Shown: positions 1-32,000 of the stretch, piece by piece | How the letters are laid out: every line of letters starts with the position of its first letter | Numbering within the stretch: the stretch's first letter is position 1 | Assembly: GCA_000091165.1 (NCBI GenBank) | Contig: FP565575.1 | Span: forward strand, 1,110,001-1,142,000 | DNA length: 32,000 nt | Reading direction: 5' to 3' | DNA from: Candidatus Methylomirabilis oxygeniifera | GTDB lineage: Bacteria > Methylomirabilota > Methylomirabilia > Methylomirabilales > Methylomirabilaceae | The notes under the pieces: generated by a model | Told to the model about the DNA's origin: nothing | The model's database searches: none | The model's input: only the letters and a program-made list of their open reading frames with translations | Made by a program: the position numbers and the translations under genes

Positions 1-113
1 TTTTCAATGAAGTGCTGTTCGCTTTGATCCAACCTACAACCAACATGTCTCAGCCCCAATATGGGCTTTCCCCGACCACCTCCCTTCTGAGGCAAGAACA
101 CCCCGCATCAAAC

Positions 114-142
114 CTCCGTGGGTGGCCTCGCCACCCACGGAG
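114..142 (-). terminator. GC-rich hairpin downstream of the calpain-like gene (possible terminator)
   Basis: CTCCGTGGGTGG-cctcg-CCACCCACGGAG forms a perfect 12-bp stem about 30 nt past the stop at 174. The U-tract on the minus strand is weak. Confidence 0.35.
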
Positions 143-173
143 TCTTCGTATTCTCATCAATACTCCGGGATGT

Positions 174-1346
174 TCAGCTCGCCCAGCCGAACTGCCAGTA
201 GTATTTTTTGAAGGTGTCCACAGGAATCGCAAACACGCCGCCGGAATTCAACGGAACGCTTCGCCAGAAGCTCTGATCGTACGCCGACCAGTTACCTGCG
301 AGACTGTTGATAACAGGGCCGTTGTGTCCCCAGGGATTGCGGAGTACGATGTACCTGATGTTGTTCACGAACGCCCAACCGAGGATCGTGTATGCATGGT
401 AACCAACGATGCCCGTGCCGGTGTAGTCCACCGGCGCAGGAGTGACACAAAAGGTCCAGGCAGTCATCGGGTTTATCGTACGATACGAGAGGCAGTTGGA
501 GCGCACGCTGCTCCAGACTTGGTCGGCTGTAAGGGCGGAGCATGTCTTCGTGACGCCGGCTAAGTTCGTCAACTCCGTGGTCGCCTGAACTGGCCAACCT
601 CCTGAGATCGGCCCATAGTTTGGCTCGTCAGTGGTATCGTTGGTCTTCCACTTGGCGAAGGCCTTCTCGTACACAGCCGGCCAAATCTCGCCTGCTTCTG
701 CGGAACGTGCGTATATCCACGCATGGGTGCCCTTCACGAGCGGTACGCGCTCGGTCACCTCCATTGACTTCGTTCCGTTGGAATAGAAGTCGATACGATC
801 GAGGAAGTCTTGTTGGTTGGTGCCGGTAGCGCGTTGGCGCAAGGCGATCACATACGGTCGCGACCACGCCACCGCGGAGAGCGCGGCGATGAAGTAACAG
901 TCGCCAAGTCCGCCCTGAACGGGATCGAGAAACTCAGCGCCCTCCTCGAAGTAATCCCCGGGATCGGCCCACTCGGATCCGGGAGGAGTATACTGGGGTC
1001 CCTCACCTTTCTCCGCGCCTGCCAGCGCTGCGATTATACGCGCCTGCGCCTCCGGAGAGAGTTTCGCAAGCATCGTTTCTACCGGACCAGCCTTGGCGTG
1101 CGATCGGAACGCTACGTTTCTATCGGCCTTCCTCTCGTGGATGTCAGCGAGGACCTTGTGAGAGTCCGCTGCGCCACTGAGCATCAGGTTGCCTGCCACT
1201 GGTGCACACAGCTTGTCGATCGACACGCCGAGTGTCTTCTCGACAAAAGCCTCATGATCTGTAATCGACTTCCAATTCACCCTGCGACCAACTGCCAGTT
1301 CCGCCAGGGCGTACGGATTTGCCAGACCAACTCTCGACTCGTTCAT
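174..1346 (-). CDS. Calpain-like cysteine protease (peptidase family C2, clan CA), no signal peptide
   Basis: 390-aa ORF. All three calpain triad motifs are present: GGLGDCYFIAALSAV (Cys), GIVGYHAYTILG (His) and IVLRNPWG (Asn). AAGGAG Shine-Dalgarno lies 7 nt upstream of the ATG at 1346. Confidence 0.85.
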   Translation of the reverse strand: MNESRVGLANPYALAELAVGRRVNWKSITDHEAFVEKTLGVSIDKLCAPVAGNLMLSGAADSHKVLADIHERKADRNVAFRSHAKAGPVETMLAKLSPEAQARIIAALAGAEKGEGPQYTPPGSEWADPGDYFEEGAEFLDPVQGGLGDCYFIAALSAVAWSRPYVIALRQRATGTNQQDFLDRIDFYSNGTKSMEVTERVPLVKGTHAWIYARSAEAGEIWPAVYEKAFAKWKTNDTTDEPNYGPISGGWPVQATTELTNLAGVTKTCSALTADQVWSSVRSNCLSYRTINPMTAWTFCVTPAPVDYTGTGIVGYHAYTILGWAFVNNIRYIVLRNPWGHNGPVINSLAGNWSAYDQSFWRSVPLNSGGVFAIPVDTFKKYYWQFGWAS

Positions 1347-1469
1347 TTGTCTACTCCTTTTATACGTTCTTGTTTCGATACACTCTTGCTTGCGTACTTC
1401 TCTTCACTGCGATTAATCATTTCAATTACGTCCCTCTGCACCTCCTTTCTGTCTGCCGCCCAACTGCAA

Positions 1470-1601
1470 TTAGACAGACCGGCTTAATCTGTTTAAGGCC
1501 GGCGGGCTCGCCGTTTTTATCTCGCAAAGACTTGCTCTACCCGAAAACTCTATCGCCACGGCGCTGCGGGGGTTTTTCGGCAATGTGGCCACCTTCTCCA
1601 T
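1470..1601 (-). CDS. Candidate 43-aa upstream ORF in the long leader of the calpain-like gene
   Basis: A 12-nt perfect anti-SD complement (AAAGGAGGTGAT) lies 8 nt upstream of the ATG at 1601. Peptide is MEKVATLPKNPRSAVAIEFSGRASLCEIKTASPPALNRLSRSV. No recognisable family. Confidence 0.25.
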   Translation of the reverse strand: MEKVATLPKNPRSAVAIEFSGRASLCEIKTASPPALNRLSRSV

Positions 1602-1675
1602 CTTCATCACCTCCTTTGATCGAGATAAGGTCAAGTTTTCCTTCCGGCCTGCCTCTCCCAACAACTGTCCTTCGT

Positions 1676-1692
1676 AACAAGCGGCATGCCAA
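1676..1692 (-). promoter_or_regulatory. Sigma54-type (-24/-12) promoter, copy 1, upstream of the calpain-like gene
   Basis: Minus strand reads TTGGCATGCCGCTTGTT. GG is at -24 with correct spacing to a -12 TTGT (GT instead of the canonical GC). This is one of four near-identical copies in the window. Confidence 0.6.
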
Positions 1693-1798
1693 CACCAAAC
1701 GCTCACAACATATCTCTCTAACTCTGCGTATTGATTGACTATATGGTGAGGTCGGGTCGAAAGCAGAAGAGGATCAGATGTCCGAGGTCAGTTTCAAA

Positions 1799-1835
1799 TG
1801 AAATGGGCTGTTTCAGTCGGTTTCACGCTGAAACA
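1799..1835 (-). promoter_or_regulatory. Upstream activator sequence (putative enhancer-binding-protein site), copy 1
   Basis: Plus strand reads TGAAATGGGCTGTTTCAGTCGGTTTCACGCTGAAACA, containing four TGAAAC/GTTTCA half-sites. It lies 106 nt upstream of promoter copy 1. Confidence 0.6.
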
Positions 1836-2170
1836 TTAATGGCCCGTAACGGTCGCCAGCAGATCTGTGAGGGGTCTATCCGCAGGAAGAGAGGCAAAAG
1901 CACTATTGGATCACCGCGCGGCTTTCCACCGATGGCGGACCCCAAGTAGTTCAGTTTCGATCTGCCTGACGGTGGTCATGTCCAGGAAGGTAGGTTGGAG
2001 TGAATTCAGTTCATTTTGTAGCTTACGGCGAATAGTAGATCGCAGTCGGTTGCGCGTAGCGGCGTAGGGTAGGTCGATGACGGGTCAGATGCCCTAATCA
2101 CGCAGGGTAGCAGCAAAGGTCAGGTTGTCTGAGATGCTGCATCATCTTAGCTCGCGCCGATCAAGATCTT

Positions 2171-3310
2171 TTAAGATTCGATTCTCACAACTCCATATCG
2201 CCCTGCTCTGAAGATCCATGACGCAGGAGTTAATACGACTTTCGTCTTTAGGGACGCGTGCCATTGTCCGGCTCCGTTAGTGATCAACGGGACCAGTAGC
2301 CCGTACACGACGATATGAGAGAATACTCCCTCCCAAAGGACCACACTGAAAAACGCAAACGCAACGAAGAGCCCGACTGCTACAGGTCGAATCATGATCC
2401 CAGCAAGGATGACGGCTCCTGCGAGTGTTTCCACTACGGCCACCACGAGGACAAAGGTCTCCGGTGCCATCCCCATGGTAGGGACGTGGTGAAGATCGAG
2501 CACGCCCAGCATGAGGTTGGGTTGCGCGAATTTATATGCGAGCCCAAGATAGAGTATGTCGGCACCAACCAAGAGCCGCATCAGGCACTGTACCCGCTCG
2601 CGGGGCTGGCTTGCGAACCAGGCGCTGAGCGTGGTGGTGCCCGGAAAAGACGGGAGCGGCGCCGCATACGGTCCAGCTCCCTGGAACAACAGGTAGACCG
2701 CGGCCGCGCCAACCAGTCCGATGTAGGCGCACATGGCCTCGCCAAAGAGAAAGAGTCCCAGTAGTCCGAGGCCAAGAAGGGCGACGGCTGCACCCCTCAC
2801 ATAGATACCCAGCAACAAACAGACGGCGATTACGCCTTCGAGGACGGCCACCCAACTCCAGTTGCCAGGGAGCAAGCGCAACTCCAGGTCCGGTGCGCCA
2901 AGCACCGGGCTCTGCATGATCCCAGTGCCCAGTCGCGGCGCCAGCCCCAGGCTTGCCGTCCCCAGCATGATAAAGAGCGCGATGCGCAACGCCACCGGCG
3001 CATAGTCGCCATACGAGATGAGCCGGGCGCGCAGGCGTGAGGCGAGCGTTCGCGATGCGGTATATCGGTAAAGCAGCAAGCAGCCGACCAGACAGAGGGC
3101 CGCCGACAGGTAGATAGACAGGCTGGATGCGTTGAACTGAGTGAAGATTTCCGGCTTGGGTCTCGCGTTCCACTCCACAGCCTGTTCTGGCGTCAAGACC
3201 CAGAGTTCGTGGGCCATGACGCCAGACGCCCAGAGGAGCAGCGAGAGCACGACAATGAGAGACAGGATTAATTGAGCGGGAAAGGTGAGGGTCACGATGG
3301 TTCTCTTCAT
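2171..3310 (-). CDS. Polytopic integral membrane protein of unknown function
   Basis: The ORF is trimmed to the ATG at 3310 (MKRTIVTL...), preceded by AAAGGAGG. It has an N-terminal hydrophobic signal/anchor followed by multiple long hydrophobic segments. No diagnostic catalytic motif recognised. Confidence 0.75.
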   Translation of the reverse strand: MKRTIVTLTFPAQLILSLIVVLSLLLWASGVMAHELWVLTPEQAVEWNARPKPEIFTQFNASSLSIYLSAALCLVGCLLLYRYTASRTLASRLRARLISYGDYAPVALRIALFIMLGTASLGLAPRLGTGIMQSPVLGAPDLELRLLPGNWSWVAVLEGVIAVCLLLGIYVRGAAVALLGLGLLGLFLFGEAMCAYIGLVGAAAVYLLFQGAGPYAAPLPSFPGTTTLSAWFASQPRERVQCLMRLLVGADILYLGLAYKFAQPNLMLGVLDLHHVPTMGMAPETFVLVVAVVETLAGAVILAGIMIRPVAVGLFVAFAFFSVVLWEGVFSHIVVYGLLVPLITNGAGQWHASLKTKVVLTPASWIFRAGRYGVVRIES

Positions 3311-3371
3311 TTTAGGACCTCCTTTAGTTGAACTGTTTAGAAAAATCTTTGCCACGACAAGTATCCTCAAT

Positions 3372-3388
3372 AACAAGCGGCATGCCAA
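3372..3388 (-). promoter_or_regulatory. Sigma54-type promoter, copy 2, upstream of the membrane protein gene
   Basis: Minus strand reads TTGGCATGCCGCTTGTT, identical to copy 1, and lies 62 nt upstream of the ATG at 3310. Confidence 0.6.
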
Positions 3389-3495
3389 AACGGAAATCTC
3401 GCAGCAGGATTCTTTAACTATTTAATTCCAGAGGAGTTAAGGGATAGGCTAGGGCGGCAGAAGGAGGCGGTCGGATGCAAGAGGTGACTGTTACG

Positions 3496-3532
3496 GGAAA
3501 CGGGATATTTCAGTCGGTTTCACTTTGAAACA
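3496..3532 (-). promoter_or_regulatory. Upstream activator sequence, copy 2
   Basis: Plus strand reads GGAAACGGGATATTTCAGTCGGTTTCACTTTGAAACA. It lies 107 nt upstream of promoter copy 2. Confidence 0.6.
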
Positions 3533-3614
3533 AGAGCGAGCGGGGGGCGTCAGCGTCTGATCTGGTAGGCTTCTCGTGATAGGAAGGACAGTCCCACAAA
3601 CAGAAATTGGGATG

Positions 3615-3706
3615 CGTCATTGCGAGCAACCAACGGGAGCGCGGCAATCTCAGCGTCGTTGCCCTGAAGAACTGTGAGATTGCTTCGGCTTCGCCTCGCA
3701 ATGACG
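3615..3706. repeat. Nested palindromic intergenic repeat (GTCATTGCGAG type)
   Basis: CGTCATTGCGAG (3615-3626) pairs with CTCGCAATGACG (3695-3706). An inner GCAATCTCA/TGAGATTGC pair is also present. The element explains the spurious ORF 3510..3725. Confidence 0.6.
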
Positions 3707-3791
3707 TAGGCGGAAGACTTTCCAACCAATAACGGACAGATACGTGGTTACGCGATCAATCTCTTGGGGTAGTAACAGAAGAAGGACGGTC

Positions 3792-5210
3792 TTATTCGTC
3801 TGAATCCACTCGCCGGGCACCCCAGGGAATCTGATAGGCCTTCATTCGGCGCCACAGTGTGGTGCGGCTGATCCCGAGGTCTTTGGCGACTAACGCGAGA
3901 TTACCGTTTCGCGACCGGAGTTGTTCTAGAATATGGTCTTTTTCAACCTGCGTCAGGGTCGGACTCCCCGCTGCGTGGGAAGGATCACCGGGTCTCGGCA
4001 GCCATTCGTCGAGATCGAGCCGCGACCCATTGCTGAGAAGGACCGCTCGCTCTATCAGATTCTGTAGCTCCCTGACGTTACCCGGGAAGTCATAGTCCAG
4101 CAGCCGCTGCATCGCCTCTTGGCTCAGTCCCATGACGGGCTTTTTCAGCTTCTTGCACTGTTTTTCCAAAAAATAGTCGACCAACAGGGGAACATCTTCT
4201 CTTCGTTCCCGTAAGGGAGGAGTTCTGATGGGAAACACACTCAGGCGGTAGTAGAGGTCCGCCCGGAAGGCGCCCTTTTTGACTTCTGATTCCAAGTCTC
4301 TATTGGTCGCCGCAACGATTCGGACATCCACCTGCCTGGATTCGGTCTCCCCGATCCGCCGCATCCTGCCATCCTGAAGCACCTGAAGCAGCTTCACCTG
4401 CATCGTGGGGCTCATTTCGCTGACCTCGTCCAGGAAGAGGGTCCCTCCATCCGCCACCTCGAAGAGCCCTTTCTTGTCCTGCACAGCCCCCGTAAAGGCC
4501 CCGCGTCGATGGCCAAATAGCTCACTTTCCAAAAGGGTCTCCGGGAGCGCGCCGCAGTTTTGCTCGATAAACAGCCTCCCTCGTCTAGGGCCACGATGGT
4601 GGAGGTGGTGGGCGATGACCCCTTTCCCTGTTCCTGTTTCTCCGGTGAGGAGGATCGTGGCGGAGCTGTCGATGACCTTCTCTATGAGATCGAAGAGCCG
4701 CCTCATAGCCGGGCCATGGCCGATGATGGTATCCGAACGGGGATCCTTTTCGACCTCCTGCTTCAGATACAGATTCTCCGTTTGCAGTCGTTCGTTGGCC
4801 GCCTGAAGCTCCTTGAGCAGCCGCTGATTCTCCATGGTCAGCTCATAGCTTTCGAAGGCGCGCTTGACGGTAATTTTCAACTCATTCCGATCCCACGGTT
4901 TAGTGATATATCGATAGATCCTCCCGGCATTGATGGCTCGGATAAGGGACGCGGTGTCGGTGTAACCCGTCAGGATCATCCGGATAGCCTGGGGACGCTT
5001 GGTAATGGATCGCTCCAGAAATTCGACGCCTGTCATCTCCGGCATCCGCTGATCCGCGATGATGAGGGCGATCTCCTGCCGGTCCAGGATCGTCAGTCCT
5101 TCAGCGCCACTGCCGGCCTGAAAGACATCATAGTCCTCCTCGAACGTAAGGGAGAGGGTGGTCAAGATATCGCGTTCGTCATCCACGATCAGCATCCCGT
5201 ATCGGTTCAC
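3792..5210 (-). CDS. Sigma54-dependent response regulator (NtrC family: REC + AAA+ sigma54-interaction domain + Fis-type HTH)
   Basis: REC domain (LIVDDERD...IIADQRMPEMTG), Walker A GETGTGKG, GAFTGA loop (RRGAFTGA) and C-terminal HTH (LALVAKDLGISRTTLWRRM). Start is GTG at 5210, or alternatively ATG at 5195. It begins 1 nt after the kinase stop. Confidence 0.95.
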   Translation of the reverse strand: MNRYGMLIVDDERDILTTLSLTFEEDYDVFQAGSGAEGLTILDRQEIALIIADQRMPEMTGVEFLERSITKRPQAIRMILTGYTDTASLIRAINAGRIYRYITKPWDRNELKITVKRAFESYELTMENQRLLKELQAANERLQTENLYLKQEVEKDPRSDTIIGHGPAMRRLFDLIEKVIDSSATILLTGETGTGKGVIAHHLHHRGPRRGRLFIEQNCGALPETLLESELFGHRRGAFTGAVQDKKGLFEVADGGTLFLDEVSEMSPTMQVKLLQVLQDGRMRRIGETESRQVDVRIVAATNRDLESEVKKGAFRADLYYRLSVFPIRTPPLRERREDVPLLVDYFLEKQCKKLKKPVMGLSQEAMQRLLDYDFPGNVRELQNLIERAVLLSNGSRLDLDEWLPRPGDPSHAAGSPTLTQVEKDHILEQLRSRNGNLALVAKDLGISRTTLWRRMKAYQIPWGARRVDSDE

Positions 5211-5211
5211 T

Positions 5212-7341
5212 TTATACCCCGCTCCACTTTACCGGAAGTTCAATGGTAAACTCCGTTCCCTGGCGATCTGGACTCGATACGCGGATGGTGCCGCCATGTT
5301 TTTGTATAATCCCATAGCTGATGCTGAGGCCCAGGCCCATCCCTTCCCCCACCTTCTTTGTGGTAAAGAAGGGATCAAAGATCTTCGACAGATTCGACTC
5401 AGGAATGCCGTGCCCGTTATCCCTGATGACGATGATGACCGTATCTCCATGGGAAGCCGTTCTGATCCAGACTTCTCCAGTCTCATGAATGGCTTGAGCG
5501 GCGTTGAGCAGCAGATTCATGAACACTTGATTGATCTGGCCAGGATGACATTCCACCTGAGGCAGGACTCCATACTCGCGATGGACAGTGATCCGATCTC
5601 TATACTCCTTTACAAGGAGGTTGAGGGTTATCTCAAGTCCTTCATGTAGATCGGCAGGCGCAGGATCGACATCATCCGCCCTGGCAAAGGTCCCGAGGTC
5701 CATGACAATTCTCTTTACCCGTTCTGTCCCCCGCTTGCAACTGGAAATCAACTCATCCAATGTATGAAGAGTCCGGTCGAGTCTGGCCCCTTTTTTCAGC
5801 TCTGCGAGATGCCGATAGGCGGGACTATCGGGCAGTTCGACCGTCTCATAGGCCTCAAGCACTCCTTTAAGGTTTAGAATATATTCGGCTATGAAATCGA
5901 TGTTACTATGGACGAAGCTGACGGGATTATTCAACTCATGAGCAACCCCCGCTACCAGAAATCCCAAAGAGGCCATCTTCTCCGTTTGGAGAAGCTCATT
6001 CTGGGTCTGGGCCAGCTCCTGGAGGGTCTTCTCCAACTCGTGATGCCCTTTTACCAGCTCTTCGTTTGTCGCAGCAAGTTGGGCGGTCCGCTCCTTGACC
6101 TTTTGGTCCAGCTCCCGGTTCATCGCCTCCAGGGCGAGACGTCGTTCCCGCTGGGCAGAGAAGACCTGAGCGATCAGATACCCGCCGTAGATCAGACCGA
6201 ACTGACCCGTGCCGGCGAAGACAGGAAGCCAAAGATTCCCTTTGACAAATAGCCCATATGCGACTACGAGAAAAAGCGCAGAAAGGCAGAGGAGCGCTCC
6301 GAGGGCCCAGAGCGGCTTGAGACGGAGGGCAATGACACTGCCGATCAGGGCCAAAAGAAAGAGGAGACTATACCGCACCCCTGAGGAGGGTTCGTGTACC
6401 ATCCGATCTGCCAAGAGGTTAGCGACGATCGTTGCATGGATCTCAACCCCGGCGGTGGGACCGCCTACGTGAAAGGAGAACGGAGTAGGGAAGACATCCG
6501 GAGAGGTTCGTTGCGGTTCCGGCGCCGCCTGGATGGCGCGGCCGATCAGGACAATCTTGTCGGAAAAGGTCCCCGGCGGAAGCATCCGATCAGCCTCGAG
6601 GGCCTGGTAGTAAGAGATCGTCTTGACGGTCCTTGGGGGACCAAAATAGTTGATCAGAATCGCCTTCGAGAGATCGGTCCGGATTCCATGCGGCTTCTGT
6701 CGTAGGTAGAACCTGACGATTTGATCGGAGAACGAGGGAAGGACGGAGGAGACGGGAAGGGGTCGTCTCACGGTCCCGTCAGGGTCGATGGGAAGGGTGG
6801 CGATTCCCACTGACGCGGCCGATCTGAAGGGTTCGATGGGATCGACAAGGATCGTCTGACGAAAGAGCGGATCAGCGGTGACGGACTGCTCGCTGGCGAG
6901 GACGACGTTTCCAGCCTCCCGAATGGCCCGTGCCAACGCCCGATCGTCCTCAGGCTGGGAAGGTTCTGCGAAGAGAATATCGAAGGCGATGACCCTGGCC
7001 CCCGCCTTCTTCAGGTGATCGATCAGGCGGGCATGAAGGCTCCGAGGCCAGGGCCACTGCTTCGAGATCTCGGCAAACGACGGCTCATCGATGGCGACAA
7101 CAACGACCTCAGGTGGAGGCGCCATGGCGCCACGGAGCATAAAAAGGAAGTCCAACCCTTTCAGCTCGAATAGGGAAAAGAGGGGGAGATTGGCTAGAAC
7201 GAGCATCACCGCAAAAGTCGGCATCACGATGAGGGCAGCTTGCAGCGCAGGCCACACTCGATCATTGCTGGCCACTAATATCCCCACATGGTCTACTCGA
7301 GTGAATGATGGCGCCCACATCACAGATGTGGGCGCCATCAT
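5212..7341 (-). CDS. CHASE2-domain sensor histidine kinase
   Basis: The N-terminal region is CHASE2-like ([10 protein letters not shown]...[29 protein letters not shown]), followed by TM segments and a coiled coil. Kinase motifs are the H-box [12 protein letters not shown]-box [10 protein letters not shown]1 DNGHGI and G2 GMGLGLSIS. The exact start is uncertain because there is no strong SD. Confidence 0.9.
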
Positions 7342-7469
7342 GGATGGGCATAAGTCGACATCGTTTGTGGACCATCATCTCACAGGAGGTGCGCAACCTG
7401 ATATATCTTAGCATTAGCGTCTACGTGGCTGTAGAGGGATAGACGAGCCCGAGAGGCCGACGGACGCGC

Positions 7470-7724
7470 CTACGGCTTAGGGAAACAGTACAATTTCCCG
7501 CCTTGAATGAGACAGATAGTAGGATTCGTGGTGGTAACAATGGTGACGCTGGTAATGTTCTCCACCGACTTGCCGTCCAGGTTAGCTCTCATGCCCTTCG
7601 GGATGTTTTCACCTTCCTTCTTTTCATGGTGAGGATGGATTACTCGACCCATCCCCTTACTGACGCCGCCCTCATAAACCTCGGTAATGTTTCCCTGGTT
7701 GTCGAACTCCACTGTGAATGCCAT
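7470..7724 (-). CDS. Small hypothetical protein (84 aa, C-terminal CxxxxxxxxC) between the barrel gene and the kinase gene
   Basis: The ATG at 7724 is preceded by AAGGGAG 8 nt upstream. The track ORF extends to a GTG at 7808, which sits directly on a GGAGG and so has no spacing. The protein has no signal peptide and no recognised family. Confidence 0.55.
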   Translation of the reverse strand: MAFTVEFDNQGNITEVYEGGVSKGMGRVIHPHHEKKEGENIPKGMRANLDGKSVENITSVTIVTTTNPTICLIQGGKLYCFPKP

Positions 7725-7849
7725 CTTTCTGCTCCCTTCTGCGTCCGCTGTGGTTGAATTAATCACCGCTTTTCCGTTTACGTTCCCCTTGGACACCGCG
7801 TACCTCACCTCCTTTCATTGCCGCCCCCGGATGGGCCTCAACATAACAG

Positions 7850-10800
7850 CTAAAACGCCACGGTCAACCGAAACAGGACCTGACGTTCTGGTGCTACCGT
7901 CGGACTACGAGGATCTGTATCCTGAAAGTGGAAGCGATTGTCGAACAGGTTTCTCACGTCGAGGGTGAGCAGGCCCCTTCGGTTAGGCAAGCGATAGCCG
8001 ATAGAAGCGTCAACGACCCAGAACCGATCGCTACCGGCCAGGACATCACCTGTAAGCCGATTCTGGAACTCTCCCTCCTGATCGACGTAGGTAGTTTTGA
8101 GCCGCGCCCGGAGGCCTGACGAGTGGAAGAAGCTCAATCCCAATGGAACCCGATGGGTATGGGTCATTGCTATTCCTTCCTCTCCAAACGCCACACGTCG
8201 CCTAAACCGTTCGTACTGATACTCGGCACTGATCGCAAGCCAGGCCCTTGGAGTCCAGTAGAGGTAGGCCCGTCCCAGGTCCTCTTCCCAGTCCCTGTCT
8301 CGATATTTCCCTTCCCCTGGTGCGAAGCCCGGCGCGTCGGTATCCCGCCGCGAAAACTCCGCCCCTCCAAACAGGGCCGTGGAGAGCTTCTGATCGACGG
8401 CAACACCGTACCGCCACGCTTCTGTGCCGTTCACGTCGTCAAAGAACTGATTGAAGCCGGCCACCTGGGTCGGCTCGATCGTTTGATCCGACAGGAGGGA
8501 TCGCTTCAGGACCCTGAAGACAGCGGCCCGCAGGGTTGTATCGGGAAACGGGTTCCAGGTTACCCCGAACTTCGGGTTGAACTGGTTTCGCTCGAGAACA
8601 GAAAGGACCTTTCGATCATCCTTGTTTCGGGTCGTAATCTTGAAGAAATCGGCGCTCCCGCCCAAGGTCCACGTAACATTATGCGGAAAGTTGATCAGGG
8701 AGTAGAGATAAAGATTGGTATGGCGATTATCATCTTCTGTCAGTGCTAAGGGGAATGACAGGAAACTGGTTACGTCCGTACGATCGGCGTCGAAATGACC
8801 GGCCCCGCTGATCAGATGTAATCGTTTCCAACGGAACAAATACTGAATCTCTCCCATGAAGCCGTCCGTGTCCGTCAAGAGGTCAAACCCCTTGACCATG
8901 AAGTTACGGGTGTCAAAATCAGCGTTTCGGTAGATGCCGGATGCGATAAGGTGAGAGTCGGGTGTAAAGGCATGATGAAGACCCAGTCGTATCGATCGGG
9001 TCCGATCATCCTGTTTTTGATCCGGAAAGAAATTGTTCCGATCGAATCGCAGCGGCAGGTCGCCTCGCTCAAAATCCTTGTATCTGAACTCTGCCTGGAC
9101 GCTGGTACTTGGCGAGAGGCTCATCTGGACAAAAGCGTTGTAGATGTCCTGGTTCTGGTCGTTATTTTTTCGGAATCCGTCGGTCTCCTGATGGAACTGG
9201 CCAAGACTATAGGAAACGTTTCCATGGACACCAGAGAGGACCACTTCATCACCAAGTGTGTCCTTTTCTCCAGCGGTTCCCGACGCCAGGAGGCTCACCC
9301 GATCGCGGACAAATAGAGGATTAAACTCATTCAACGAGGGATCTTGCGGCCCGGCACTGTCTAGAATAAAGAGATTGCTTTCCGCCAGTTGCGGCTGCAC
9401 CGGGGTAATGCTGATCGGTTGAAGAAGCTGGGACTGGAGCAGCTCACTCACCCTGGCGACCTCATGGCGAGGTAGGGCAGCATAGGAGTCAGACAGGAAC
9501 CGATGGGCCGAGTAGTTAGATGGATCCTCAATGGCTGCCTTCCATCCTTCAACTAACGCAAGCTGTTGGAATCCCAGCTCATTATACACTCTGGCAAGAG
9601 TCGCGCCCCGCGCCGCGAGATCCTGATCCATCAACAGGCGTGATCGGTAAACCGCACGATTGTCATTCAGCTCGATCGATCGCTGTAGATCCTGCATCGC
9701 CTCTACTGGACGGTTGACGCTTTGCTTGCGAATGGCGTCATAGAGCCATGGGGTGGGATCGTTCGGATCCAGTGTCTTGGCAATCGCCAAGGGATCCATC
9801 TCTAACGGATAACGTTTCACCTCGTAGAGCGCTTTCCCTAGATAGCTCCAGAATAAGGCAACTTTGGGCTCCAGGAGGGTAGCCATCCACATCTCCTGCA
9901 CTGCCTCCTCTGTCTTATTCTGCCTAAAAAGCGCGAGGCCGCGGCCGAGGTGAGGCTCTCCGCGCGTGGAATCCTGCTCAATCGCCTGGCCAAAGGCCGA
10001 GAGCGCTTCCTGGACCTTCCCCTGGGTCAACATGAGGAAGCCCCATGTGCTGGTGATAAGGGGATCGTGGGGTGCCCTTTGACGGGCCTCCTCAACCAGA
10101 CTTAATGCCTCGGAGAGCCTTCCGAGGCCAAAGAGGAGGCGGCTTACCTGGATCATGGCTACAGGGTTGTCCGGCTCCAACTCCAGTGCCTTCCTGGCGG
10201 CCTGAAGCGCTTCCTCCAGACGGAACTCGGCCTGCTTGACCAGGCTCAGGTCGAGATAGGCCGAGGCGGAGGACGGATTGGCGAGGATCGCCTGCAGCGC
10301 CGCTTGCTGCGCTACCCCCTTCTCGTTCCGAACCAGGGCAATATTGGAGCGAAGACCATGAGCCGGCGCGTAGCCTGGATCGAGGGCCACGGCATGCTCT
10401 AACTCCTGGAGCGCCTTGCCCACCCGGCCCTGAATGAGGTAGAGAAGAGCCGTCTGAGTCGGCGGCTGTGGGGAGGATGGGAAACGACTTTTGGCCTCAG
10501 CAACGACCTCTTCCATCTCATCAAAGCGATTAAGTCGATAGAGGGCGTTGGCCTGTCCCATAAGGGCTGAAAGGGTAGGAGGCGTCGCTTGCCGAAACGT
10601 TCTCAAGGCCTCCTCGGTCCTCCCTTCCACCAGGTAGACCCACCCCAGACCTGTGAGCGCCCTCGGGCTCCCCGGATCAAGGGTTAGGGCTTTCTCAAAT
10701 CCTCTTCGTGCCTCGACCGGTTTGCCCAGATCGAAGAGGATCTCGCCCAGCGTGACCGTCGACTCCGAATCCGCCAGTCTCGAAGCCGCCCTTCGTTCGG

Positions 10801-11512
10801 CGTCGACCAACCGTTCCGGGAGAAGATTCGGCGCGACGCCGGTCAGAGGATAATCCCGGAAGCCGACAATCCCGGGGTAGTAAAGGGACCATTGGACCGC
10901 ATCGATGGGCCTCAGGAGGATGGTCTTGCTTGGGGGTTCGCCTACCCTGGCCGTGGCCGCCTCTCCCGCCCTCACCATGACACCCCCCTGAGGATTGCGA
11001 AACTCAACCACCCCCTCGAGTACGGCAAGACGGGATTCATTGCCTGGATCGACCGAGAGGTCAAACTCCGTTCCCCGGATCGTTGCCGTCACCGCCGGCG
11101 TTCGAATCTGCAAGGGCCTGCCGCGACTTCGACTCCAGACCTCTCCCTTCAGCAGGTTGAGGATGGTCTGCATGGGGCCCGCCGCCGCACGGGTCGCGCT
11201 CCCGGGGGGCGACATGACCTCTGTAATCTCCAGGGTGCTGTTGGAATTGACCTTGATCTGTACTTCGTCCGAGAGGAGGATGGCCGCTCGACTTCCCGGA
11301 CCCGTCCTCACCACATCTCCAGGCATGAGGACGTGCCGGAGCGCTACCGGCTGCCACTGCTGGACCCGGAAGATCTCAACCCTTCCCACGACGCTCACAA
11401 TTCTCCCTGCTTCTTGGGCCGTTGCAACACTGATGCTCAACATAAGCCAGACGATCGAGCAGAGGAGGATGGGAAGGACTCCGCGCTGGGTTGGGACTTG
11501 GCGACAATTCAT
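7850..11512 (-). CDS. Secreted FecR-domain + TPR-repeat + C-terminal outer-membrane beta-barrel fusion protein (1220 aa)
   Basis: Signal peptide (LLCSIVWLMLSISVATA/QEAG). FecR-like N-domain (GRIVSVVGRVEI...PGDVVRTGPGSRAAILL...VKVNSNSTLEI). About 450 aa of TPR-like repeats follow (e.g. ALTLDPGSPRAL, ALELEPDNPVA, AIEQDSTRGEPHL). The C-terminal ~450 aa are rich in alternating beta-strand patterns and end in the OMP signature LFRLTVAF. GGGGAGG SD lies 9 nt upstream. Confidence 0.85.
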   Translation of the reverse strand: MNCRQVPTQRGVLPILLCSIVWLMLSISVATAQEAGRIVSVVGRVEIFRVQQWQPVALRHVLMPGDVVRTGPGSRAAILLSDEVQIKVNSNSTLEITEVMSPPGSATRAAAGPMQTILNLLKGEVWSRSRGRPLQIRTPAVTATIRGTEFDLSVDPGNESRLAVLEGVVEFRNPQGGVMVRAGEAATARVGEPPSKTILLRPIDAVQWSLYYPGIVGFRDYPLTGVAPNLLPERLVDAERRAASRLADSESTVTLGEILFDLGKPVEARRGFEKALTLDPGSPRALTGLGWVYLVEGRTEEALRTFRQATPPTLSALMGQANALYRLNRFDEMEEVVAEAKSRFPSSPQPPTQTALLYLIQGRVGKALQELEHAVALDPGYAPAHGLRSNIALVRNEKGVAQQAALQAILANPSSASAYLDLSLVKQAEFRLEEALQAARKALELEPDNPVAMIQVSRLLFGLGRLSEALSLVEEARQRAPHDPLITSTWGFLMLTQGKVQEALSAFGQAIEQDSTRGEPHLGRGLALFRQNKTEEAVQEMWMATLLEPKVALFWSYLGKALYEVKRYPLEMDPLAIAKTLDPNDPTPWLYDAIRKQSVNRPVEAMQDLQRSIELNDNRAVYRSRLLMDQDLAARGATLARVYNELGFQQLALVEGWKAAIEDPSNYSAHRFLSDSYAALPRHEVARVSELLQSQLLQPISITPVQPQLAESNLFILDSAGPQDPSLNEFNPLFVRDRVSLLASGTAGEKDTLGDEVVLSGVHGNVSYSLGQFHQETDGFRKNNDQNQDIYNAFVQMSLSPSTSVQAEFRYKDFERGDLPLRFDRNNFFPDQKQDDRTRSIRLGLHHAFTPDSHLIASGIYRNADFDTRNFMVKGFDLLTDTDGFMGEIQYLFRWKRLHLISGAGHFDADRTDVTSFLSFPLALTEDDNRHTNLYLYSLINFPHNVTWTLGGSADFFKITTRNKDDRKVLSVLERNQFNPKFGVTWNPFPDTTLRAAVFRVLKRSLLSDQTIEPTQVAGFNQFFDDVNGTEAWRYGVAVDQKLSTALFGGAEFSRRDTDAPGFAPGEGKYRDRDWEEDLGRAYLYWTPRAWLAISAEYQYERFRRRVAFGEEGIAMTHTHRVPLGLSFFHSSGLRARLKTTYVDQEGEFQNRLTGDVLAGSDRFWVVDASIGYRLPNRRGLLTLDVRNLFDNRFHFQDTDPRSPTVAPERQVLFRLTVAF

Positions 11513-11667
11513 GCGACGTTACCTCCCCGTGATAACCAGCTTCTTTGACTCACCCTACCTTGAAAGTGACTATCTGAAGTGAGCTGTAATGTCAAGACTA
11601 TAATAAGACCACAAAATACCTGTCTTTGGCTTAATGAAGAAACTGTGCCAACGCTTTACGCTCAGAC

Positions 11668-11937
11668 TCAAAGCAGGGACGCTATTTGGGACTCGTGAGA
11701 AAAGGTTAAAGCGCGTGCGCGCGCGGCTGCCGCCGTGCGCGTCCCCACCCCAAGCTTCTCGAAAATATGCTCCAGGTGCTTTTGTACCGTCCGTGGACTG
11801 GTATCGAGAATCTCTCCAATCTCAGCATTGGTCTTCCCATCGGTTACCCAAGTGAGTACCTCCACCTCCCGGCGCGTCAGACCGAGGCGTTCAGAGAAGA
11901 TGTTGTCGTGAAACCATCTCGTGCTGATCCTGTCCAT
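11668..11937 (-). CDS. Stand-alone LuxR/GerE-type HTH transcriptional regulator (89 aa)
   Basis: LTRREVEVLTWVTDGKTNAEIGEILDTSPRTVQKHLEHIFEKLGV matches the LuxR C-terminal HTH. The ATG at 11937 has a GAGGAGG SD 5 nt upstream. The longer track ORF start at 12003 lacks an SD. Confidence 0.85.
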   Translation of the reverse strand: MDRISTRWFHDNIFSERLGLTRREVEVLTWVTDGKTNAEIGEILDTSPRTVQKHLEHIFEKLGVGTRTAAAARARALTFSHESQIASLL

Positions 11938-12102
11938 AGCTACCTCCTCTGATTCGGTTATCAGGTTTACTCTCGGCACGTGAACCGGGTGCTTGGTCGC
12001 CATTGAACAACTCAGGGCTGCCGCGTCTCAGCATCTTCTGACCGGAGGGTGTAGTCAACGTCGGACTTGACTCGTCGTCAAGTCACGGCAACTGTATCCA
12101 TT

Positions 12103-12119
12103 AACAAGGGACATGCCAA
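12103..12119 (-). promoter_or_regulatory. Sigma54-type promoter, copy 3, upstream of the LuxR-type gene (and possibly the whole sensor operon)
   Basis: Minus strand reads TTGGCATGTCCCTTGTT. It lies 166 nt upstream of the ATG at 11937. Confidence 0.55.
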
Positions 12120-12227
12120 AACGACATCCCCCTTTCAGATTCCTCTATCTCTGCATTTTCATGACGCCTTGTGACTATTTCATTTCCAGAGTGAGGAGGG
12201 GATCAGCCACAAGAGAGCCCTGCAACA

Positions 12228-12264
12228 TGAAACATAATGTTTCACGCGGTTTCACTCTGAAACA
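12228..12264 (-). promoter_or_regulatory. Upstream activator sequence, copy 3
   Basis: Plus strand reads TGAAACATAATGTTTCACGCGGTTTCACTCTGAAACA. It lies 108 nt upstream of promoter copy 3. Confidence 0.6.
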
Positions 12265-12574
12265 TCGGCGCTATAGGGATGTTGATAGCTCATCCGGTGA
12301 ACGCTGACCGTTCCGATCCAACCCGCACAGCCATTACGAGGACGAGTTCTATTTCGGAGTAACCGTAGTGGACGGGTAGGGTGAATTCGGTAAGTGTCGA
12401 GCAACAAGCAAAGAGGGGAGGGAAGCAGACAGCAGGGGTAACGGGCAGAATCCCAGTGGTGTGAGTCGCCCTGTCGGTGTACACACGGAATCTGACAGGC
12501 TTTCATCTGGAGCCACAAGACGTCAGCAGGCGAGCATTACTGGACTATCGGCGGTCTGCCGATCGAGCTGTGAC

Positions 12575-13790
12575 TTAGAACCGCCAGGTGAGCTTGGCCA
12601 AGACGCTGCGCTGGACCTCTGTCGAATTGAAAGGATCTCCGATGCCTATCTTTCCGAACCCCGGATGCCGGTCGTCCAGGAGATTCTGGCCGATCACGCC
12701 CAGATCCAGTGCGCTCGTGGGACGACGGTAGAGGTATTATCCATGGCGTCGATCGTCCCGCGCGTGTCAAAACCCCAGATGATATCGTGAGCCGCGCCCA
12801 AACCGAACCGGGGCTGGACATTGAGGTCGACCGTATCGCGAGCCTCTCGGATAATCTGGCGCCGGTCCGTTCTGTCATAGTAAAACTGTACTCGGAACTC
12901 CGATCCGTCGATCAGGCGCCGCCGCCATCGCGTCAGAATGTTGCCGCCCGCGAAATCGTCTCTGCTGTCACGCGTCGATGCAAAGGGAGGCGCGAGCTGG
13001 GGGGCAGTCGTCGTCTCGTTGAAATTACCCGTGTAGATGTTCTCCATGGATGGTGACCGAATCGCGCGCTGAGGCGTCCCAGTCGATCCGGAAGCCGCCA
13101 CGATACAATTCCCAACTATCGGCGGCATCTCGATCGTTTGCGGTGACGAAGTGGTCGCGATCGAAATACTTCGCATAGGCCCGGTAGTGCGCCGCCTCTG
13201 ACAGCTTCCCGCCGCAACGCAGTCCGACAAACCCCTGTTCCTCATTGCCGATCCCACCTTCAAGGTAGCCGCCCTGGGTCGTGCCGGCGTGCTTGGTAAT
13301 GATATTAATGACACCGTTGATGGCATTGGCACCCCAGAGCGTTCCGCCGGGCCCGCGGATCACCTCGATCCGGTCGATATCCTCCAGTAGGGTATCCTGC
13401 ACATCCCAGAAGGTCCCGGCAAACAGCGGCGTGTAGACGGTCCGGCCGTCGATTAGGACCAGCAGCTTATCTGCGAAAAGGCCGTTGAATCCGCGAGCAG
13501 AGATGGTCCACTTGTTGGCGCTGAACCGTGCGACCTGGATACCAGGCGCCACGCGTAACGCCTCAGGAATGCTGGTGACGCCGGATCGGCGGATCTCCTC
13601 GCCAGTAATAACGTAAGCGGCTGCAGGACTACTCTAGAGCGGTTCTTCCTTGATGAGCGCTGAGATGAGTTCTGCTCTCCGGGCGTATCGCTTGAGCCTC
13701 ACGCCATCTACCCCGCTTCCCGGGCCAGGTTCGGCCCGACATACTACAAGGGTAAGACCAACGGTTAGAACCGGACAGGCTGTCAGAATC
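12575..13790 (-). pseudogene. Degraded TonB-dependent receptor (plug domain, barrel fragments, C-terminal TonB-dependent-receptor signature)
   Basis: The plug is AAAYVITGEEIRRSGVTSIPEALRVAPGIQVAR...IEVIRGPGGTLWGANAINGVINIITK. It is preceded by an in-frame TAG at 13634-13636 and a signal-like stretch with no start codon. The reading frame changes at least twice (ORF fragments 13025..13552, 12694..13332, then a third frame). The third frame ends NLLDDRHPGFG...AKLTWRF* at 12575. Only about 1.2 kb remains. Confidence 0.75.
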
Positions 13791-14022
13791 AGTGCTGAAT
13801 TAACAAATTACAGGCGCCTATCGCGTATCGTTACAAATGAGAGCTGGCGTGCCCACGTCACATGATTCCGAGATGGAGTATCTGACGCAAACCCATGTCA
13901 AGACTATAATGCAGCCCACCAGGCAACAGTCTTGAGTGTTTTTTGTGCGAGGAATCGCGGTCGCACCTTTAGGCGGGAAGAAGTAGAGGCGAGGCGGCTG
14001 TGACATGCGCGGGATATATCGA

Positions 14023-14367
14023 TTATTTCGTGTGCTGCAAGGCCTCGTTAATCTGCGCGAGGAGGTCTCGGAGATGAGAGAGCTCCGCCTCTATGGTTGC
14101 TCGACCGAACGGCTCGTCCCGCAAGATCGCTTCAACCACATCATCGCGTGACATCAAAGGACCGCTCATCACCTGCACCTTGTAGTCGGGACCCACGCGC
14201 TGTCGCTCGATCACCAATCGCTTCAGATGTTCTATGGTTAATCGTTCAAGAGGGTAGATCTCCTCGGCGCGGGAGATGATCTCATCGAACGTGATGAACT
14301 TGTTCCGATGGGGATCATAACATAGGGGCTTCTTACGGTCCGGGCCTTGAATGTTCGGCATTGCCAT
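14023..14367 (-). CDS. Hypothetical 114-aa protein, paralog of the N-terminal domain of the upstream 375-aa protein
   Basis: AGAGGAGAG SD lies upstream of the ATG at 14367. A hand alignment to residues 42-108 of the neighbouring protein is ungapped, with 18 of 67 residues identical. Shared blocks are IER, PD[FY]K, S[KR]DD[IV][IV], FG[KR] and KKPL. Confidence 0.7.
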   Translation of the reverse strand: MAMPNIQGPDRKKPLCYDPHRNKFITFDEIISRAEEIYPLERLTIEHLKRLVIERQRVGPDYKVQVMSGPLMSRDDVVEAILRDEPFGRATIEAELSHLRDLLAQINEALQHTK

Positions 14368-14427
14368 TTGTCGCTCTCCTCTTTTATGCTAGTTGCAAGT
14401 GGTGAACGGATTCGCCTTGCAGAGTAT

Positions 14428-14454
14428 AGCACCGCCCGCCCTGCGGGCGGTGCT
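14428..14454 (-). other. Perfect 12-bp GC-rich hairpin between the 375-aa gene and its small paralog
   Basis: AGCACCGCCCGC-cct-GCGGGCGGTGCT. No U-tract follows on either strand, so it looks more like an intercistronic stabiliser or attenuator than a classic terminator. Confidence 0.4.
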
Positions 14455-14507
14455 ACGTTCGTCCGTTTCCACCCAACCGCGCCTGTCTTGAGTTTTCTGT
14501 AGAGAGT

Positions 14508-15635
14508 TCAGTCTTCGAGTACACCTGCCCCGAGCAGAGCGGTCTCCATCTCGAGTGGTCGGATCGGGAAACAGATCTTGACCCAGCGGTACGGTGTAAT
14601 GGTGGCTGTGGTGGAGCCGTGCAATCTCATGTGGTCTCGATCAAAGGTCAACCATGCGGCTGCCGCGGTGTTCGGCACCTGCGCAATGGCTGCATTGAAT
14701 GCCTGCTGTGCGGCGTTGAATGCCTGCCCGGCAGTCGCTCCCGCCGCCATCTGCAAGTCAAATGTGGCATCCGACTGAAGGAAGAGCAGGAACTCGTTGA
14801 CCGGTGTTGACGAGTTGTCCCACACGAACGTGAAGTTTTCATCGTAGCCGCAGTAGGCCTTCGCACCATTGGTTACAGTATTGGGTCCGAGATCCCGGGC
14901 GGTACGACAACTCAGAAAATGGAGTGTCTTGTCTTTAACCTCAGTAGGATCGTAGTGACTGACTCGGAGGATCGGATCACCGGAATGGCCTGTATACACG
15001 TCATAATTGCCATGGCCGACGCCGCCGATGTACGTTGTCAAGACGTTCTTGGCCACCGGGACAAAGTTTGCTCGCACGTCGTTTGTACCGGTCAGCGCAA
15101 CAACGGTAAAGCCGCGCGTTTGGAATTGGGAATGCACGTTTGCAATGCGCCAGTTTGCTATCGGCGTAGTGACACCGTCGGTGGTGTTCTCGCAGAAAAG
15201 CGCTCGGTTGCTTACACGCAGCCAGATGCAGTGCTTGACCGGCTTCCATGGAGGCGGAATCTTGGTCGGTTTTGAAGGTGCCTGTGGCCATGACGGTTTC
15301 TTACCGTCCATCAGGCTGGTGGCGAGTTCCGAGCAGTAGCCCATCTCGGTCCTGGTGGCCAGCTTACCGAATTCAGTTCCTTTTTTTATGTGATCGATAA
15401 TGTCGTCTTTCGAGTAGACGCCGAGTTGAATAATACCGAGCTTGAAGTCCGGCTCCAGGGAGTAGCGTTCAATGGCGAGCTTGGCCTGTAGTTCCTCGCT
15501 CAATGTGAACAGTGATCCCATGCCCAGTGAAGGTGTTTCCGCAACCTGCTGGACCGTCAGAAACCGCCCCTCCGAAGTAATCAACAGCGGTTTCTTCGCA
15601 GCGAATGGCTTGAACTCCAATTGTCGGATTTTCAT
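14508..15635 (-). CDS. Hypothetical 375-aa protein with a C-terminal putative clan CD (gingipain/C25-like) cysteine peptidase domain
   Basis: The ATG at 15635 is preceded by an AAGGAG SD. The motif TTYIGGVGHGNYDVYTGH is followed, 35 residues after the GHG His, by LHFLSCRTA and then NGAKAYCGY. This matches the strand-HG ... strand-C ... GAxAxxG layout of clan CD peptidases. No signal peptide. The family assignment is inference only. Confidence 0.8.
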   Translation of the reverse strand: MKIRQLEFKPFAAKKPLLITSEGRFLTVQQVAETPSLGMGSLFTLSEELQAKLAIERYSLEPDFKLGIIQLGVYSKDDIIDHIKKGTEFGKLATRTEMGYCSELATSLMDGKKPSWPQAPSKPTKIPPPWKPVKHCIWLRVSNRALFCENTTDGVTTPIANWRIANVHSQFQTRGFTVVALTGTNDVRANFVPVAKNVLTTYIGGVGHGNYDVYTGHSGDPILRVSHYDPTEVKDKTLHFLSCRTARDLGPNTVTNGAKAYCGYDENFTFVWDNSSTPVNEFLLFLQSDATFDLQMAAGATAGQAFNAAQQAFNAAIAQVPNTAAAAWLTFDRDHMRLHGSTTATITPYRWVKICFPIRPLEMETALLGAGVLED

Positions 15636-15871
15636 GTCGTTTCTCCTTTTTGCGACCACCGCCTCTGCAATGAAGAGGCGAGCCGATGGTGGTATGTCGT
15701 TTCTCTTGTCTGCGCGCCTCGCATCCTATGTTATCTTCGGGTGGTTTGGGGGTAGCTGAAACGAGTAGTTTTCATTTGATCAGACTTTTACCCGCTATCT
15801 AAAATGGTTCTCACAGTGCACCACCTCCTTTTGATGAACAACGAATCGAGCATCAGGATAACCAGGTGATT

Positions 15872-15888
15872 AACAAGCCGCGTGCCAA
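15872..15888 (-). promoter_or_regulatory. Sigma54-type promoter, copy 4, upstream of the 375-aa gene
   Basis: Minus strand reads TTGGCACGCGGCTTGTT. It lies 237 nt upstream of the ATG at 15635. Confidence 0.6.
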
Positions 15889-15995
15889 TACAAACGAAAC
15901 ACCGCAGCTTTTCGTAATTCCGCGTTTCTATTGTTCCCGATCGGAGCGCTTCATCGGGGGCAACGGCTGATTCGATGCATCTGGAGAATTCCAGA

Positions 15996-16032
15996 TGAAA
16001 CGCGATGTTCCAAGGGATTCCATTCTGAAACA
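15996..16032 (-). promoter_or_regulatory. Upstream activator sequence, copy 4
   Basis: Plus strand reads TGAAACGCGATGTTCCAAGGGATTCCATTCTGAAACA. It lies 107 nt upstream of promoter copy 4 and is the most diverged copy. Confidence 0.5.
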
Positions 16033-16276
16033 CCAACAACGAGACATGCAGTGGTCAACGGCCGTGGGTCCACGCTGAAAGCTGAAGGAGCGCGACCGGA
16101 CCGACCTTCAACTAATTTGCCGTCGGTCTCCAGTCTGGGGCCGATAGATGAGTAAAGCGCGATGAAGGCTGCTTTCTGACACGGTGTAATGCTTGACAAC
16201 CCGCCTGAAATCGCCTACGGTTGTCAGAGATAATCAGGGTAGAGGCGCTATACGCTTGCGGGTCAAGGAGGGTGGC

Positions 16277-17332
16277 ATGGCGGAGAGGACGGCAGAACGC
16301 GGGGACGGGAAAGAGCGGGAGCGCGCGCTGGATCTGGCAATCGCCCAGATTGAAAAACTGTACGGCAAAGGCTCCATCATGAGGATGGGCACTTCCGGCG
16401 CCCTCGTGCCTATTGCGGCGATTTCCACGGGCTCGCTGGAGTTGGACGCGGCGCTGGGAGTCGGGGGCGTGCCACGGGGACGCATCATCGAGATCTTCGG
16501 GCCGGAGTCTTCCGGAAAAACGACATTAGCTCTGCACATCATCGCTGAGGCGCAGCGGGTGGGCGGTTCTGCCGCTTTTGTCGATGCCGAGCACGCGCTT
16601 GACGCCGCCTATGCCAGATCCCTGGGAGTGAAGATCGACGATGTGCTGATCTCTCAACCGGATACGGGGGAGCAGGCTCTCGAGATTACTGAAGTCCTGG
16701 TTCGGAGCGGGGCCATTGATGTCGTTGTGATCGACTCGGTTGCCGCCCTCGTCCCCCGGGCCGAGATCGAGGGCGAGATGGGTGAACCGACGATGGGCCT
16801 TCAGGCCCGCCTGATGTCTCAGGCGCTGCGAAAGCTGACGGCAGCCATCAGCAAGTCGAAGACCTGCGTGATCTTCATCAACCAGCTTCGAGAGAAGATC
16901 GGGGTCATGTTCGGCAACCCCGAGACCACGACCGGAGGCCGCGCATTAAAGTTTTACTCGTCGGTTCGACTCGATATCAGGAGAATCTCAAGTATTAAAG
17001 AAGGGGAGAATGTGGTGGGGTCGCGCGTCAAGGTTAAGGTGGTCAAGAACAAGGTTGCGCCCCCCTTCAAAGAGGCAGAGTTCGACCTCATCTACGGCGA
17101 GGGGATCTCTCGAACCGGAGGCATATTGGACCTTGGCGTCGAGCACAAGATTATTGAAAAGAGCGGATCGTGGTTTTCCTACACCGGGGAGCGAATTGGC
17201 CAGGGTCGGGAGAACGCGAAGCGCTTCTTGCAGGAGAACGCCGCGCTCTGCAACGAAATCGAAGTGAAAGTGCGTGCGGCCCTGGGGCTGACCGCCGCCG
17301 TTGAGACGGCTGTATCGTCGCAGGCGCGGTAG
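16277..17332 (+). CDS. recA: Recombinase RecA
   Basis: [22 protein letters not shown], Walker [13 protein letters not shown], and [37 protein letters not shown]. The ATG at 16277 is preceded by an AAGGAGGG SD. Confidence 0.97.
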
Positions 17333-17338
17333 CATCGC

Positions 17339-17452
17339 AGGCAGATAGACTGAAGCCTGAAGAATTTTAGGGGTAGGAACCGAGAAGATCGTGAATGGCT
17401 TGAGTTGTACCTTGCGAGATACGATATGACCTTCAGTCTTCAGCCTAAACAC
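17339..17452 (+). repeat. Intergenic ~115-nt repeat element, copy A (between recA and pilT)
   Basis: The 5' block AGGCAGATAGACTGAAGCCTGAAGAATTTTAGGGGTAGG and the 3' block GTCTTCAGCCTAAACAC are both shared with the copy at 27031-27147. An internal 13-bp stem pairs 17350-17362 with 17431-17443 (1 mismatch). Confidence 0.55.
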
Positions 17453-17486
17453 CTGAGTAGTTACAAAGAGAGAGATATCTACAGGG

Positions 17487-18626
17487 ATGCCTTTCGATCT
17501 TGATGGACTGCTGAGACTGGCCATTGAACAACGCGCCTCGGACCTCCACCTGAAAGTCGGCGCTCCGCCTCTTCTCCGAGTCGACCATCAGCTTATTCCG
17601 GTGCAAGATCGACCGTATCTCACCCAGGCCGACCTCGACGCGACGGTCGGCCTGGTGACGACCGAGTTGCAGCGGCAGCAGTTTGTGCAACATCGGGAAC
17701 TGGACGTCAGTTATGGTGTCGCCGGGTTGGGGCGGTTTCGCACCAATCTCTTTCAGCAGCGCGGAACGGTGGGGGCCACCTTTCGGGTCATCCCGCTCAC
17801 AGTTGACACGATCGAAGAGCTGAACCTTCCGTCGATCATCGGGAAGTTGGCGATGGAACCCAGAGGGATGGTATTGGTCACCGGGACCGCAGGAAGCGGA
17901 AAATCGACGACCCTCGCAGCGATGATCGGTCACATCAACAACAATAGAACCGGCCACATCGTCACCATCGAGGACCCGATCGAGTTCCTCCATGCGGACA
18001 ATCGGTGCTTGATCAACCAGCGGGAGGTTGGAATCGATACGGAGTCGTTCGCCGGGGCACTGCGCAGCGCGCTTCGCCAGGACCCGGATGTGATCCTGGT
18101 GGGAGAAATGCGCGACTTCGACACGATCAGTACGGCCATTGTAGCGGCCGAGACGGGCCACTTGGTGTTGAGTACCCTGCACACTATCGATGCCGCCGAA
18201 ACGGTCAACCGCATCATCGCGATCTTTCCGCCCTATCAGCAGAAGCAGATCCGGTTACAACTCGCTGCGCTGCTTCGGGGAGTCATCTCGATGCGCTTGA
18301 TCCCGCGAATCGACGGCGTAGGACGCGTGCCGGCAGTCGAGGTGATGGTTGCCACCGCGACCATTCGGGAATGTATCGCTGATACCGACAAGACCAGAAA
18401 GATTCCGGAGGTTATCGCGGCCGGGACGTCGGAGTATGGGATGCAGACCTTCGACCAATCGCTCATGAGCCTGTTCCAACGGGGCCTGGTGAGTTACGAG
18501 GAGGCACTGAGATGGAGCAGCAACCCCAACGACTTCGCGCTCAAGGTTCGAGGGATCGAGAGTGCGGCGGATCAATCCTGGACTCCGGAACGAAAGGGAC
18601 AGCCTCGCGAACGAAAGCTTCACTGA
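17487..18626 (+). CDS. pilT: Type IV pilus retraction ATPase PilT (twitching motility protein)
   Basis: ASDLHLKVGAPPLLRV, Walker A GTAGSGKSTTLAAMI, IVTIEDPIEF, ALRQDPDVILVGEMRD and GHLVLSTLHT are typical of the PilT/PilU family. Confidence 0.92.
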   Translation: MPFDLDGLLRLAIEQRASDLHLKVGAPPLLRVDHQLIPVQDRPYLTQADLDATVGLVTTELQRQQFVQHRELDVSYGVAGLGRFRTNLFQQRGTVGATFRVIPLTVDTIEELNLPSIIGKLAMEPRGMVLVTGTAGSGKSTTLAAMIGHINNNRTGHIVTIEDPIEFLHADNRCLINQREVGIDTESFAGALRSALRQDPDVILVGEMRDFDTISTAIVAAETGHLVLSTLHTIDAAETVNRIIAIFPPYQQKQIRLQLAALLRGVISMRLIPRIDGVGRVPAVEVMVATATIRECIADTDKTRKIPEVIAAGTSEYGMQTFDQSLMSLFQRGLVSYEEALRWSSNPNDFALKVRGIESAADQSWTPERKGQPRERKLH

Positions 18627-19084
18627 AACCCCGGTCTCCCGAGGCAGCGTACAAGGCGGGCGTACGTCTCCTTACCGCTCGGGATCGGACAAGCGCTGAG
18701 CTTGCTCGCCTGCTTGTAGTGAGGGGATTTACTGGCGCAGAAGTACGGATAGCCCTTGATCGATTGAAAGAGGAAGGGTACCTGAACGATCGACGATTCG
18801 CAAGCGCTTGGGCCAAGGGCCGCCTGTGGACAAAGCCGATGGGCCCGTATCGTCTGAGTAGGGAACTCGAGGTCAAAGGGGTTGAGACGCAACTCGTGCG
18901 AGAGGTCCTGGAAGACGTGTACGAAGAGGGCGAAGAGCCGGTGGCCCGCCGGGCGATGGCAGGCAAACTCTCAGCGCTTGGTGGCCGGCCGGTTCCATCG
19001 CGAACCGCCTCGGTGGCGCGGTTTCTCCACCGAAGAGGATTTTCAGGCGAAATGATCCGGCAACTGCTTCACGAGGAGCAATAG
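18512..19084 (+). CDS. recX: Recombination regulator RecX
   Basis: RTSAELARLLVVRGFTGAEVRIALDRLKEEGYLNDRRFASAWAKGRL matches RecX repeats. The only ATG is at 18512, with a GAGGAGG SD 7 nt upstream. No ATG/GTG/TTG occurs in frame after the pilT stop, so recX overlaps pilT by 115 nt. Confidence 0.85.
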   Translation: MEQQPQRLRAQGSRDRECGGSILDSGTKGTASRTKASLKPRSPEAAYKAGVRLLTARDRTSAELARLLVVRGFTGAEVRIALDRLKEEGYLNDRRFASAWAKGRLWTKPMGPYRLSRELEVKGVETQLVREVLEDVYEEGEEPVARRAMAGKLSALGGRPVPSRTASVARFLHRRGFSGEMIRQLLHEEQ

Positions 19085-19098
19085 GGATAGTGGAACGC

Positions 19099-21759
19099 AT
19101 GATGTCACGGTTGACAGGCGGAGAGATCCGCGAGCGATTCCTGCGCTTTTTTGAGCGGAATGGCCATACGGTGGTGGCCAGTTCGTCATTAGTCCCGGCC
19201 GGCGATCCGACACTGCTCTTCACCAATGCCGGGATGGTACCGTTTAAGGGGGTCTTTCTGGGGACCGATCCGCGTCCCTACCGGCGCGCCGTCTCTATTC
19301 AAAAGTGTTTGCGCGTCAGCGGTAAACATAACGATCTGGAGAATGTCGGTCGAACCGCCCGTCACCATACCTTCTTTGAGATGCTCGGCAATTTCTCGTT
19401 CGGCGATTACTTCAAGGAGGGCGCCATTGAATATGGCTGGGCGTTCCTGACGTGCGAGCTGGAGCTGCCTGCGGATCGGCTGTGGGCCACCATTTATAAA
19501 GATGACGATGCGGCGGGCGAACTGTGGCAGCGGCTGACCGGACTGCCGTCTGATCGCATCGTTCGCCTGGGGGAAAAAGATAATTTCTGGTCGATGGGCG
19601 AGACCGGTCCATGCGGGCCCTGCTCCGAGTTGATCTTCGACCAGGGTCCGACAATCGGGTGCGGACGGCCGACCTGTACTATTGAGTGCGGGTGCGATCG
19701 ATATCTTGAGCTGTGGAACCTGGTATTCATGCAGTTCAATCGCGACGCCTCAGGAACCCTCACGCCGCTCCCGAAGCCGAGTATCGACACGGGAGCCGGA
19801 TTGGAGCGGATGGCCGCGGTGTGCCAGGGAGTCACGAGTAATTTTGAGAGCGACCTGATCCGCCCGCTGATCGCAACGGTAGAGGAGCTGTCGCAGAAGC
19901 GTTACGGGGCGGACGAGAAGGATGATATATCGATGCGGGTCATCGCCGATCACGCGAGGGCGGTGACCTTCGCGTTGGCCGACGGTGTGTTGCCCAGCAA
20001 CGAAGGGCGAGGCTACGTGCTACGTCGGATCCTCCGGCGCGCGCTTCGACATGGTCGGCTCCTCGGACTGGATGAGCCGTTCCTGGCCTCCACGACCCAC
20101 AGGGTGATCGACCTGATGACGGACGCCTATCCGGAGCTTCCGGCCAGCAGGGCGCATGTCGAGCGTCTCGCCTGGATCGAGGAGGACCGCTTCGGCATTG
20201 TGCTGCGCGAGGCGCTGCCCCGACTGCATGACCTGATCGAGAAGATCAAATCCCAGACAGCGGAGCAGGCCATCCTTCCAGGGTCAAAGCTTTTTGAGCT
20301 GTACGATACATATGGAGTACCGCGCGACCTGATCGATGAGATCGCCGTTGAGCAGTCGGTCGGATGCGATTGGAACGGATTCGAGATCGAGTTGAGACAC
20401 CAGAGGGAAACGTCACGGGCGCATCTGAAAGCGTTCGGGGACGTTCAGGGGGTTGCAGAAGCGTTTCACGACCTTGTGAAGACGAGGCGAACAGTGTTCC
20501 TGGGCTATGAGCGTCTCGATCTGGAGGCGTCGGTAGTTGCGGTCATCGTTGGCGGCACACAGGTCGATCGGATGGGTGTGGGACAGGAAGGCGAGGTTGT
20601 CCTTGACCAGACTCCGTTCTATGCCGAATCCGGTGGACAGGTGGGTGATGCCGGATATCTTCGAGGCGATGGAGTCCTTGCGGAGGTCCTGGATACGAAA
20701 CGGCCGTTGGCCGGATTGATCGTCCACCGTGTTCGAGTGAAGCGAGGCGAGTTCAGGAGTGGCCAGCGACTCCTTGCCTCGGTTGAGGCTGATCGGCGCA
20801 GTACGACGGTCAAGAACCACACAGCAACCCACCTCGTCCACGCGGCTCTGCGACAGATCCTTGGCGATCATGTGCGACAGGAAGGCTCGTTGGTTGCGCC
20901 GGATCGCTTGCGCTTTGACTTTCGCCACTATGGGCCGGTGAGTCCCGCCGAGATCACTCAGATCGAAGAGATGGTCAATGCGAAGCTCTGGGCGAACGTG
21001 CCCGTGGTGGTCGAAGAGATGCGGCTGGATGAGGCGCTGGCGAAAGGCGCCCTGGCCTTCTTCGGCGACAAGTACGGGGATGAGGTGCGGGTGGTCGGCG
21101 TCGCCGATTTCAGTATTGAGCTGTGCGGAGGGACGCATACCAAGTCGACGGGGGAGATCGGTCTGTTGAAGATCGCGCATGAGACAGGCGTGGCCGCCGG
21201 CATACGCCGGATTGAGGCCTTGACCGGCCCAGGCGCCTTTCAGTACCTCAAGCGCGAGGGAGAGGTCCTGCGGGAATCGGCCGATCGATTGAAAAGTAAG
21301 CCGCTTGAGGTTCCCGAAAAGGTTGAGCGCCTCTTTGATTCGGCGCGCGCCTTCGAACGCGAGGTCCAGCGGTTGCGCGCCAAGTTGGGCGCAGAAATGG
21401 CGGAGGAGTTGCTGAACAAGGCAACCCGGGTCTCCGGTGTCATGGTGGTGGCGGGCCTAGTGGAGCAGTGTGATCAGCGGGCGCTACGGGAACTCGTCGA
21501 TCGAGTCAAGACGAAGATCGAGAGTGGAGTTATCGTTCTGGCAACGTCCCTGGACGGACGGGTAGGCTGGGTAGCAGCCGTGACGCCGGACCTTACCTCT
21601 CGACTGCACGCCGGAAAATTGGTGAAGGAAGTCGCAAATATCACCGGGGGGAGCGGCGGTGGCAGGGCTGATCTCGCCGAAGCCGGCGGGAAAAACCTCG
21701 ATGAGTTGGATCGAGCGCTTCAGCTTGTCCCGGAGTTGGTCAAACAGGCTCTCGCATGA
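19099..21759 (+). CDS. alaS: Alanine--tRNA ligase
   Basis: IRERFLRFFERNGHTVVASSSLVP, TNAGMVPFK, HHTFFEMLGNFSFGDYFK, and the editing-domain motifs HTATHLVHAAL and CGGTH. The ATG start at 19099 is chosen over the GTG at 19090. Confidence 0.97.
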   Translation: MMSRLTGGEIRERFLRFFERNGHTVVASSSLVPAGDPTLLFTNAGMVPFKGVFLGTDPRPYRRAVSIQKCLRVSGKHNDLENVGRTARHHTFFEMLGNFSFGDYFKEGAIEYGWAFLTCELELPADRLWATIYKDDDAAGELWQRLTGLPSDRIVRLGEKDNFWSMGETGPCGPCSELIFDQGPTIGCGRPTCTIECGCDRYLELWNLVFMQFNRDASGTLTPLPKPSIDTGAGLERMAAVCQGVTSNFESDLIRPLIATVEELSQKRYGADEKDDISMRVIADHARAVTFALADGVLPSNEGRGYVLRRILRRALRHGRLLGLDEPFLASTTHRVIDLMTDAYPELPASRAHVERLAWIEEDRFGIVLREALPRLHDLIEKIKSQTAEQAILPGSKLFELYDTYGVPRDLIDEIAVEQSVGCDWNGFEIELRHQRETSRAHLKAFGDVQGVAEAFHDLVKTRRTVFLGYERLDLEASVVAVIVGGTQVDRMGVGQEGEVVLDQTPFYAESGGQVGDAGYLRGDGVLAEVLDTKRPLAGLIVHRVRVKRGEFRSGQRLLASVEADRRSTTVKNHTATHLVHAALRQILGDHVRQEGSLVAPDRLRFDFRHYGPVSPAEITQIEEMVNAKLWANVPVVVEEMRLDEALAKGALAFFGDKYGDEVRVVGVADFSIELCGGTHTKSTGEIGLLKIAHETGVAAGIRRIEALTGPGAFQYLKREGEVLRESADRLKSKPLEVPEKVERLFDSARAFEREVQRLRAKLGAEMAEELLNKATRVSGVMVVAGLVEQCDQRALRELVDRVKTKIESGVIVLATSLDGRVGWVAAVTPDLTSRLHAGKLVKEVANITGGSGGGRADLAEAGGKNLDELDRALQLVPELVKQALA

Positions 21760-21767
21760 GTCTATTC

Positions 21768-21775
21768 CGGAATCC
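21768..21775. repeat. Target-site duplication, left copy (CGGAATCC)
   Basis: It is identical to 26963-26970 and directly abuts the terminal inverted repeat. It could be 9 bp (CGGAATCCG) because of a 1-nt boundary ambiguity. Confidence 0.75.
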
Positions 21776-21794
21776 GGTAGTGGGTCAGTTTGAA
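21776..21794 (+). repeat. Left terminal inverted repeat (IRL)
   Basis: GGTAGTGGGTCAGTTTGAA is the exact reverse complement of 26944-26962. Confidence 0.85.
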
Positions 21795-21805
21795 ATAAGC
21801 GAACC

Positions 21806-21834
21806 TTGACAGCAAGTGTTGACATCCCTATACT
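21806..21834 (+). promoter_or_regulatory. Sigma70-type promoter TTGACA-17-TATACT driving a leaderless mRNA
   Basis: The -35 TTGACA is at 21806-21811, followed by a 17-nt spacer and the -10 TATACT at 21829-21834. The ATG at 21841 begins 7 nt after the -10 and has no SD. Confidence 0.5.
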
Positions 21835-21840
21835 CAGGGT

Positions 21841-22086
21841 ATGCCTAAGCGCACAAGCAAGAAGCCGCCCTCTGATATTAACCTGCTCGCCGTCTCAGTC
21901 GTTCAGGCGGCAACCGGAGAGAAACCCGCTAGTGAGAGCATCCCGCAAAAGAACCCTGCCGCTGTAGCCCTGGGTCGATTGGGTGGGCTGAAGGGTGGGA
22001 AGGCCAGGGCCAAGAAACTCTCTGCGAAGACAAGATCATTAATCGCCAAGAAAGCCGCGAAGGCCCGTTGGGCTAGACAGAAGTAG
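21841..22086 (+). CDS. Small, highly basic hypothetical protein (81 aa)
   Basis: The C-terminal motif is NPAAVALGRLGGLKGGKARAKKLSAKTRSLIAKKAAKARWARQK. It is the first gene inside IRL and has a consensus promoter immediately upstream. Confidence 0.55.
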   Translation: MPKRTSKKPPSDINLLAVSVVQAATGEKPASESIPQKNPAAVALGRLGGLKGGKARAKKLSAKTRSLIAKKAAKARWARQK

Positions 22087-22198
22087 CTTTTCTATGTCAT
22101 AAGTGACAAGCGGCGGACATCTCAACAACGGAGAAGATTCTGAGCTTTTAGAAAGGATTTTTGATTTTAGGATTTATCTACTTGGTTCCCCTTGATCC

Positions 22199-22843
22199 CT
22201 ATAAGGTGACGACCCGCCACGCCGCCTTTTGGTGCAAAGCAGAGAACGATAACCGAACCCGGAAGTCCTCGCCGAGGGTGGGTGCGTTGCGGCCGACCCT
22301 CCAAATGGTATCGTTTTCGTCCGGGTTGTATTGATCTTGAAACACCCCGCTTGGGATACAAGCTATCTTTATCTGCTTCAGCAACGACCCCTTCCCATCG
22401 CCCTTGTAAATGTATTTAACGACTATTGTCACCGTCTGCATCTTCACGCCAGACCTTTCAATGAAGGTCGGCAAGCCGCCCTTAACTTTTTCGACCTTTC
22501 CAGCCCTGTGCTGCCGCACTTCCATTGACGTTTGCGACATCTGAATCGTGGCTGTGTTACCGTCCTTTTCAGCCTTCGAGTCAATCATTAAGGCAACTTC
22601 CGTTTCTCTATCTGGCAGAAACACGAGAGCGGCCCGTTTATAATCGATTTTTCCGTACAGGCGGATATGCACTCGTGAAAGTCCGAGGAAATCTAACGCC
22701 TCCCGGGTAATGTCTTCTGCAACATCAGCGGCCAGATCAGTTTCCTCGCGGAATATTTTGACCGCCTCTTTGTGATAGTCGCGGATCGCCCGAACAACCA
22801 GGCGAAGGCACGAGCGTTCTACCTCCTCAATCTGAATCTGCAT
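22199..22843 (-). CDS. Putative type II restriction endonuclease (PD-(D/E)XK candidate)
   Basis: It lies immediately downstream of the methyltransferase and overlaps it. A candidate catalytic motif is FLPD-x9-DSK. The start is uncertain: ATG at 22843 or TTG at 22867. No family recognised by eye. Confidence 0.6.
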   Translation of the reverse strand: MQIQIEEVERSCLRLVVRAIRDYHKEAVKIFREETDLAADVAEDITREALDFLGLSRVHIRLYGKIDYKRAALVFLPDRETEVALMIDSKAEKDGNTATIQMSQTSMEVRQHRAGKVEKVKGGLPTFIERSGVKMQTVTIVVKYIYKGDGKGSLLKQIKIACIPSGVFQDQYNPDENDTIWRVGRNAPTLGEDFRVRLSFSALHQKAAWRVVTL

Positions 22844-23843
22844 TTTCACGGGTTCTGGATTCTGCAAGCTTGGTGTATTTTTTCAGCCTATCAATTCCGA
22901 TGTATTTGCGCTTCAGTTTGTGCGCCATCCTGGTCGTGGTCCCCGACCCAACGAACGGATCAATCACAACGTCGCCAGGATCGGAGAACAAACGGATAAC
23001 GCGCTCTGCCAGCATCTCTGGAAACTCGCACTCATGGCGTCCGTTCCTTTGGACTGACCGTATGTTCCAGACGCCCCTCGATCCCCATTCAGCCCATTCA
23101 TTCTTCTTGAGGCGATTACGGTCAACGTCAATTATCCCCGGTTTCCAGAATACGTACAGGTATTCAAACTCATCCACCGCACGGTAAGAATTGCTGTGCC
23201 ATCGGCTATTGGCCCAACAAGGGTCTTTGTGCCAGATGCGGCGGTCATAGAGATATAGACCGACCGACTCAGCCCATCCCTGCAATAGACCTCCGACGAC
23301 AAACACCTTTGTCCCAGCCTCATACTTGCCGCCGCGCACGTTGTTATGTTCCGCACGGCGCTGAATGGTTTGCTCGCTGCACCCGAACAGCTTCGCCAAC
23401 TCATAACGGCTTGCCTTCGGATGCTTCTTCATTGCGGCAAGCACGTCTTCCCGCGTGATGGCAATCTTCTTGTTGCTGATGTTATTTGCCATGTAACGCG
23501 GCATCTCTGTGTCGGTGAAGCAAAGAATGTCGCTGATATTAATCACCATGAAGGAGCCGGACTTCATGACACGCGCATGCTCCACGATTACGCCGCGCAG
23601 AAGTTCTTGCCACTGCTGGAAAGTAAGGTGTGCCTCGTAATTCTTGCCAACGAAGTACGGCGGAGACCAAAAACTCAAATCTATGCTTGCTGCTGGAAAC
23701 GACCGCAGCACAGCAATGGAATCGCCTGTGTAAATTCTGTTGACGTGGTTTTCGTCGGCGAGTAGTTGGGCTTTCGCTGCTGTTGGCCTGCATGCCAACA
23801 CAACGTCAGTAATCGCATTTAGAGCAGCTAACTCACTCCTCAT
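22827..23843 (-). CDS. Beta-class N4-cytosine/N6-adenine DNA methyltransferase (N6_N4_Mtase type)
   Basis: Motif IV SPPY (DLSFWSPPYFVG) precedes motif I (VVIDPFVGSGTTTRMA), which is the beta-class order. An HTH-like insertion (ASRYELAKLFGCSEQTIQRRA) lies between them. Confidence 0.92.
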   Translation of the reverse strand: MRSELAALNAITDVVLACRPTAAKAQLLADENHVNRIYTGDSIAVLRSFPAASIDLSFWSPPYFVGKNYEAHLTFQQWQELLRGVIVEHARVMKSGSFMVINISDILCFTDTEMPRYMANNISNKKIAITREDVLAAMKKHPKASRYELAKLFGCSEQTIQRRAEHNNVRGGKYEAGTKVFVVGGLLQGWAESVGLYLYDRRIWHKDPCWANSRWHSNSYRAVDEFEYLYVFWKPGIIDVDRNRLKKNEWAEWGSRGVWNIRSVQRNGRHECEFPEMLAERVIRLFSDPGDVVIDPFVGSGTTTRMAHKLKRKYIGIDRLKKYTKLAESRTRENADSD

Positions 23844-24013
23844 GAGGTCAACTCACAATAAGTGGTCCGACTCCCAACCGTTGCATCTACGAAGCTGCCT
23901 AGCCTCTTCAAAGTATAATACAATATATTACCATCATTTATGCGAAAGATAAATTCATCGATTAGAGATTTGATCGTGGAGAGAAATTGTGCAGTGAAGA
24001 GCTTGTCTGCCAT
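23840..24013 (-). CDS. Possible 57-aa ORF translationally coupled to the methyltransferase
   Basis: Its stop TGA overlaps the methyltransferase ATG (ATGA), and the methyltransferase itself lacks an SD. The sequence is AT-rich and no family is recognised. Confidence 0.3.
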   Translation of the reverse strand: MADKLFTAQFLSTIKSLIDEFIFRINDGNILYYTLKRLGSFVDATVGSRTTYCELTS

Positions 24014-24197
24014 GCCTTTACACCTTGTTTTAGCTTTCTGAATAGGAGAGGAATCGTCCCACAAGCTCAAGCGTGCATATCAAGCGGTTTTTGAAGCTGG
24101 GAGGGGGGATTACGAGTAGTGAAGAAATAACTAGACAGATGGGCAGTATTATGTCATTTTACTTAACATGCAACCTGAGTAAAGGGAGGAGATCAAA

Positions 24198-24821
24198 ATG
24201 GCAATATCGGCTACTGAGCTTGCGCGGATCTTCGATGGTTCTGTTTCAAGGCAGATTCAAGAAGCGTTGGTCAGGTGTGTCTTTGGCAGCTACCGGACAG
24301 CCCACGATGAGTGCTCGGGATTCCCTGGTGAAGAAGCTCATGACCTACTCCCCTATTACCGATGGATTCAGCTTCGCTCAGATTTACGAGGAATGACCAA
24401 TCGCTTTGATGGTGTTCACGCTAGCGCTGAACGTTACCATACGCTCCTCCATGTTGGACGGATCTTACTCACAGCTCAACGCGTTGACGGGCCTGAAGGA
24501 TTAGTGCGTCCATCAGTTTACCGACTGGCTTATGCGGCCAGCAGTCAATTGGAACTCTTTGAACAGAACACGCCGCCGCCGGATGACGCCTTATTCTACG
24601 CCATCCTACTGCATGGTCCTGATCCGCGAGAAGCGAAGCAGCCGCTCTTTGCTCAAATCGCATTCCCAGACAAAACCCTTCAGTCCTACGTTCACAAGAT
24701 TGATCTGTTTTCCAGATTTGAACCCGTAATCGACAGCCTTCGCATTGCTCATGAAGAGGGCGGAGGCCAAGATGTGACTATCCAACTCCGCAAGGCGGCC
24801 AAAAAGCAAAACGTGTCATGA
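24198..24821 (+). CDS. Hypothetical 207-aa protein, first gene of a two-gene module
   Basis: A strong SD (GGGAGGAG) lies 7 nt upstream of the ATG. Its stop overlaps the next gene's start (ATGA). No recognisable motifs. Confidence 0.75.
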   Translation: MAISATELARIFDGSVSRQIQEALVRCVFGSYRTAHDECSGFPGEEAHDLLPYYRWIQLRSDLRGMTNRFDGVHASAERYHTLLHVGRILLTAQRVDGPEGLVRPSVYRLAYAASSQLELFEQNTPPPDDALFYAILLHGPDPREAKQPLFAQIAFPDKTLQSYVHKIDLFSRFEPVIDSLRIAHEEGGGQDVTIQLRKAAKKQNVS

Positions 24822-26050
24822 AGCCCGGGACGCCAGGATTCAACGGCGCCAGACTGCGCGAGGCGCGTGAGGCAAGAGGTCTGCCAGCTATAGCGTTGGC
24901 TGATCTCATCGGGGTCACTCGTGCTGCTGTTTCTCAGTATGAGAATAGTGTTCAAACGCCGCGACCAGAAGTTATGGAAAAGATCGCCAGAACGTTGCAG
25001 CTTCCTCAAGAGTATTTCCGCCGACCAATAAGTCGGATCGAGAGAGGAGCCATTTTCTATCGGTCCATGAGTGCTGCCACCAAGGCGGCGAGAGCACGAG
25101 CCGAATGTCGCTATTCTTGGTTGCGGGAGATCGTAACCTATCTGAGAGAATTTGTGCAATTCCCTCCCATGAATATTCCAGATTTCAATTTGCCAGATGA
25201 TCCGGTCCGAATCTCTTACAACCAAATAGAAGAACTTGCTACGCAGAGCAGACAATTTTGGAAGATCGGTGAAGGGCCGATAGGCAATGTGGTTAGGCTT
25301 CTCGAAAACAACGGTATCGTTGTGGTCCGCGACGAACTTGGGGCTGAAACCCTCGATGCTTTCTCTGAGTTCAATGCTGAGGATGGAACGCCATACATTA
25401 TCCTGGGCTCGGATAAAGCCGTGGCGGTACGATCTCGTTTTGATGCTGCCCATGAACTTGGCCACCTTATCCTCCATCGGAACATCAACAAGAATCGTCT
25501 TTCTCGACCGACCGATCATCAGCTAATCGAGACACAAGCCCATAGGTTCGCTGGAGCCTTCCTGCTGCCAGGGCAAGCATTCGCAAGCGAATTTTACTCA
25601 GCAAACCTTGATGCACTCAGGATCTTAAAGCCGAAATGGAAGGTCTCAATTGCTATGATGGTCAAGAGAGCCGAGGATTTGGAGTTTATATCATCTGAGC
25701 AGGCTAAACGCTTATGGATAAATTATTCGCGTCGCCGATGGAGAGCAAAAGAACCTCTCGACGGCGAACTCGAAGTTGAGCAGCCCCGTCTATTGGTTCG
25801 AGCATTTGAATTACTCCTCAACGAGGGGATTCAAACGTGCGAACAGATCCTTTCTCATTTACCACTCAACCCAAATGATATTGAAGCCTTGGCTACTCTA
25901 TCAGGCCAGCTTACCAAGACGTCTGCCGATGAACCCTCAGTGCGTGTTCTTGATTTGACTGGCCGCACTCGCCAAAAAAGCCAGCACCAGATCGATAAGC
26001 CAGGACAAGTCATACAATTTGCAGCCCGGAAACCGCATCCAACTGGTTAG
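24818..26050 (+). CDS. XRE-family HTH fused to an ImmA/IrrE-type (M78, COG2856) zinc metallopeptidase domain
   Basis: The N-terminal HTH is LREAREARGLPAIALADLIGVTRAAVSQYENSVQTPRPEVMEKIARTL. An HEXXH motif occurs in RSRFDAAHELGHLILH. About 150 aa of C-terminal extension follow. Confidence 0.9.
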   Translation: MKPGTPGFNGARLREAREARGLPAIALADLIGVTRAAVSQYENSVQTPRPEVMEKIARTLQLPQEYFRRPISRIERGAIFYRSMSAATKAARARAECRYSWLREIVTYLREFVQFPPMNIPDFNLPDDPVRISYNQIEELATQSRQFWKIGEGPIGNVVRLLENNGIVVVRDELGAETLDAFSEFNAEDGTPYIILGSDKAVAVRSRFDAAHELGHLILHRNINKNRLSRPTDHQLIETQAHRFAGAFLLPGQAFASEFYSANLDALRILKPKWKVSIAMMVKRAEDLEFISSEQAKRLWINYSRRRWRAKEPLDGELEVEQPRLLVRAFELLLNEGIQTCEQILSHLPLNPNDIEALATLSGQLTKTSADEPSVRVLDLTGRTRQKSQHQIDKPGQVIQFAARKPHPTG

Positions 26051-26087
26051 ATAGGCAAGAAAAATGGTTCCTGGGGTTATTTCTCTC

Positions 26088-26116
26088 TTGACATGCTTGA
26101 CCGCTCAAGCTATATT
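26088..26116 (+). promoter_or_regulatory. Sigma70-type promoter TTGACA-17-TATATT driving a leaderless transposase mRNA
   Basis: The -35 TTGACA is at 26088-26093, followed by a 17-nt spacer and the -10 TATATT at 26111-26116. The ATG at 26123 is 7 nt after the -10. This is the same layout as the promoter at 21806. Confidence 0.5.
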
Positions 26117-26122
26117 ATAAGT

Positions 26123-26953
26123 ATGAACAGATTGAGTAAGGACAAGCGAGCACAAGTGGTAGCCGCCCTAGTCGAGGGCAACTCGATTCGGTCCACCGTC
26201 CGCATGACGGGCGTCGCCAAAGGCACGGTCTTGAAGCTACTGGCCGATCTCGGAGCGGCCTGTAGTGAATATCAGCGGCAAGTCCTTGTGAATCTTCGTT
26301 GCAAGCGGATTCAGTGTGATGAGATCTGGTCCTTCTGTTATGCCAAGGAAAAGAACGTCCCTGAGCACATGAAGGGCAAACCCGGAGTCGGCGACGTGTG
26401 GACCTGGACGGCTATGGATGCTGACTCAAAGCTAATGATCTCATGGTTGGTAGGCGAACGTGATGCAGGATACGCCACTGAGTTTATCAATGACCTCGCC
26501 GCACGGCTCGCCACTCGGGTTCAACTCACCACGGATGGTCTGAAGGTTTATCTGGAGGCTATAGAGGGTGCTTTTGGGGCCGACATTGATTATGCCCAAC
26601 TGGTGAAACTGTTTGGAGAGGCACCCGAGCAAGAGAAGCGGTACAGCCCGTCTCAGTGCACCGGATGCCAGAAGAGGCGCATTGATGGGAGTCCTGATCC
26701 TCGGCACGTCTCGACATCGTTTGTGGAGCGACAGAATTTAACCATGCGAATGAGCATGAGAAGGTTCACACGGCTTACCAATGCGTTTTCAAAGAAGGTC
26801 GAAAACCTGGAAGCCGCCGTAGCCCTTCACTTCATGTGGTACAACTTCGGGAGAATCCACCAAACCCTTCGAGTGACCCCGGCGATGCAAGCAGGAGTTT
26901 CCGACCATGTATGGACAATCGAGGAGATTTTAGACTTATTGGATTCAAACTGA
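26123..26953 (+). CDS. IS1-family DDE transposase (single fused ORF)
   Basis: N-terminal HTH (GNSIRSTVRMTGVAKGTVLKLL). The DDE context is CDEIWSF, TTDGLKVY and FVERQNLTMRMSMRRFTRLTNAFSKK. This parallels the IS1 InsB motifs DEMW / TDGW / [24 protein letters not shown]. Confidence 0.9.
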   Translation: MNRLSKDKRAQVVAALVEGNSIRSTVRMTGVAKGTVLKLLADLGAACSEYQRQVLVNLRCKRIQCDEIWSFCYAKEKNVPEHMKGKPGVGDVWTWTAMDADSKLMISWLVGERDAGYATEFINDLAARLATRVQLTTDGLKVYLEAIEGAFGADIDYAQLVKLFGEAPEQEKRYSPSQCTGCQKRRIDGSPDPRHVSTSFVERQNLTMRMSMRRFTRLTNAFSKKVENLEAAVALHFMWYNFGRIHQTLRVTPAMQAGVSDHVWTIEEILDLLDSN

Positions 26954-26962
26954 CCCACTACC
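26944..26962 (-). repeat. Right terminal inverted repeat (IRR)
   Basis: TTCAAACTGACCCACTACC is the exact reverse complement of IRL. It contains the transposase stop codon at 26951-26953. Confidence 0.85.
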
Positions 26963-26970
26963 CGGAATCC
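26963..26970. repeat. Target-site duplication, right copy (CGGAATCC)
   Basis: It is identical to 21768-21775 and directly abuts IRR. Confidence 0.75.
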
Positions 26971-27030
26971 GTTTCCCTTGCAGATCGCCGCCGGCCATGA
27001 TAGAAATGAAGAGAATGACCGTCACGACAC

Positions 27031-27147
27031 AGGCAGATAGACTGAAGGCTGAAGGCTTTTAGGGGTAAGGCGGTGATCACACAGCACTTCCGGCACGTGA
27101 TTTGCGCACGACGAGGTAATATATTGTCTTCAACTTTTGGCCTACAC
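27031..27147 (+). repeat. Intergenic ~115-nt repeat element, copy B (upstream of psd)
   Basis: In AGGCAGATAGACTGAAGGCTGAAGGCTTTTAGGGGTAAGG, 34 of the first 37 nt are identical to 17339-17375. The interior (CGAGGTAATATAT vs CGAGATACGATAT) and the 3' block (GTCTTCAAC..CCTACAC) are also related. Confidence 0.55.
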
Positions 27148-27159
27148 GTCTAAAGAGCG

Positions 27160-27786
27160 ATGATACCGGTTGCGCGCGAGGGGTGGCCATTTATCCTCCC
27201 ACCGTTGATCGTGGCTGCCAGCCTGTGGGTTGCGGGATGGCAGGTCAGCAGCGTTGTGACATGTGTGCTGGCCGTATTGGTGGCCCTGTTTTTCCGTGAC
27301 CCGCCACGCGATATTCCGAAGGGCGAGGGGCTGATTGTCGCCCCCGCCGATGGTGCTGTTGTCCAGGTCACCCAGTATCTTGGTCAGGAGTTGCAAGAGC
27401 CGGCCACCCAGATCAGCATCTTCCTGTCGGTTCTTGATGTGCATATCAACCGCGCCCCATTTCCCGCGGTAGTCGAAGAGGTGACGTACAGACCAGGGAC
27501 GTTTCGAATCGCATGGCAGCCCGAGGCATCGGTAGACAACGAACAGAATCTCATTGCGCTGAAGGCGCCGAAAGGGCGACTGCTGGTCAAACAGATCGCG
27601 GGCCTCATCGCCAGACGTATCGTCTGTCGGGTGGTTCCCGGACAAAAGCTTGAGGCCGGAGAGCGGATCGGGATGATTCGATTCGGATCGCGCGTGGATC
27701 TCATTGTCCCGGCGCGCGCCGAACTGTTCGTGAAACGTGGAGATCGCGTGAAGGGAGGAACCACTGTGATGGGAGCGCTTCGATGA
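27160..27786 (+). CDS. psd: Phosphatidylserine decarboxylase proenzyme (short form)
   Basis: 208 aa with the self-cleavage FGSR motif (IGMIRFGSRVDLIVP). Its stop overlaps the pssA start (ATGA). Confidence 0.92.
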   Translation: MIPVAREGWPFILPPLIVAASLWVAGWQVSSVVTCVLAVLVALFFRDPPRDIPKGEGLIVAPADGAVVQVTQYLGQELQEPATQISIFLSVLDVHINRAPFPAVVEEVTYRPGTFRIAWQPEASVDNEQNLIALKAPKGRLLVKQIAGLIARRIVCRVVPGQKLEAGERIGMIRFGSRVDLIVPARAELFVKRGDRVKGGTTVMGALR

Positions 27787-28583
27787 GGAAAGGCCGTCGC
27801 CGACGTGGGGTCTACCTGCTGCCGAGTCTGCTAACCATCAGCAGCCTGCTGTGCGGGGTCTACGCGATCGTTGCCGTTTACAACGACGAGTACACCCGCT
27901 CGGCCACCGCGATCCTCATTGCGCTGATTTTGGACGGCCTCGACGGGGCTGTCGCCCGGCTGACTAATACTCAGAGCGATTTCGGCGTACAGCTCGATTC
28001 GTTGGCGGACCTGGTTGCGTTCGGCGTTGCACCCGCTATCCTCTCCTATGCGTGGGCCATTAAGCCCTACACCAAGATGGGGTGGTTGTTCGGATCGATC
28101 ATCCCGACAGCGCTGTTCGTCGCGAGCGGCGCTTTCAGATTGGCGCGTTTCAACGTTCAGACACAGACACTCGATAAGCGCTATTTTGTCGGCCTGCCGA
28201 TTCCGGCGGCTGCGGCGGTGATCGCCTCCTTTATACTGTTCATGCGGGAGTCGACTTCGCTGGTCCTCTTTGAGCACGAGTGGCTCTCGGATCGGGCGAT
28301 GTCCGTGCTGATGGTCGTGAGCGTCTATGCTCTGTCGTTCTTAATGGTCTGTCGACTCCGGTACCGCAGCCTGAAAGGAATAGAGATCAAGAAGCGTCAA
28401 CCCTTCGCGCTCCTTATCGGTTTGACGCTCGTGGTTCTAGTCATCGCTTCAGAACCTCGCGTGGTGGCCTTTTCGTTCTTTTCCCTCTACGCCCTGTCCG
28501 GTGTCATTCGCATGATTCCGCCAATTAGAGGACATGTGTCAGAGCCTATTGAACATGTCCTCGGTGGAGAAGGTAGACCATAG
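27783..28583 (+). CDS. pssA: CDP-diacylglycerol--serine O-phosphatidyltransferase
   Basis: The CDP-alcohol phosphatidyltransferase motif is DGLDGAVARLTNTQSDFGVQLDSLADLVAFG. The protein has multiple TM segments. Confidence 0.92.
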   Translation: MRKGRRRRGVYLLPSLLTISSLLCGVYAIVAVYNDEYTRSATAILIALILDGLDGAVARLTNTQSDFGVQLDSLADLVAFGVAPAILSYAWAIKPYTKMGWLFGSIIPTALFVASGAFRLARFNVQTQTLDKRYFVGLPIPAAAAVIASFILFMRESTSLVLFEHEWLSDRAMSVLMVVSVYALSFLMVCRLRYRSLKGIEIKKRQPFALLIGLTLVVLVIASEPRVVAFSFFSLYALSGVIRMIPPIRGHVSEPIEHVLGGEGRP

Positions 28584-28689
28584 GGGTAGTCCGTCATTCC
28601 GAACTTGACCAGTAATCCAATGTCTTTCGAGGTTTTCGCTCCCGGCTCCAAGCATGCGGGGAGAAGAAGATGTATGGCCAGGGGATAAG

Positions 28690-30237
28690 ATGAGCAAGCG
28701 GATTCTGATCTTCGACACCACGCTGAGAGACGGCGAGCAGGCGCCGGGTTGCAGCATGAATACCCGGGAGAAGCTGGAGATGGCCAGGCAACTGGCGCGT
28801 CTGAAGGTCGACGTGATCGAGGCCGGCTTCGCCATCGCTTCGGAAGACGACTTTGAAGCGGTCAAGACGATCTCCCAGAACCTGAAGGGCGGGCCGATCA
28901 TTGCCAGCCTCTGCCGGACTCGTGACCTCGACATCGACCGCGCCTGGGAGGCGCTGCAATATGCCGATCGCGCAAGGATCCACATCTTCATCGCAACCTC
29001 AGAGATTCACATCACCTACAAGCTGAAATCGACCCAGGAAGAGGTCTTGCAGGCTGCCGTGACAGCGGTGAAACATGCCAGGCGTTATACCGACGATGTC
29101 GAGTTTTCTCCCGAGGATGCCCATCGGAGCGAGCAGGATTTTCTCTGCAAGGTTGTTGAGGAGGTGATCAGGGCGGGCGCCACCACGATCAACATTCCCG
29201 ATACGGTCGGCTATGGCGTCCCATGGGAATTCGGGGCGAGGATCAAGGACCTATTCGACCGCGTGCCCAACATCGACAAAGCGGTCATAAGCTGCCACTG
29301 TCATAACGATCTCGGGTTGGCGGTGGCGAATTCGCTGGAGGCGGTGCGAAACGGAGCCGGACAGGTCGAATGCACCATTAACGGAATCGGTGAGCGCGCC
29401 GGAAACGCGTCGCTCGAAGAGATCGTCATGGCGCTTCGGACGCGAAAAGACCTGCTCGACTTTGAGACCGGTATCAACACAGAGGAGATCTATCGGTCGA
29501 GCAGGCTGCTCACCAGCATCATCGGGGTCCCCGTCCAGCCGAACAAGGCCATTGTCGGCGCCAATGCCTTCGCACACGAGGCCGGCGTGCACCAACACGG
29601 CATGCTGCAGAAGCCGCTGACCTACGAGATCATGACCCCGGAGTCGGTGGGAGTTCCCCGAAGTCGACTGGTGCTTGGCAAACATTCCGGGCGGCATGCG
29701 TTTAAGAAGCGGCTGGATGAGTTGGGCGTCATGTTGCCGGAAGAGGCCGTGAACCGGGCCTTTATCCGTTTTAAGGTCGTGGCCGATAAGAAGAAAGAGG
29801 TGTTCGACGACGACCTGTTGGCCATCGTCGAAGAGGAGGCACTGGCCGCCGGCGAGACCTACATCCTTGACCATCTGCAGTTTACCAGCGGCACAAATCT
29901 CATCCCGACTGCCACCGTACGGCTCAAGCGCGAGAACGAGACGCTCCAGGAGTCTGGCTGGGGTGACGGTCCGGTGGACGCAGCATACAAAGCGATCGAC
30001 CAGATTACGAAGGTCCAAGGACGGCTGGCCGACTATTCGATCAGAGCCATCACAGGCGGCAAGGACGCGCTAGGCGAGGTAGTCCTGAAGCTGGAGGTCA
30101 ATGGTCACACCGTGATCGGCAAAGGCAGTTCGACCGATGTCATCGAGGCCAGCGTCAGGGCGTACTTAAACGCGATCAACAAGATCATCGGCGCCGAGCG
30201 GCCGCCAAAGGATACGGCTGCGCCGAGAGGACTGTGA
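28690..30237 (+). CDS. leuA: 2-isopropylmalate synthase
   Basis: ILIFDTTLRDGEQAPGCSMN, HCHNDLGLAVANSLEAV, GIGERAGNASLEE and the C-terminal LeuA dimerisation/regulatory domain. The ATG at 28690 is chosen over the upstream ATG at 28654. Confidence 0.95.
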   Translation: MSKRILIFDTTLRDGEQAPGCSMNTREKLEMARQLARLKVDVIEAGFAIASEDDFEAVKTISQNLKGGPIIASLCRTRDLDIDRAWEALQYADRARIHIFIATSEIHITYKLKSTQEEVLQAAVTAVKHARRYTDDVEFSPEDAHRSEQDFLCKVVEEVIRAGATTINIPDTVGYGVPWEFGARIKDLFDRVPNIDKAVISCHCHNDLGLAVANSLEAVRNGAGQVECTINGIGERAGNASLEEIVMALRTRKDLLDFETGINTEEIYRSSRLLTSIIGVPVQPNKAIVGANAFAHEAGVHQHGMLQKPLTYEIMTPESVGVPRSRLVLGKHSGRHAFKKRLDELGVMLPEEAVNRAFIRFKVVADKKKEVFDDDLLAIVEEEALAAGETYILDHLQFTSGTNLIPTATVRLKRENETLQESGWGDGPVDAAYKAIDQITKVQGRLADYSIRAITGGKDALGEVVLKLEVNGHTVIGKGSSTDVIEASVRAYLNAINKIIGAERPPKDTAAPRGL

Positions 30238-30255
30238 CGGCGAGGGCGTGACATC

Positions 30256-31275
30256 ATGAGTAAAGCTTATACGGTTGCAGTCGTCGGAGCTACCGGTGCG
30301 GTCGGAGAGACGATGCTTCAACTGCTGGAGGAACGGAACTTTCCCGTCCGGCAACTGAAGCTCTTGGCCTCCGAGCGGTCCGCCGGAAAGAGTCTGACCT
30401 TTCTGGGGGAGGAGATCAAGGTCGAGCAGCTTAGTGAGCGTTCGTTCCAAGGGATTGAGATTGCTCTGTTCTCTGCGGGCGCCACCCGCAGTCAGCAGTT
30501 TGCTCCGGCAGCCGTCAAGGCCGGTGCAATCGTCATCGATAACAGCTCCGCGTTCCGGATGGACCCGGAGATCCCGCTTGTTGTTCCGGAGATTAATCCG
30601 GACGCACTTGCCGGATATCAGGATCGGGGCATCATCGCTAACCCTAACTGCACCACGATCGTCATGCTCATGCCGCTCAAGCCGCTGCACGACTATGGCC
30701 GCGTCAGGCGCATCGTTGCCTCGAGCTACCAGGCGGTGTCCGGTGCTGGAGCAAAGGGAATCGAAGAGCTGAGACGGCAGACTCTGGCCTGGGCCAGGGG
30801 TGAGTCGATCGAGATCGGGGCATTCCCTAAACAAATTGCATTCAACGTGATTCCTCATATCGACACATTTCAGCCGAACGGCTACACGAAGGAAGAGTTA
30901 AAGCTTGTCTTCGAGACCCGAAAGATCCTGGGAGACGAAACGATCGGGGTCTCACCGACGACCGTGCGCGTCCCCGTGTTTACCGCTCACTCCATCTCCA
31001 TGAACGTCGAGACAGAGCGGAAGATCGGGGTAGAGAAGGCAAAGGAGTTACTTTCGAAAATGCCGGGACTCGTCGTATTCGATGACCCGGCAGCAGGCCG
31101 TTACCCGATGCCGGTTCTCGCGGCCGGTAAGGACGACTGCTTTGTAGGTCGGATCAGAGAAGATCTTTCGAACGATCACGCCCTCAATCTCTGGGTGGTG
31201 GGAGACCAGCTTCGAAAAGGGGCGGCCCTGAATGCCATCCAGATTGCCGAGCTGCTAGTCGACCGATATCTGTGA
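30256..31275 (+). CDS. asd: Aspartate-semialdehyde dehydrogenase
   Basis: VAVVGATGAVGETMLQLLEERNFP, active-site IANPNCTTI, and SYQAVSGAGAKGIEEL. Confidence 0.96.
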   Translation: MSKAYTVAVVGATGAVGETMLQLLEERNFPVRQLKLLASERSAGKSLTFLGEEIKVEQLSERSFQGIEIALFSAGATRSQQFAPAAVKAGAIVIDNSSAFRMDPEIPLVVPEINPDALAGYQDRGIIANPNCTTIVMLMPLKPLHDYGRVRRIVASSYQAVSGAGAKGIEELRRQTLAWARGESIEIGAFPKQIAFNVIPHIDTFQPNGYTKEELKLVFETRKILGDETIGVSPTTVRVPVFTAHSISMNVETERKIGVEKAKELLSKMPGLVVFDDPAAGRYPMPVLAAGKDDCFVGRIREDLSNDHALNLWVVGDQLRKGAALNAIQIAELLVDRYL

Positions 31276-31465
31276 ATCTACTGAGGGCTCATCCCCTTCG
31301 GCTTACCGTGAATTCGTCATACCGGCGAAAGTCGGTATCCAGAAGGCCCCACTGGGTTCTCCCGTATCCAGTGCGACGCAGGCGCGTCAAACATGGAATG
31401 ACGGGCCAGAATAGACGCCGACCTCTTACGGTTTCCTCCTTACCCCTTACGGCTTCTCAAAGTGT

Positions 31466-32000
31466 GATGACGACGTTTAAGTTAACGATCGAATATGATG
31501 GAACCGACTATCATGGCTGGCAAGTCCAGCCCGGGATGACGACTATTCAAGGAACGCTACAGGGGGCTGTTGCGCGAATTGTCGGGAAAGATGTCCATGT
31601 GATGGGCGCGGGGCGAACCGACGCCGGCGTCCACGCCCATGGTCAGGTCGCCAGCCTTCGTACTGAATTTCATCATCCACCGGACACCTTCCGGCGAGCC
31701 TTGACCAGCGTACTGCCGTCGGACATTGTGGTGACGGCGGTAGAGGAGATGGACGACGACTTTCATGCCCAGTACTCGGCTCAGTGGAAACGGTACCGGT
31801 ATAGCCTGCTCACGCGACCGTACCCCTCCGCCATCGAACGTCGCTACACCTTATTTGTTCCTTACCCTCTGCAGACAGATGCCATGGCTGTCGCCGCAGG
31901 AAGTCTGGTCGGTACCCACGATTTCAGTGCCTTTCAAGCCGCTCACAGCTCCGCAGAGTCTCCCGTCCGGACGGTCTTGGTGGCTGAGTTCCGGCAGCAT
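31466..32000 (+). CDS. truA: tRNA pseudouridine(38-40) synthase TruA (3'-truncated by the window end)
   Basis: I translated this by hand; it is absent from the ORF track because no stop lies in the window. Motifs are MTTFKLTIEYDGTDYHGWQVQPG, GAGRTDAGVHAHGQVAS and GTHDFSAFQAA. Confidence 0.9.

Follow-up and report, generated by a model that had tools for sequence, protein, structure and literature searches.

A probable sigma-54 regulon assembled from one repeated cassette

The repeated elements found in this region of Candidatus Methylomirabilis oxyfera/oxygeniifera are likely to be the enhancer-plus-promoter cassettes of a single sigma-54 regulon. On the most likely reading, a sensor kinase and a sigma-54 activator would activate five neighbouring gene units by means of a single cassette that has been copied. 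Sequence-level comparison supported all the expectations that were tested for an enhancer-binding protein acting on a -24/-12 promoter. The preliminary description of the 32-kb stretch of DNA analysed here (the window) had proposed that a UAS plus a sigma-54 promoter defines a compact regulon; sequence comparison supports this, with the amendments that there are five modules and that the protease units lie outside a three-unit core.

Predicted promoter and enhancer elements

The promoter pattern TTGGCAYGYSSCTTGTT has exactly four matches in the window, all on the minus strand, against 0 expected from 100 dinucleotide-preserving shuffles. These are the four 17-nt elements previously proposed, at unchanged coordinates. 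P1 (TTGGCATGCCGCTTGTT, 1676-1692), of sigma-54 type with GG at -24 and GT at -12, lies 5' of the calpain-like unit, and P2 (also TTGGCATGCCGCTTGTT, 3372-3388) lies ∼60 nt 5' of the start codon of a membrane protein. P3 (TTGGCATGTCCCTTGTT, 12103-12119) heads a string of luxR, FecR/TPR, small-protein, kinase and bEBP genes, and P4 reads TTGGCACGCGGCTTGTT (15872-15888). In all four, TGGCA is followed at exactly the canonical spacing by TTGT, the counterpart of TTGC.

A 36-nt pattern for the upstream element (TGTTTCA-N3-TGRAAYC-N3-TGRAAYA-N4-RTTTC) likewise gave four minus-strand matches in the window (1800-1835, 3497-3532, 12229-12264 and 15997-16032), with 0 expected. Scoring with a position weight matrix (19 distinct instances) gave these four enhancers 42-54 bits and revealed no further copy above the 18-bit cut-off in the whole 32 kb. 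The corresponding 37-nt elements, all on the minus strand, are UAS1 (1799..1835, TGTTTCAGCGTGAAACCGACTGAAACAGCCCATTTCA), with an extra TGAAAC half-site at 1791-1796; UAS2 (3496..3532, TGTTTCAAAGTGAAACCGACTGAAATATCCCGTTTCC); UAS3 (12228..12264, TGTTTCAGAGTGAAACCGCGTGAAACATTATGTTTCA); and UAS4 (15996..16032, TGTTTCAGAATGGAATCCCTTGGAACATCGCGTTTCA), the most degenerate copy at 42 bits. The plus-strand consensus originally given for the 37-mer is its correct reverse complement. The element is present four times where it had been placed, but the four TGAAAC/GTTTCA half-sites assigned to each 37-mer do not hold throughout: two are degenerate in copy 4 (TGGAAT, TGGAAC), and some copies carry an extra TGAAAC 2-3 nt past the 37-mer. 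A model of two or three dyads, GTTTCA-N3-TGAAAC and TGAAAC-N5-GTTTCA(-N2/3-TGAAAC), therefore fits the enhancer better.

Spacing within the module is fixed. Remeasured from the 37-mer to TTGGCA, the gaps are exactly the 106, 107, 108 and 107 nt first reported; a gap of 106-108 nt holds in 11 distinct Methylomirabilota modules, and the dyads are centred ∼150 bp upstream of the predicted transcription start. Outside the motif blocks the four copies show no sequence conservation, with pairwise identities of 54-60% overall. The Methylomirabilota enhancer-promoter spacers showed no E. coli-type IHF site.

A fifth module and the origin of the copies

Four modules had been described, and four do lie within the window, but a fifth complete module is located ∼700 bp beyond its left edge (position 1), at L001 15884-16044, in front of a gene for a sensor-less HisKA/HATPase kinase of 316 aa. 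Between the enhancer and about +1, the P1 and fifth modules share ∼88% identity, and a gene for an IS200-type (Y1_Tnp) transposase separates them; module duplication has therefore occurred. Because a small minus-strand ORF in the P1 leader (1476..1610) begins with MKME, resembling the MKMES of the fifth-module kinase, it is probably what remains of a duplicated 5' end of the kinase gene.

This similar pair and its intervening transposase gene would also fit a view of the four copies as passive duplications or mobile-repeat remnants with no regulatory role, which we consider extremely improbable. Other module pairs have only motif blocks at fixed spacing in common (pairwise identity between non-duplicated modules is 54-61% overall, with conservation confined to these blocks). 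Moreover, every copy is intergenic, shares the orientation of the downstream gene and lies 50-320 nt 5' of a Shine-Dalgarno-bearing gene. Modules also occupy orthologous positions in other Methylomirabilota (L003, L004, L011, L012, L021 and L029), and the enhancer is kept across phyla although the downstream genes are unrelated.

The GT dinucleotide at -12

GT rather than GC at -12 had been singled out as an oddity of the promoters. All four copies do carry GT, as do 14/14 distinct Methylomirabilota promoters, against a near-invariant GC; the state is nevertheless precedented in the validated Salmonella sigma-54 promoters pspA (TGGCACGCAAATTGTATT), pspG (TGGCATGATTTTTGTAAG) and hydN (PMC3844500, Table 3). 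In these enterobacterial promoters (Salmonella/E. coli), PspF-dependent for pspA/pspG and FhlA-dependent for hydN, TGT likewise replaces TGC (PMC3844500), but GT is there a minority beside many GC promoters, whereas here it extends to all regulon promoters in one phylum; the activator family and the targets also differ. Orthologous promoters in other phyla have GC. Competibacteraceae modules with the same enhancer read TGGCATGGAAGATGC in 5/5 copies, with the canonical -12 GC, and a Binatia module with the same enhancer reads TTGGCATAGCCTTTGCC, again with GC, at a gap of 109 nt. The T for C at -12 is best interpreted as a derived state fixed in this lineage's regulon copies, not as a sign of non-function.

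A GT at -12 would also suit a different architecture, in which TTGGCA serves as the -35 and GAYAGT, 17 nt downstream, as the -10-like element of a sigma-70-type promoter, and the NtrC-family regulator activates in sigma-70 mode, as Rhodobacter capsulatus NtrC and HupR do. A generic sigma-70 scan flags P2 (TTGGCA-17-GATACT) and P3 (TTGGCA-17-TACAGT) at 9/12 matches, and several regulator orthologs carry the JGI label 'HupR/HoxA'. We find this architecture very unlikely, since the -10-like hexamer shows little conservation (GACAGT, GATACT, TACAGT, CTGGTT, GCTAGT, GATCGG, GACGCG), whereas CTTGTT, which would be sigma-70 spacer, is invariant in 14/14 Methylomirabilota copies and usually followed by A. 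GAFTGA, the loop that contacts sigma-54, is retained in the regulator, and the orthologous enhancers of Competibacteraceae and Binatia precede canonical TGGCAT-N5-NTGC promoters. As for the label, the HupR/HoxA hydrogenase regulators are NtrC-family response regulators with the same domain order, but the partner kinase in M. oxyfera is a CHASE2 protein, and no hydrogenase or HupT/HupUV-type sensor genes were found near any inspected locus; the JGI/KEGG name appears to be a nearest-KO assignment.

The P3 operon and the candidate activator

An NtrC-type activator had been recognised inside the cluster, and the product of 3792..5210 (minus strand) indeed has the full bEBP domain set: Response_reg with Asp53, an AAA+ domain (Sigma54_activat, E 2e-69) with intact GAFTGA, an AAA lid and a Fis-type HTH (HTH_8). 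It falls below every NCBIfam equivalog cut-off (AtoC, 368 vs 714 bits; NtrC, 348 vs 559; ZraR, 318 vs 760). The start of this gene is overlapped by the end of a gene for a 709-aa CHASE2 sensor histidine kinase (5212..7341). The other genes of the operon, all on the minus strand, encode an 89-aa LuxR/GerE HTH-only protein (11668..11937), first behind P3; a secreted FecR/TPR/barrel protein of 1220 aa (7850..11512), in which a FecR domain and TPR repeats are combined with a TonB-receptor-like beta-barrel at the C terminus and which is conserved as a partner of the CHASE2 kinase; and a small protein (7470..7808; 77-112 aa by genome call) kept between the FecR/TPR and kinase genes in several phyla. 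Methylomirabilota encode a second GAFTGA activator, with recognition helix QRTYLSRL, at a distance of a few kb. The rpoN gene is not in the 32-kb window; the two GAFTGA-bearing activators are what point to its presence in the genome.

We infer from co-occurrence that the enhancer is the target of the 3792-5210 regulator. A DNA-only scan of 185,579 species genomes with the enhancer pattern returned matches in Methylomirabilota, Competibacteraceae and two Calditrichia genomes. Among the regulator's best protein matches, the first two are also the most frequently named lineages, and the two Calditrichia matches adjoin the gene of a more distant activator. Orthologs in Competibacter/Contendobacter are full length, share 62-64% identity and keep the recognition helix SRTTLWRR; in Caldithrix, the element lies directly against the start of a bEBP gene whose product has an SRTTLWRK-type helix. 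On a single metagenome contig from which the kinase and regulator genes are deleted, the P2-type enhancer half-sites have decayed.

The sigma-54 promoters could be real and the TGAAAC/GTTTCA element bound by another protein, such as the 89-aa LuxR/GerE product, with the 3792-5210 regulator acting elsewhere. We judge this unlikely, even though a LuxR-type DNA-binding protein is a core cluster member, a second activator is encoded nearby and two other genomes (L023 and L026) showed no enhancer next to their kinase and regulator genes. Against it, independent DNA and protein searches place enhancer and regulator orthologs in the same two distant lineages; the recognition helix is conserved among these orthologs and differs in the second activator; the Caldithrix element lies at an activator gene with a similar helix; and tblastn found no LuxR homolog in the Competibacteraceae loci.

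Probable target genes

The conserved core of the proposed regulon comprises three units: the LuxR-led operon (FecR/TPR/barrel protein, CHASE2 kinase and activator), the second kinase and a DoxX-like membrane protein. The last (2171..3310, minus strand) is a polytopic protein of 379 aa with a weak DoxX match and is almost confined to Methylomirabilota.

The remaining units, also on the minus strand, encode putative cysteine proteases. The 390-aa calpain-family protein (Peptidase_C2; 174..1346) contains the motifs GDCYF, GYHAY and RNPWG and lacks a signal peptide. The 375-aa protein (14508..15635) has no Pfam match, but its predicted C-terminal caspase/CHAT/gingipain fold, with invariant His208 and Cys243, bears out the earlier 'clan-CD-like' label. 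Its proposed paralog, a 114-aa protein (14023..14367), is homologous, but to the N-terminal domain only (26% identity, E 4e-9); a ∼110-aa partner is also found downstream of the 375-aa-protein gene in other phyla. Both protease genes are absent from a sister genome; these units are recent, M. oxyfera-specific additions to the core.

Proposed circuit and comparison with known systems

In the proposed circuit, an extracytoplasmic signal would be perceived by the CHASE2 kinase, probably with the FecR/TPR/beta-barrel protein and the adjacent small protein, and the kinase would phosphorylate the receiver domain of the bEBP. Dimers of the latter would bind the GTTTCA/TGAAAC dyads, form an ATPase ring and loop to closed-complex sigma-54 RNA polymerase at TGGCAY-N5-TTGT, opening the complex. 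P3 would drive the sensor proteins and the activator itself, and the circuit is therefore proposed to be positively autoregulated; weak sigma-70-like sites inside the operon may give basal expression. Further outputs would be the DoxX-like membrane protein (P2), the sensor-less kinase (fifth module) and the LuxR-type HTH protein, which suggests a regulatory cascade; M. oxyfera would in addition place two cytoplasmic cysteine proteases under this control, the calpain-like enzyme behind P1 and, with its small partner, the caspase-fold protein behind P4. Sigma-54 enhancer control is of an ordinary bacterial type, and this regulon would be a new, well-defined example of it with two unusual cysteine proteases. 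M. oxyfera itself is a methane-oxidising bacterium.

The closest parallels are NtrB/NtrC-type systems (glnAp2, ZraSR-zraP, AtoSC), which share the receiver, GAFTGA AAA+ and Fis-type HTH architecture, a cognate histidine kinase encoded directly upstream, enhancer sites that form tandem dyads 100-170 bp ahead of a -24/-12 promoter and probable autoregulation of the regulator's operon. In M. oxyfera, by contrast, the role of sensor falls to a CHASE2 kinase, which is paired with a FecR/TPR/beta-barrel protein; the half-site is TGAAAC in the two dyad arrangements above; and none of the targets has to do with nitrogen, zinc or acetoacetate metabolism. The 'BiofilmReg' operon of Burkholderia contaminans also places a secreted FecR-domain protein beside a CHASE2 kinase and a response regulator, but that regulator is a winged-helix (trans_reg_C) protein rather than a sigma-54 activator, its FecR protein has LysM instead of TPR and barrel, and no enhancer/promoter regulon was defined there (PMC5192318). 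In prokaryotic metacaspase-CHASE2 fusions, such as a described Trichodesmium protein, an extracellular CHASE2 sensor is likewise connected with a caspase-fold protease (PMC3501461). There the two form one polypeptide, whereas the link proposed here is transcriptional and occurs only in M. oxyfera, whose protease represents a distinct, unclassified caspase-fold family.

Four probable enhancer-promoter modules with a fixed geometry

The promoter pattern TTGGCAYGYSSCTTGTT has exactly four matches in the window, all on the minus strand: P1 (1676-1692), P2 (3372-3388), P3 (12103-12119) and P4 (15872-15888). None was found in 100 dinucleotide-preserving shuffles, and the four promoter elements listed in the preliminary description are thus recovered exactly. 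The element upstream of them is equally specific, since a 36-nt pattern gave four matches in the window against none expected, at 1800-1835, 3497-3532, 12229-12264 and 15997-16032 (minus strand), before P1, P2, P3 and P4, respectively. The gaps from the 37-mer to TTGGCA, described earlier as 106, 107, 108 and 107 nt in P1-P4 order, were measured at the same values. A weight matrix derived from 19 different enhancer instances scored the four copies at 42-54 bits and revealed no further copy above the reporting level of 18 bits in the 32-kb window. All four modules lie between genes and point in the same direction as the gene downstream, which bears a Shine-Dalgarno sequence. The window derives from Candidatus Methylomirabilis oxyfera/oxygeniifera (assembly GCA_009026205.1).

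On the minus strand, which is the coding one, the enhancer reads TGTTTCA-N3-TGAAAC-N4-TGAAACA-N4-GTTTCA, that is, a GTTTCA-N3-TGAAAC dyad and a TGAAAC-N5-GTTTCA dyad with centres 20 bp apart; some copies carry an extra TGAAAC half-site after it. Inspection by eye of the Methylomirabilota spacers between enhancer and promoter revealed no E. coli-type IHF consensus (WATCAANNNNTTR). These spacers hold two further semi-conserved blocks (e.g., window 1755-1775 and 1705-1740, minus strand): TGCATCYGATCC, about 20 nt downstream of the enhancer, and AATAAAC…TTAGAGAAA, about 25-55 nt upstream of TTGGCA. The E. coli IHF consensus fits neither block, and both are possible binding sites of a bending protein or co-regulator.

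The regulator and its probable operon

The activator gene at 3792-5210 (minus strand) encodes a protein with Response_reg (E-value 4e-19), Sigma54_activat (2e-69), AAA_lid_14 and HTH_8 (4e-13) matches in Pfam. Its translation retains ADQRMP, Asp53 and an intact GAFTGA loop, as expected of an NtrC-type response regulator of the bacterial enhancer-binding protein (bEBP) class, and its earlier assignment as an NtrC-type activator is upheld. It falls below the NCBIfam equivalog cut-off for every named regulator considered, ZraR, GlrR and HupR/HoxA included (AtoC 368/714, PrsR 357/503, NtrC 348/559), and the kinase and the TPR protein likewise have no equivalog. Hydrogenase, PEP-CTERM/exosortase and ato genes are absent from the vicinity of the regulator locus. 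A PEP-CTERM link, raised by matches to PrsR, PrsT and EpsA, was set aside, as these matches are sub-threshold in NCBIfam and no exosortase genes lie nearby.

The regulator is the last gene of a minus-strand string headed by P3. This string comprises an 89-aa GerE/LuxR HTH protein (11668-11937), a 1220-aa protein with FecR, TPR and TonB-barrel-like regions (7850-11512), a small protein (7470-7808) and a CHASE2 histidine kinase (5212-7341). The kinase shows CHASE2 (8e-59), HATPase_c (9e-27) and weak HisKA matches together with an AHELNNP H-box, which assigns it to this class. Since P3 heads the string, no convincing terminator was detected in its intergenic gaps, and weak sigma-70-like sites precede the FecR/TPR and small-protein genes, the operon is likely designed for positive autoregulation with a basal bypass. 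P2 precedes a polytopic membrane protein with a weak DoxX match (2171-3310, minus strand). The signals sensed by CHASE2 domains are unidentified, and FecR-domain proteins are encoded beside CHASE2 kinases in Burkholderia (PMC5192318).

The enhancer and the regulator co-occur across phyla

A scan with the enhancer pattern alone of 185,579 species, one genome each, recovered 13 loci where about 0.5 chance matches were expected: four in Methylomirabilota, six in Competibacteraceae/Contendobacter (Gammaproteobacteria), two in Calditrichia and one in Spirochaetota. The Spirochaetota match looks like chance, since the surrounding stretch is low in GC and nothing resembling a promoter follows. Further Methylomirabilota and Competibacteraceae copies came from a metagenome scan. 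In a protein search with the regulator, the best named matches beyond Methylomirabilota were from Candidatus Competibacter, Contendobacter and Competibacteraceae (62-64% identity, full length), and a Binatia protein reached 74%. The DNA-only and protein searches were independent, and both point to the same distant lineages.

The regulator orthologs have a common HTH recognition helix (LVAKDLGISRTTLWRRMK vs LVARDMGMSRTTLWRRLK), and their genes lie just after a CHASE2 kinase gene, often one that follows a gene for a 1110-1237-aa FecR/TPR/barrel protein. In Caldithrix, the enhancer overlaps the start of a gene for a PAS-type activator with the same recognition helix. Another activator, encoded close to the Methylomirabilota cluster, differs in this helix. 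These comparisons indicate, at the level of sequence, that the enhancer/regulator pair is conserved across phyla, from Methylomirabilota to Gammaproteobacteria. The kinase/regulator loci of two genomes, one of them from Competibacteraceae, contain no enhancer above 5 bits.

Each of the five usable Competibacteraceae modules has, 82-84 nt past its enhancer, the sequence TGGCATG(G/A)AAGATGC, a canonical -24/-12 promoter, and the spacers contain an IHF-like ATAACTnaTTGATGGATAA, nearly the reverse of the E. coli-type consensus. A Binatia contig carries a degenerate enhancer just past the regulator gene, with TTGGCATAGCCTTTGCC 109 nt further on. In Competibacteraceae, the modules precede unrelated genes, which code for an AAA_21/AAA_15-DUF4435 ATPase, a GH15 glycosidase and a family-less secreted protein; the regulon content is therefore lineage-specific.

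Two loci have features of their own. In a Contendobacter locus (L005), a 699-aa ORF for a fused AAA_21/AAA_15 and DUF4435 ATPase starts about 340 nt past the enhancer, behind a canonical sigma-54 promoter; its architecture resembles that of anti-phage ATPase-nuclease systems. A Competibacteraceae-like contig (L032, 3650-3696) carries a partial enhancer, with two GTTTCA/TGAAAC dyads lacking the middle half-site, about 250-300 nt upstream of a FecR/TPR gene and with no clear -24/-12 promoter after it.

Promoter class and the GT at -12

The promoter elements match TGG(C/T)A(C/T), with GG at -24/-25, in 4/4 window copies and in 14/14 distinct Methylomirabilota copies, the latter drawn from the window, the fifth module beyond its left edge, L003, L004, L011, L012, L017 (two), L021 and L029 (three). 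The TGGCAY-N5-TTGT spacing is constant in every copy and equals that of the canonical TGGCAC-N5-TTGC. The enhancers, at 106-108 nt before TTGGCA here and 82-84 nt in Competibacteraceae, fall within the usual distance for such elements (about 70-150 bp or more upstream). The departure from the canonical form is at -12, where all 14 distinct Methylomirabilota promoters read TGGYAY-N5-CTTGTT, with GT in place of GC.

TTGGCA can also be read as a sigma-70-type promoter element, and a generic sigma-70 scan does flag P2 (TTGGCA-17-GATACT) and P3 (TTGGCA-17-TACAGT). However, the -10-like hexamer varies freely between copies while CTTGTT, which would be mere spacer under a sigma-70 reading, is invariant; in addition, the regulator retains its sigma-54 contact loop and the orthologous modules have canonical sigma-54 promoters. 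The sigma-70 reading was therefore rejected. The elements are probably sigma-54 promoters served by an enhancer that the cluster's own regulator would bind. The earlier proposal of an enhancer-binding protein acting on -24/-12 promoters is thus supported by the bEBP domains, the spacing, the co-occurrence of enhancer and orthologs, and the canonical orthologous promoters.

Because the orthologous Competibacteraceae and Binatia modules carry GC at the aligned position, TTGT is the positional equivalent of their TTGC/ATGC, and the T at -12 is a derived state fixed in the regulon copies of the Methylomirabilota lineage. The GT had been called an oddity; it is present in all copies, yet it has precedent. 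The Salmonella promoters of pspA (TGGCACGCAAATTGTATT), pspG (TGGCATGATTTTTGTAAG) and hydN (…CGTGTATA) have GT at -12 and bind sigma-54 (PMC3844500, Table 3), and their operons are sigma-54-dependent (PMC3844500), so that GT is not disqualifying.

A relaxed pattern for GC-type sigma-54 promoters, applied to about 100 kb of Methylomirabilota sequence, had the regulon's GT promoters as its only intergenic matches; two further matches, in L029, both lie inside annotated genes. A candidate CGGCACGTGATTTGC (27091-27105) in front of a phosphatidylserine decarboxylase gene lacks an enhancer and is probably a chance match, as two-mismatch promoter matches of this kind numbered 29 against 27 expected. 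No rpoN gene occurs in the window or the comparison loci, and literature searches combining Methylomirabilis with sigma-54 or rpoN returned nothing relevant; two GAFTGA-bearing activators provide indirect support for its presence.

The uniform T may reflect a GT preference of the Methylomirabilota sigma-54 that replaced the near-universal GC. The -12 element is read by the region III helix-turn-helix of RpoN, around Arg383 in Klebsiella numbering. With such a preference, a horizontally shared CHASE2/bEBP regulon would have kept its enhancer across phyla, and the promoters would have adjusted to the sigma factor of each host. Such a shifted preference and, separately, a protease co-induction programme in M. 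oxyfera are together judged unlikely. The GT/GC switch at -12 beside a conserved enhancer/regulator pair offers a natural experiment on the adaptation of sigma-54 promoters to their host.

A fifth module and the probable growth of the regulon

The count of four modules holds within the window, but a fifth complete module lies about 700 bp to the left of its position 1, in the contig sequence around the regulator (L001, 15884-16044). It consists of the enhancer CGTTTCAGCGTGAAACCGACTGAAACAGCCCATTTCA, a 106-nt gap and the promoter TTGGCACACCGCTTGTT, and precedes a gene for a sensor-less 316-aa HisKA/HATPase kinase (L001, 16080-17030). An IS200-type (Y1_Tnp) transposase gene is located between this module and the calpain-like gene.

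A sister Methylomirabilis genome encodes a regulator 90% identical to that of M. oxyfera, in a cluster ordered recA, then luxR - FecR/TPR - small protein - CHASE2 kinase - regulator, then the membrane protein, then the kinase. It has three modules, before luxR, the membrane protein and the kinase; the calpain-like and 375-aa/114-aa genes are absent from this cluster. Because the sister genome lacks them and the other Methylomirabilota loci are consistent with its three-module core, the comparison identifies the two protease units as additions in M. oxyfera.

P1 and the fifth module are about 88% identical from the enhancer to about +1, against 54-61% for other module pairs, and the first small ORF behind P1 begins with MKME, as does the kinase behind the fifth module. 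For these reasons, P1 looks like a copy of the fifth module set before the calpain-like gene, with the transposase gene lying between the two. The locus exemplifies regulon growth in which a whole enhancer-promoter cassette is copied to a position upstream of newly acquired genes.

The P1 leader (about 320 nt) contains two small minus-strand ORFs, at 1476-1610 and 1347-1424. The MKME ORF of about 45 aa looks like a remnant of the duplicated kinase 5' end, and the 25-aa ORF ends in a stop codon that shares bases with the calpain start (ATGA). With no RNA family found by Rfam in the whole window at gathering thresholds, the long leaders of P1 and P4 match no known riboswitch.

In a metagenome contig (L017, 2140-2960, minus strand), a deletion has taken out the FecR/TPR gene, the kinase gene and most of the regulator gene, so that the 5' end of luxR is fused to the regulator's final 37 codons. 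The half-sites of its P2-type enhancer, before the membrane-protein gene, have decayed (TGTTCCAGAACTAAACCGACTGCAAC…). The decay fits the proposed functional link, but as a single case.

The two predicted protease units

P1 precedes a gene for a 390-aa calpain-family protease (174-1346, minus strand), which scores 75.3 bits against Peptidase_C2 (PF00648; cut-off 23.8) and contains the Cys, His and Asn motifs GDCYF, GYHAY and RNPWG. P4 precedes the genes for a 375-aa protein (14508-15635) and a 114-aa protein (14023-14367, both minus strand), neither of which matches a family in a Pfam search; the 375-aa protein has no NCBIfam or PADLOC family either. Its 226 homologs (55-80% identity, near-constant length) come from Planctomycetota, Phycisphaerae, Bacteroidales and Chloroflexi genomes, and in both loci inspected, a gene for a protein of about 110 aa comes directly after the homolog gene. 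This gene pair occupies 14023-15635 (minus strand) in M. oxyfera, L027 4350-6025 in Phycisphaerae and L028 6001-7544 in Bacteroidales. No enhancer-promoter module lies upstream of the Phycisphaerae and Bacteroidales homologs.

An AlphaFold2 model of the 375-aa protein (pLDDT 85.7) has a C-terminal caspase/CHAT/gingipain-like domain, with Foldseek matches in the PDB to caspase-11 (3e-5), SAVED-CHAT (4e-5) and RgpB (8e-4). Across 34 homologs, G207-H208-G209 and S242-C243 do not vary. With this modelled fold and the invariant His208 and Cys243, the earlier label "clan-CD-like" holds as a prediction, namely of a clan CD (caspase-hemoglobinase fold) cysteine peptidase. The 114-aa protein, previously described as a paralog, is paralogous to the N-terminal domain of the 375-aa protein and to that domain only. 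On the model, these proteins form a separate, uncharacterised protease family.

PADLOC assigned no defence-system model to the two proteases, the 114-aa partner, the membrane protein or the small protein, and gave only generic HTH matches for the LuxR protein. A metacaspase-CHASE2 fusion protein is found in Trichodesmium (PMC3501461). The regulon would bring two little-understood families of bacterial proteases, one calpain-like and one with an unclassified caspase fold, under one inducible control, in an uncultured and environmentally important nitrite-dependent methane oxidiser. One possibility is that M. oxyfera has extended an envelope-signal circuit to co-induce calpain-like and caspase-fold cytoplasmic proteases as a programme of stress-triggered proteolysis or cell death.

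The regulon is a well-delimited instance of a familiar class and not a new mechanism. Its interest lies in the cross-phylum enhancer/regulator pair, the lineage-wide GT, the module copying and the access it offers to CHASE2 signalling. With its defined activator, 37-bp enhancer and five clean target promoters, the CHASE2 kinase could serve in a ready reporter system for finding the signal.

Other features of the window

Between the regulator gene and the enhancer of P2 (3615-3706) is an inverted repeat with perfect 12-nt arms, CGTCATTGCGAG / CTCGCAATGACG, that are separated by 68 nt. It occurs once in the window and could be a terminator-like or repeat element. The region between the P4 unit and the enhancer of P3 contains TonB-dependent receptor fragments (12694-13552, minus strand) that are absent from the sister genome. 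A Plug domain and barrel-like sequence occupy different frames, and the fragments are probably a frameshifted or truncated pseudogene. The 22-27 kb stretch has a lower GC content (about 50%), with features at 22199-23843 (minus), 24818-26050 (plus) and 26093-26953 (plus). Its genes encode an SfiI-like restriction enzyme, an N6/N4 DNA methylase, an HTH protein with an IrrE/M78 peptidase and an IS1-like transposase fragment, and it is probably a mobile island with no relation to the regulon.

Follow-up and report, generated by a model that had tools for sequence, protein, structure and literature searches.

ORF positions bear out an earlier sequence-based note: five genes of the minus strand lie head to tail in the 32,000-nt stretch of Candidatus Methylomirabilis oxygeniifera (NC10; hereafter M. 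oxyfera) DNA analyzed here (the window), and the domain assignments made in the note match the Pfam calls. The first gene, luxR, encodes a stand-alone LuxR/GerE-type helix-turn-helix (HTH) protein. Its longest ORF spans 11668-12003 (111 aa; Pfam GerE/LuxR HTH, E 1.4e-18); the start is most likely the ATG at 11937, judging by the preceding GGAGG ribosome-binding site, giving an 89-aa product (11668..11937, minus), and orthologs in Methylomirabilis loci have 92 to 122 aa. Genes for an NsrA-type outer-membrane protein (OMP; 1220 aa; 7850..11512, minus), an 84-aa protein (7470..7724, minus), a CHASE2 histidine kinase and an NtrC-family response regulator and sigma-54 activator (3792..5210, minus) follow. 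The longest kinase ORF (5212-7341, 709 aa) carries CHASE2 (E 8e-59) and HATPase_c matches; GTG 7275 is most likely the start (687 aa; 5212..7275, minus), because the deposited M. oxyfera protein has 687 aa and the orthologs align from there. With the luxR and kinase starts thus revised, the gaps from luxR to the regulator are 155, 125, ~194, and 1 nt. The description “short gaps” thus does not fit every one; the last consists of a single base between the kinase stop TAA and the GTG start of the regulator. Terminator prediction on the minus strand gave no terminator-like site in any gap between the array genes; a 17-bp perfect inverted repeat (ATGATGGCGCCCACATC-TGT-GATGTGGGCGCCATCAT; 7305..7341, minus), kept in four Methylomirabilis species, lies 30 nt 5′ of the probable kinase start.

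Catalytic motifs and domains are intact in the array proteins (Pfam, motif check, and alignment). The kinase has its H-box histidine (His468 in the 709-aa numbering) and the N, G1, F, and G2 boxes. The regulator combines a receiver (REC) with Asp53, an AAA+ domain with GAFTGA (Sigma54_activat, E 2e-69), and a Fis-type HTH (HTH_8); no second sigma-54 activator turned up in the window ORFs submitted to Pfam. The OMP comprises a signal peptide, a FecR β-sandwich (FecR, E 7e-16), a ~470-aa TPR solenoid matching many TPR families, and a 22-strand TonB-receptor-like barrel (TonB_dep_Rec_b-barrel, E 1.4e-11) with the C terminus ...LTVAF. Its AlphaFold model (pLDDT 85.7) contains the FecR and TPR parts and the 22-strand barrel, and the best PDB matches of the model are FpvA and FecA (E ~1e-17); a plug domain is absent from both the Pfam results and the model, and Pfam detects no N-terminal transporter module. 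The 84-aa protein has neither a signal peptide nor a Pfam family match. It is a member of an undescribed small-protein family with a C-terminal two-cysteine hairpin motif (here NPTIC-x8-C), genes of which lie directly 3′ of NsrA-like genes in ~38 loci.

Gene neighborhoods bear out the pairing of CHASE2 with FecR/TPR/barrel proteins: a CHASE2 protein is encoded nearby in 45 of 52 well-flanked OMP-family loci. Among 57 typed neighbors there are 49 cyclases, 4 SpoIIE phosphatases, and only 3 kinases; the CHASE2 receptors paired with the OMP carry three different output domains. Nine kinase-type loci from NC10, Competibacteraceae, and Thiorhodococcus were compared, and in every one the OMP gene is followed by a gene for a small protein or a PatG-like peptidase, then by the kinase and NtrC-type regulator genes. 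The kinase type is nonetheless widespread, and its core genes run in a single order, from the OMP through the small protein and the CHASE2 kinase to the NtrC-type regulator. Between the two protein searches, 21 matches to the kinase share the same longest contig size with OMP matches.

The OMP is collinear with a 1190-aa FecR protein encoded on S. meliloti pSymB (L007; E 3e-31 plus a C-terminal barrel match, ~27% identity), whose gene is followed by a CHASE2-cyclase gene; from its locus tag and published descriptions, we take this protein to be NsrA. In both systems the gene for an inner-membrane CHASE2 receptor adjoins that of a ~1200-aa OMP built from a FecR domain at the N terminus, TPR repeats, and a β-barrel at the C terminus. 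The S. meliloti system (NsrA with CyaK/CyaD1/CyaD2 and Clr) differs in its output, which is cAMP and a CRP-type regulator rather than a histidine kinase, an NtrC-type regulator, and sigma-54 promoters; M. oxyfera further has a small two-cysteine protein gene between the OMP and receptor genes, and no such gene was seen at the S. meliloti OMP/CHASE2 locus. NsrA/CyaK has been described in print (PMC7529298, PMC10463352, PMC13001267), and in S. meliloti the OMP is needed to perceive an external, protein-like signal (PMC7529298, PMC13001267). The trans-envelope relay suggested in the earlier note is backed by a characterized homolog and by strong synteny; direct contact between OMP and CHASE2 is inferred. 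It is not new: the relay is a histidine-kinase/sigma-54 version of the Sinorhizobium sensing module of NsrA and a CHASE2 receptor, and the pairing of CHASE2 with FecR, offered as a fresh inference, had been published before (PMC5192318, PMC9239204, and the NsrA work).

Other known systems share parts of this design. A Campylobacterota cluster (CHASE2 cyclase, phosphodiesterase, FecR-domain outer-membrane protein, and TPR protein), proposed by its authors as one signaling pathway, likewise unites a CHASE2 receptor with FecR-OMP and TPR components (PMC9239204), but these last two are described as separate proteins, the output is a cyclase, and the cluster is without a two-component system or sigma-54. 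In the Burkholderia BiofilmReg operon (OmpR-type regulator, LysM-FecR protein, CHASE2-PAS histidine kinase, and DUF4136), a CHASE2 kinase adjoins an extracytoplasmic FecR protein and a cognate regulator (PMC5192318); there, however, a periplasmic LysM protein with no barrel serves as the FecR partner, the sigma-70-dependent regulator is of the CreB/OmpR type, and TPR repeats and the small two-cysteine protein are missing. FecA-FecR-FecI also connects the outer membrane to transcription with a 22-strand FecA/FpvA-fold barrel and a FecR-type periplasmic domain. In M. oxyfera, by contrast, barrel and FecR domain form one polypeptide, the barrel lacks a plug or signaling domain, and the inner-membrane partner is a CHASE2 kinase, with no anti-sigma transmembrane protein or ECF sigma factor. 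Finally, the PEP-CTERM set (PrsK/PrsR/PrsT and EpsA) likewise joins a TPR protein to a histidine kinase, together with a sigma-54 response regulator and a regulator of the LuxR type, and its members rank among the top NCBIfam matches to the LuxR protein, the OMP TPR region, and the regulator; the scores nonetheless fall far below the curated cut-offs (74 vs. 170, 101 vs. 312, 357 vs. 503, and 80 vs. 300), PrsT is not a barrel protein, and PrsK has no CHASE2 domain.

Upstream of luxR, the sigma-54 module reported earlier as copy 3 (12102..12263, minus) is real: a composite pattern of palindrome, spacer, and TGGCAYG-N3-CTTGTTA has three matches in the window, against zero expected. Copy 3 consists of two enhancer-like palindromes, GTTTCAGAGTGAAAC (12249-12263, minus) and TGAAACATTATGTTTCA (12228-12244, minus), and a -24/-12 element, TTGGCATGTCCCTTGTTA (12102-12119, minus). 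Copy 2 (3371..3531, minus), directly 3′ of the regulator gene, is predicted to drive the gene for a 379-aa multi-pass membrane protein (2171..3310, minus; weak DoxX match, E 0.002), and copy 1 (1675..1834, minus) lies 5′ of a 45-aa ORF and a calpain-type (Peptidase_C2) gene (174-1346). A fourth copy (15871..16031, minus), more degenerate in its half-sites and visible in the alignment, stands 5′ of the gene for a 375-aa protein (14508-15635) and that for its 114-aa paralog (14023-14367). Across four Methylomirabilis genomes there are 11 module copies, always preceding the luxR operon and the 379-aa gene, which is the conserved second target in all Methylomirabilis loci; a metagenome scan returned five matches, each before one or other of these two. 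In every Methylomirabilis copy the -12 element is GT, the canonical dinucleotide being GC.

The palindrome extends beyond Methylomirabilis. At L097, L098, and L099 a perfect GTTTCA-N3-TGAAAC lies at the regulator stop or no more than ~20 nt away, followed by a canonical TTGGCyT-N5-TTTGCT sigma-54 promoter 5′ of an XRE-type HTH gene; the background rate, with up to one mismatch, is 0.23 matches per 20 kb in 1.4 Mb of non-kinase loci. The orthologous gammaproteobacterial regulators are 62 to 64% identical, and the palindrome adjoining them has the same bipartite layout. Because it is kept beside orthologous regulators in two phyla, GTTTCA-N3-TGAAAC is probably the binding site of the regulator.

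We consider it fairly probable that the cluster is an NsrA/CHASE2-type cell-surface signaling pathway with a two-component output in place of a cyclase. The OMP would be held by its plug-less 22-strand barrel, with the TPR solenoid and FecR-type β-sandwich shown to the periplasm, and would sense an external or envelope cue, possibly jointly with the 84-aa protein. In the inner membrane, the histidine kinase would receive the cue from the OMP through its periplasmic CHASE2 domain and phosphorylate the adjacent regulator on Asp53. The regulator is predicted to bind the paired palindromes GTTTCA-N3-TGAAAC and TGAAAC-N5-GTTTCA, ~130 bp 5′ of the TTGGCAyG-N3-CTTGTTA promoters, and, once bound, to activate sigma-54 RNA polymerase. 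Four M. oxyfera units would be switched on: luxR, the DoxX-like membrane protein, the calpain-like peptidase, and the 375-aa protein. LuxR would act as a second-tier regulator, with probable read-through into the OMP, small-protein, kinase, and regulator genes.

Autoregulation of the array, which requires this read-through past luxR from the sigma-54 promoter, is no more than plausible. Contrary to the earlier claim, copy 3 is not the only strong promoter-like signal: the luxR-OMP gap holds a noncoding block (11565..11604, minus; ATTATnnTCTTGACATT...ACTTCnGATAGTCA, also ATTAT-N2-TCTTGACATT...ACTTCAGATAGTCA), almost invariant across five Methylomirabilis genomes, with a perfect -35 hexamer TTGACA and an inverted repeat (TTGAC/GTCAA). 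We regard it as a candidate internal sigma-70-type promoter and/or operator. A single five-gene transcript is not established; four genes make up the conserved core, and luxR is a lineage-specific addition, confined to Methylomirabilis among kinase-type loci. Elsewhere, transcription of the four core genes must start from a promoter of their own. With less probability than the pathway proposed above, the array may comprise two or more transcription units, the sigma-54 module serving luxR only and the OMP-to-regulator genes being expressed constitutively from the TTGACA block, with no meaningful self-drive. The module at L097-L099, which drives a separate small HTH gene and not the sensor genes, fits such an arrangement, but the candidate -10 elements are poor (GATAGT at 15-nt or TAGTCA at 17-nt spacing), no terminator-like structure separates luxR from the OMP gene, and at L053 a palindrome and a sigma-54-like promoter lie directly upstream of the OMP gene. 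Read-through and an internal promoter can also coexist. Within the signaling pathway, basal expression of the sensor genes would probably come from the TTGACA block, so that any autoregulation would be amplification above a constitutive level; the block and the hairpin before the kinase gene would allow separate or differential expression, and the array could be independent transcripts. Among the gammaproteobacterial kinase-type loci, four carry the palindrome, and in three of these it stands solely 3′ of the regulator, not 5′ of the OMP gene; autoregulation is thus no general property of the family.

That the OMP is instead a transporter, porin, or scaffold, with the CHASE2 kinase sensing a periplasmic molecule alone and the adjacency reflecting shared physiology, seems unlikely to us. 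The barrel is of the TonB-dependent transporter type, and CHASE2 has no established ligand (PMC5192318), but the plug and a detectable transporter module are missing, and the S. meliloti homolog is genetically required for signal perception by CHASE2 cyclases (PMC7529298); the pairing of the OMP with three output types argues for a conserved sensor-to-CHASE2 interface. Control of the four sigma-54 modules by a different enhancer-binding protein encoded elsewhere appears more improbable still: the window covers 32 kb of the genome and binding of the palindrome by the regulator is deduced, but the regulator is the one sigma-54 activator detected in the Pfam-scanned window ORFs, its gammaproteobacterial orthologs adjoin the same bipartite palindrome, and all five metagenome matches fall inside the cluster.

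The ORF listing and Pfam bear out the five minus-strand genes named in the earlier note: a GerE/LuxR HTH protein gene (luxR; longest ORF 11668-12003), a gene for a 1220-residue outer-membrane protein (OMP; 7850-11512) that combines FecR and numerous TPR families with a TonB-dependent-receptor barrel, a gene for an 84-residue protein that falls in no family (7470-7724), a CHASE2 histidine kinase gene (longest ORF 5212-7341), and an NtrC-type regulator gene with REC, sigma-54-activator, and Fis-HTH domains (3792-5210). The 1-nt spacing between the kinase stop and the GTG start of the regulator is also found in the sequence. The luxR start is most likely ATG 11937, which is preceded by GGAGG, and the kinase start is most likely GTG 7275, since the deposited Methylomirabilis oxyfera protein has 687 residues and all orthologues align from there. 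With these revised starts the intergenic gaps are 155, 125, ∼194, and 1 nt in 5'-to-3' gene order. The presence of recA, a pilT-like ATPase gene, recX, and alaS in the window indicates ordinary chromosome. Overall, the observations of the earlier note are largely correct, and its interpretation is supported only in part.

The OMP carries a signal peptide, an N-terminal FecR domain, TPRs, and a C-terminal β-barrel in one protein (Pfam and AlphaFold), the combination that, within about 1100 to 1250 residues, we use to define the type of NsrA, the Sinorhizobium meliloti outer-membrane protein that works with CHASE2 cyclases. The AlphaFold model of the mature protein is of good confidence (pLDDT 85.7, pTM 0.81) and comprises a FecR β-sandwich (residues 1 through 165), a TPR solenoid (195 through 664), and a 22-strand barrel (706 through 1187), and the C terminus reads ...LTVAF. 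A Foldseek search of the PDB places FpvA, FecA, PqqU, and FhuE on top (E 2e-17 to 1e-16), with FpvA and FecA ranking first. The OMP thus has the 22-strand barrel of a TonB-dependent transporter or transducer but not the N-terminal plug with a TonB box; Pfam finds no Plug domain, and FecR and TPR take the plug position in the AlphaFold model. A separate Plug protein acting as a plug in trans was rejected, as the ORF concerned (13025-13552, minus strand, 175 residues) appears to be a piece of a decayed TonB-dependent receptor gene: it begins mid-domain and matches only the distal part of Plug, the first barrel strands continue it in another frame (12694-13332) and then break off, and it is absent from 80 related loci. 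The whole remnant (12537-13552, minus strand), probably a pseudogene, lies between the third and fourth sigma-54 modules. The OMP does not fit the definition of a FecR-type anti-sigma factor (an anti-sigma domain in the cytoplasm, a single transmembrane helix, and an ECF sigma factor as partner): it has PF04773 alone, behind a signal peptide, and no ECF sigma factor turned up among the window ORFs scanned against Pfam.

Searching plasmids with the OMP by tblastn gave a match on S. meliloti pSymB, a 1190-residue "FecR domain-containing protein." BLASTP aligns the two collinearly, with E values of 3e-31 over the FecR-TPR half and 3e-5 over the C-terminal barrel, and the gene directly after it encodes CHASE2 (E 5e-37) together with Guanylate_cyc. 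This pair fits NsrA and CyaK, the pSymB locus tag being the one that we take to be NsrA. Genetic evidence that a protein of this type is needed for signal perception by a CHASE2 receptor comes only from S. meliloti (PMC7529298). A full-text search finds the CHASE2-FecR association already in the literature in three contexts; a Burkholderia "BiofilmReg" operon carries it (PMC5192318). Nothing relevant was found in a literature search on CHASE2 with sigma-54 or on Methylomirabilis signaling.

A genome scan with an OMP alignment returned at least 494 relatives. The synteny check that the earlier note had proposed was made on loci with 4 kb or more of sequence to either side of the OMP gene, and a CHASE2 protein is found in the flanks of 45 of these 52. 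Where neighbors were typed by Pfam (n = 57), CHASE2 is present throughout, combined with a cyclase domain in 49, SpoIIE in 4, and a kinase in 3. Homology and synteny therefore back the trans-envelope relay suggested in the earlier note, which we regard as a supported prediction, although a relay of this kind is already known from NsrA and CHASE2 proteins.

The kinase type of this locus is common. Relatives of the CHASE2 kinase form 629 protein clusters at E ≤ 1e-30, many of them from Competibacteraceae, and for 21 of the kinase matches among those listed the longest contig is equal in size to that of an OMP match. Every kinase-type locus inspected has the order OMP, small protein or PatG-like S8 peptidase, kinase, and NtrC-type regulator, the peptidase occupying the small-protein slot in two Competibacter loci. 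These PatG-like subtilisins (Peptidase_S8, PatG_D, and PatG_C) lie at 11499-13538 of L008 and 13166-15192 of L053, both loci from Competibacteraceae; the L053 copy looks fragmented. Among the kinase-type loci inspected, luxR occurs only in Methylomirabilis.

Both signaling proteins have the features of their families. The kinase has a periplasmic CHASE2 domain between membrane segments (E 8e-59), the H-box histidine, and a HATPase_c catalytic domain (E 9e-27), as expected of a CHASE2 sensor histidine kinase, and an alignment of seven sequences shows an invariant AHELNNP together with N, G1, F, and G2 boxes. In the regulator, Pfam identifies Response_reg, Sigma54_activat (E 2e-69), and HTH_8, and the translation contains D10, D11, D53, and GAFTGA; these are the receiver with acidic pocket and phospho-acceptor Asp, the AAA+ domain with GAFTGA, and the C-terminal Fis-type HTH of an NtrC-family response regulator. 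No NCBIfam equivalog reaches its cut-off with the regulator. Assignment to the PEP-CTERM set PrsK/PrsR/PrsT/EpsA was rejected, all four NCBIfam equivalog scores falling under the curated cut-off.

Direct-repeat search and alignment confirm the sigma-54 module described earlier, with four minus-strand copies of ∼160 nt (modules 1 through 4; 1675-1834, 3371-3531, 12102-12263, and 15871-16031). Each consists of a palindrome pair (GTTTCA-N3-TGAAAC, then TGAAAC-N5-GTTTCA), a central block that is conserved (AGAGTTAGAGAAA), and TTGGCAyG-N3-CTTGTTA ∼130 nt downstream of the first palindrome. The composite pattern is matched three times in the window, where zero matches are expected; half-sites are degenerate in the fourth copy. 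The genes behind the copies encode a calpain-type peptidase, a 379-residue DoxX-like membrane protein, the LuxR protein, and a 375-residue protein. Three other Methylomirabilis genomes have orthologous loci (65 to 71% OMP identity) with modules upstream of the luxR-led cluster and the 379-residue protein gene, giving 11 instances including those of the window, and a scan of JGI metagenome contigs yielded five matches, all before the luxR-led cluster or the 379-residue protein gene. Counting four assemblies and one metagenome contig, five Methylomirabilis genomes have the module before luxR. Canonical sigma-54 promoters have a conserved GG at -24 and GC at -12 at fixed spacing. In all 11 Methylomirabilis copies the -24 element is TGGCA with the correct spacing and the -12 is TTGT, not TTGC; the candidate promoter elements of the window, with TTGT at -12, are at 1677-1691, 3373-3387, 12104-12118, and 15873-15887 (minus strand). 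In the Methylomirabilis locus L091, the canonical TTGC is found in a promoter-like site that precedes a molybdopterin oxidoreductase gene.

The modules differ in what follows them. In modules 1, 2, and 4 the -12 is followed after ∼55 to 70 nt by a Shine-Dalgarno-like AAAGGAGGTG (1470-1617 and 15808-15831); in module 2 this sequence serves the 379-residue protein gene, and in module 1 it precedes a 45-residue ORF (a 43-residue gene in the ENA annotation) within a leader of ∼330 nt from promoter to calpain-type gene. Two other Methylomirabilis loci carry an extra ORF of 190 to 202 residues without a Pfam family between the module and the LuxR gene (L089, 8868-9476; L091, 8859-9431), where the induced unit would comprise six genes. 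The 375-residue regulon protein (14508-15635) has no match in Pfam, NCBIfam, or PDB sequences; its C-terminal half contains the motifs GHG and LSCRT, which recall a His/Cys peptidase dyad. A 114-residue protein (14023-14367) is a paralogue of its N-terminal region; comparing the translations by eye shows that both contain IER...PD[FY]K...S[KR]DD[IV][IV]. PADLOC gave no relevant anti-phage defense matches for the regulon proteins.

The regulator probably binds the module palindromes, and the support for this comes from across phyla. Regulators of the gammaproteobacterial kinase-type loci are 62 to 64% identical to that of the window, and L097, L098, and L099 have a perfect GTTTCA-N3-TGAAAC in the same bipartite layout at, or within ∼20 nt of, the regulator stop; the background, measured over 1.4 Mb of non-kinase loci, is 0.23 matches per 20 kb with one mismatch allowed. 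A canonical sigma-54 promoter (TTGGCyT-N5-TTTGCT, with TTGC at -12) follows 165 to 300 nt past the palindrome in these three loci, and behind it lies a gene for a 116-residue XRE-type HTH protein. The palindrome of L053 precedes the OMP gene and is accompanied by a TGGTGT-N5-TTGC element. A common logic seems to emerge from these sequences, in which a regulator-activated sigma-54 promoter would drive a small stand-alone DNA-binding protein, of LuxR type in NC10 and XRE type in Gammaproteobacteria.

The earlier note proposed the array as a candidate operon that its own activator would drive if the sigma-54 module is the operative promoter. A single operon is favored by the common strand, the kept gene order, and the conservation of the module upstream of the luxR-led cluster, and no terminator-like sites are predicted in the intergenic gaps of the array. 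Two elements count against this reading, or qualify it. The first is a block in the luxR-OMP gap (11565-11604; ATTATnnTCTTGACATT...ACTTCnGATAGTCA) with almost no variation across five genomes; it includes a perfect -35 hexamer as well as an inverted repeat, TTGAC/GTCAA, and is a candidate internal promoter and/or operator. The second is a perfect 17-bp hairpin (7305-7341, minus strand) 30 nt before the kinase start; the surrounding 99 nt fold at -42.8 kcal/mol (z -3.4). Hairpins of this form (GATGGCGCCCACATC-N3-GATGTGGGCGCCATC, 15 to 17 bp) lie upstream of the kinase start in four Methylomirabilis species (orthologues at L089 14603-14635, L090 14196-14254, and L091 14185-14217), and each of the two substitutions observed leaves a G-U pair on the sense strand. 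The hairpin has no U-tail and might act in processing or stability, as an attenuator, or as a site for a protein. Since a positive loop requires basal expression of the sensor, there is likely a constitutive internal promoter either way; read-through from the sigma-54 promoter into the sensor genes would then be a plausible means of amplification.

The 84-residue protein has no family in Pfam or NCBIfam, and a word-indexed search returned only three close matches. Membership of its family was established with HMMs built from locus ORFs and with an exhaustive profile search. By HMM, relatives start 0 to 250 nt past the OMP stop, in the same orientation, in ∼38 fetched loci that include cyclase and kinase types alike. 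They have in common a C-terminal motif, (T/S)NPxC-x-W/Y-x4-G-x-W/Y-x3-C; Sec or lipoprotein signal peptides are present in 9 of 37 members and in none of the rest, including the window protein. The exhaustive search gave 26 matches at E ≤ 1e-3, 13 small and 13 large proteins; the five large ones scanned against Pfam are all RCC1-repeat proteins, and the motif fits each blade (HTCAIRGGALYCWG). The AlphaFold model of the 84-residue protein is unusable (pLDDT 45). The protein may be a small β-hairpin closed by two cysteines, with one RCC1-blade-like motif. Co-receptor, barrel-lid, and released-signal roles for the family are speculative. We consider it improbable that the protein is a common third component of NsrA/CHASE2 systems, docking on the OMP as a trans plug, lid, or co-receptor or released as a signal, and in Methylomirabilis possibly induced along with the sensor by the sigma-54 promoter; if it were, co-induced signal and sensor would make a self-signaling, quorum-like loop across the outer membrane.

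CHASE2 is among the commonest bacterial extracytoplasmic sensor domains. We know of no ligand for it, and to our knowledge the sole mechanistic lead is the need of S. meliloti CHASE2 cyclases for NsrA. Here a kinase, an NtrC-type regulator, and sigma-54 are the predicted output of the OMP-CHASE2 module, an output that, with a defined candidate site and local regulon, is new relative to NsrA/CHASE2. The candidate DNA site and small local regulon are conserved from NC10 to Gammaproteobacteria, and the defined promoter offers a transcriptional read-out, so that reporter fusions could be used in the search for the signal. The conserved small partner protein is not mentioned in earlier descriptions. 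For M. oxyfera, the locus is a testable candidate for environmental sensing by a slow-growing, nitrite-dependent methane oxidizer.

An Rfam search of the window found no known RNA families. The PilT-like T2SSE ATPase gene (17487-18626) lies as an insertion between recA and recX; the Methylomirabilis locus L090 has it, and L089 does not. The region 21800-27100 has low GC (about 0.50 vs. 0.58) and encodes an SfiI-like restriction enzyme, an N6/N4 DNA methylase, an HTH and Peptidase_M78 (ImmA/IrrE-like) protein, and two unknown ORFs; it is an insertion island, as alaS directly abuts the phosphatidylserine decarboxylase gene in other Methylomirabilis genomes. A 38-nt direct repeat (CAGGCAGATAGACTGAAGCCTGAAG...TTTTAGGGGTA; 92% identical) has one copy just past recA (17338-17375) and a second at the island's right edge (27030-27067).

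Follow-up and report, generated by a model that had tools for sequence, protein, structure and literature searches.

The 1220-aa protein encoded at positions 7850 to 11512 of the minus strand is a member of a known, widespread, and poorly characterized trans-envelope signaling family, here with a histidine kinase as its output. The window, meaning the whole 32,000-nucleotide stretch of DNA that we analyzed, comes from Candidatus Methylomirabilis oxygeniifera (contig FP565575.1, positions 1,110,001 to 1,142,000). We consider it probable (roughly 60%) that the protein acts as an NsrA-like co-receptor anchored in the outer membrane, which couples the cell surface or outer membrane to a CHASE2 kinase encoded two genes downstream. 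Its long periplasmic arm probably relays signals to this adjoining inner-membrane sensor kinase. The FecR-TPR-barrel architecture is real but not new.

The gene is a single uninterrupted ORF with an ATG start. Pfam and an AlphaFold2 (AF2) model gave it the layout of one secreted protein of ~1100-1250 aa in which TPRs stand between a FecR domain at the N terminus and an outer-membrane β-barrel at the C terminus. Its parts are the following:

11417..11512, minus strand: signal peptide, aa 1-32 (read from the sequence; predicted cleavage between ATA and QE)
10919..11407, minus strand: FecR-type β-sandwich domain, aa 36-198 (Pfam PF04773; AF2 strands at mature residues 4-166)
11066..11077, minus strand: R-G-T-E motif, aa 146-149, invariant in 42 homologues
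9422..10831, minus strand: TPR solenoid of 28 helices, aa 228-697 (Pfam TPR families; AF2 helices at mature residues 196-665)
9302..9421, minus strand: conserved linker between TPRs and barrel, aa 698-737 (QPISITPVQPQLAES...NEFNPLFVRD; AF2 coil)
7853..9301, minus strand: 22-stranded β-barrel like that of TonB-dependent transporters (TBDTs), without a plug, aa 738-1220 (AF2 strands, Foldseek, PF00593)
8423..8506, minus strand: loop 7 of the barrel, aa 1003-1030 (...QTIEPTQVAGFNQFFDD...), longer than any other loop on the side inferred to be extracellular

As read from the sequence, residues 1-32 (MNCRQVPTQRGVLPILLCSIVWLMLSISVATA, followed by QEAG) show the n/h/c arrangement typical of Sec signal peptides and carry an AxA cleavage site, and the consensus of the homologues in this region ends in ...PALAQEAG. 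The AF2 model of the mature protein, for which 42 aligned homologues served as input, reached a mean pLDDT of 85.2 and a pTM of 0.79. In full-length numbering, it consists of a β-sandwich (aa 36-198), 28 helices (aa 228-697), a 40-aa coil (aa 698-737), and 22 β-strands (aa 738-1219). An earlier note on this DNA had proposed the order signal peptide, FecR, TPR, and outer-membrane barrel, which Pfam and the model bear out; its sizes of ~450 aa each for the TPR region and the barrel were roughly correct (~470 and ~483 in the model), and the aromatic C-terminal residue that it reported is F1220. Conservation was 0.65-0.71 in the periplasmic parts versus 0.51 in the barrel, which fits a conserved periplasmic partner.

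The FecR domain begins directly after the signal peptide. The Pfam match (PF04773) covers aa 66-170, corresponding to nt 11003-11317, with an E value of 7e-16 and 58.9 bits against a cutoff of 24. Jointly with the 29-aa junction that follows it, the domain is the most conserved region of the protein (mean majority-residue fraction 0.71). In a weak BLASTP alignment (E 0.055; ...TATIRGTEF against ...LTALGTEF), the invariant Gly-147-Thr-148 pair matches Gly-181-Thr-182 of Escherichia coli FecR, which is the self-cleavage site of that protein (PMC8144685). A periplasmic FecR domain with the conserved GT motif is present. Ahead of it, we found a signal peptide in place of the cytoplasmic anti-sigma domain and the one transmembrane helix that FecR-type anti-sigma factors have at the N terminus. 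The neighbors of the barrel gene, none of which encodes an ECF sigma factor, are a small ORF and the genes for a GerE HTH protein, a kinase, and a response regulator.

Many Pfam TPR families matched across aa ~240-620, and Foldseek and a PDB sequence search matched this region to OGT, SPINDLY, and consensus TPR proteins. The linker that joins it to the barrel was modeled with a pLDDT of 53-82 and has a conservation of 0.68. The barrel itself ends in an NLFD motif ahead of the last strand and then the terminal Phe. Pfam TonB_dep_Rec_b-barrel (PF00593) matched aa 808-1005 (E 1.4e-11, 45 bits against a cutoff of 27) and was the sole barrel family above its Pfam cutoff. The best structural matches found with Foldseek were FpvA (2o5p, E 6e-18), FecA (1kmp and 1po3), FptA, and BtuB, with E values from 1e-14 to 6e-18 for FpvA, FecA, and BtuB. 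In the AF2 model, the turns on the side of the N terminus are all of 2-5 residues, and the loops on the inferred extracellular side are mostly very short (2-8 residues), leaving little surface for ligand binding. The two best-conserved loops on that side are the 8-aa loop 2 (0.79) and the 28-residue loop 7 (0.73 versus 0.51 for the strands), the latter with several invariant residues.

No Plug domain (PF07715) was found among the best 25 families listed in the Pfam scan of the whole protein, which reached down to E 0.0067, or in a scan of aa 620-1220 at a maximum E of 10, where the HMMER filters drop most matches above ~0.1. Only the 40-aa linker stands ahead of barrel strand 1. With no plug, a barrel of 22 strands would have to be closed in some other way, for which the linker and loop 7 are candidates. 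The lack of a plug also leaves no canonical position for a TonB box, and with the TPRs and the linker ahead of the barrel none stands at the usual position, although a short degenerate motif may be present. DUF560 likewise gave no match in aa 620-1220 at a maximum E of 10 with the same filters, and no BcsC-type barrel matched the barrel region. The NCBIfam PgaA and BcsC models matched the TPRs only, with 33.6 bits against a cutoff of 367 and 20.8 against 858, respectively. Barrels of the PgaA/BcsC type have 16 strands, and the DUF560 (Slam) barrel has 14. We rejected a BcsC/PgaA/Slam-type barrel based on the 22 strands and on matches to TonB-dependent transporter barrels exclusively, and the likeness to BcsC, PgaA, and Slam/DUF560 suggested in the earlier note is not supported.

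The genes that surround the barrel gene are as follows:

11668..12003, minus strand: stand-alone LuxR/GerE-type HTH protein, 111 aa (Pfam GerE, E 1.4e-18)
7470..7724, minus strand: small ORF of 84 aa, from the ATG at 7724, between the barrel and kinase genes
5212..7341, minus strand: CHASE2 sensor histidine kinase, 709 aa (Pfam CHASE2, E 8e-59; HATPase_c, E 9e-27)
3792..5210, minus strand: NtrC-type sigma-54-dependent response regulator (REC, AAA+, Fis-type HTH; Pfam)

The kinase gene lies 509 nt downstream of the barrel gene, with the small ORF in between. According to Pfam and a hydropathy scan, the kinase has a transmembrane segment near aa 29-63, CHASE2 at aa 44-333, a hydrophobic block at aa 319-374, HisKA, and HATPase_c. 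The response regulator matched Sigma54_activat (E 2e-69), Response_reg, and HTH_8, and the stop-to-start spacing suggests that its gene is translationally coupled to the kinase gene. We found no terminator-like site on the minus strand between the four genes, which counts for an operon. The small ORF has two conserved cysteines and a C-terminal Cys-x9-Cys hairpin (TICLIQGGKLYCFPKP); it matched no known family, only 18 unnamed clusters in the protein database, and its AF2 model was poor (pLDDT 51). Positional homologues of this ORF occur in five of the related loci (L001, L003, L005, L011, and L048). The GerE HTH gene, just upstream of the barrel gene, is kept in Methylomirabilota relatives only and has the same place in L001 and L002.

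A protein of 1190 aa encoded on pSymB of Sinorhizobium meliloti, with a FecR domain at aa 66-160 and TPRs, aligned with the window protein over 1044 collinear columns in hhalign (probability 100%, E 1.4e-45). BLASTP gave E 3e-31 over the FecR and TPR regions and E 3e-5 over the barrel to the C terminus. Its gene is directly upstream of a CHASE2 plus Guanylate_cyc gene; nsrA, which we take to be smb20775, presumably sits immediately upstream of cyaK. The pSymB protein is most likely NsrA, judging from its size, the replicon, the neighboring CHASE2 cyclase, and the abstract of Garnerone 2018, rather than from a locus tag. NsrA is an outer-membrane receptor required for the CyaK-dependent perception of a proteinaceous signal, with aa 600-1200 as its barrel portion (PMC7529298; PMC13001267; PMC10463352), and has been characterized genetically (PMC7529298, PMC13001267). 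The putative NsrA and the window protein are of similar size (1190 versus 1220 aa), have the signal peptide, FecR domain, TPRs, and C-terminal barrel in the same order, and are both encoded next to a CHASE2 sensor gene. However, they are only 24-27% identical. The NsrA partner is a cyclase acting with Clr, whereas the window protein is paired with a CHASE2 histidine kinase and a sigma-54 response regulator, the kinase carrying HisKA and HATPase_c instead of a class III adenylate/guanylate cyclase of the CyaK type. Moreover, the window has the extra Cys-hairpin ORF between the two genes, and its host is a free-living member of the Methylomirabilota, unlike the plant symbiont S. meliloti.

Relatives of the protein occur in at least 594 stretches of a one-genome-per-species GTDB set, spread over many phyla, and a search with the barrel alone returned 2,916 clusters at 50% identity. 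These counts, together with the full-length S. meliloti homologue, do not support the view of the earlier note that the architecture is unusual or unrecognized. By the refuting condition that the earlier note itself set, a common and already characterized family, the claim of novelty largely fails; the characterization of the family is still only genetic, in one species, and with a different output. Of the 51 loci in which each flank extended for at least 3 kb, a CHASE2 gene was present within 6 kb in 41, on the same strand in 38 of these, and was absent from that distance in 10. The module, in which the barrel gene and the small ORF accompany the genes for the CHASE2 kinase and the sigma-54 regulator, recurs in other Methylomirabilota (L001 and L002) and in Gammaproteobacteria (L003, L004, L011, and L061); the output variant with a kinase and a sigma-54 regulator is common to the window and these six loci. 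Outside the kinase clade, the partners are mostly CHASE2 plus class III cyclase proteins. In kinase-type loci, the barrel gene always has beside it either a small ORF that contains Cys or a PatG-like S8 peptidase with a Cys-rich ORF after it; in the few CHASE2-cyclase loci that we looked at, no comparable small ORF was seen. The gene tables of the loci read held no polysaccharide synthase or glycosyltransferase (the other ORFs of the window were scanned in part) and no conserved inner-membrane exporter gene near the barrel gene. The sensory rather than export role that the earlier note had derived from the CHASE2 link is thus supported, as the pairing holds across phyla.

Two other gene sets combine FecR and CHASE2 proteins. 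In Burkholderia, a LysM-FecR gene is paired with a CHASE2 kinase gene (PMC5192318). Such operons (Burkholderia "BiofilmReg," Pseudomonas aeruginosa PA4035/PA4036; COG4254 with COG4252) are of the same general kind, the gene for a secreted FecR protein being accompanied by those for a CHASE2 histidine kinase and for a response regulator (PMC5192318). Their FecR protein, however, is small and bound to peptidoglycan via LysM, lacking a TPR arm or outer-membrane barrel, and their response regulator is of the OmpR/CreB type, whereas that of the window is sigma-54-dependent. In Campylobacterota, a CHASE2 adenylate cyclase, a FecR protein of the outer membrane, and a TPR protein are clustered and have been proposed to form one pathway (PMC9239204). 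The domain set (CHASE2, FecR, TPR, outer-membrane protein) is the same as in the window, but the FecR outer-membrane protein and the TPR protein are separate genes (PMC9239204), the output is cAMP, and the cluster includes a phosphodiesterase.

The FecA-FecR-FecI and FoxA-FoxR-FoxI systems resemble the signaling proposed here in that information passes from the outer to the inner membrane by way of a 22-strand TBDT-type barrel together with a periplasmic FecR domain, and they resemble the window protein in the GT pair described above. In the window protein, by contrast, a single polypeptide carries both the barrel and the FecR domain, the barrel lacks a plug, an STN domain, and a TonB box at the usual position, no transmembrane anti-sigma domain is attached to the FecR domain, and the output runs through a two-component kinase instead of an ECF sigma factor. 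Ferric-citrate-type signaling parts, the TBDT barrel and the FecR domain, may have been fused into one polypeptide, with a CHASE2 protein replacing the anti-sigma/ECF-sigma output.

We propose that the barrel would be inserted into the outer membrane by BAM and that the TPR arm would span the periplasm, presenting the FecR domain, with its strong conservation, to the CHASE2 domain that the kinase has in the periplasm. The FecR-CHASE2 contact would then be altered by an event at the barrel; candidates are a ligand that binds at loops 2 and 7, which are conserved, or a peptide or protein entering the plug-less lumen. The kinase would in turn phosphorylate the sigma-54 response regulator. Several observations weigh against this reading, namely the 10 well-flanked loci with no CHASE2 gene inside 6 kb, the shortness of most loops on the inferred extracellular side, the plug-less 22-strand barrel that has to be closed, and the TTGT element at -12 of the promoter motif described below. 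More speculatively, by analogy with FecR and FoxR, the invariant Gly-147-Thr-148 pair may self-cleave, so that signaling could involve the regulated loss of a FecR fragment.

The protein might instead sense the state of the envelope with no extracellular ligand, although we regard this as rather unlikely. It would then act as a rigid ruler from the outer to the inner membrane, and outer-membrane integrity, periplasmic width, or peptidoglycan state would change the FecR-CHASE2 contact, as in RcsF-/NlpE-style trans-envelope signaling. Most inferred extracellular-side loops have only 2-8 residues, and conservation is higher in the periplasmic parts than in the barrel, both of which favor such a sensor. 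So does the peptidoglycan anchoring, via LysM, of the FecR partner of the CHASE2 kinase in Burkholderia (PMC5192318), which makes an envelope anchor plus FecR the common factor. However, NsrA-dependent signaling in S. meliloti answers to added purified proteins (PMC7529298), a 22-strand barrel is superfluous for a simple anchor, and the strong conservation of loops 2 (0.79) and 7 (0.73) suggests that they serve some specific role, either in the lumen or on the surface side.

A quite improbable reading is an export channel like BcsC, PgaA, and AlgK-AlgE that the kinase only regulates, with the small Cys-containing protein encoded beside the barrel gene as candidate cargo. These exopolysaccharide porins, and also Slam/DUF560 proteins, have a periplasmic TPR region ahead of an outer-membrane barrel at the C terminus; a plug-less barrel could form a wide pore, and in kinase-type loci the barrel gene is always accompanied by the small Cys ORF or by the S8 peptidase and Cys-rich ORF. 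Nevertheless, the barrels of these proteins have 14-18 strands and belong to unrelated families, whereas the window barrel is 22-stranded and TBDT-like, and the PgaA and BcsC matches are confined to the TPRs, far below their cutoffs. The BcsC/PgaA-type exporters are encoded in a synthase operon, and no synthase, glycosyltransferase, or inner-membrane exporter gene is conserved near the barrel gene in the loci read. Furthermore, most family members pair with a CHASE2 cyclase, with no comparable small ORF in the few such loci seen, and an exporter offers no role for the FecR domain, which these porins and Slam proteins lack. An unusual TonB-dependent importer is more doubtful still and would be very surprising. 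The 22-stranded C-terminal barrel, its PF00593 match, the best Foldseek matches, all of them TBDTs, and the C-terminal NLFD...F signature all recall this class, and some homologues are named "TonB-dependent receptor" in NCBI records. Against it stand the missing N-terminal plug (PF07715; best 25 families listed and the aa 620-1220 scan), the TPRs and 40-aa linker where the TonB box would usually be, and the absence of TonB, ExbB, ExbD, and ABC importer genes nearby (Pfam scan of the window and gene tables of the loci read).

Returning to the NsrA-kind co-receptor, the response regulator would activate a small local regulon with TGGCAY-N5-TTGT promoters, the operon itself included. A candidate site was found upstream of the GerE gene and the barrel operon:

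12103..12118, minus strand: sigma-54-like promoter, TGGCATGTCCCTTGTT

Its -12 element is TTGT and not the canonical TTGC, which makes the sigma-54 assignment hypothetical. Similar sites are located at 1676-1691, 3372-3387, and 15872-15887, all on the minus strand. Both the promoter motif and a conserved upstream AGTTAGAGAAnCTG block are found at the equivalent intergenic positions in L001 and L002.

The barrel gene lies in a single uninterrupted frame that starts with ATG and encodes 1220 residues. Downstream of it on the same strand come a small ORF, a CHASE2 kinase, and a sigma-54 response regulator, and no terminator-like sites were found on the minus strand between these four genes.

Genes of the module and its upstream neighbor (domain assignments by Pfam)
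7850..11512, minus strand, barrel protein ORF
7470-7724, minus strand, small ORF, 84 aa from ATG
5212..7341, minus strand, CHASE2-HisKA-HATPase kinase
3792..5210, minus strand, NtrC-type sigma-54 response regulator
upstream of the barrel gene, stand-alone GerE HTH gene

By sequence reading, residues 1-32 of the barrel protein resemble a Sec signal peptide, with a basic n-region, a hydrophobic core, and the junction ATA/QE. Pfam placed FecR (PF04773) at aa 66-170 (E 7e-16), densely packed TPR families over aa ~240-620, and the TonB-dependent-receptor barrel family PF00593 at aa 808-1005, with 45 bits against a cutoff of 27; the chain ends in LFRLTVAF. We modeled the mature protein with AF2 using an alignment of 42 full-length homologues as input, which gave a model with pTM 0.79 and mean pLDDT 85.2.

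Segments of the AF2 model (full-length numbering)
aa 36-198, beta-sandwich including the FecR domain
aa 228-697, TPR solenoid of 28 helices
aa 698-737, 40-residue coil (linker)
aa 738-1219, 22 beta-strands

The order of signal peptide, FecR domain, TPRs, and barrel put forward in the earlier note was therefore recovered in the sequence, the Pfam scan, and the model, and its reading of the C-terminus as a membrane barrel agrees with the 22 strands counted and with the PF00593 match. In the model, all 10 barrel turns facing the N-terminal side comprise 2-5 residues. The loops on the opposite side are mostly short as well, the exceptions being loop 3 (16 aa), loop 7 (28 aa), and loop 11 (23 aa), which begins with NLFD.

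When the model was compared with the PDB by Foldseek, the barrel matched solely 22-strand TonB-dependent transporters (TBDTs), namely FpvA, FecA, FptA, BtuB, FhuA, and OprC (E 1e-14 to 6e-18), and the helical part matched the TPRs of OGT and SPINDLY. PF00593 was the sole barrel family above its Pfam cutoff. The Plug domain (PF07715) was absent among the best 25 families listed for the whole protein and also when aa 620-1220 were scanned to E 10, a setting at which HMMER filters still discard most matches above ~0.1. Neither scan returned a DUF560 or BcsC match. Pairwise BLASTP of the barrel against Escherichia coli FecA gave nothing significant, and the evidence for a relation to TBDTs therefore comes from the Pfam profile and the fold. 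Because of the strand number, the Foldseek matches, PF00593 standing alone above its cutoff, and the missing Plug match, we assign the C-terminus to a predicted plug-less, TBDT-like membrane barrel outside the BcsC/PgaA/Slam class, with which the earlier note had compared it.

A tblastn search against plasmids matched the barrel protein to pSymB of Sinorhizobium meliloti. The pSymB gene product, named "FecR domain-containing protein," is 1190 aa long and has TPRs in addition to a FecR domain at aa 66-160, and a CHASE2 plus Guanylate_cyc coding sequence lies directly after its gene. In BLASTP, the two proteins aligned over FecR and TPRs (E 3e-31) and over the barrel through the very C-terminus (E 3e-5), and hhalign of the family profile with the pSymB protein gave 1044 collinear columns at 100% probability (E 1.4e-45). 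The gene nsrA, which encodes the outer-membrane receptor NsrA, is reported to be smb20775 and to lie directly upstream of cyaK, the gene of the CHASE2 adenylate cyclase CyaK (Garnerone et al. 2018). The pSymB protein is most likely NsrA, in which amino acids 600-1200 are described as the barrel portion (PMC7529298, PMC13001267, PMC10463352). Sequence homology places the window protein in this family, as a new member with kinase output among the NsrA-like FecR-TPR-barrel partners of CHASE2 sensors. In the pSymB locus of S. meliloti strain R14, the CHASE2 and cyclase parts of the presumed cyaK fall in two overlapping frames (L006, 8952-11419), an interval with no listed protein, which suggests a frameshift or sequencing error in that record.

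The architecture is common. Protein searches gave at least 399 matches, and the best 120 listed all had E <= 2e-241; many of the listed matches were full-length, with 40-83% identity and the same Pfam content. They came from Methylomirabilota (about 65-72% identity), Competibacteraceae, and others and, where a source name was given, were called "tetratricopeptide repeat protein," "TonB-dependent receptor," or "FecR domain-containing protein." Across GTDB genomes, taken one per species, at least 594 stretches were confirmed as relatives. Labels among those listed included Acidobacteriota, Nitrospirota, Desulfobacterota-type lineages, Ca. Brocadia, Rokubacteria, Competibacteraceae, Methylococcales, Burkholderiales, Poribacteria, Binatia, and others, and one of the listed records is a complete genome, that of Desulfosarcina alkanivorans PL12. 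With the linker and barrel (aa 690-1220) as the query against 1.84 billion cluster representatives, 2,916 proteins were matched at E ≤ 1e-3 and 1,255 at E ≤ 1e-30; full-length matches were mostly 1,060-1,175 aa and were matched at their C-terminus. These counts, together with the full-length homology to the pSymB protein, do not bear out the earlier suggestion of an unrecognized architecture. The NsrA-like family is widespread and has been characterized genetically, in one species only.

We ran a CHASE2 HMM, built from loci that carry the four-gene module, over 80 genome loci, 51 of which extend 3 kb or more to either side of the barrel gene. In 41 of the 51, a CHASE2 gene lies within 6 kb of the barrel gene, in support of the sensory role that had been proposed from the neighboring kinase; a same-strand CHASE2 gene is directly upstream in 31 and downstream in 7. 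In most CHASE2-bearing loci, the same ORF also matches a class III cyclase catalytic domain, a combination confirmed by Pfam in Desulfosarcina and Brocadia. The four-gene module itself recurs in Methylomirabilota contigs, Competibacteraceae, and one Thiorhodococcus MAG. Kinase-plus-sigma-54 output is the minority wiring of the family, found in the clade of the window.

The canonical sigma-54 pattern is not enriched in the window (29 matches versus 27 expected). The sole form that looks meaningful is an extended conserved variant, TGGCAY-N5-TTGTTA, present as four near-identical sites (TGGCAYGNNNCTTGTTA), each with a conserved AGTTAGAGAAnCTG block upstream, and all intergenic and correctly oriented.

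Sigma-54-like sites and the protease gene downstream of one of them
1676-1691, minus strand, site before a 45-aa ORF and the calpain-like protease
3372-3387, minus strand, site before a 379-aa polytopic membrane protein
12103-12118, minus strand, site before the GerE/barrel operon
15872-15887, minus strand, site before a 375-aa protein of unknown kind
174-1346, minus strand, bacterial calpain-family cysteine protease (Peptidase_C2, E 5e-21)

The motif is kept at equivalent positions in two 70%-identical Methylomirabilota relatives, L001 (656, 8759, and 18020) and L002. The four sites may constitute the regulon of the neighboring sigma-54 response regulator; we keep this conditional because their -12 element reads TTGT rather than TTGC. 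The 45-aa ORF that precedes the protease gene has a strong ribosome-binding site.

Taken together, signaling across the envelope, from the outer-membrane barrel to the CHASE2 kinase, is the best-supported reading. The barrel would be seated in the outer membrane, the TPR solenoid would span the periplasm, and the FecR domain would touch the CHASE2 domain of the kinase. It agrees with three observations: the periplasmic parts are conserved above the barrel (majority-residue fraction 0.71 for FecR, 0.68 for the linker, and 0.65 for the TPRs versus 0.51 for the barrel), a GT motif is kept in the FecR domain, and the sigma-54-like sites are present, probably driven by the response regulator. Among the surface-side loops, loop 2 and loop 7 (QTIEPTQVAGFNQFFDD) alone stand out in conservation. 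An R-G-T-E motif is invariant in the FecR domain of the 42 aligned homologues, and G147-T148 of the window protein pair with G181-T182 of E. coli FecR in a weak BLASTP alignment (E 0.055). In FecR and FoxR, non-enzymatic self-cleavage takes place at this GT (PMC8144685, PMC11637429), and by analogy the window protein may cleave itself there.

The rival explanations are a sensor of envelope state, an export channel, and a TonB-dependent importer. An importer would share the barrel fold found here, and this reading was rejected on membership tests, with no Plug match in the two scans described above. The reading as an exporter of the BcsC/PgaA/Slam kind was likewise rejected, the barrel being of the 22-strand TBDT type with no DUF560 or BcsC match. 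We place signaling from barrel to kinase ahead of all three.

Bacteria very commonly use CHASE2 as an extracytoplasmic sensor domain. What it recognizes has been stated as not known, and Burkholderia encodes a LysM-FecR protein together with a CHASE2 kinase (PMC5192318), so that the pairing of FecR proteins with CHASE2 sensors has already been noticed in the literature. The window is a further indication that CHASE2 proteins often depend on another protein for sensing. That partner appears to carry a FecR domain and, in the NsrA-like family, to sit on a plug-less, TBDT-like barrel with a TPR arm across the periplasm. The family is large and spans many phyla and organisms of environmental interest, including methane-oxidizing Methylomirabilota relatives, anammox Brocadia, wastewater Competibacter, sulfate reducers, and Nitrospirota. 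With its kinase/sigma-54 output and a compact putative regulon in the same window, this variant would be convenient for studying signal passage across the envelope and useful for learning how signals reach CHASE2 sensors. Its value lies in its tractability, and it is not a new kind of system.

The small ORF between the barrel and kinase genes matched no Pfam or NCBIfam family. Its profile found 18 clusters, all unnamed, in a database of 5.8 billion proteins, and its AF2 model was poor (pLDDT 51). Small proteins of 82-136 aa keep this position across kinase-type loci with poorly conserved sequence. Their C-terminus is a Cys...Cys beta-hairpin, GCYVW-IGGK-VW-DPCP (TICLIQGGKLYCFPKP in the window), and a signal peptide is present on one L005 copy and absent from the other copies. 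In two Competibacteraceae loci, L004 and L061, the slot is filled by a PatG-like S8 peptidase and a Cys-rich ORF.

Genes in the slot between barrel and kinase in other loci
L001 (Methylomirabilota), 13860-14111, small-ORF counterpart
L003 and L011 (Gammaproteobacteria), 11351-11599 and 9621-9929, small-ORF counterparts
L005, 11804-12109 and 12244-12654, small-ORF counterparts
L004 and L061, 11499-13538 and 9166-11192, PatG-like subtilisin (Peptidase_S8, PatG_D, PatG_C)
L004 and L061, 13604-13822 and 11189-11437, Cys-rich small ORF, 72-82 aa, after the subtilisin

The Cys-rich ORF is reminiscent of a modified-peptide precursor, and its presence in the slot with the peptidase hints at a linked peptide. 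We consider it unlikely that the kinase-type subfamily is a self-contained sensor of surface peptide or protein, with the small Cys-hairpin protein as its self-made cognate signal or a removable plug of the barrel. An auto-cleaving FecR domain would then read the arrival or departure of the small protein and relay it to CHASE2. If true, this would be a quorum-like, outer-membrane-gated two-component pathway and would give the CHASE2 domain its first defined ligand logic.

Elsewhere in the window, a remnant of a genuine TonB-dependent receptor, apparently a pseudogene that arose by frameshift or truncation, occupies 12694-13552 on the minus strand. The Plug-bearing ORF may continue in an overlapping ORF of a different frame, which has no Pfam family and was read as barrel by eye. 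The G+C content falls to 0.49-0.53 at ~22000-27000, compared with 0.55-0.60 in the rest of the window, and this stretch may be a mobile or defense island.

Other features of the window
13025..13552, minus strand, ORF with partial Plug domain (E 1e-13)
12694..13332, minus strand, overlapping ORF
22827..23843, N6/N4 DNA methylase, in the low-G+C stretch
24818..26050, HTH plus Peptidase_M78 (IrrE-like) gene, in the low-G+C stretch

Follow-up and report, generated by a model that had tools for sequence, protein, structure and literature searches.

In this study, we analysed a 32,000-nucleotide window of the Candidatus Methylomirabilis oxygeniifera genome and found a gene pair that encodes a caspase-like cysteine protease with a small fused partner domain and a free second copy of that domain, a combination that is undescribed. 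The new elements are the partner paralog encoded downstream in 41 of 42 loci, a large unannotated catalytic family, and fusions in which one or two partner modules follow the catalytic domain. Inside the cell, the two products probably make up a single protease complex that controls itself. Hereafter, the partner module is called N when it belongs to the protease and N' when it is the free product of the downstream gene, and the catalytic domain is abbreviated as cat.

Gene pair and predicted catalytic domain

Both genes lie on the minus strand, where the large gene (14508-15635; ORF of 375 aa from its ATG) comes first and the small gene (14023-14367; ORF of 114 aa) comes next. The large gene has the Shine-Dalgarno sequence AAGGAG 7 nt before its ATG, and M1-K2 is nearly invariant among the homologs of its product; the small gene has GAGGAG. 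The large protein matches a hypothetical protein of Ca. Methylomirabilis oxygeniifera at 100% identity and has 226 homologs of ca. 375 aa (54-81% identity). It consists of an N-type module (residues 12-110; 15306-15602, minus strand), which shares homology with the small protein and with the partners encoded by separate genes upstream of stand-alone catalytic genes, a Pro/Lys-rich linker (residues 111-143; 15207-15305, minus strand), and a catalytic domain with a clan CD-like fold according to Foldseek (residues 144-340; 14616-15206, minus strand). The mean pairwise identity was 0.53 for N, 0.41 for the linker, the least conserved segment, and 0.67 for the catalytic domain. As judged from the match ranges, the linker of the fused form corresponds to the break point in split relatives. 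The free-standing N-type module N' makes up the small protein. Neither protein has a signal peptide or transmembrane segment (the maximal 19-residue Kyte-Doolittle means were 1.01 for the large and 0.65 for the small protein), the lack of signal peptides agreeing with the initial annotation, and the C-terminal 35 residues of the large protein contain no Ig-like or T9SS C-terminal domain.

The AlphaFold (AF2) model of the large protein made with 96 homologs had a pLDDT of 92.9 and a pTM of 0.91; a single-sequence AlphaFold prediction (pLDDT 36.6) was set aside. When the PDB was searched with this model using Foldseek, the nine best matches were all clan CD proteins, as were most of the matches at E ≤ 0.01, and the clan CD matches had E values of 8.5e-5 to 6e-3. 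The top matches were SAVED-CHAT (8tl0), which was the best fold match of the catalytic domain, RgpB (1cvr and 4ief), caspase-4 (7wr0), legumain (6l4y), a C11 peptidase (6nag), and separase (5fby). Additionally, caspase, metacaspase, and clostripain proteins were the structure matches in BFVD. The strands and helices of the modeled catalytic domain follow the order b1-a1-b2-a2-b3(His)-...-b4(Cys), with a strand at residues 200-206 followed by G-H208-G and a strand at residues 237-241 followed by S-C243. The model gives the C-terminal domain of the large protein the alpha/beta/alpha sandwich of the clan CD (caspase-hemoglobinase) fold, and the assignment of this domain to the clan, first made from motifs, is borne out by the top PDB matches.

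The motifs GGVGHG, FLSC, and NGAKAYCGY start at residues 204, 240, and 256 of the large protein, respectively. The predicted catalytic His208 in GGVGHG (codon 15012-15014, minus strand) and the predicted catalytic Cys243 in HFLSC (codon 14907-14909, minus strand) are 35 residues apart. His208 is invariant in the alignment of the ca. 375-aa homologs. Among the catalytic domains of the superfamily, His was found at this position in 333 of 335 and was followed by Gly in 335 of 336, and the Cys was present in all 335; the dyad proposed for this protein is thus conserved in its homologs. A second His four residues before the Cys (H239) was present in 319/335 domains, an acidic residue (Glu or Asp) closes strand b1 in 297/310, and a β-hairpin insert sits after the catalytic His. 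The third motif, NGAKAYCGY, which had been counted as part of the same layout, is present, but its Cys262 is not conserved (the consensus is Ala), while Gly263 is invariant and Tyr264 nearly so. From the fold and the dyad, the catalytic domain is most probably an endopeptidase, and the conserved Glu/Asp at the end of strand b1 suggests a basic P1 specificity (Arg/Lys).

Sequence searches gave no family assignment at this level. Pfam at E ≤ 10 returned no Peptidase_C25, CHAT (PF12770), or other clan CD model, and a sub-threshold GH67C match was the sole match. No significant match to either protein was obtained in NCBIfam, PADLOC, or PHROGs, nor did PADLOC-DB 2.0 at E ≤ 1 yield a defence-protein match to either; stand-alone catalytic relatives and N-module proteins were likewise without significant match in Pfam and the other libraries. 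PDB sequence searches with a single sequence and three profiles gave nothing, or noise such as RuvB-like proteins at E > 0.1. The term gingipain-like, which had been applied to the large protein, therefore holds at the fold level but not by sequence, since there was no Peptidase_C25 match even at E ≤ 10 and no signal peptide. The layout of secreted C25 gingipains (a signal peptide, a prodomain of ca. 200 aa, and Ig-like/T9SS C-terminal domains) was not found either, and the N module has ca. 100 aa. Within the window, a sigma-54-driven protein of 405 aa is unrelated to the large protein.

Partner modules and their distribution

BLASTP aligned residues 14-104 of the large protein with residues 12-102 of the small protein (24/92 identities, E = 4e-9), and hhalign of the family alignments of the large N-domain and the small protein gave a probability of 97.8% (E = 8e-13 over 98 columns). 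The small protein is therefore a significant paralog of the large N-domain, as the initial annotation had supposed. It has 40 homologs and is conserved along the full length with no variable core. N' diverges at the same rate as the module in cis, and N, cat, and N' co-diverge (r 0.8-0.93). P16, R57, and G90 are invariant in the cis, trans, and split N modules, and invariant Lys/Arg residues are present in them; Arg57 is located at the end of a predicted helix in the AF2 model. N' is relaxed at positions common to cis-N and split-N (E/Q61, P62, G72, and E97). The pTM of 0.91 points to a defined packing of N against cat in the model. No match, including PqqD/RRE, was found for nine N-module proteins in Pfam at E ≤ 5, and a PDB sequence search with the N-module profile found none either, including PqqD-like RRE.

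The unannotated catalytic-domain family comprises 1,370 clusters at 50% identity and occurs mostly as a stand-alone protein of ca. 210 aa. A separate N-type gene lies immediately upstream of the stand-alone catalytic gene in 76 of 80 loci. The two parts are fused independently as N-cat, cat-N, cat-N-N, and MBL-N-cat, and one catalytic relative carries PPC pre-peptidase domains. In the fused family, to which the gene pair of the window belongs, N' is encoded directly downstream on the same strand in 41/42 informative loci from more than ten phyla, so the pair is kept across that many bacterial phyla. The split, fused, and duplicated forms mark the N module as an obligate partner subunit, and by Rosetta-stone reasoning the independent fusions argue that the two parts interact physically and that each catalytic domain is paired with two N modules. 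Overall, the sequences fit an obligate subunit, with each catalytic domain served by two N-type modules. The small protein most probably acts as a second subunit, not as a simple decoy; judged by gene content, its co-inheritance is unlike that of an optional competitor of a classical propeptide.

No conserved third gene or candidate substrate was found next to the fused pair. A TonB-dependent receptor alone recurs at fused-family loci (8 loci), where sensor histidine kinases, a sigma-54 regulator, and Peptidase_C1 are occasional neighbors. A secreted protein of ca. 600 aa without known domain is encoded at 48/80 split-family loci and is absent at fused loci; it may reflect simple synteny among related soil bacteria. 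Downstream of two cat-N-N genes lie a gene for a YydG-like radical SAM protein and one for an Os1348/NHLP-clan precursor peptide, and a third cat-N-N locus lies near a B12-radical SAM gene. There was no radical SAM gene or NHLP-type peptide at the ca. 43 fused-family or 80 split-family loci; neither the window nor any fused or split locus contained RiPP precursors with modifying enzymes, which occurred only beside the cat-N-N relatives. A RiPP link was rejected for the family of the window on these grounds. Phage origin was also rejected, with 2 weak matches in 2.9 million viral contigs.

Intercistronic hairpin and sigma-54 module

A GC-rich stem-loop is located between the two cistrons (14427-14455, minus strand). 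Its perfect 12-bp core (14428-14439 paired with 14443-14454, loop AGG), which had been noted before, was recovered, and RNAfold extended the stem to 14 bp. The stem-loop has no U tract and was not called as a terminator. The predicted folding energy of the 140-nt spacer is -53.8 kcal/mol (z = -3.7). At 25 of 33 homologous loci, the corresponding spacer is likewise more structured than usual (median z -3.6), with no conservation of its sequence. Obligate co-occurrence, alternative fusions, a structured spacer, and paralogy characterize the pair.

Upstream of the large gene, activator-type repeats TGTTTCAGAATGGAATCCCTTGGAACATCGCGTTTCAT (15995-16032, minus strand) align with those of three other copies of a sigma-54 module, and a -24/-12 promoter-like element of the sigma-54 type, TGGCACGCGGCTTGT (15873-15887, minus strand; pattern match with 1 mismatch), lies ca. 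240 nt upstream of the ATG. The other copies are upstream of the genes at 174-1346, 2171-3388, and 11668-12003. The four upstream regions align and have in common TGTTTCA...TGAAAC-type upstream repeats and the element TTGGCA[CT]G-N4-CTTGTTA, the latter invariant in all four, which confirms that the module in front of the pair is a genuine fourth copy. The gene at 3792-5210 codes for a sigma-54 (NtrC-type) response regulator. Based on these motifs, expression of the pair in Methylomirabilis appears to depend on sigma-54, and the module appears to be common to the genes for a calpain-like protease, a LuxR-type regulator, and the uncharacterised 405-aa protein. No sigma-54 promoter was found upstream of the homologs in other phyla, and sigma-54 control as a family-wide trait was rejected.

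Proposed control of the enzyme and comparison with known systems

Inhibitory prodomains at the N or C terminus are established in gingipain (PDB 4ief) and legumain. We propose, with a probability of about 0.45, that the pair forms an intracellular two-polypeptide complex in which N-type modules gate a caspase-fold Cys-His hydrolase and N' is a further subunit. One N-type module, fused to the N terminus of the enzyme, would pack against the catalytic domain, and the diverged copy N' from the next cistron would join the complex as an extra subunit. The modules would hold the protease latent until a signal removes or rearranges them, and the invariant Arg57 could occupy an acidic S1 pocket (Glu149/Asp153) in the manner of a pseudo-substrate. 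Such gating would parallel the prodomains of gingipain and legumain and the SpeB-Spi pair. The stem-loop between the cistrons may set a different dose of N' relative to N-cat, and in Methylomirabilis the sigma-54 promoter module would switch the operon on. Some observations speak against gating. If N' were purely an inhibitor, it should be present in excess, but its gene sits behind a hairpin and downstream of the enzyme gene. Conservation of the N modules is strong, and small partner domains that are either discrete or fused are equally typical of substrate-recognition modules. The cat-N-N relatives beside radical SAM and NHLP-clan precursor genes favor substrate handling at those loci.

Alternatively, the N-type modules might be RRE-like substrate-recognition or delivery domains, with the enzyme as a specific processing peptidase and N plus N' as a binding clamp; we consider this possible but doubtful. 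The strand/helix order of the modeled N module differs from that of the canonical RRE, as given by textbook knowledge, and the module has no PqqD/RRE, other Pfam, or PDB sequence similarity. Fused (ca. 43) and split (80) loci lack the radical SAM gene and NHLP peptide, and no conserved candidate substrate gene adjoins the pair. On the other hand, recognition domains would fit the high conservation of the N modules, the two cat-N-N loci with radical SAM and NHLP-clan peptide and the third near a B12-radical SAM, and a module that is discrete upstream or fused at either end in one or two copies, like lasso B1/B2 (PMC5067487).

A further reading, considered unlikely, takes the pair as the fused form of a widespread, undescribed two-component system of more than 1,300 protein clusters, in which a caspase-fold protease is joined by its own lock or sensor module of ca. 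100 aa. The system would act as a switch for programmed proteolysis of a toxin-antitoxin-like or abortive-response-like kind. A dangerous intracellular protease would be kept inactive by the N modules and set off once these are lost, modified, or titrated away; in Methylomirabilis the switch would be wired into a sigma-54/CHASE2 two-component regulon together with the calpain-like protease.

The initial annotation read the N domain as a classical cleavable propeptide and the free paralog as a competing decoy or trans-inhibitor of the activated enzyme, which now seems quite unlikely. An N-domain paralog immediately downstream is also the arrangement of SpeB-Spi according to PMC2873492, and, given a basic P1, autoprocessing could take place within the Lys-rich linker. 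However, most members of the superfamily lack any covalent link between N module and enzyme, so cleavage cannot be the general mode of action, and C-terminal fusions with two N modules argue for joint action and not competition. Because N' is relaxed at the four positions named above, it does not mimic the cis domain faithfully.

A transpeptidase, ligase, cyclase, or other acyl-transfer enzyme, to which the N modules would present acceptor or donor, is improbable. Legumain-type ligases and GPI8 are clan CD precedents for acyl transfer, asparaginyl endopeptidase/ligase structures (6l4y and 6lko) are among the fold matches, and some relatives have a RiPP context; but true proteases rank higher among these matches, the PPC pre-peptidase domains of one relative are typical of peptidases, and nothing in the window suggests a ligation substrate. 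That the small protein, or the N module generally, is a physiological substrate or pro-protein cleaved to release an active fragment can hardly be entertained: adjacent protease-substrate pairs exist in other caspase-fold systems and the N modules have invariant Lys/Arg, but the small protein is conserved end to end with no variable core, the fused forms would be enzyme-substrate fusions in both orientations, and the invariant Arg57 terminates a predicted helix.

In eukaryotes, caspase-fold proteases carry out cell death, and in bacteria they are increasingly recognised as effectors of immunity. The present analysis adds a large bacterial caspase-fold family that was recognised by no annotation library tested here and that brings its own previously undescribed partner domain, whose split, fused, and duplicated forms have a clear genetic logic. 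It would reveal a new means by which bacteria restrain an intracellular cysteine protease or direct it to a substrate. In Methylomirabilis, the locus suggests a sigma-54 regulon in which copies of one promoter module drive the genes of two unrelated cysteine proteases. Cultured hosts of the family (Algoriphagus and Chryseobacterium) make direct testing possible.

The large protein shares its alpha/beta fold with the clan CD peptidases (gingipain R of C25, SAVED-CHAT, caspases of C14, legumain of C13, and clostripain-like C11), including His-Gly after one central strand and Ser-Cys after the next; the His-Cys spacing of RgpB is ca. 33. In these families, too, activity is under the control of an accessory pro- or regulatory domain. 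In contrast, the large protein has no sequence-level membership in any of them, carries a β-hairpin inserted behind the His as well as another conserved His, four residues ahead of the Cys, and has a partner module without detectable relative; unlike gingipain, it is predicted to be cytoplasmic, without signal peptide or T9SS C-terminal domain. The CARD of caspase-1 has been duplicated into neighboring CARD-only genes (ICEBERG, COP, and INCA) that modulate activation, which resembles the present case in that the N-terminal domain of a caspase-fold protease has been copied into adjacent free-standing genes. However, CARD is a flexible recruitment domain that acts via oligomeric platforms, whereas the N module is predicted to be packed (pTM 0.91), and free N' is near-universally retained.

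The lasso-peptide B protein occurs as split B1 (RRE) and B2 (cysteine protease) or as a fusion (PMC5067487). It shares with the N-cat system a partner of ca. 100 aa that either has its own gene next to that of a cysteine protease or is fused to the protease, and these states interconvert in evolution. In contrast to the present proteins, B2 shows a transglutaminase-like (clan CA) fold and B1 a PqqD-like winged helix, and lasso precursor and cyclase genes are always adjacent, whereas none adjoins the present pair. In staphopain-staphostatin operons, a cysteine protease gene is followed by the gene for a small cytoplasmic partner on one transcript (PMC2873492). Unlike N', staphostatin bears no relation to any domain of its protease, folding instead as a lipocalin-like barrel, and staphopain is secreted. 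SpeB and Spi were reportedly described as a protease/inhibitor pair by Kagawa et al. in 2005. In Streptococcus pyogenes, a small homolog of the N-terminal region of SpeB is encoded adjacently and co-transcribed, according to PMC2873492. The present pair likewise has a free homolog of the protease N-terminal region, adjacent and co-oriented; SpeB, however, belongs to clan CA (C10), is secreted, and loses its propeptide by cleavage, whereas the large protein has a predicted clan CD fold, is probably intracellular, and has a module that is usually a separate subunit in its relatives.

Clan CD fold and catalytic dyad of the large protein

The large gene (N-cat, 375 aa; 15635 to 14508, minus strand) starts with an ATG preceded by AAGGAG, and homologs of its product share the same Met-Lys start. 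The start of the small gene (N′, 114 aa; 14367 to 14023, minus strand) is preceded by GAGGAG. A hypothetical protein from Candidatus Methylomirabilis oxygeniifera is identical to the large protein (100%), and neither protein matched Pfam, NCBIfam, PADLOC, PHROGs, or PDB sequences, profile searches included. Neither contains a TM-like segment or a hydrophobic N terminus, in agreement with the initial annotation, which had found no signal peptide. The motifs it had read as a clan CD dyad lie where it placed them (GGVGHG from residue 204, FLSC from 240, and NGAKAYCGY from 256), and His208 and Cys243 are separated by 35 residues.

We modeled the large protein with AlphaFold on an alignment of 96 homologs (A1), which gave a pLDDT of 92.9 and a pTM of 0.91; from the single sequence without A1, the pLDDT was 36.6. 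The nine best Foldseek matches in the PDB were all clan CD peptidases, including the SAVED-CHAT CHAT protease (8tl0; E = 8.5e-5), gingipain R (1cvr and 4ief; E = 1.5e-4), caspase-4, and legumain. A C11 protease and separase ranked 11 and 17, and from rank 10 on unrelated PLP-enzyme matches with rmsd >11 Å were mixed in. Caspase, metacaspase, and clostripain proteins were matched in a viral structure library. The order of elements in the model, b1(144–149)-a1-b2-a2-b3(200–206)-His208 followed by b4(237–241)-Cys243, is the canonical clan CD arrangement. The fold and dyad thus place the enzyme in clan CD, and the predicted peptidase fold is upheld. "Gingipain-like" is true of the fold only, since membership of gingipain family C25 fails on sequence match, secretion signals, and domain content.

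Across the wider family, the catalytic His was present in 333 of 335 catalytic domains, the Gly directly after it in 335 of 336, the catalytic Cys in all 335, and a second His (H239) in 319 of 335, so the His/Cys pair is kept in homologs. Cys262 of NGAKAYCGY is not conserved. An acidic residue ends strand b1 (here Glu149) in 297 of 310 domains. Because the S1-forming loop of caspases starts at this position, the enzyme may prefer basic P1 residues.

Distribution and co-inheritance of the N module

The N module of the large protein (residues 12–110) and the small protein, called paralogs in the initial annotation, are significantly similar. BLASTP of residues 14–104 against 12–102 gave 24/92 identities (E = 4e-9 for the pair), and hhalign of A1 against an alignment of 36 small-protein homologs gave a probability of 97.8% (E = 8e-13, 98 columns). 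No relative of the module was detected in Pfam or PDB sequences, and only Pro16, Arg57, and Gly90 are invariant across its cis, free small, and split classes.

We found 226 close homologs of the large protein, nearly constant in length, and 40 of the small protein. With each GTDB species represented by a single genome, a scan yielded 39 loci in Planctomycetota, Bacteroidota (including cultured Algoriphagus species and Chryseobacterium caseinilyticum), Chloroflexota, Ignavibacteriota, Acidobacteriota, Verrucomicrobiota, Zixibacteria, Sumerlaeota, Fermentibacterota, and others. In an HMM search of six-frame ORFs, 41 of the 42 loci reaching far enough had the small paralog as the next gene downstream, on the same strand, locus L040 being the sole true exception, and the genes flanking the cassette varied between loci. 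Over 33 loci, mean identity to the window proteins was 0.47 for the cis N module, 0.61 for the catalytic domain, and 0.45 for the small protein; these identities correlate across loci (r 0.80–0.93), indicating that the three parts are inherited together. Locus L008 carries both a partial and a full small-paralog ORF downstream of the large gene (5305–6058; duplication or frameshift), and in L024 ca. 700 bp are inserted between the genes (1297–1997). In one lineage, a metallo-beta-lactamase-fold (MBL) domain is fused N-terminally to N-cat (cluster representative P0165, at L131, 4001–6409, where the small paralog again lies downstream). In L004, the gene next to the pair on its upstream side (8552–9916) codes for a homolog of this domain (26% over 370 aa; E = 4e-12). 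The MBL-domain protein is an occasional third partner of the cassette.

An exhaustive profile search for the catalytic domain (cat, residues 144–340) returned 1,370 representative clusters (565 with E ≤ 1e-10), mostly proteins of ca. 205–230 aa that match only profile positions ca. 145–340; none had a Pfam domain or a name. We fetched 80 metagenomic loci of such stand-alone enzymes, and in 76 a separate N-type gene (ca. 110–140 aa) lay immediately upstream on the same strand. These partners scored better with the cis-N profile (to 1e-18) than with the small-protein profile (to 5e-9); the large protein thus resembles a product of fused N and cat genes, and the downstream small gene an additional, more diverged copy of the module. 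In 48 of the 80 split loci (e.g., L067, 1729–3531, and L093, 4663–6348), a protein of ca. 560–600 aa with a signal peptide and without Pfam, NCBIfam, or PDB match is encoded immediately before or after the N and cat genes, an association that may be synteny among related soil bacteria.

Among the best 150 of the 1,370 representatives, 118 were cat alone, 18 N-cat (one, P0165, being MBL-N-cat), 9 N alone, 3 cat-N-N, 1 cat-N, and 1 N-cat-cat. One of the 118 (P0197) bears two C-terminal PPC domains, and an N-type gene overlaps its start. That N and cat are fused in either order, and that a catalytic domain is repeatedly accompanied by two N-type modules (N-cat plus N′, or cat-N-N), is classic evidence that these parts would act as one complex.

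Intercistronic hairpin and sigma-54 modules

The perfect 12-bp hairpin noted between the genes is present at 14428–14454, with a GC-rich stem that RNAfold extends to 14 bp and an AGG loop. The folding energy of the entire 140-nt spacer is −53.8 kcal/mol (z = −3.7); the hairpin lacks a U tract, and terminator prediction called none. In homologous spacers of 33 loci, the median z was −3.6 against shuffles (z < −2 in 25), and the longest helix averaged 13.9 bp versus 8.7 bp in shuffles. Perfect stems of at least 10 bp occurred in eight other loci; 50 shuffles per spacer never exceeded 8 bp. The hairpin sequences are unrelated between loci, and T runs follow some Bacteroidota versions but not that of the window. 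Such an element would uncouple the amounts of the two products, via partial termination or 3′-end stabilization.

The pair does sit behind a fourth copy of a sigma-54 module: four upstream regions align (1650–1850, 3346–3546, 12077–12277, and 15860–16060, minus strand), sharing TGTTTCA/TGAAAC-type repeats and, ca. 110 nt downstream, TTGGCA[CT]G-N4-CTTGTTA, a sigma-54 −24/−12-like element. They precede genes for a calpain-family protease (174–1346), a 405-aa protein without family match (2171–3388), a LuxR/GerE-type regulator (11668–12003), and the large protein. Between copies lie genes for a sigma-54-activating response regulator (3792–5210), a CHASE2 histidine kinase (5212–7341), and a 1220-aa FecR-TPR-TonB-barrel protein (7850–11512). 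Modules and genes resemble a single regulon that includes two cysteine proteases unrelated to each other. The promoter was absent from homologs in other phyla, so this wiring is local.

The large-gene translation-initiation region (...GAGAAACGACAT..., 15634–15665) is repeated 60 nt upstream (15694–15725; 75% identity, no ATG), which, with the ca. 240-nt leader after the promoter, hints that the 5′ UTR is structured or regulatory. The small gene is followed directly by a TonB-dependent receptor that appears split into two overlapping ORFs (12694–13552, minus strand; Plug domain in 13025–13552, a further fragment in 12694–13332), probably a frameshifted pseudogene; intact receptors lie downstream of the pair in seven other loci (Algoriphagus, Ignavibacteriaceae, and Flavobacteriaceae). 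A 38-nt direct repeat (17338–17375 and 27030–27067; 92% identical), just after recA (16193–17332) and in the gap after ORF 26093–26953, may be a repeated intergenic element.

Possible gating of the enzyme by N modules

The observed basis for a mechanism is the caspase fold with its invariant His/Cys pair, the two copies of an obligate partner module that is co-inherited, the lack of export signals in both proteins, and the structured spacer. The enzyme would be an endopeptidase, and N and N′ would bind and control it, holding it latent, with the invariant Arg facing the conserved acidic S1 as a simple pseudo-substrate lock. We assign a probability of roughly 0.45 to this reading as a whole, that N and N′ gate the predicted endopeptidase. 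It is favored because such a lock could form, because an intracellular protease requires such control, and because latency of clan CD enzymes is typically imposed by N- or C-terminal accessory domains.

The main rival, which is rather doubtful, is that the N modules instead choose substrates or bring them to the enzyme, the role of RRE protein B1 for lasso protease B2. In its favor, two cat-N-N relatives (455 aa; L126, 1487–4188, and L127, 506–3218) are followed by genes for a radical SAM enzyme resembling YydG and for a 76–77-aa Os1348/NHLP-clan precursor peptide (Pfam Frankia_peptide), possibly a new type of RiPP cluster in which the leader peptidase or cyclase has a caspase fold; however, no radical SAM or precursor-type genes were found near any fused or split locus. 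The pure decoy or cleaved prodomain proposed initially is improbable, because the N module is usually never covalently attached to cat and nearly all loci have retained the free copy.

We found no description of the family, its partner module, or its split, fused, and duplicated logic in the libraries and literature searched. The pair is open to experiment in cultured Algoriphagus or Chryseobacterium. As in N and cat, the small partner of the lasso system is split from or fused to its protease (B1/B2; PMC5067487). Gating by N and N′ has a precedent in SpeB-Spi, where, according to PMC2873492, a propeptide homolog is encoded beside its own protease; in both pairs, a gene for a homolog of the N-terminal region adjoins the protease gene.

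Follow-up and report, generated by a model that had tools for sequence, protein, structure and literature searches.

We found that positions 21776-26962 of the window (the whole 32-kb stretch of Candidatus Methylomirabilis oxyfera DNA that was analysed) very probably constitute a single mobile unit, namely an IS1-family transporter IS (tIS) with a variable cargo bay. The element is 5187 bp long and is delimited by perfect (19/19) 19-bp inverted repeats, namely GGTAGTGGGTCAGTTTGAA with its IS1-type GGTnnTG tip at 21776-21794 on the forward strand (IRL) and the exact reverse complement at 26944-26962 on the reverse strand (IRR), inside which lies the transposase stop codon (26951-26953). These were the only matches to the 19-mer in the 32-kb window at three or fewer mismatches, and 100 shuffles gave none. 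The 8-bp direct repeat CGGAATCC abuts both inverted repeats (21768-21775 and 26963-26970, 8/8 identical); with both positions fixed, agreement at 8/8 is expected by chance with a probability of ~1.5e-5. IS1 target duplications measure 8-9 bp. An initial annotation of this DNA had reported the repeats and the duplication, and its positions proved exact. Its inventory of genes was also correct: a small basic ORF, a restriction-modification (R-M) pair, a pair formed by an unknown and an XRE-M78 protein (RmrT-like and RmrA, described below) and a transposase. The G+C content of the element is ~50%, compared with ~60% in the flanks, and its composition is foreign. In the mechanism we propose, the DDE transposase, whose single ORF occupies the right end, would recognise both terminal repeats, by analogy with IS1, and would have carried everything between them into the alaS-psd region with duplication of 8 bp of target.

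The insertion lies just 3' of alaS, as had been claimed: the last position of the alaS ORF is 21759, and 8 nt separate it from the left duplication. Ten related contigs (AlaS 80-93% and Psd 75-89% identity) have alaS adjoining psd across a gap of 101-225 bp without a transposase, and the window sequence with the element removed, leaving a single copy of the duplication, is colinear with three of these relatives (L141, L133 and L136). Since ten relatives have alaS beside psd and the restored window is colinear with relatives, the empty site is confirmed; what related genomes hold at this locus is the empty alaS-psd site and not the cargo without inverted repeats. A sister element with the same gene set, L009, sits at another site with another direct repeat. 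With the duplication lying outside both inverted repeats, the site empty in the 10 contigs and L009 located elsewhere, sequence comparison demonstrates that the whole unit 21776-26962 moved together into the alaS-psd intergenic region. The earlier proposal of an IS1-family element whose cargo moved as one unit is thereby upheld, as are the IS1 type of its ends, the 8-bp duplication and an empty site that can be restored. Every M. oxyfera assembly that was retrieved (L001-L003) carried the same insertion, no empty-site allele was seen within the species, and only two related elements were found in the M. oxyfera genome. These observations would fit a real but old insertion that has become a fixed, immobile relic and now serves as a chromosomal defence islet. 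We consider such a relic rather unlikely. Because the inverted repeats (19/19) and the duplication (8/8) are perfect, the transposase ORF (with its D, D and E-region motifs conserved) and its promoter are intact, and the closest other lineages (93% AlaS C-terminus identity) have no insertion at this site, the element is probably recent and still competent.

At least 120 genome stretches, drawn from about 10 phyla, contain the 19-mer, which bounds other elements with different cargo; it behaves as an IS terminus and not as a generic genomic repeat. It ends, for example, the elements in L004, L008, L009, L216 and L219. Thirteen transposase-bearing elements possess both ends and an 8-bp duplication, perfect in 12 and matching at 7/8 in one. 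They are the window element (5187 bp), L008 (5671 bp), L009 (5130 bp), L004 (2783 bp, the 7/8 case) and nine others (L018, L027, L052, L094, L114, L042, L073, L216 and L219), so the pairing of inverted and direct repeats recurs at the boundaries of many other copies. When all 53 inverted-repeat pairs in the genome loci were considered, 68-bp MITE-like forms included, 19 had a perfect 8-bp direct repeat and 28 had one with at most one mismatch, while three pairs look like 7-bp duplications. Relatives were collected through the exact 19-mer and close transposase homologues, and the genome loci were 8-kb blocks; because of this sampling, the frequency of cargo-free forms is poorly estimated. The bays of relatives usually contain defence or toxin-antitoxin (TA) genes, among them other R-M, Rosmer-like, PD-Lambda-2_B-like, HigB, HicB, Fic, Panacea or ATPase genes, together with several genes without a known domain.

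In the window element the bay holds an R-M pair and a putative Rosmer pair. The R-M pair, which the initial annotation had left at that level, is on sequence grounds a predicted SfiI-like type II system with an adjacent methyltransferase. Its restriction endonuclease (222 aa, 22199-22867, reverse strand; PF11487, 2.7e-53) aligns with residues 12-235 of the 269 in SfiI (PDB 2EZV), retains the catalytic-type motif IDYKR...IDSK and is 47 aa shorter at the C-terminus. The partner N4/N6 DNA methyltransferase (338 aa, 22827-23843, reverse strand) carries an SPPY motif and matches PF01555 (3e-42) and PADLOC MTase_II (6.7e-127); the two genes overlap by 41 nt. The second pair was present as annotated and can be refined to a putative Rosmer RmrT/RmrA system in which the toxin match is weak. 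The antitoxin, RmrA (410 aa, 24818-26050, forward strand), matches the PADLOC RmrA model over its full length (4.1e-141) and combines HTH_3 (PF01381) with an M78/ImmA peptidase domain (PF06114); it also matches the NCBIfam spr1629 family (3.3e-68) at 230.5 bits, under the 335-bit cut-off of that model. The RmrT-like toxin (207 aa, 24198-24821, forward strand) matches PADLOC RmrT at 5.4e-9, and RmrT models as a whole reach only 5e-9 to 5e-7, a weak match that sets it apart from the RosmerTA reference. RmrT toxins are diverse (PMC10440598). The arrangement otherwise resembles RosmerTA, with RmrA composed of HTH and ImmA/M78 peptidase, a variable toxin upstream and overlapping genes, here by 4 nt (PMC10440598). 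Taken together, the cargo is predicted to consist of two phage-defence systems, a role that homology suggests for both. Most likely, post-segregational 'addiction' by the cargo would stabilise the element, and phage defence would favour hosts that keep it. Identity between the window element and L009 was 93% for tnp, 89% for the small basic ORF (orf81), 86% for RmrA, 76% for RmrT, 55% for the methyltransferase and 46% for the endonuclease, and the R-M pair is inverted between the two. Ordinary recombination at functional borders probably exchanges cargo modules from one backbone to another; no repeats marking the cassette borders and no dedicated capture site were visible.

Six elements (window, L009, L008, L018, L114 and L222) have an HTH-M78 or related HTH protein of ~350-410 aa, together with a small partner, immediately upstream of tnp, despite divergence so strong that the proteins share 27% identity or give no match. 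In a mobile element, ImmA serves as an anti-repressor (PMC10440598), and TA pairs lie beside the transposition module in Tn3-family transposons, where they have been proposed to secure establishment (PMC7157771). On this evidence the RmrA-type pair could serve mainly to regulate or stabilise the element itself, whether as an ImmR/ImmA-like stress switch or as a TA pair securing establishment, and host defence would not be its primary role. We judge this improbable, given that the pair is missing in many members (L004, L216, L219, L094 and L073), that it lies on the opposite strand in L018, L114 and L222, and that the anti-phage activity of Rosmer was shown experimentally (PMC10440598).

The transposase (276 aa, 26123-26953, forward strand) is, judged from its protein matches, a distant single-ORF relative of IS1. 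It scored 25.3 bits against PF03400 (Pfam cut-off 24.1), and BLASTP aligned it with the PGAP-annotated IS1A InsAB' at 22% identity over 231 columns (E 2e-6). This alignment is colinear and runs from the InsA-type HTH through D, D and ERxNLxxR...FSK. Membership in IS1 is distant because the NCBIfam IS1 equivalog NF033558 gave only 52 bits (8.1e-14), below its cut-off of 100 bits. Nor is this a classical IS1, since in the classical group insA/insB' use a programmed -1 frameshift and the N-terminus carries a zinc finger, whereas here a single 276-aa ORF without frameshift aligns from InsA residue 55 onwards and its N-terminus lacks the Cys-rich zinc finger. The element would presumably group with the 'single-ORF' IS1 relatives of ISfinder. 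A start at the upstream ATG at 26093, which falls inside the -35 box of the tnp promoter, is unlikely. IS1 elements are usually about 0.7-1.2 kb long without passengers, compared with 5187 bp and four passenger genes here. One ISfinder IS1 subgroup (ISMhu11) reaches 4.6 kb. The low IS1 model scores, and the fact that members of the IS1-related family IS1595 make 8-bp duplications and include tIS (10.1101/2021.05.26.445724), might suggest that the element belongs to IS1595 and not to IS1. We find this very unlikely: IS1 was the best match in both Pfam and NCBIfam, where no IS1595 model matched the transposase at E<=0.01, the colinear InsAB' alignment includes the InsA-type HTH, the tip GGTAGTG is of the IS1 kind (GGTGATG in the genuine IS1A of L211; both fit GGnnnTG), and more than 8000 transposase homologues carry the name 'IS1 family transposase', which PGAP and JGI use for homologues.

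Comparison of four or five elements by blastn and alignment revealed a common layout of IRL, promoter, orf81, variable bay (360-4039 bp), promoter, tnp and IRR. The left module is made up of IRL, a strong promoter and orf81, and the right module of a strong promoter with an operator-like palindrome, tnp and IRR, with the bay between them. The two promoters, P-orf81 (TTGACA-17-TATACT, 21806-21834, forward strand; conserved in L009, L004 and L008) and P-tnp (TTGACA at 26088, spacer 17, TATATT at 26116), were the sole 11/12 consensus matches in the region. P-tnp opens the right module (26086-26122, forward strand), which is invariant in five elements from 26086 onwards, and its spacer contains the operator-like palindrome GCTTGAccgcTCAAGC (26095-26110). 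Because each -10 box ends 6 nt ahead of the ATG, orf81 and tnp are probably expressed from leaderless mRNAs, which would suit the cross-phylum host range of the group. The orf81 gene (81 aa, 21841-22086, forward strand) had been listed as a passenger. Searches by tblastn matched its homologues in ~35 loci, in most of which they adjoin IRL, even in elements with a transposase of only 56-69% identity, and the comparison indicates that orf81 belongs to the conserved backbone of this IS group and not to the passengers. Its ~7,900 database homologues, annotated 'histone H1' or 'hypothetical', include none with a Pfam domain; 26 of its 81 columns are invariant, and no InsA homology was found for it.

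The initial annotation had also suggested that a degenerate repeat-like string at 26066-26083 may be an original IRL and that the outer left end may derive from a second IS copy. The string, GGTTCCTGGGGTTATTTC (of the form GGT...TGGG...ATTT), is indeed present, ~40 nt ahead of the transposase start, but it agrees with the inverted repeat at about 7/19 positions (ungapped), does not form part of the conserved right module and is missing in L004, L008 and L130. A decayed composite transposon, in which a minimal ~0.9-kb IS (26066-26962) took its cargo via the outer IRL and promoter of a second copy, is largely refuted and hardly credible: the partial core CAAACTGAC just upstream of the tnp promoter in some distant members has the IRR orientation and is absent in the window, the left module occurs in every well-bounded relative including the near-empty L056 and L037, and none of the relatives examined is a ~0.9-kb IS in which IRL directly adjoins tnp. 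No second copy needs to be invoked, the combination of IRL, promoter and orf81 being the left module that is standard throughout the group. A compound transposon in the usual sense was ruled out, as the element contains a single transposase and two inverted-repeat copies (at three or fewer mismatches) and the internal repeat-like string is not conserved.

The element shares with E. coli IS1A the DDE transposase colinear with InsAB', the terminal GGTnnTG, the 8-bp duplication, a first gene just inside IRL with a promoter abutting the repeat, and MITE-like derivatives. It differs in its single ORF, in a transposase with ~40 more residues from the second D to the E, in an orf81 unrelated to insA, in a tnp with its own promoter and in a size of 5.2 kb compared with 0.77 kb, owing to the cargo bay. 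With known tIS (Siguier and Chandler; ISNha5, ISNwi1+/ISPna2+ of IS1595; IS66-family) it has in common that IS-type inverted repeats and one transposase enclose unrelated genes, here the R-M and Rosmer pairs between IRL and tnp (PMC3129680, PMC11891212, 10.1101/2021.05.26.445724). In contrast to those tIS, the family is IS1, the cargo slot is defined, between a conserved accessory gene and tnp, and the passengers are complete defence/TA systems where regulators, methyltransferases and resistance genes had been documented. Like Tn7-like transposons it would be a vehicle for a set of defence systems that changes (PMC8649781), and like Tn3-family transposons it places TA modules beside transposition genes (PMC7157771). 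Those are multi-gene machines (TnsABCD/E; TnpA plus resolvase) of many kb to tens of kb, whereas the present elements are one-transposase IS of 1.5-5.7 kb without resolvase or targeting proteins.

The element is thus a transporter IS, a known kind, within a new defence-shuttling variant of IS1, a group that is apparently undescribed. We tentatively suggest that this variant may be a large, cross-phylum lineage dedicated to shuttling defence/TA genes, with an almost invariant 19-bp end, two modules, a rarely empty bay and leaderless genes, and with orf81 possibly acting as an essential end-binding transposition cofactor or regulator in place of IS1 InsA. The element indicates that very small single-transposase elements can carry complete predicted anti-phage systems from one chromosome or plasmid to another in many phyla, a role hitherto recorded chiefly for large transposons, integrons, ICEs, phages and satellites; in the window, a single 5.2-kb IS moves both the R-M and the Rosmer pair together. 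For annotation, thousands of pairs of 'IS1 family transposase' and 'hypothetical' or 'histone H1' proteins, with the genes between them, become recognisable as mobile units by the 19-bp signature, and the bays offer a simple source of candidate defence/TA genes. The group also defines a strongly conserved IS accessory protein (orf81) and a natural, putatively broad-host-range cargo vector. For M. oxyfera itself, two apparently recently acquired defence islets were identified.

The element at 21776-26962 is bounded by perfect 19-bp inverted repeats, IRL at 21776-21794 (GGTAGTGGGTCAGTTTGAA) and IRR at 26944-26962 (the exact reverse complement of GGTAGTGGGTCAGTTTGAA), and the 8-bp duplication CGGAATCC touches both from outside at 21768-21775 and 26963-26970. 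These boundaries agree exactly with those of the initial annotation, whose core interpretation, an IS1-family element with cargo, proved right. At up to 3 mismatches the 19-mer matched only these two places within the window, and it had no match in 100 shuffles. The G+C content is ~50% within the 5187-bp segment, compared with ~60% in both flanks. The alaS gene (19090-21759) stops 8 nt before the left duplication copy, and the insertion at this site is common to three independent M. oxyfera assemblies. An empty site in relatives had also been predicted. We sampled psd loci from metagenomes, among them 10 contigs of related lineages holding both alaS and psd, with 80-93% (AlaS C-terminus) and 75-89% (Psd) identity to the window. 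In all 10, psd followed alaS directly across a gap of 101-225 bp, and the transposase was absent. Without the element and one of its two CGGAATCC copies, the sequence reads ...GCATGAG-TCTATTCCGGAATCC-GTTTCCCTTGCAG... (empty-site string GAGTCTATTCCGGAATCCGTTTCCC). Since this restored sequence is colinear and gap-free with L141, L133 and L136 (...GCATGAG-CCCATCGTGGACTCC-ATTTCCCTTGCAG...), the prediction holds.

The window transposase scored 25.3 bits against Pfam DDE_Tnp_IS1, just over the 24.1 cut-off, and 52 bits (8.1e-14) against NCBIfam transpos_IS1, under the 100-bit equivalog cut-off; no IS1595 model matched among the Pfam and NCBIfam results. As a reference we took the PGAP-annotated E. 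coli IS1A (L211), reconstructed InsAB' through the A6C frameshift site, then compared the proteins by BLASTP. Identity was 22% over 231 columns (E 2e-6), in an alignment that stays colinear over the InsA helix-turn-helix, the two D regions and ERxNLxxR...FSK. Whereas IS1A has a zinc-finger N-terminus and a frameshift, the window transposase lacks the zinc finger, needs no frameshift and has ~40 residues more ahead of E; the tips read GGTGATG in IS1A and GGTAGTG here. More than 8000 database homologues are labelled 'IS1 family transposase'. On these alignments we class the protein as a distant single-ORF IS1-family transposase. The L211 copy (E. coli SK1144, 756-1453) reads ...CAEMGEQW... where canonical IS1 has ...CAEMDEQW..., with D as the first residue of the DDE triad. 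L211 could thus be a variant or have lost activity, and the comparison made here is unaffected.

Contigs were identified for the nearest homologues of the transposase (80-96% identity) and searched for ends and duplications. Every element traced in this way is bounded by an identical or near-identical 19-mer and flanked by an 8-bp duplication of its own. A second locus in one of the three M. oxyfera assemblies, that of L003 (L008; 5203-10873 of ENA ERZ24907703, Methylomirabilis_oxyfera_contig_159), holds a 5671-bp element with the duplication CGTATCGC, a Panacea TA, a MunI-type R-M with C protein and a divergent RmrA pair. L009 (5130 bp, duplication ACCTCGCC) carries orf81, the gene of an 81-aa basic protein, with SfiI-type M and R on the other strand and the Rosmer toxin/antitoxin pair RmrT/RmrA. 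Shorter elements measure 2783 bp (L004-L007; TATTTTT(T/C); DUF3467, HigB/Gp49 and HTH), 2397 bp (L216-L218; CAAAAAGG; Fic) and 2418 bp (L219; CAAAGCTG; HicB-like). Perfect duplications also flank seven further transposase-bearing elements of 2.1-4.4 kb with transposases 59-69% identical. In a scan of one genome per species, the exact 19-mer occurred in at least 120 genome stretches from Acidobacteriota, Actinomycetota, Alpha- and other Pseudomonadota, Planctomycetota, Chloroflexota, Nitrospirota, Gemmatimonadota, Verrucomicrobiota and others, with Mesorhizobium, Methylobacterium, Methylorubrum, Mycobacterium and Tunturibacter among the cultured hosts. The genome loci are blocks of a fixed 8 kb, so that many contain a single IR; such single-IR loci were counted neither for nor against. 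The 53 IR pairs in the listed loci range from 68 bp (MITE-like) to 4.6 kb; their 8-bp flanking repeats were perfect in 19/53 and had at most one mismatch in 28/53. The search for other copies proposed in the initial annotation thus returned many, with the same ends, their own duplications and different cargo, so that the 19-mer is the conserved terminus of a widespread IS group; a chance or generic genomic repeat is ruled out by the same bounded copies.

Many short IR pairs contain no ORF. These include 68-bp forms in L017, L046, L077 and L119, pairs of 119-185 bp in L021, L023, L026, L043, L099 and L120, and others of up to ~800 bp; several have perfect 8-bp duplications, and the 68-bp form recurs across genomes. 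All belong to this IS group as MITE-like, non-autonomous derivatives. Two further IR-bounded segments lack a transposase. One (L092, 5914-6989; 1076 bp, duplication 7/8) contains orf81 only, and the other (L107, 3828-5835; 2008 bp, perfect duplication GCGCTTCG) a MerR-like regulator and two ORFs that, from their N-terminal sequences, we guess to be flavin reductases. With this content, the L107 segment resembles a mobile insertion cassette whose cargo is not for defence.

Module borders were drawn from pairwise blastn of four elements together with two multi-element alignments, A1 and A2. Only two parts are common to the compared elements. The left module runs from IRL through ~10 variable nt and CTTGACA-17-TATACT into the 81-aa ORF, and similarity stops ~25 nt past the orf81 stop codon. 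The right module extends from 26086 (TCTTGACATGCTTGACCGCTCAAGCTATATT) through the transposase gene, tnp, to IRR. Between 21600 and 27300 the only 11/12 consensus promoter matches are those of these two genes. Their transcripts are likely leaderless, because at both promoters the -10 hexamer ends 6 nt ahead of the ATG (21841 and 26123). The ATG chosen by gene callers, 26093, falls within the -35 box; the 286-aa gene-caller form has an exact-protein database record, and the 276-aa form has none. The spacer of the tnp promoter holds an invariant palindrome, GCTTGAccgcTCAAGC (26095-26110), which may serve as an operator. Some distant members have instead a position-conserved partial IR core, CAAACTGAC, in IRR orientation ~10 nt upstream of the tnp -35 box (L114, L027, L049, L018 and L125); it is absent from the window, and the transposase may bind it as an operator. 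For the alaS-site locus, a Logan contig breaks off at a position matching ~26114, as is to be expected where a sample holds the right module more than once.

The initial annotation had suggested a possible degenerate internal IRL at 26066-26083, just outside the right module. Alignment A1 rules this out: unrelated sequence takes the place of the string in L008, L004 and L130. The string also matches the IR at only ~7/19 positions. A decayed composite is likewise rejected, the string being unconserved and the CAAACTGAC copy of distant members being in IRR orientation and missing from the window.

The small basic protein had been counted among the passengers, a reading that did not survive comparison. 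By tblastn, orf81 homologues were found in ~35 loci, mostly within ~100 bp of an IR, including elements whose transposases are only 56-69% identical; extra DNA separates orf81 from the nearest IR in L008, L066, L081 and L111. Its distribution marks orf81 as a backbone gene and not cargo. In 20 elements with both genes (composition-based statistics turned off), the orf81-tnp distance was 360 bp in L056 and 463 bp in L037, the nearest to empty, and 935-4039 bp in the rest, the window having the largest bay, as we call this cargo space. No cargo-free copy of ~0.9-1.2 kb was found among the loci compared, and the shortest contigs (L130, 1168 bp) consist of the common right module and other cargo. 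The orf81 family has ~7,900 database members, labelled 'hypothetical' or 'histone H1' and none with a Pfam domain, and 26/81 columns are invariant, with two conserved blocks. Neither Pfam nor PDB sequences matched, the AlphaFold model (three helices, pTM 0.29) had no match in a fold search, and there was no similarity to the IS1 InsA profile. Like insA in IS1, orf81 is the gene that comes first after IRL, and 11 nt separate its promoter from the IR. We infer that it could be a DNA-binding regulator or cofactor.

The bay of the window element encodes an SfiI-like restriction endonuclease of 222 aa (PF11487, 2.7e-53), aligned to residues 12-235 of 269 of SfiI (2EZV) with IDYKR...IDSK kept, and an N4/N6 methyltransferase of 338 aa with an SPPY motif (PF01555; PADLOC MTase_II, 6.7e-127). 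Next come a putative RmrT (207 aa; weak match, 5e-9) and RmrA (410 aa; HTH_3 and Peptidase_M78; strong match, 4e-141), whose ORFs overlap by 4 nt. Their predicted architecture is that of Rosmer, a variable toxin with an HTH-ImmA antitoxin; Rosmer systems have shown anti-phage activity elsewhere (PMC10440598). A small minus-strand ORF (23840-24070; 57-76 aa), lying where the element is richest in AT (44-47% G+C), has a stop that overlaps the methyltransferase start by 4 nt. It had no family match and was called in 2/3 gene-called assemblies (L001 and L003, each at 57 aa, but not L002); possibly it regulates the R-M operon as a controller-type protein, or it is not a gene.

PD-Lambda-2_B-like HTH proteins accompanied by small partners occupy the bays of L018, L114 and the M. 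loti plasmid L222. The bay of L073 holds a HEC-04/Gabija-like ATPase, a GNAT and a DUF3892 protein, that of L042 a STAND/AAA NTPase and that of L027 HTH with DUF6941. Nested IS5- and Mutator-type IS occur in L052 and L037, and several bay ORFs have no known domain. Recognisable defence or TA-type genes occur in roughly two thirds of bays, counted in a small, non-random sample. Compared with the window, L009 and L008 share 93% and 92% identity in tnp and 89% and 85% in orf81. RmrA is 86% and 27% identical, respectively; RmrT is 76% identical in L009 and has no match in L008. M and R, inverted in L009, are 55% and 46% identical there. On a conserved backbone, modules thus give way to functional analogues that are only distantly related. 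The breakpoints coincide with functional borders; no dedicated capture mechanism is visible at them, and no repeats, a possible trace of capture, were found at the R-M cassette borders. The simplest account is ordinary recombination among backbones. A second slot is also open to cargo, as L008 shows: its TA-like pair (an 88-aa ORF and a SocA_Panacea protein) is placed between IRL and the promoter of orf81. In L073, L042, L114, L124 and L037, 0.5-3 kb separates the transposase stop from the far IR, so the orf81-tnp bay is not the only place for cargo; L042 also has an interrupted transposase.

The ISfinder IS1 table includes the ISMhu11 subgroup, up to 4.6 kb. Transporter IS (tIS) are an established category (PMC3129680, PMC7986276), with regulators, methyltransferases and resistance genes listed as passengers (PMC11891212), and the element is a member of this kind. 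Tn7-like elements are documented transposon vehicles for defence (PMC8649781), and TA pairs are documented beside the transposition module of Tn3 (PMC7157771). In the papers searched we found no IS1-type tIS lineage combining a conserved accessory protein with defence cargo. What marks the lineage is the combination of an invariant end, orf81 as a backbone gene, a bay that is seldom empty and is rich in defence and TA genes, MITE derivatives and spread across phyla. It is not a new principle; what it represents is a defence shuttle, compact, widespread and seemingly overlooked, with an uncharacterised conserved protein.

Just 3' of IRR, a psd promoter-like sequence (TTGCAG...GATAGAAAT, within 26971-27159) is kept in relatives. 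The transposase gene has no terminator ahead of IRR, so read-through from its promoter into psd/pssA is possible. A 23-nt inverted repeat, 87% complementary, has one arm in the divergent promoter region between R-M and Rosmer (23910-23932) and the other outside the element, just upstream of psd (27115-27137); AT-rich and promoter-like, it is probably a chance match.
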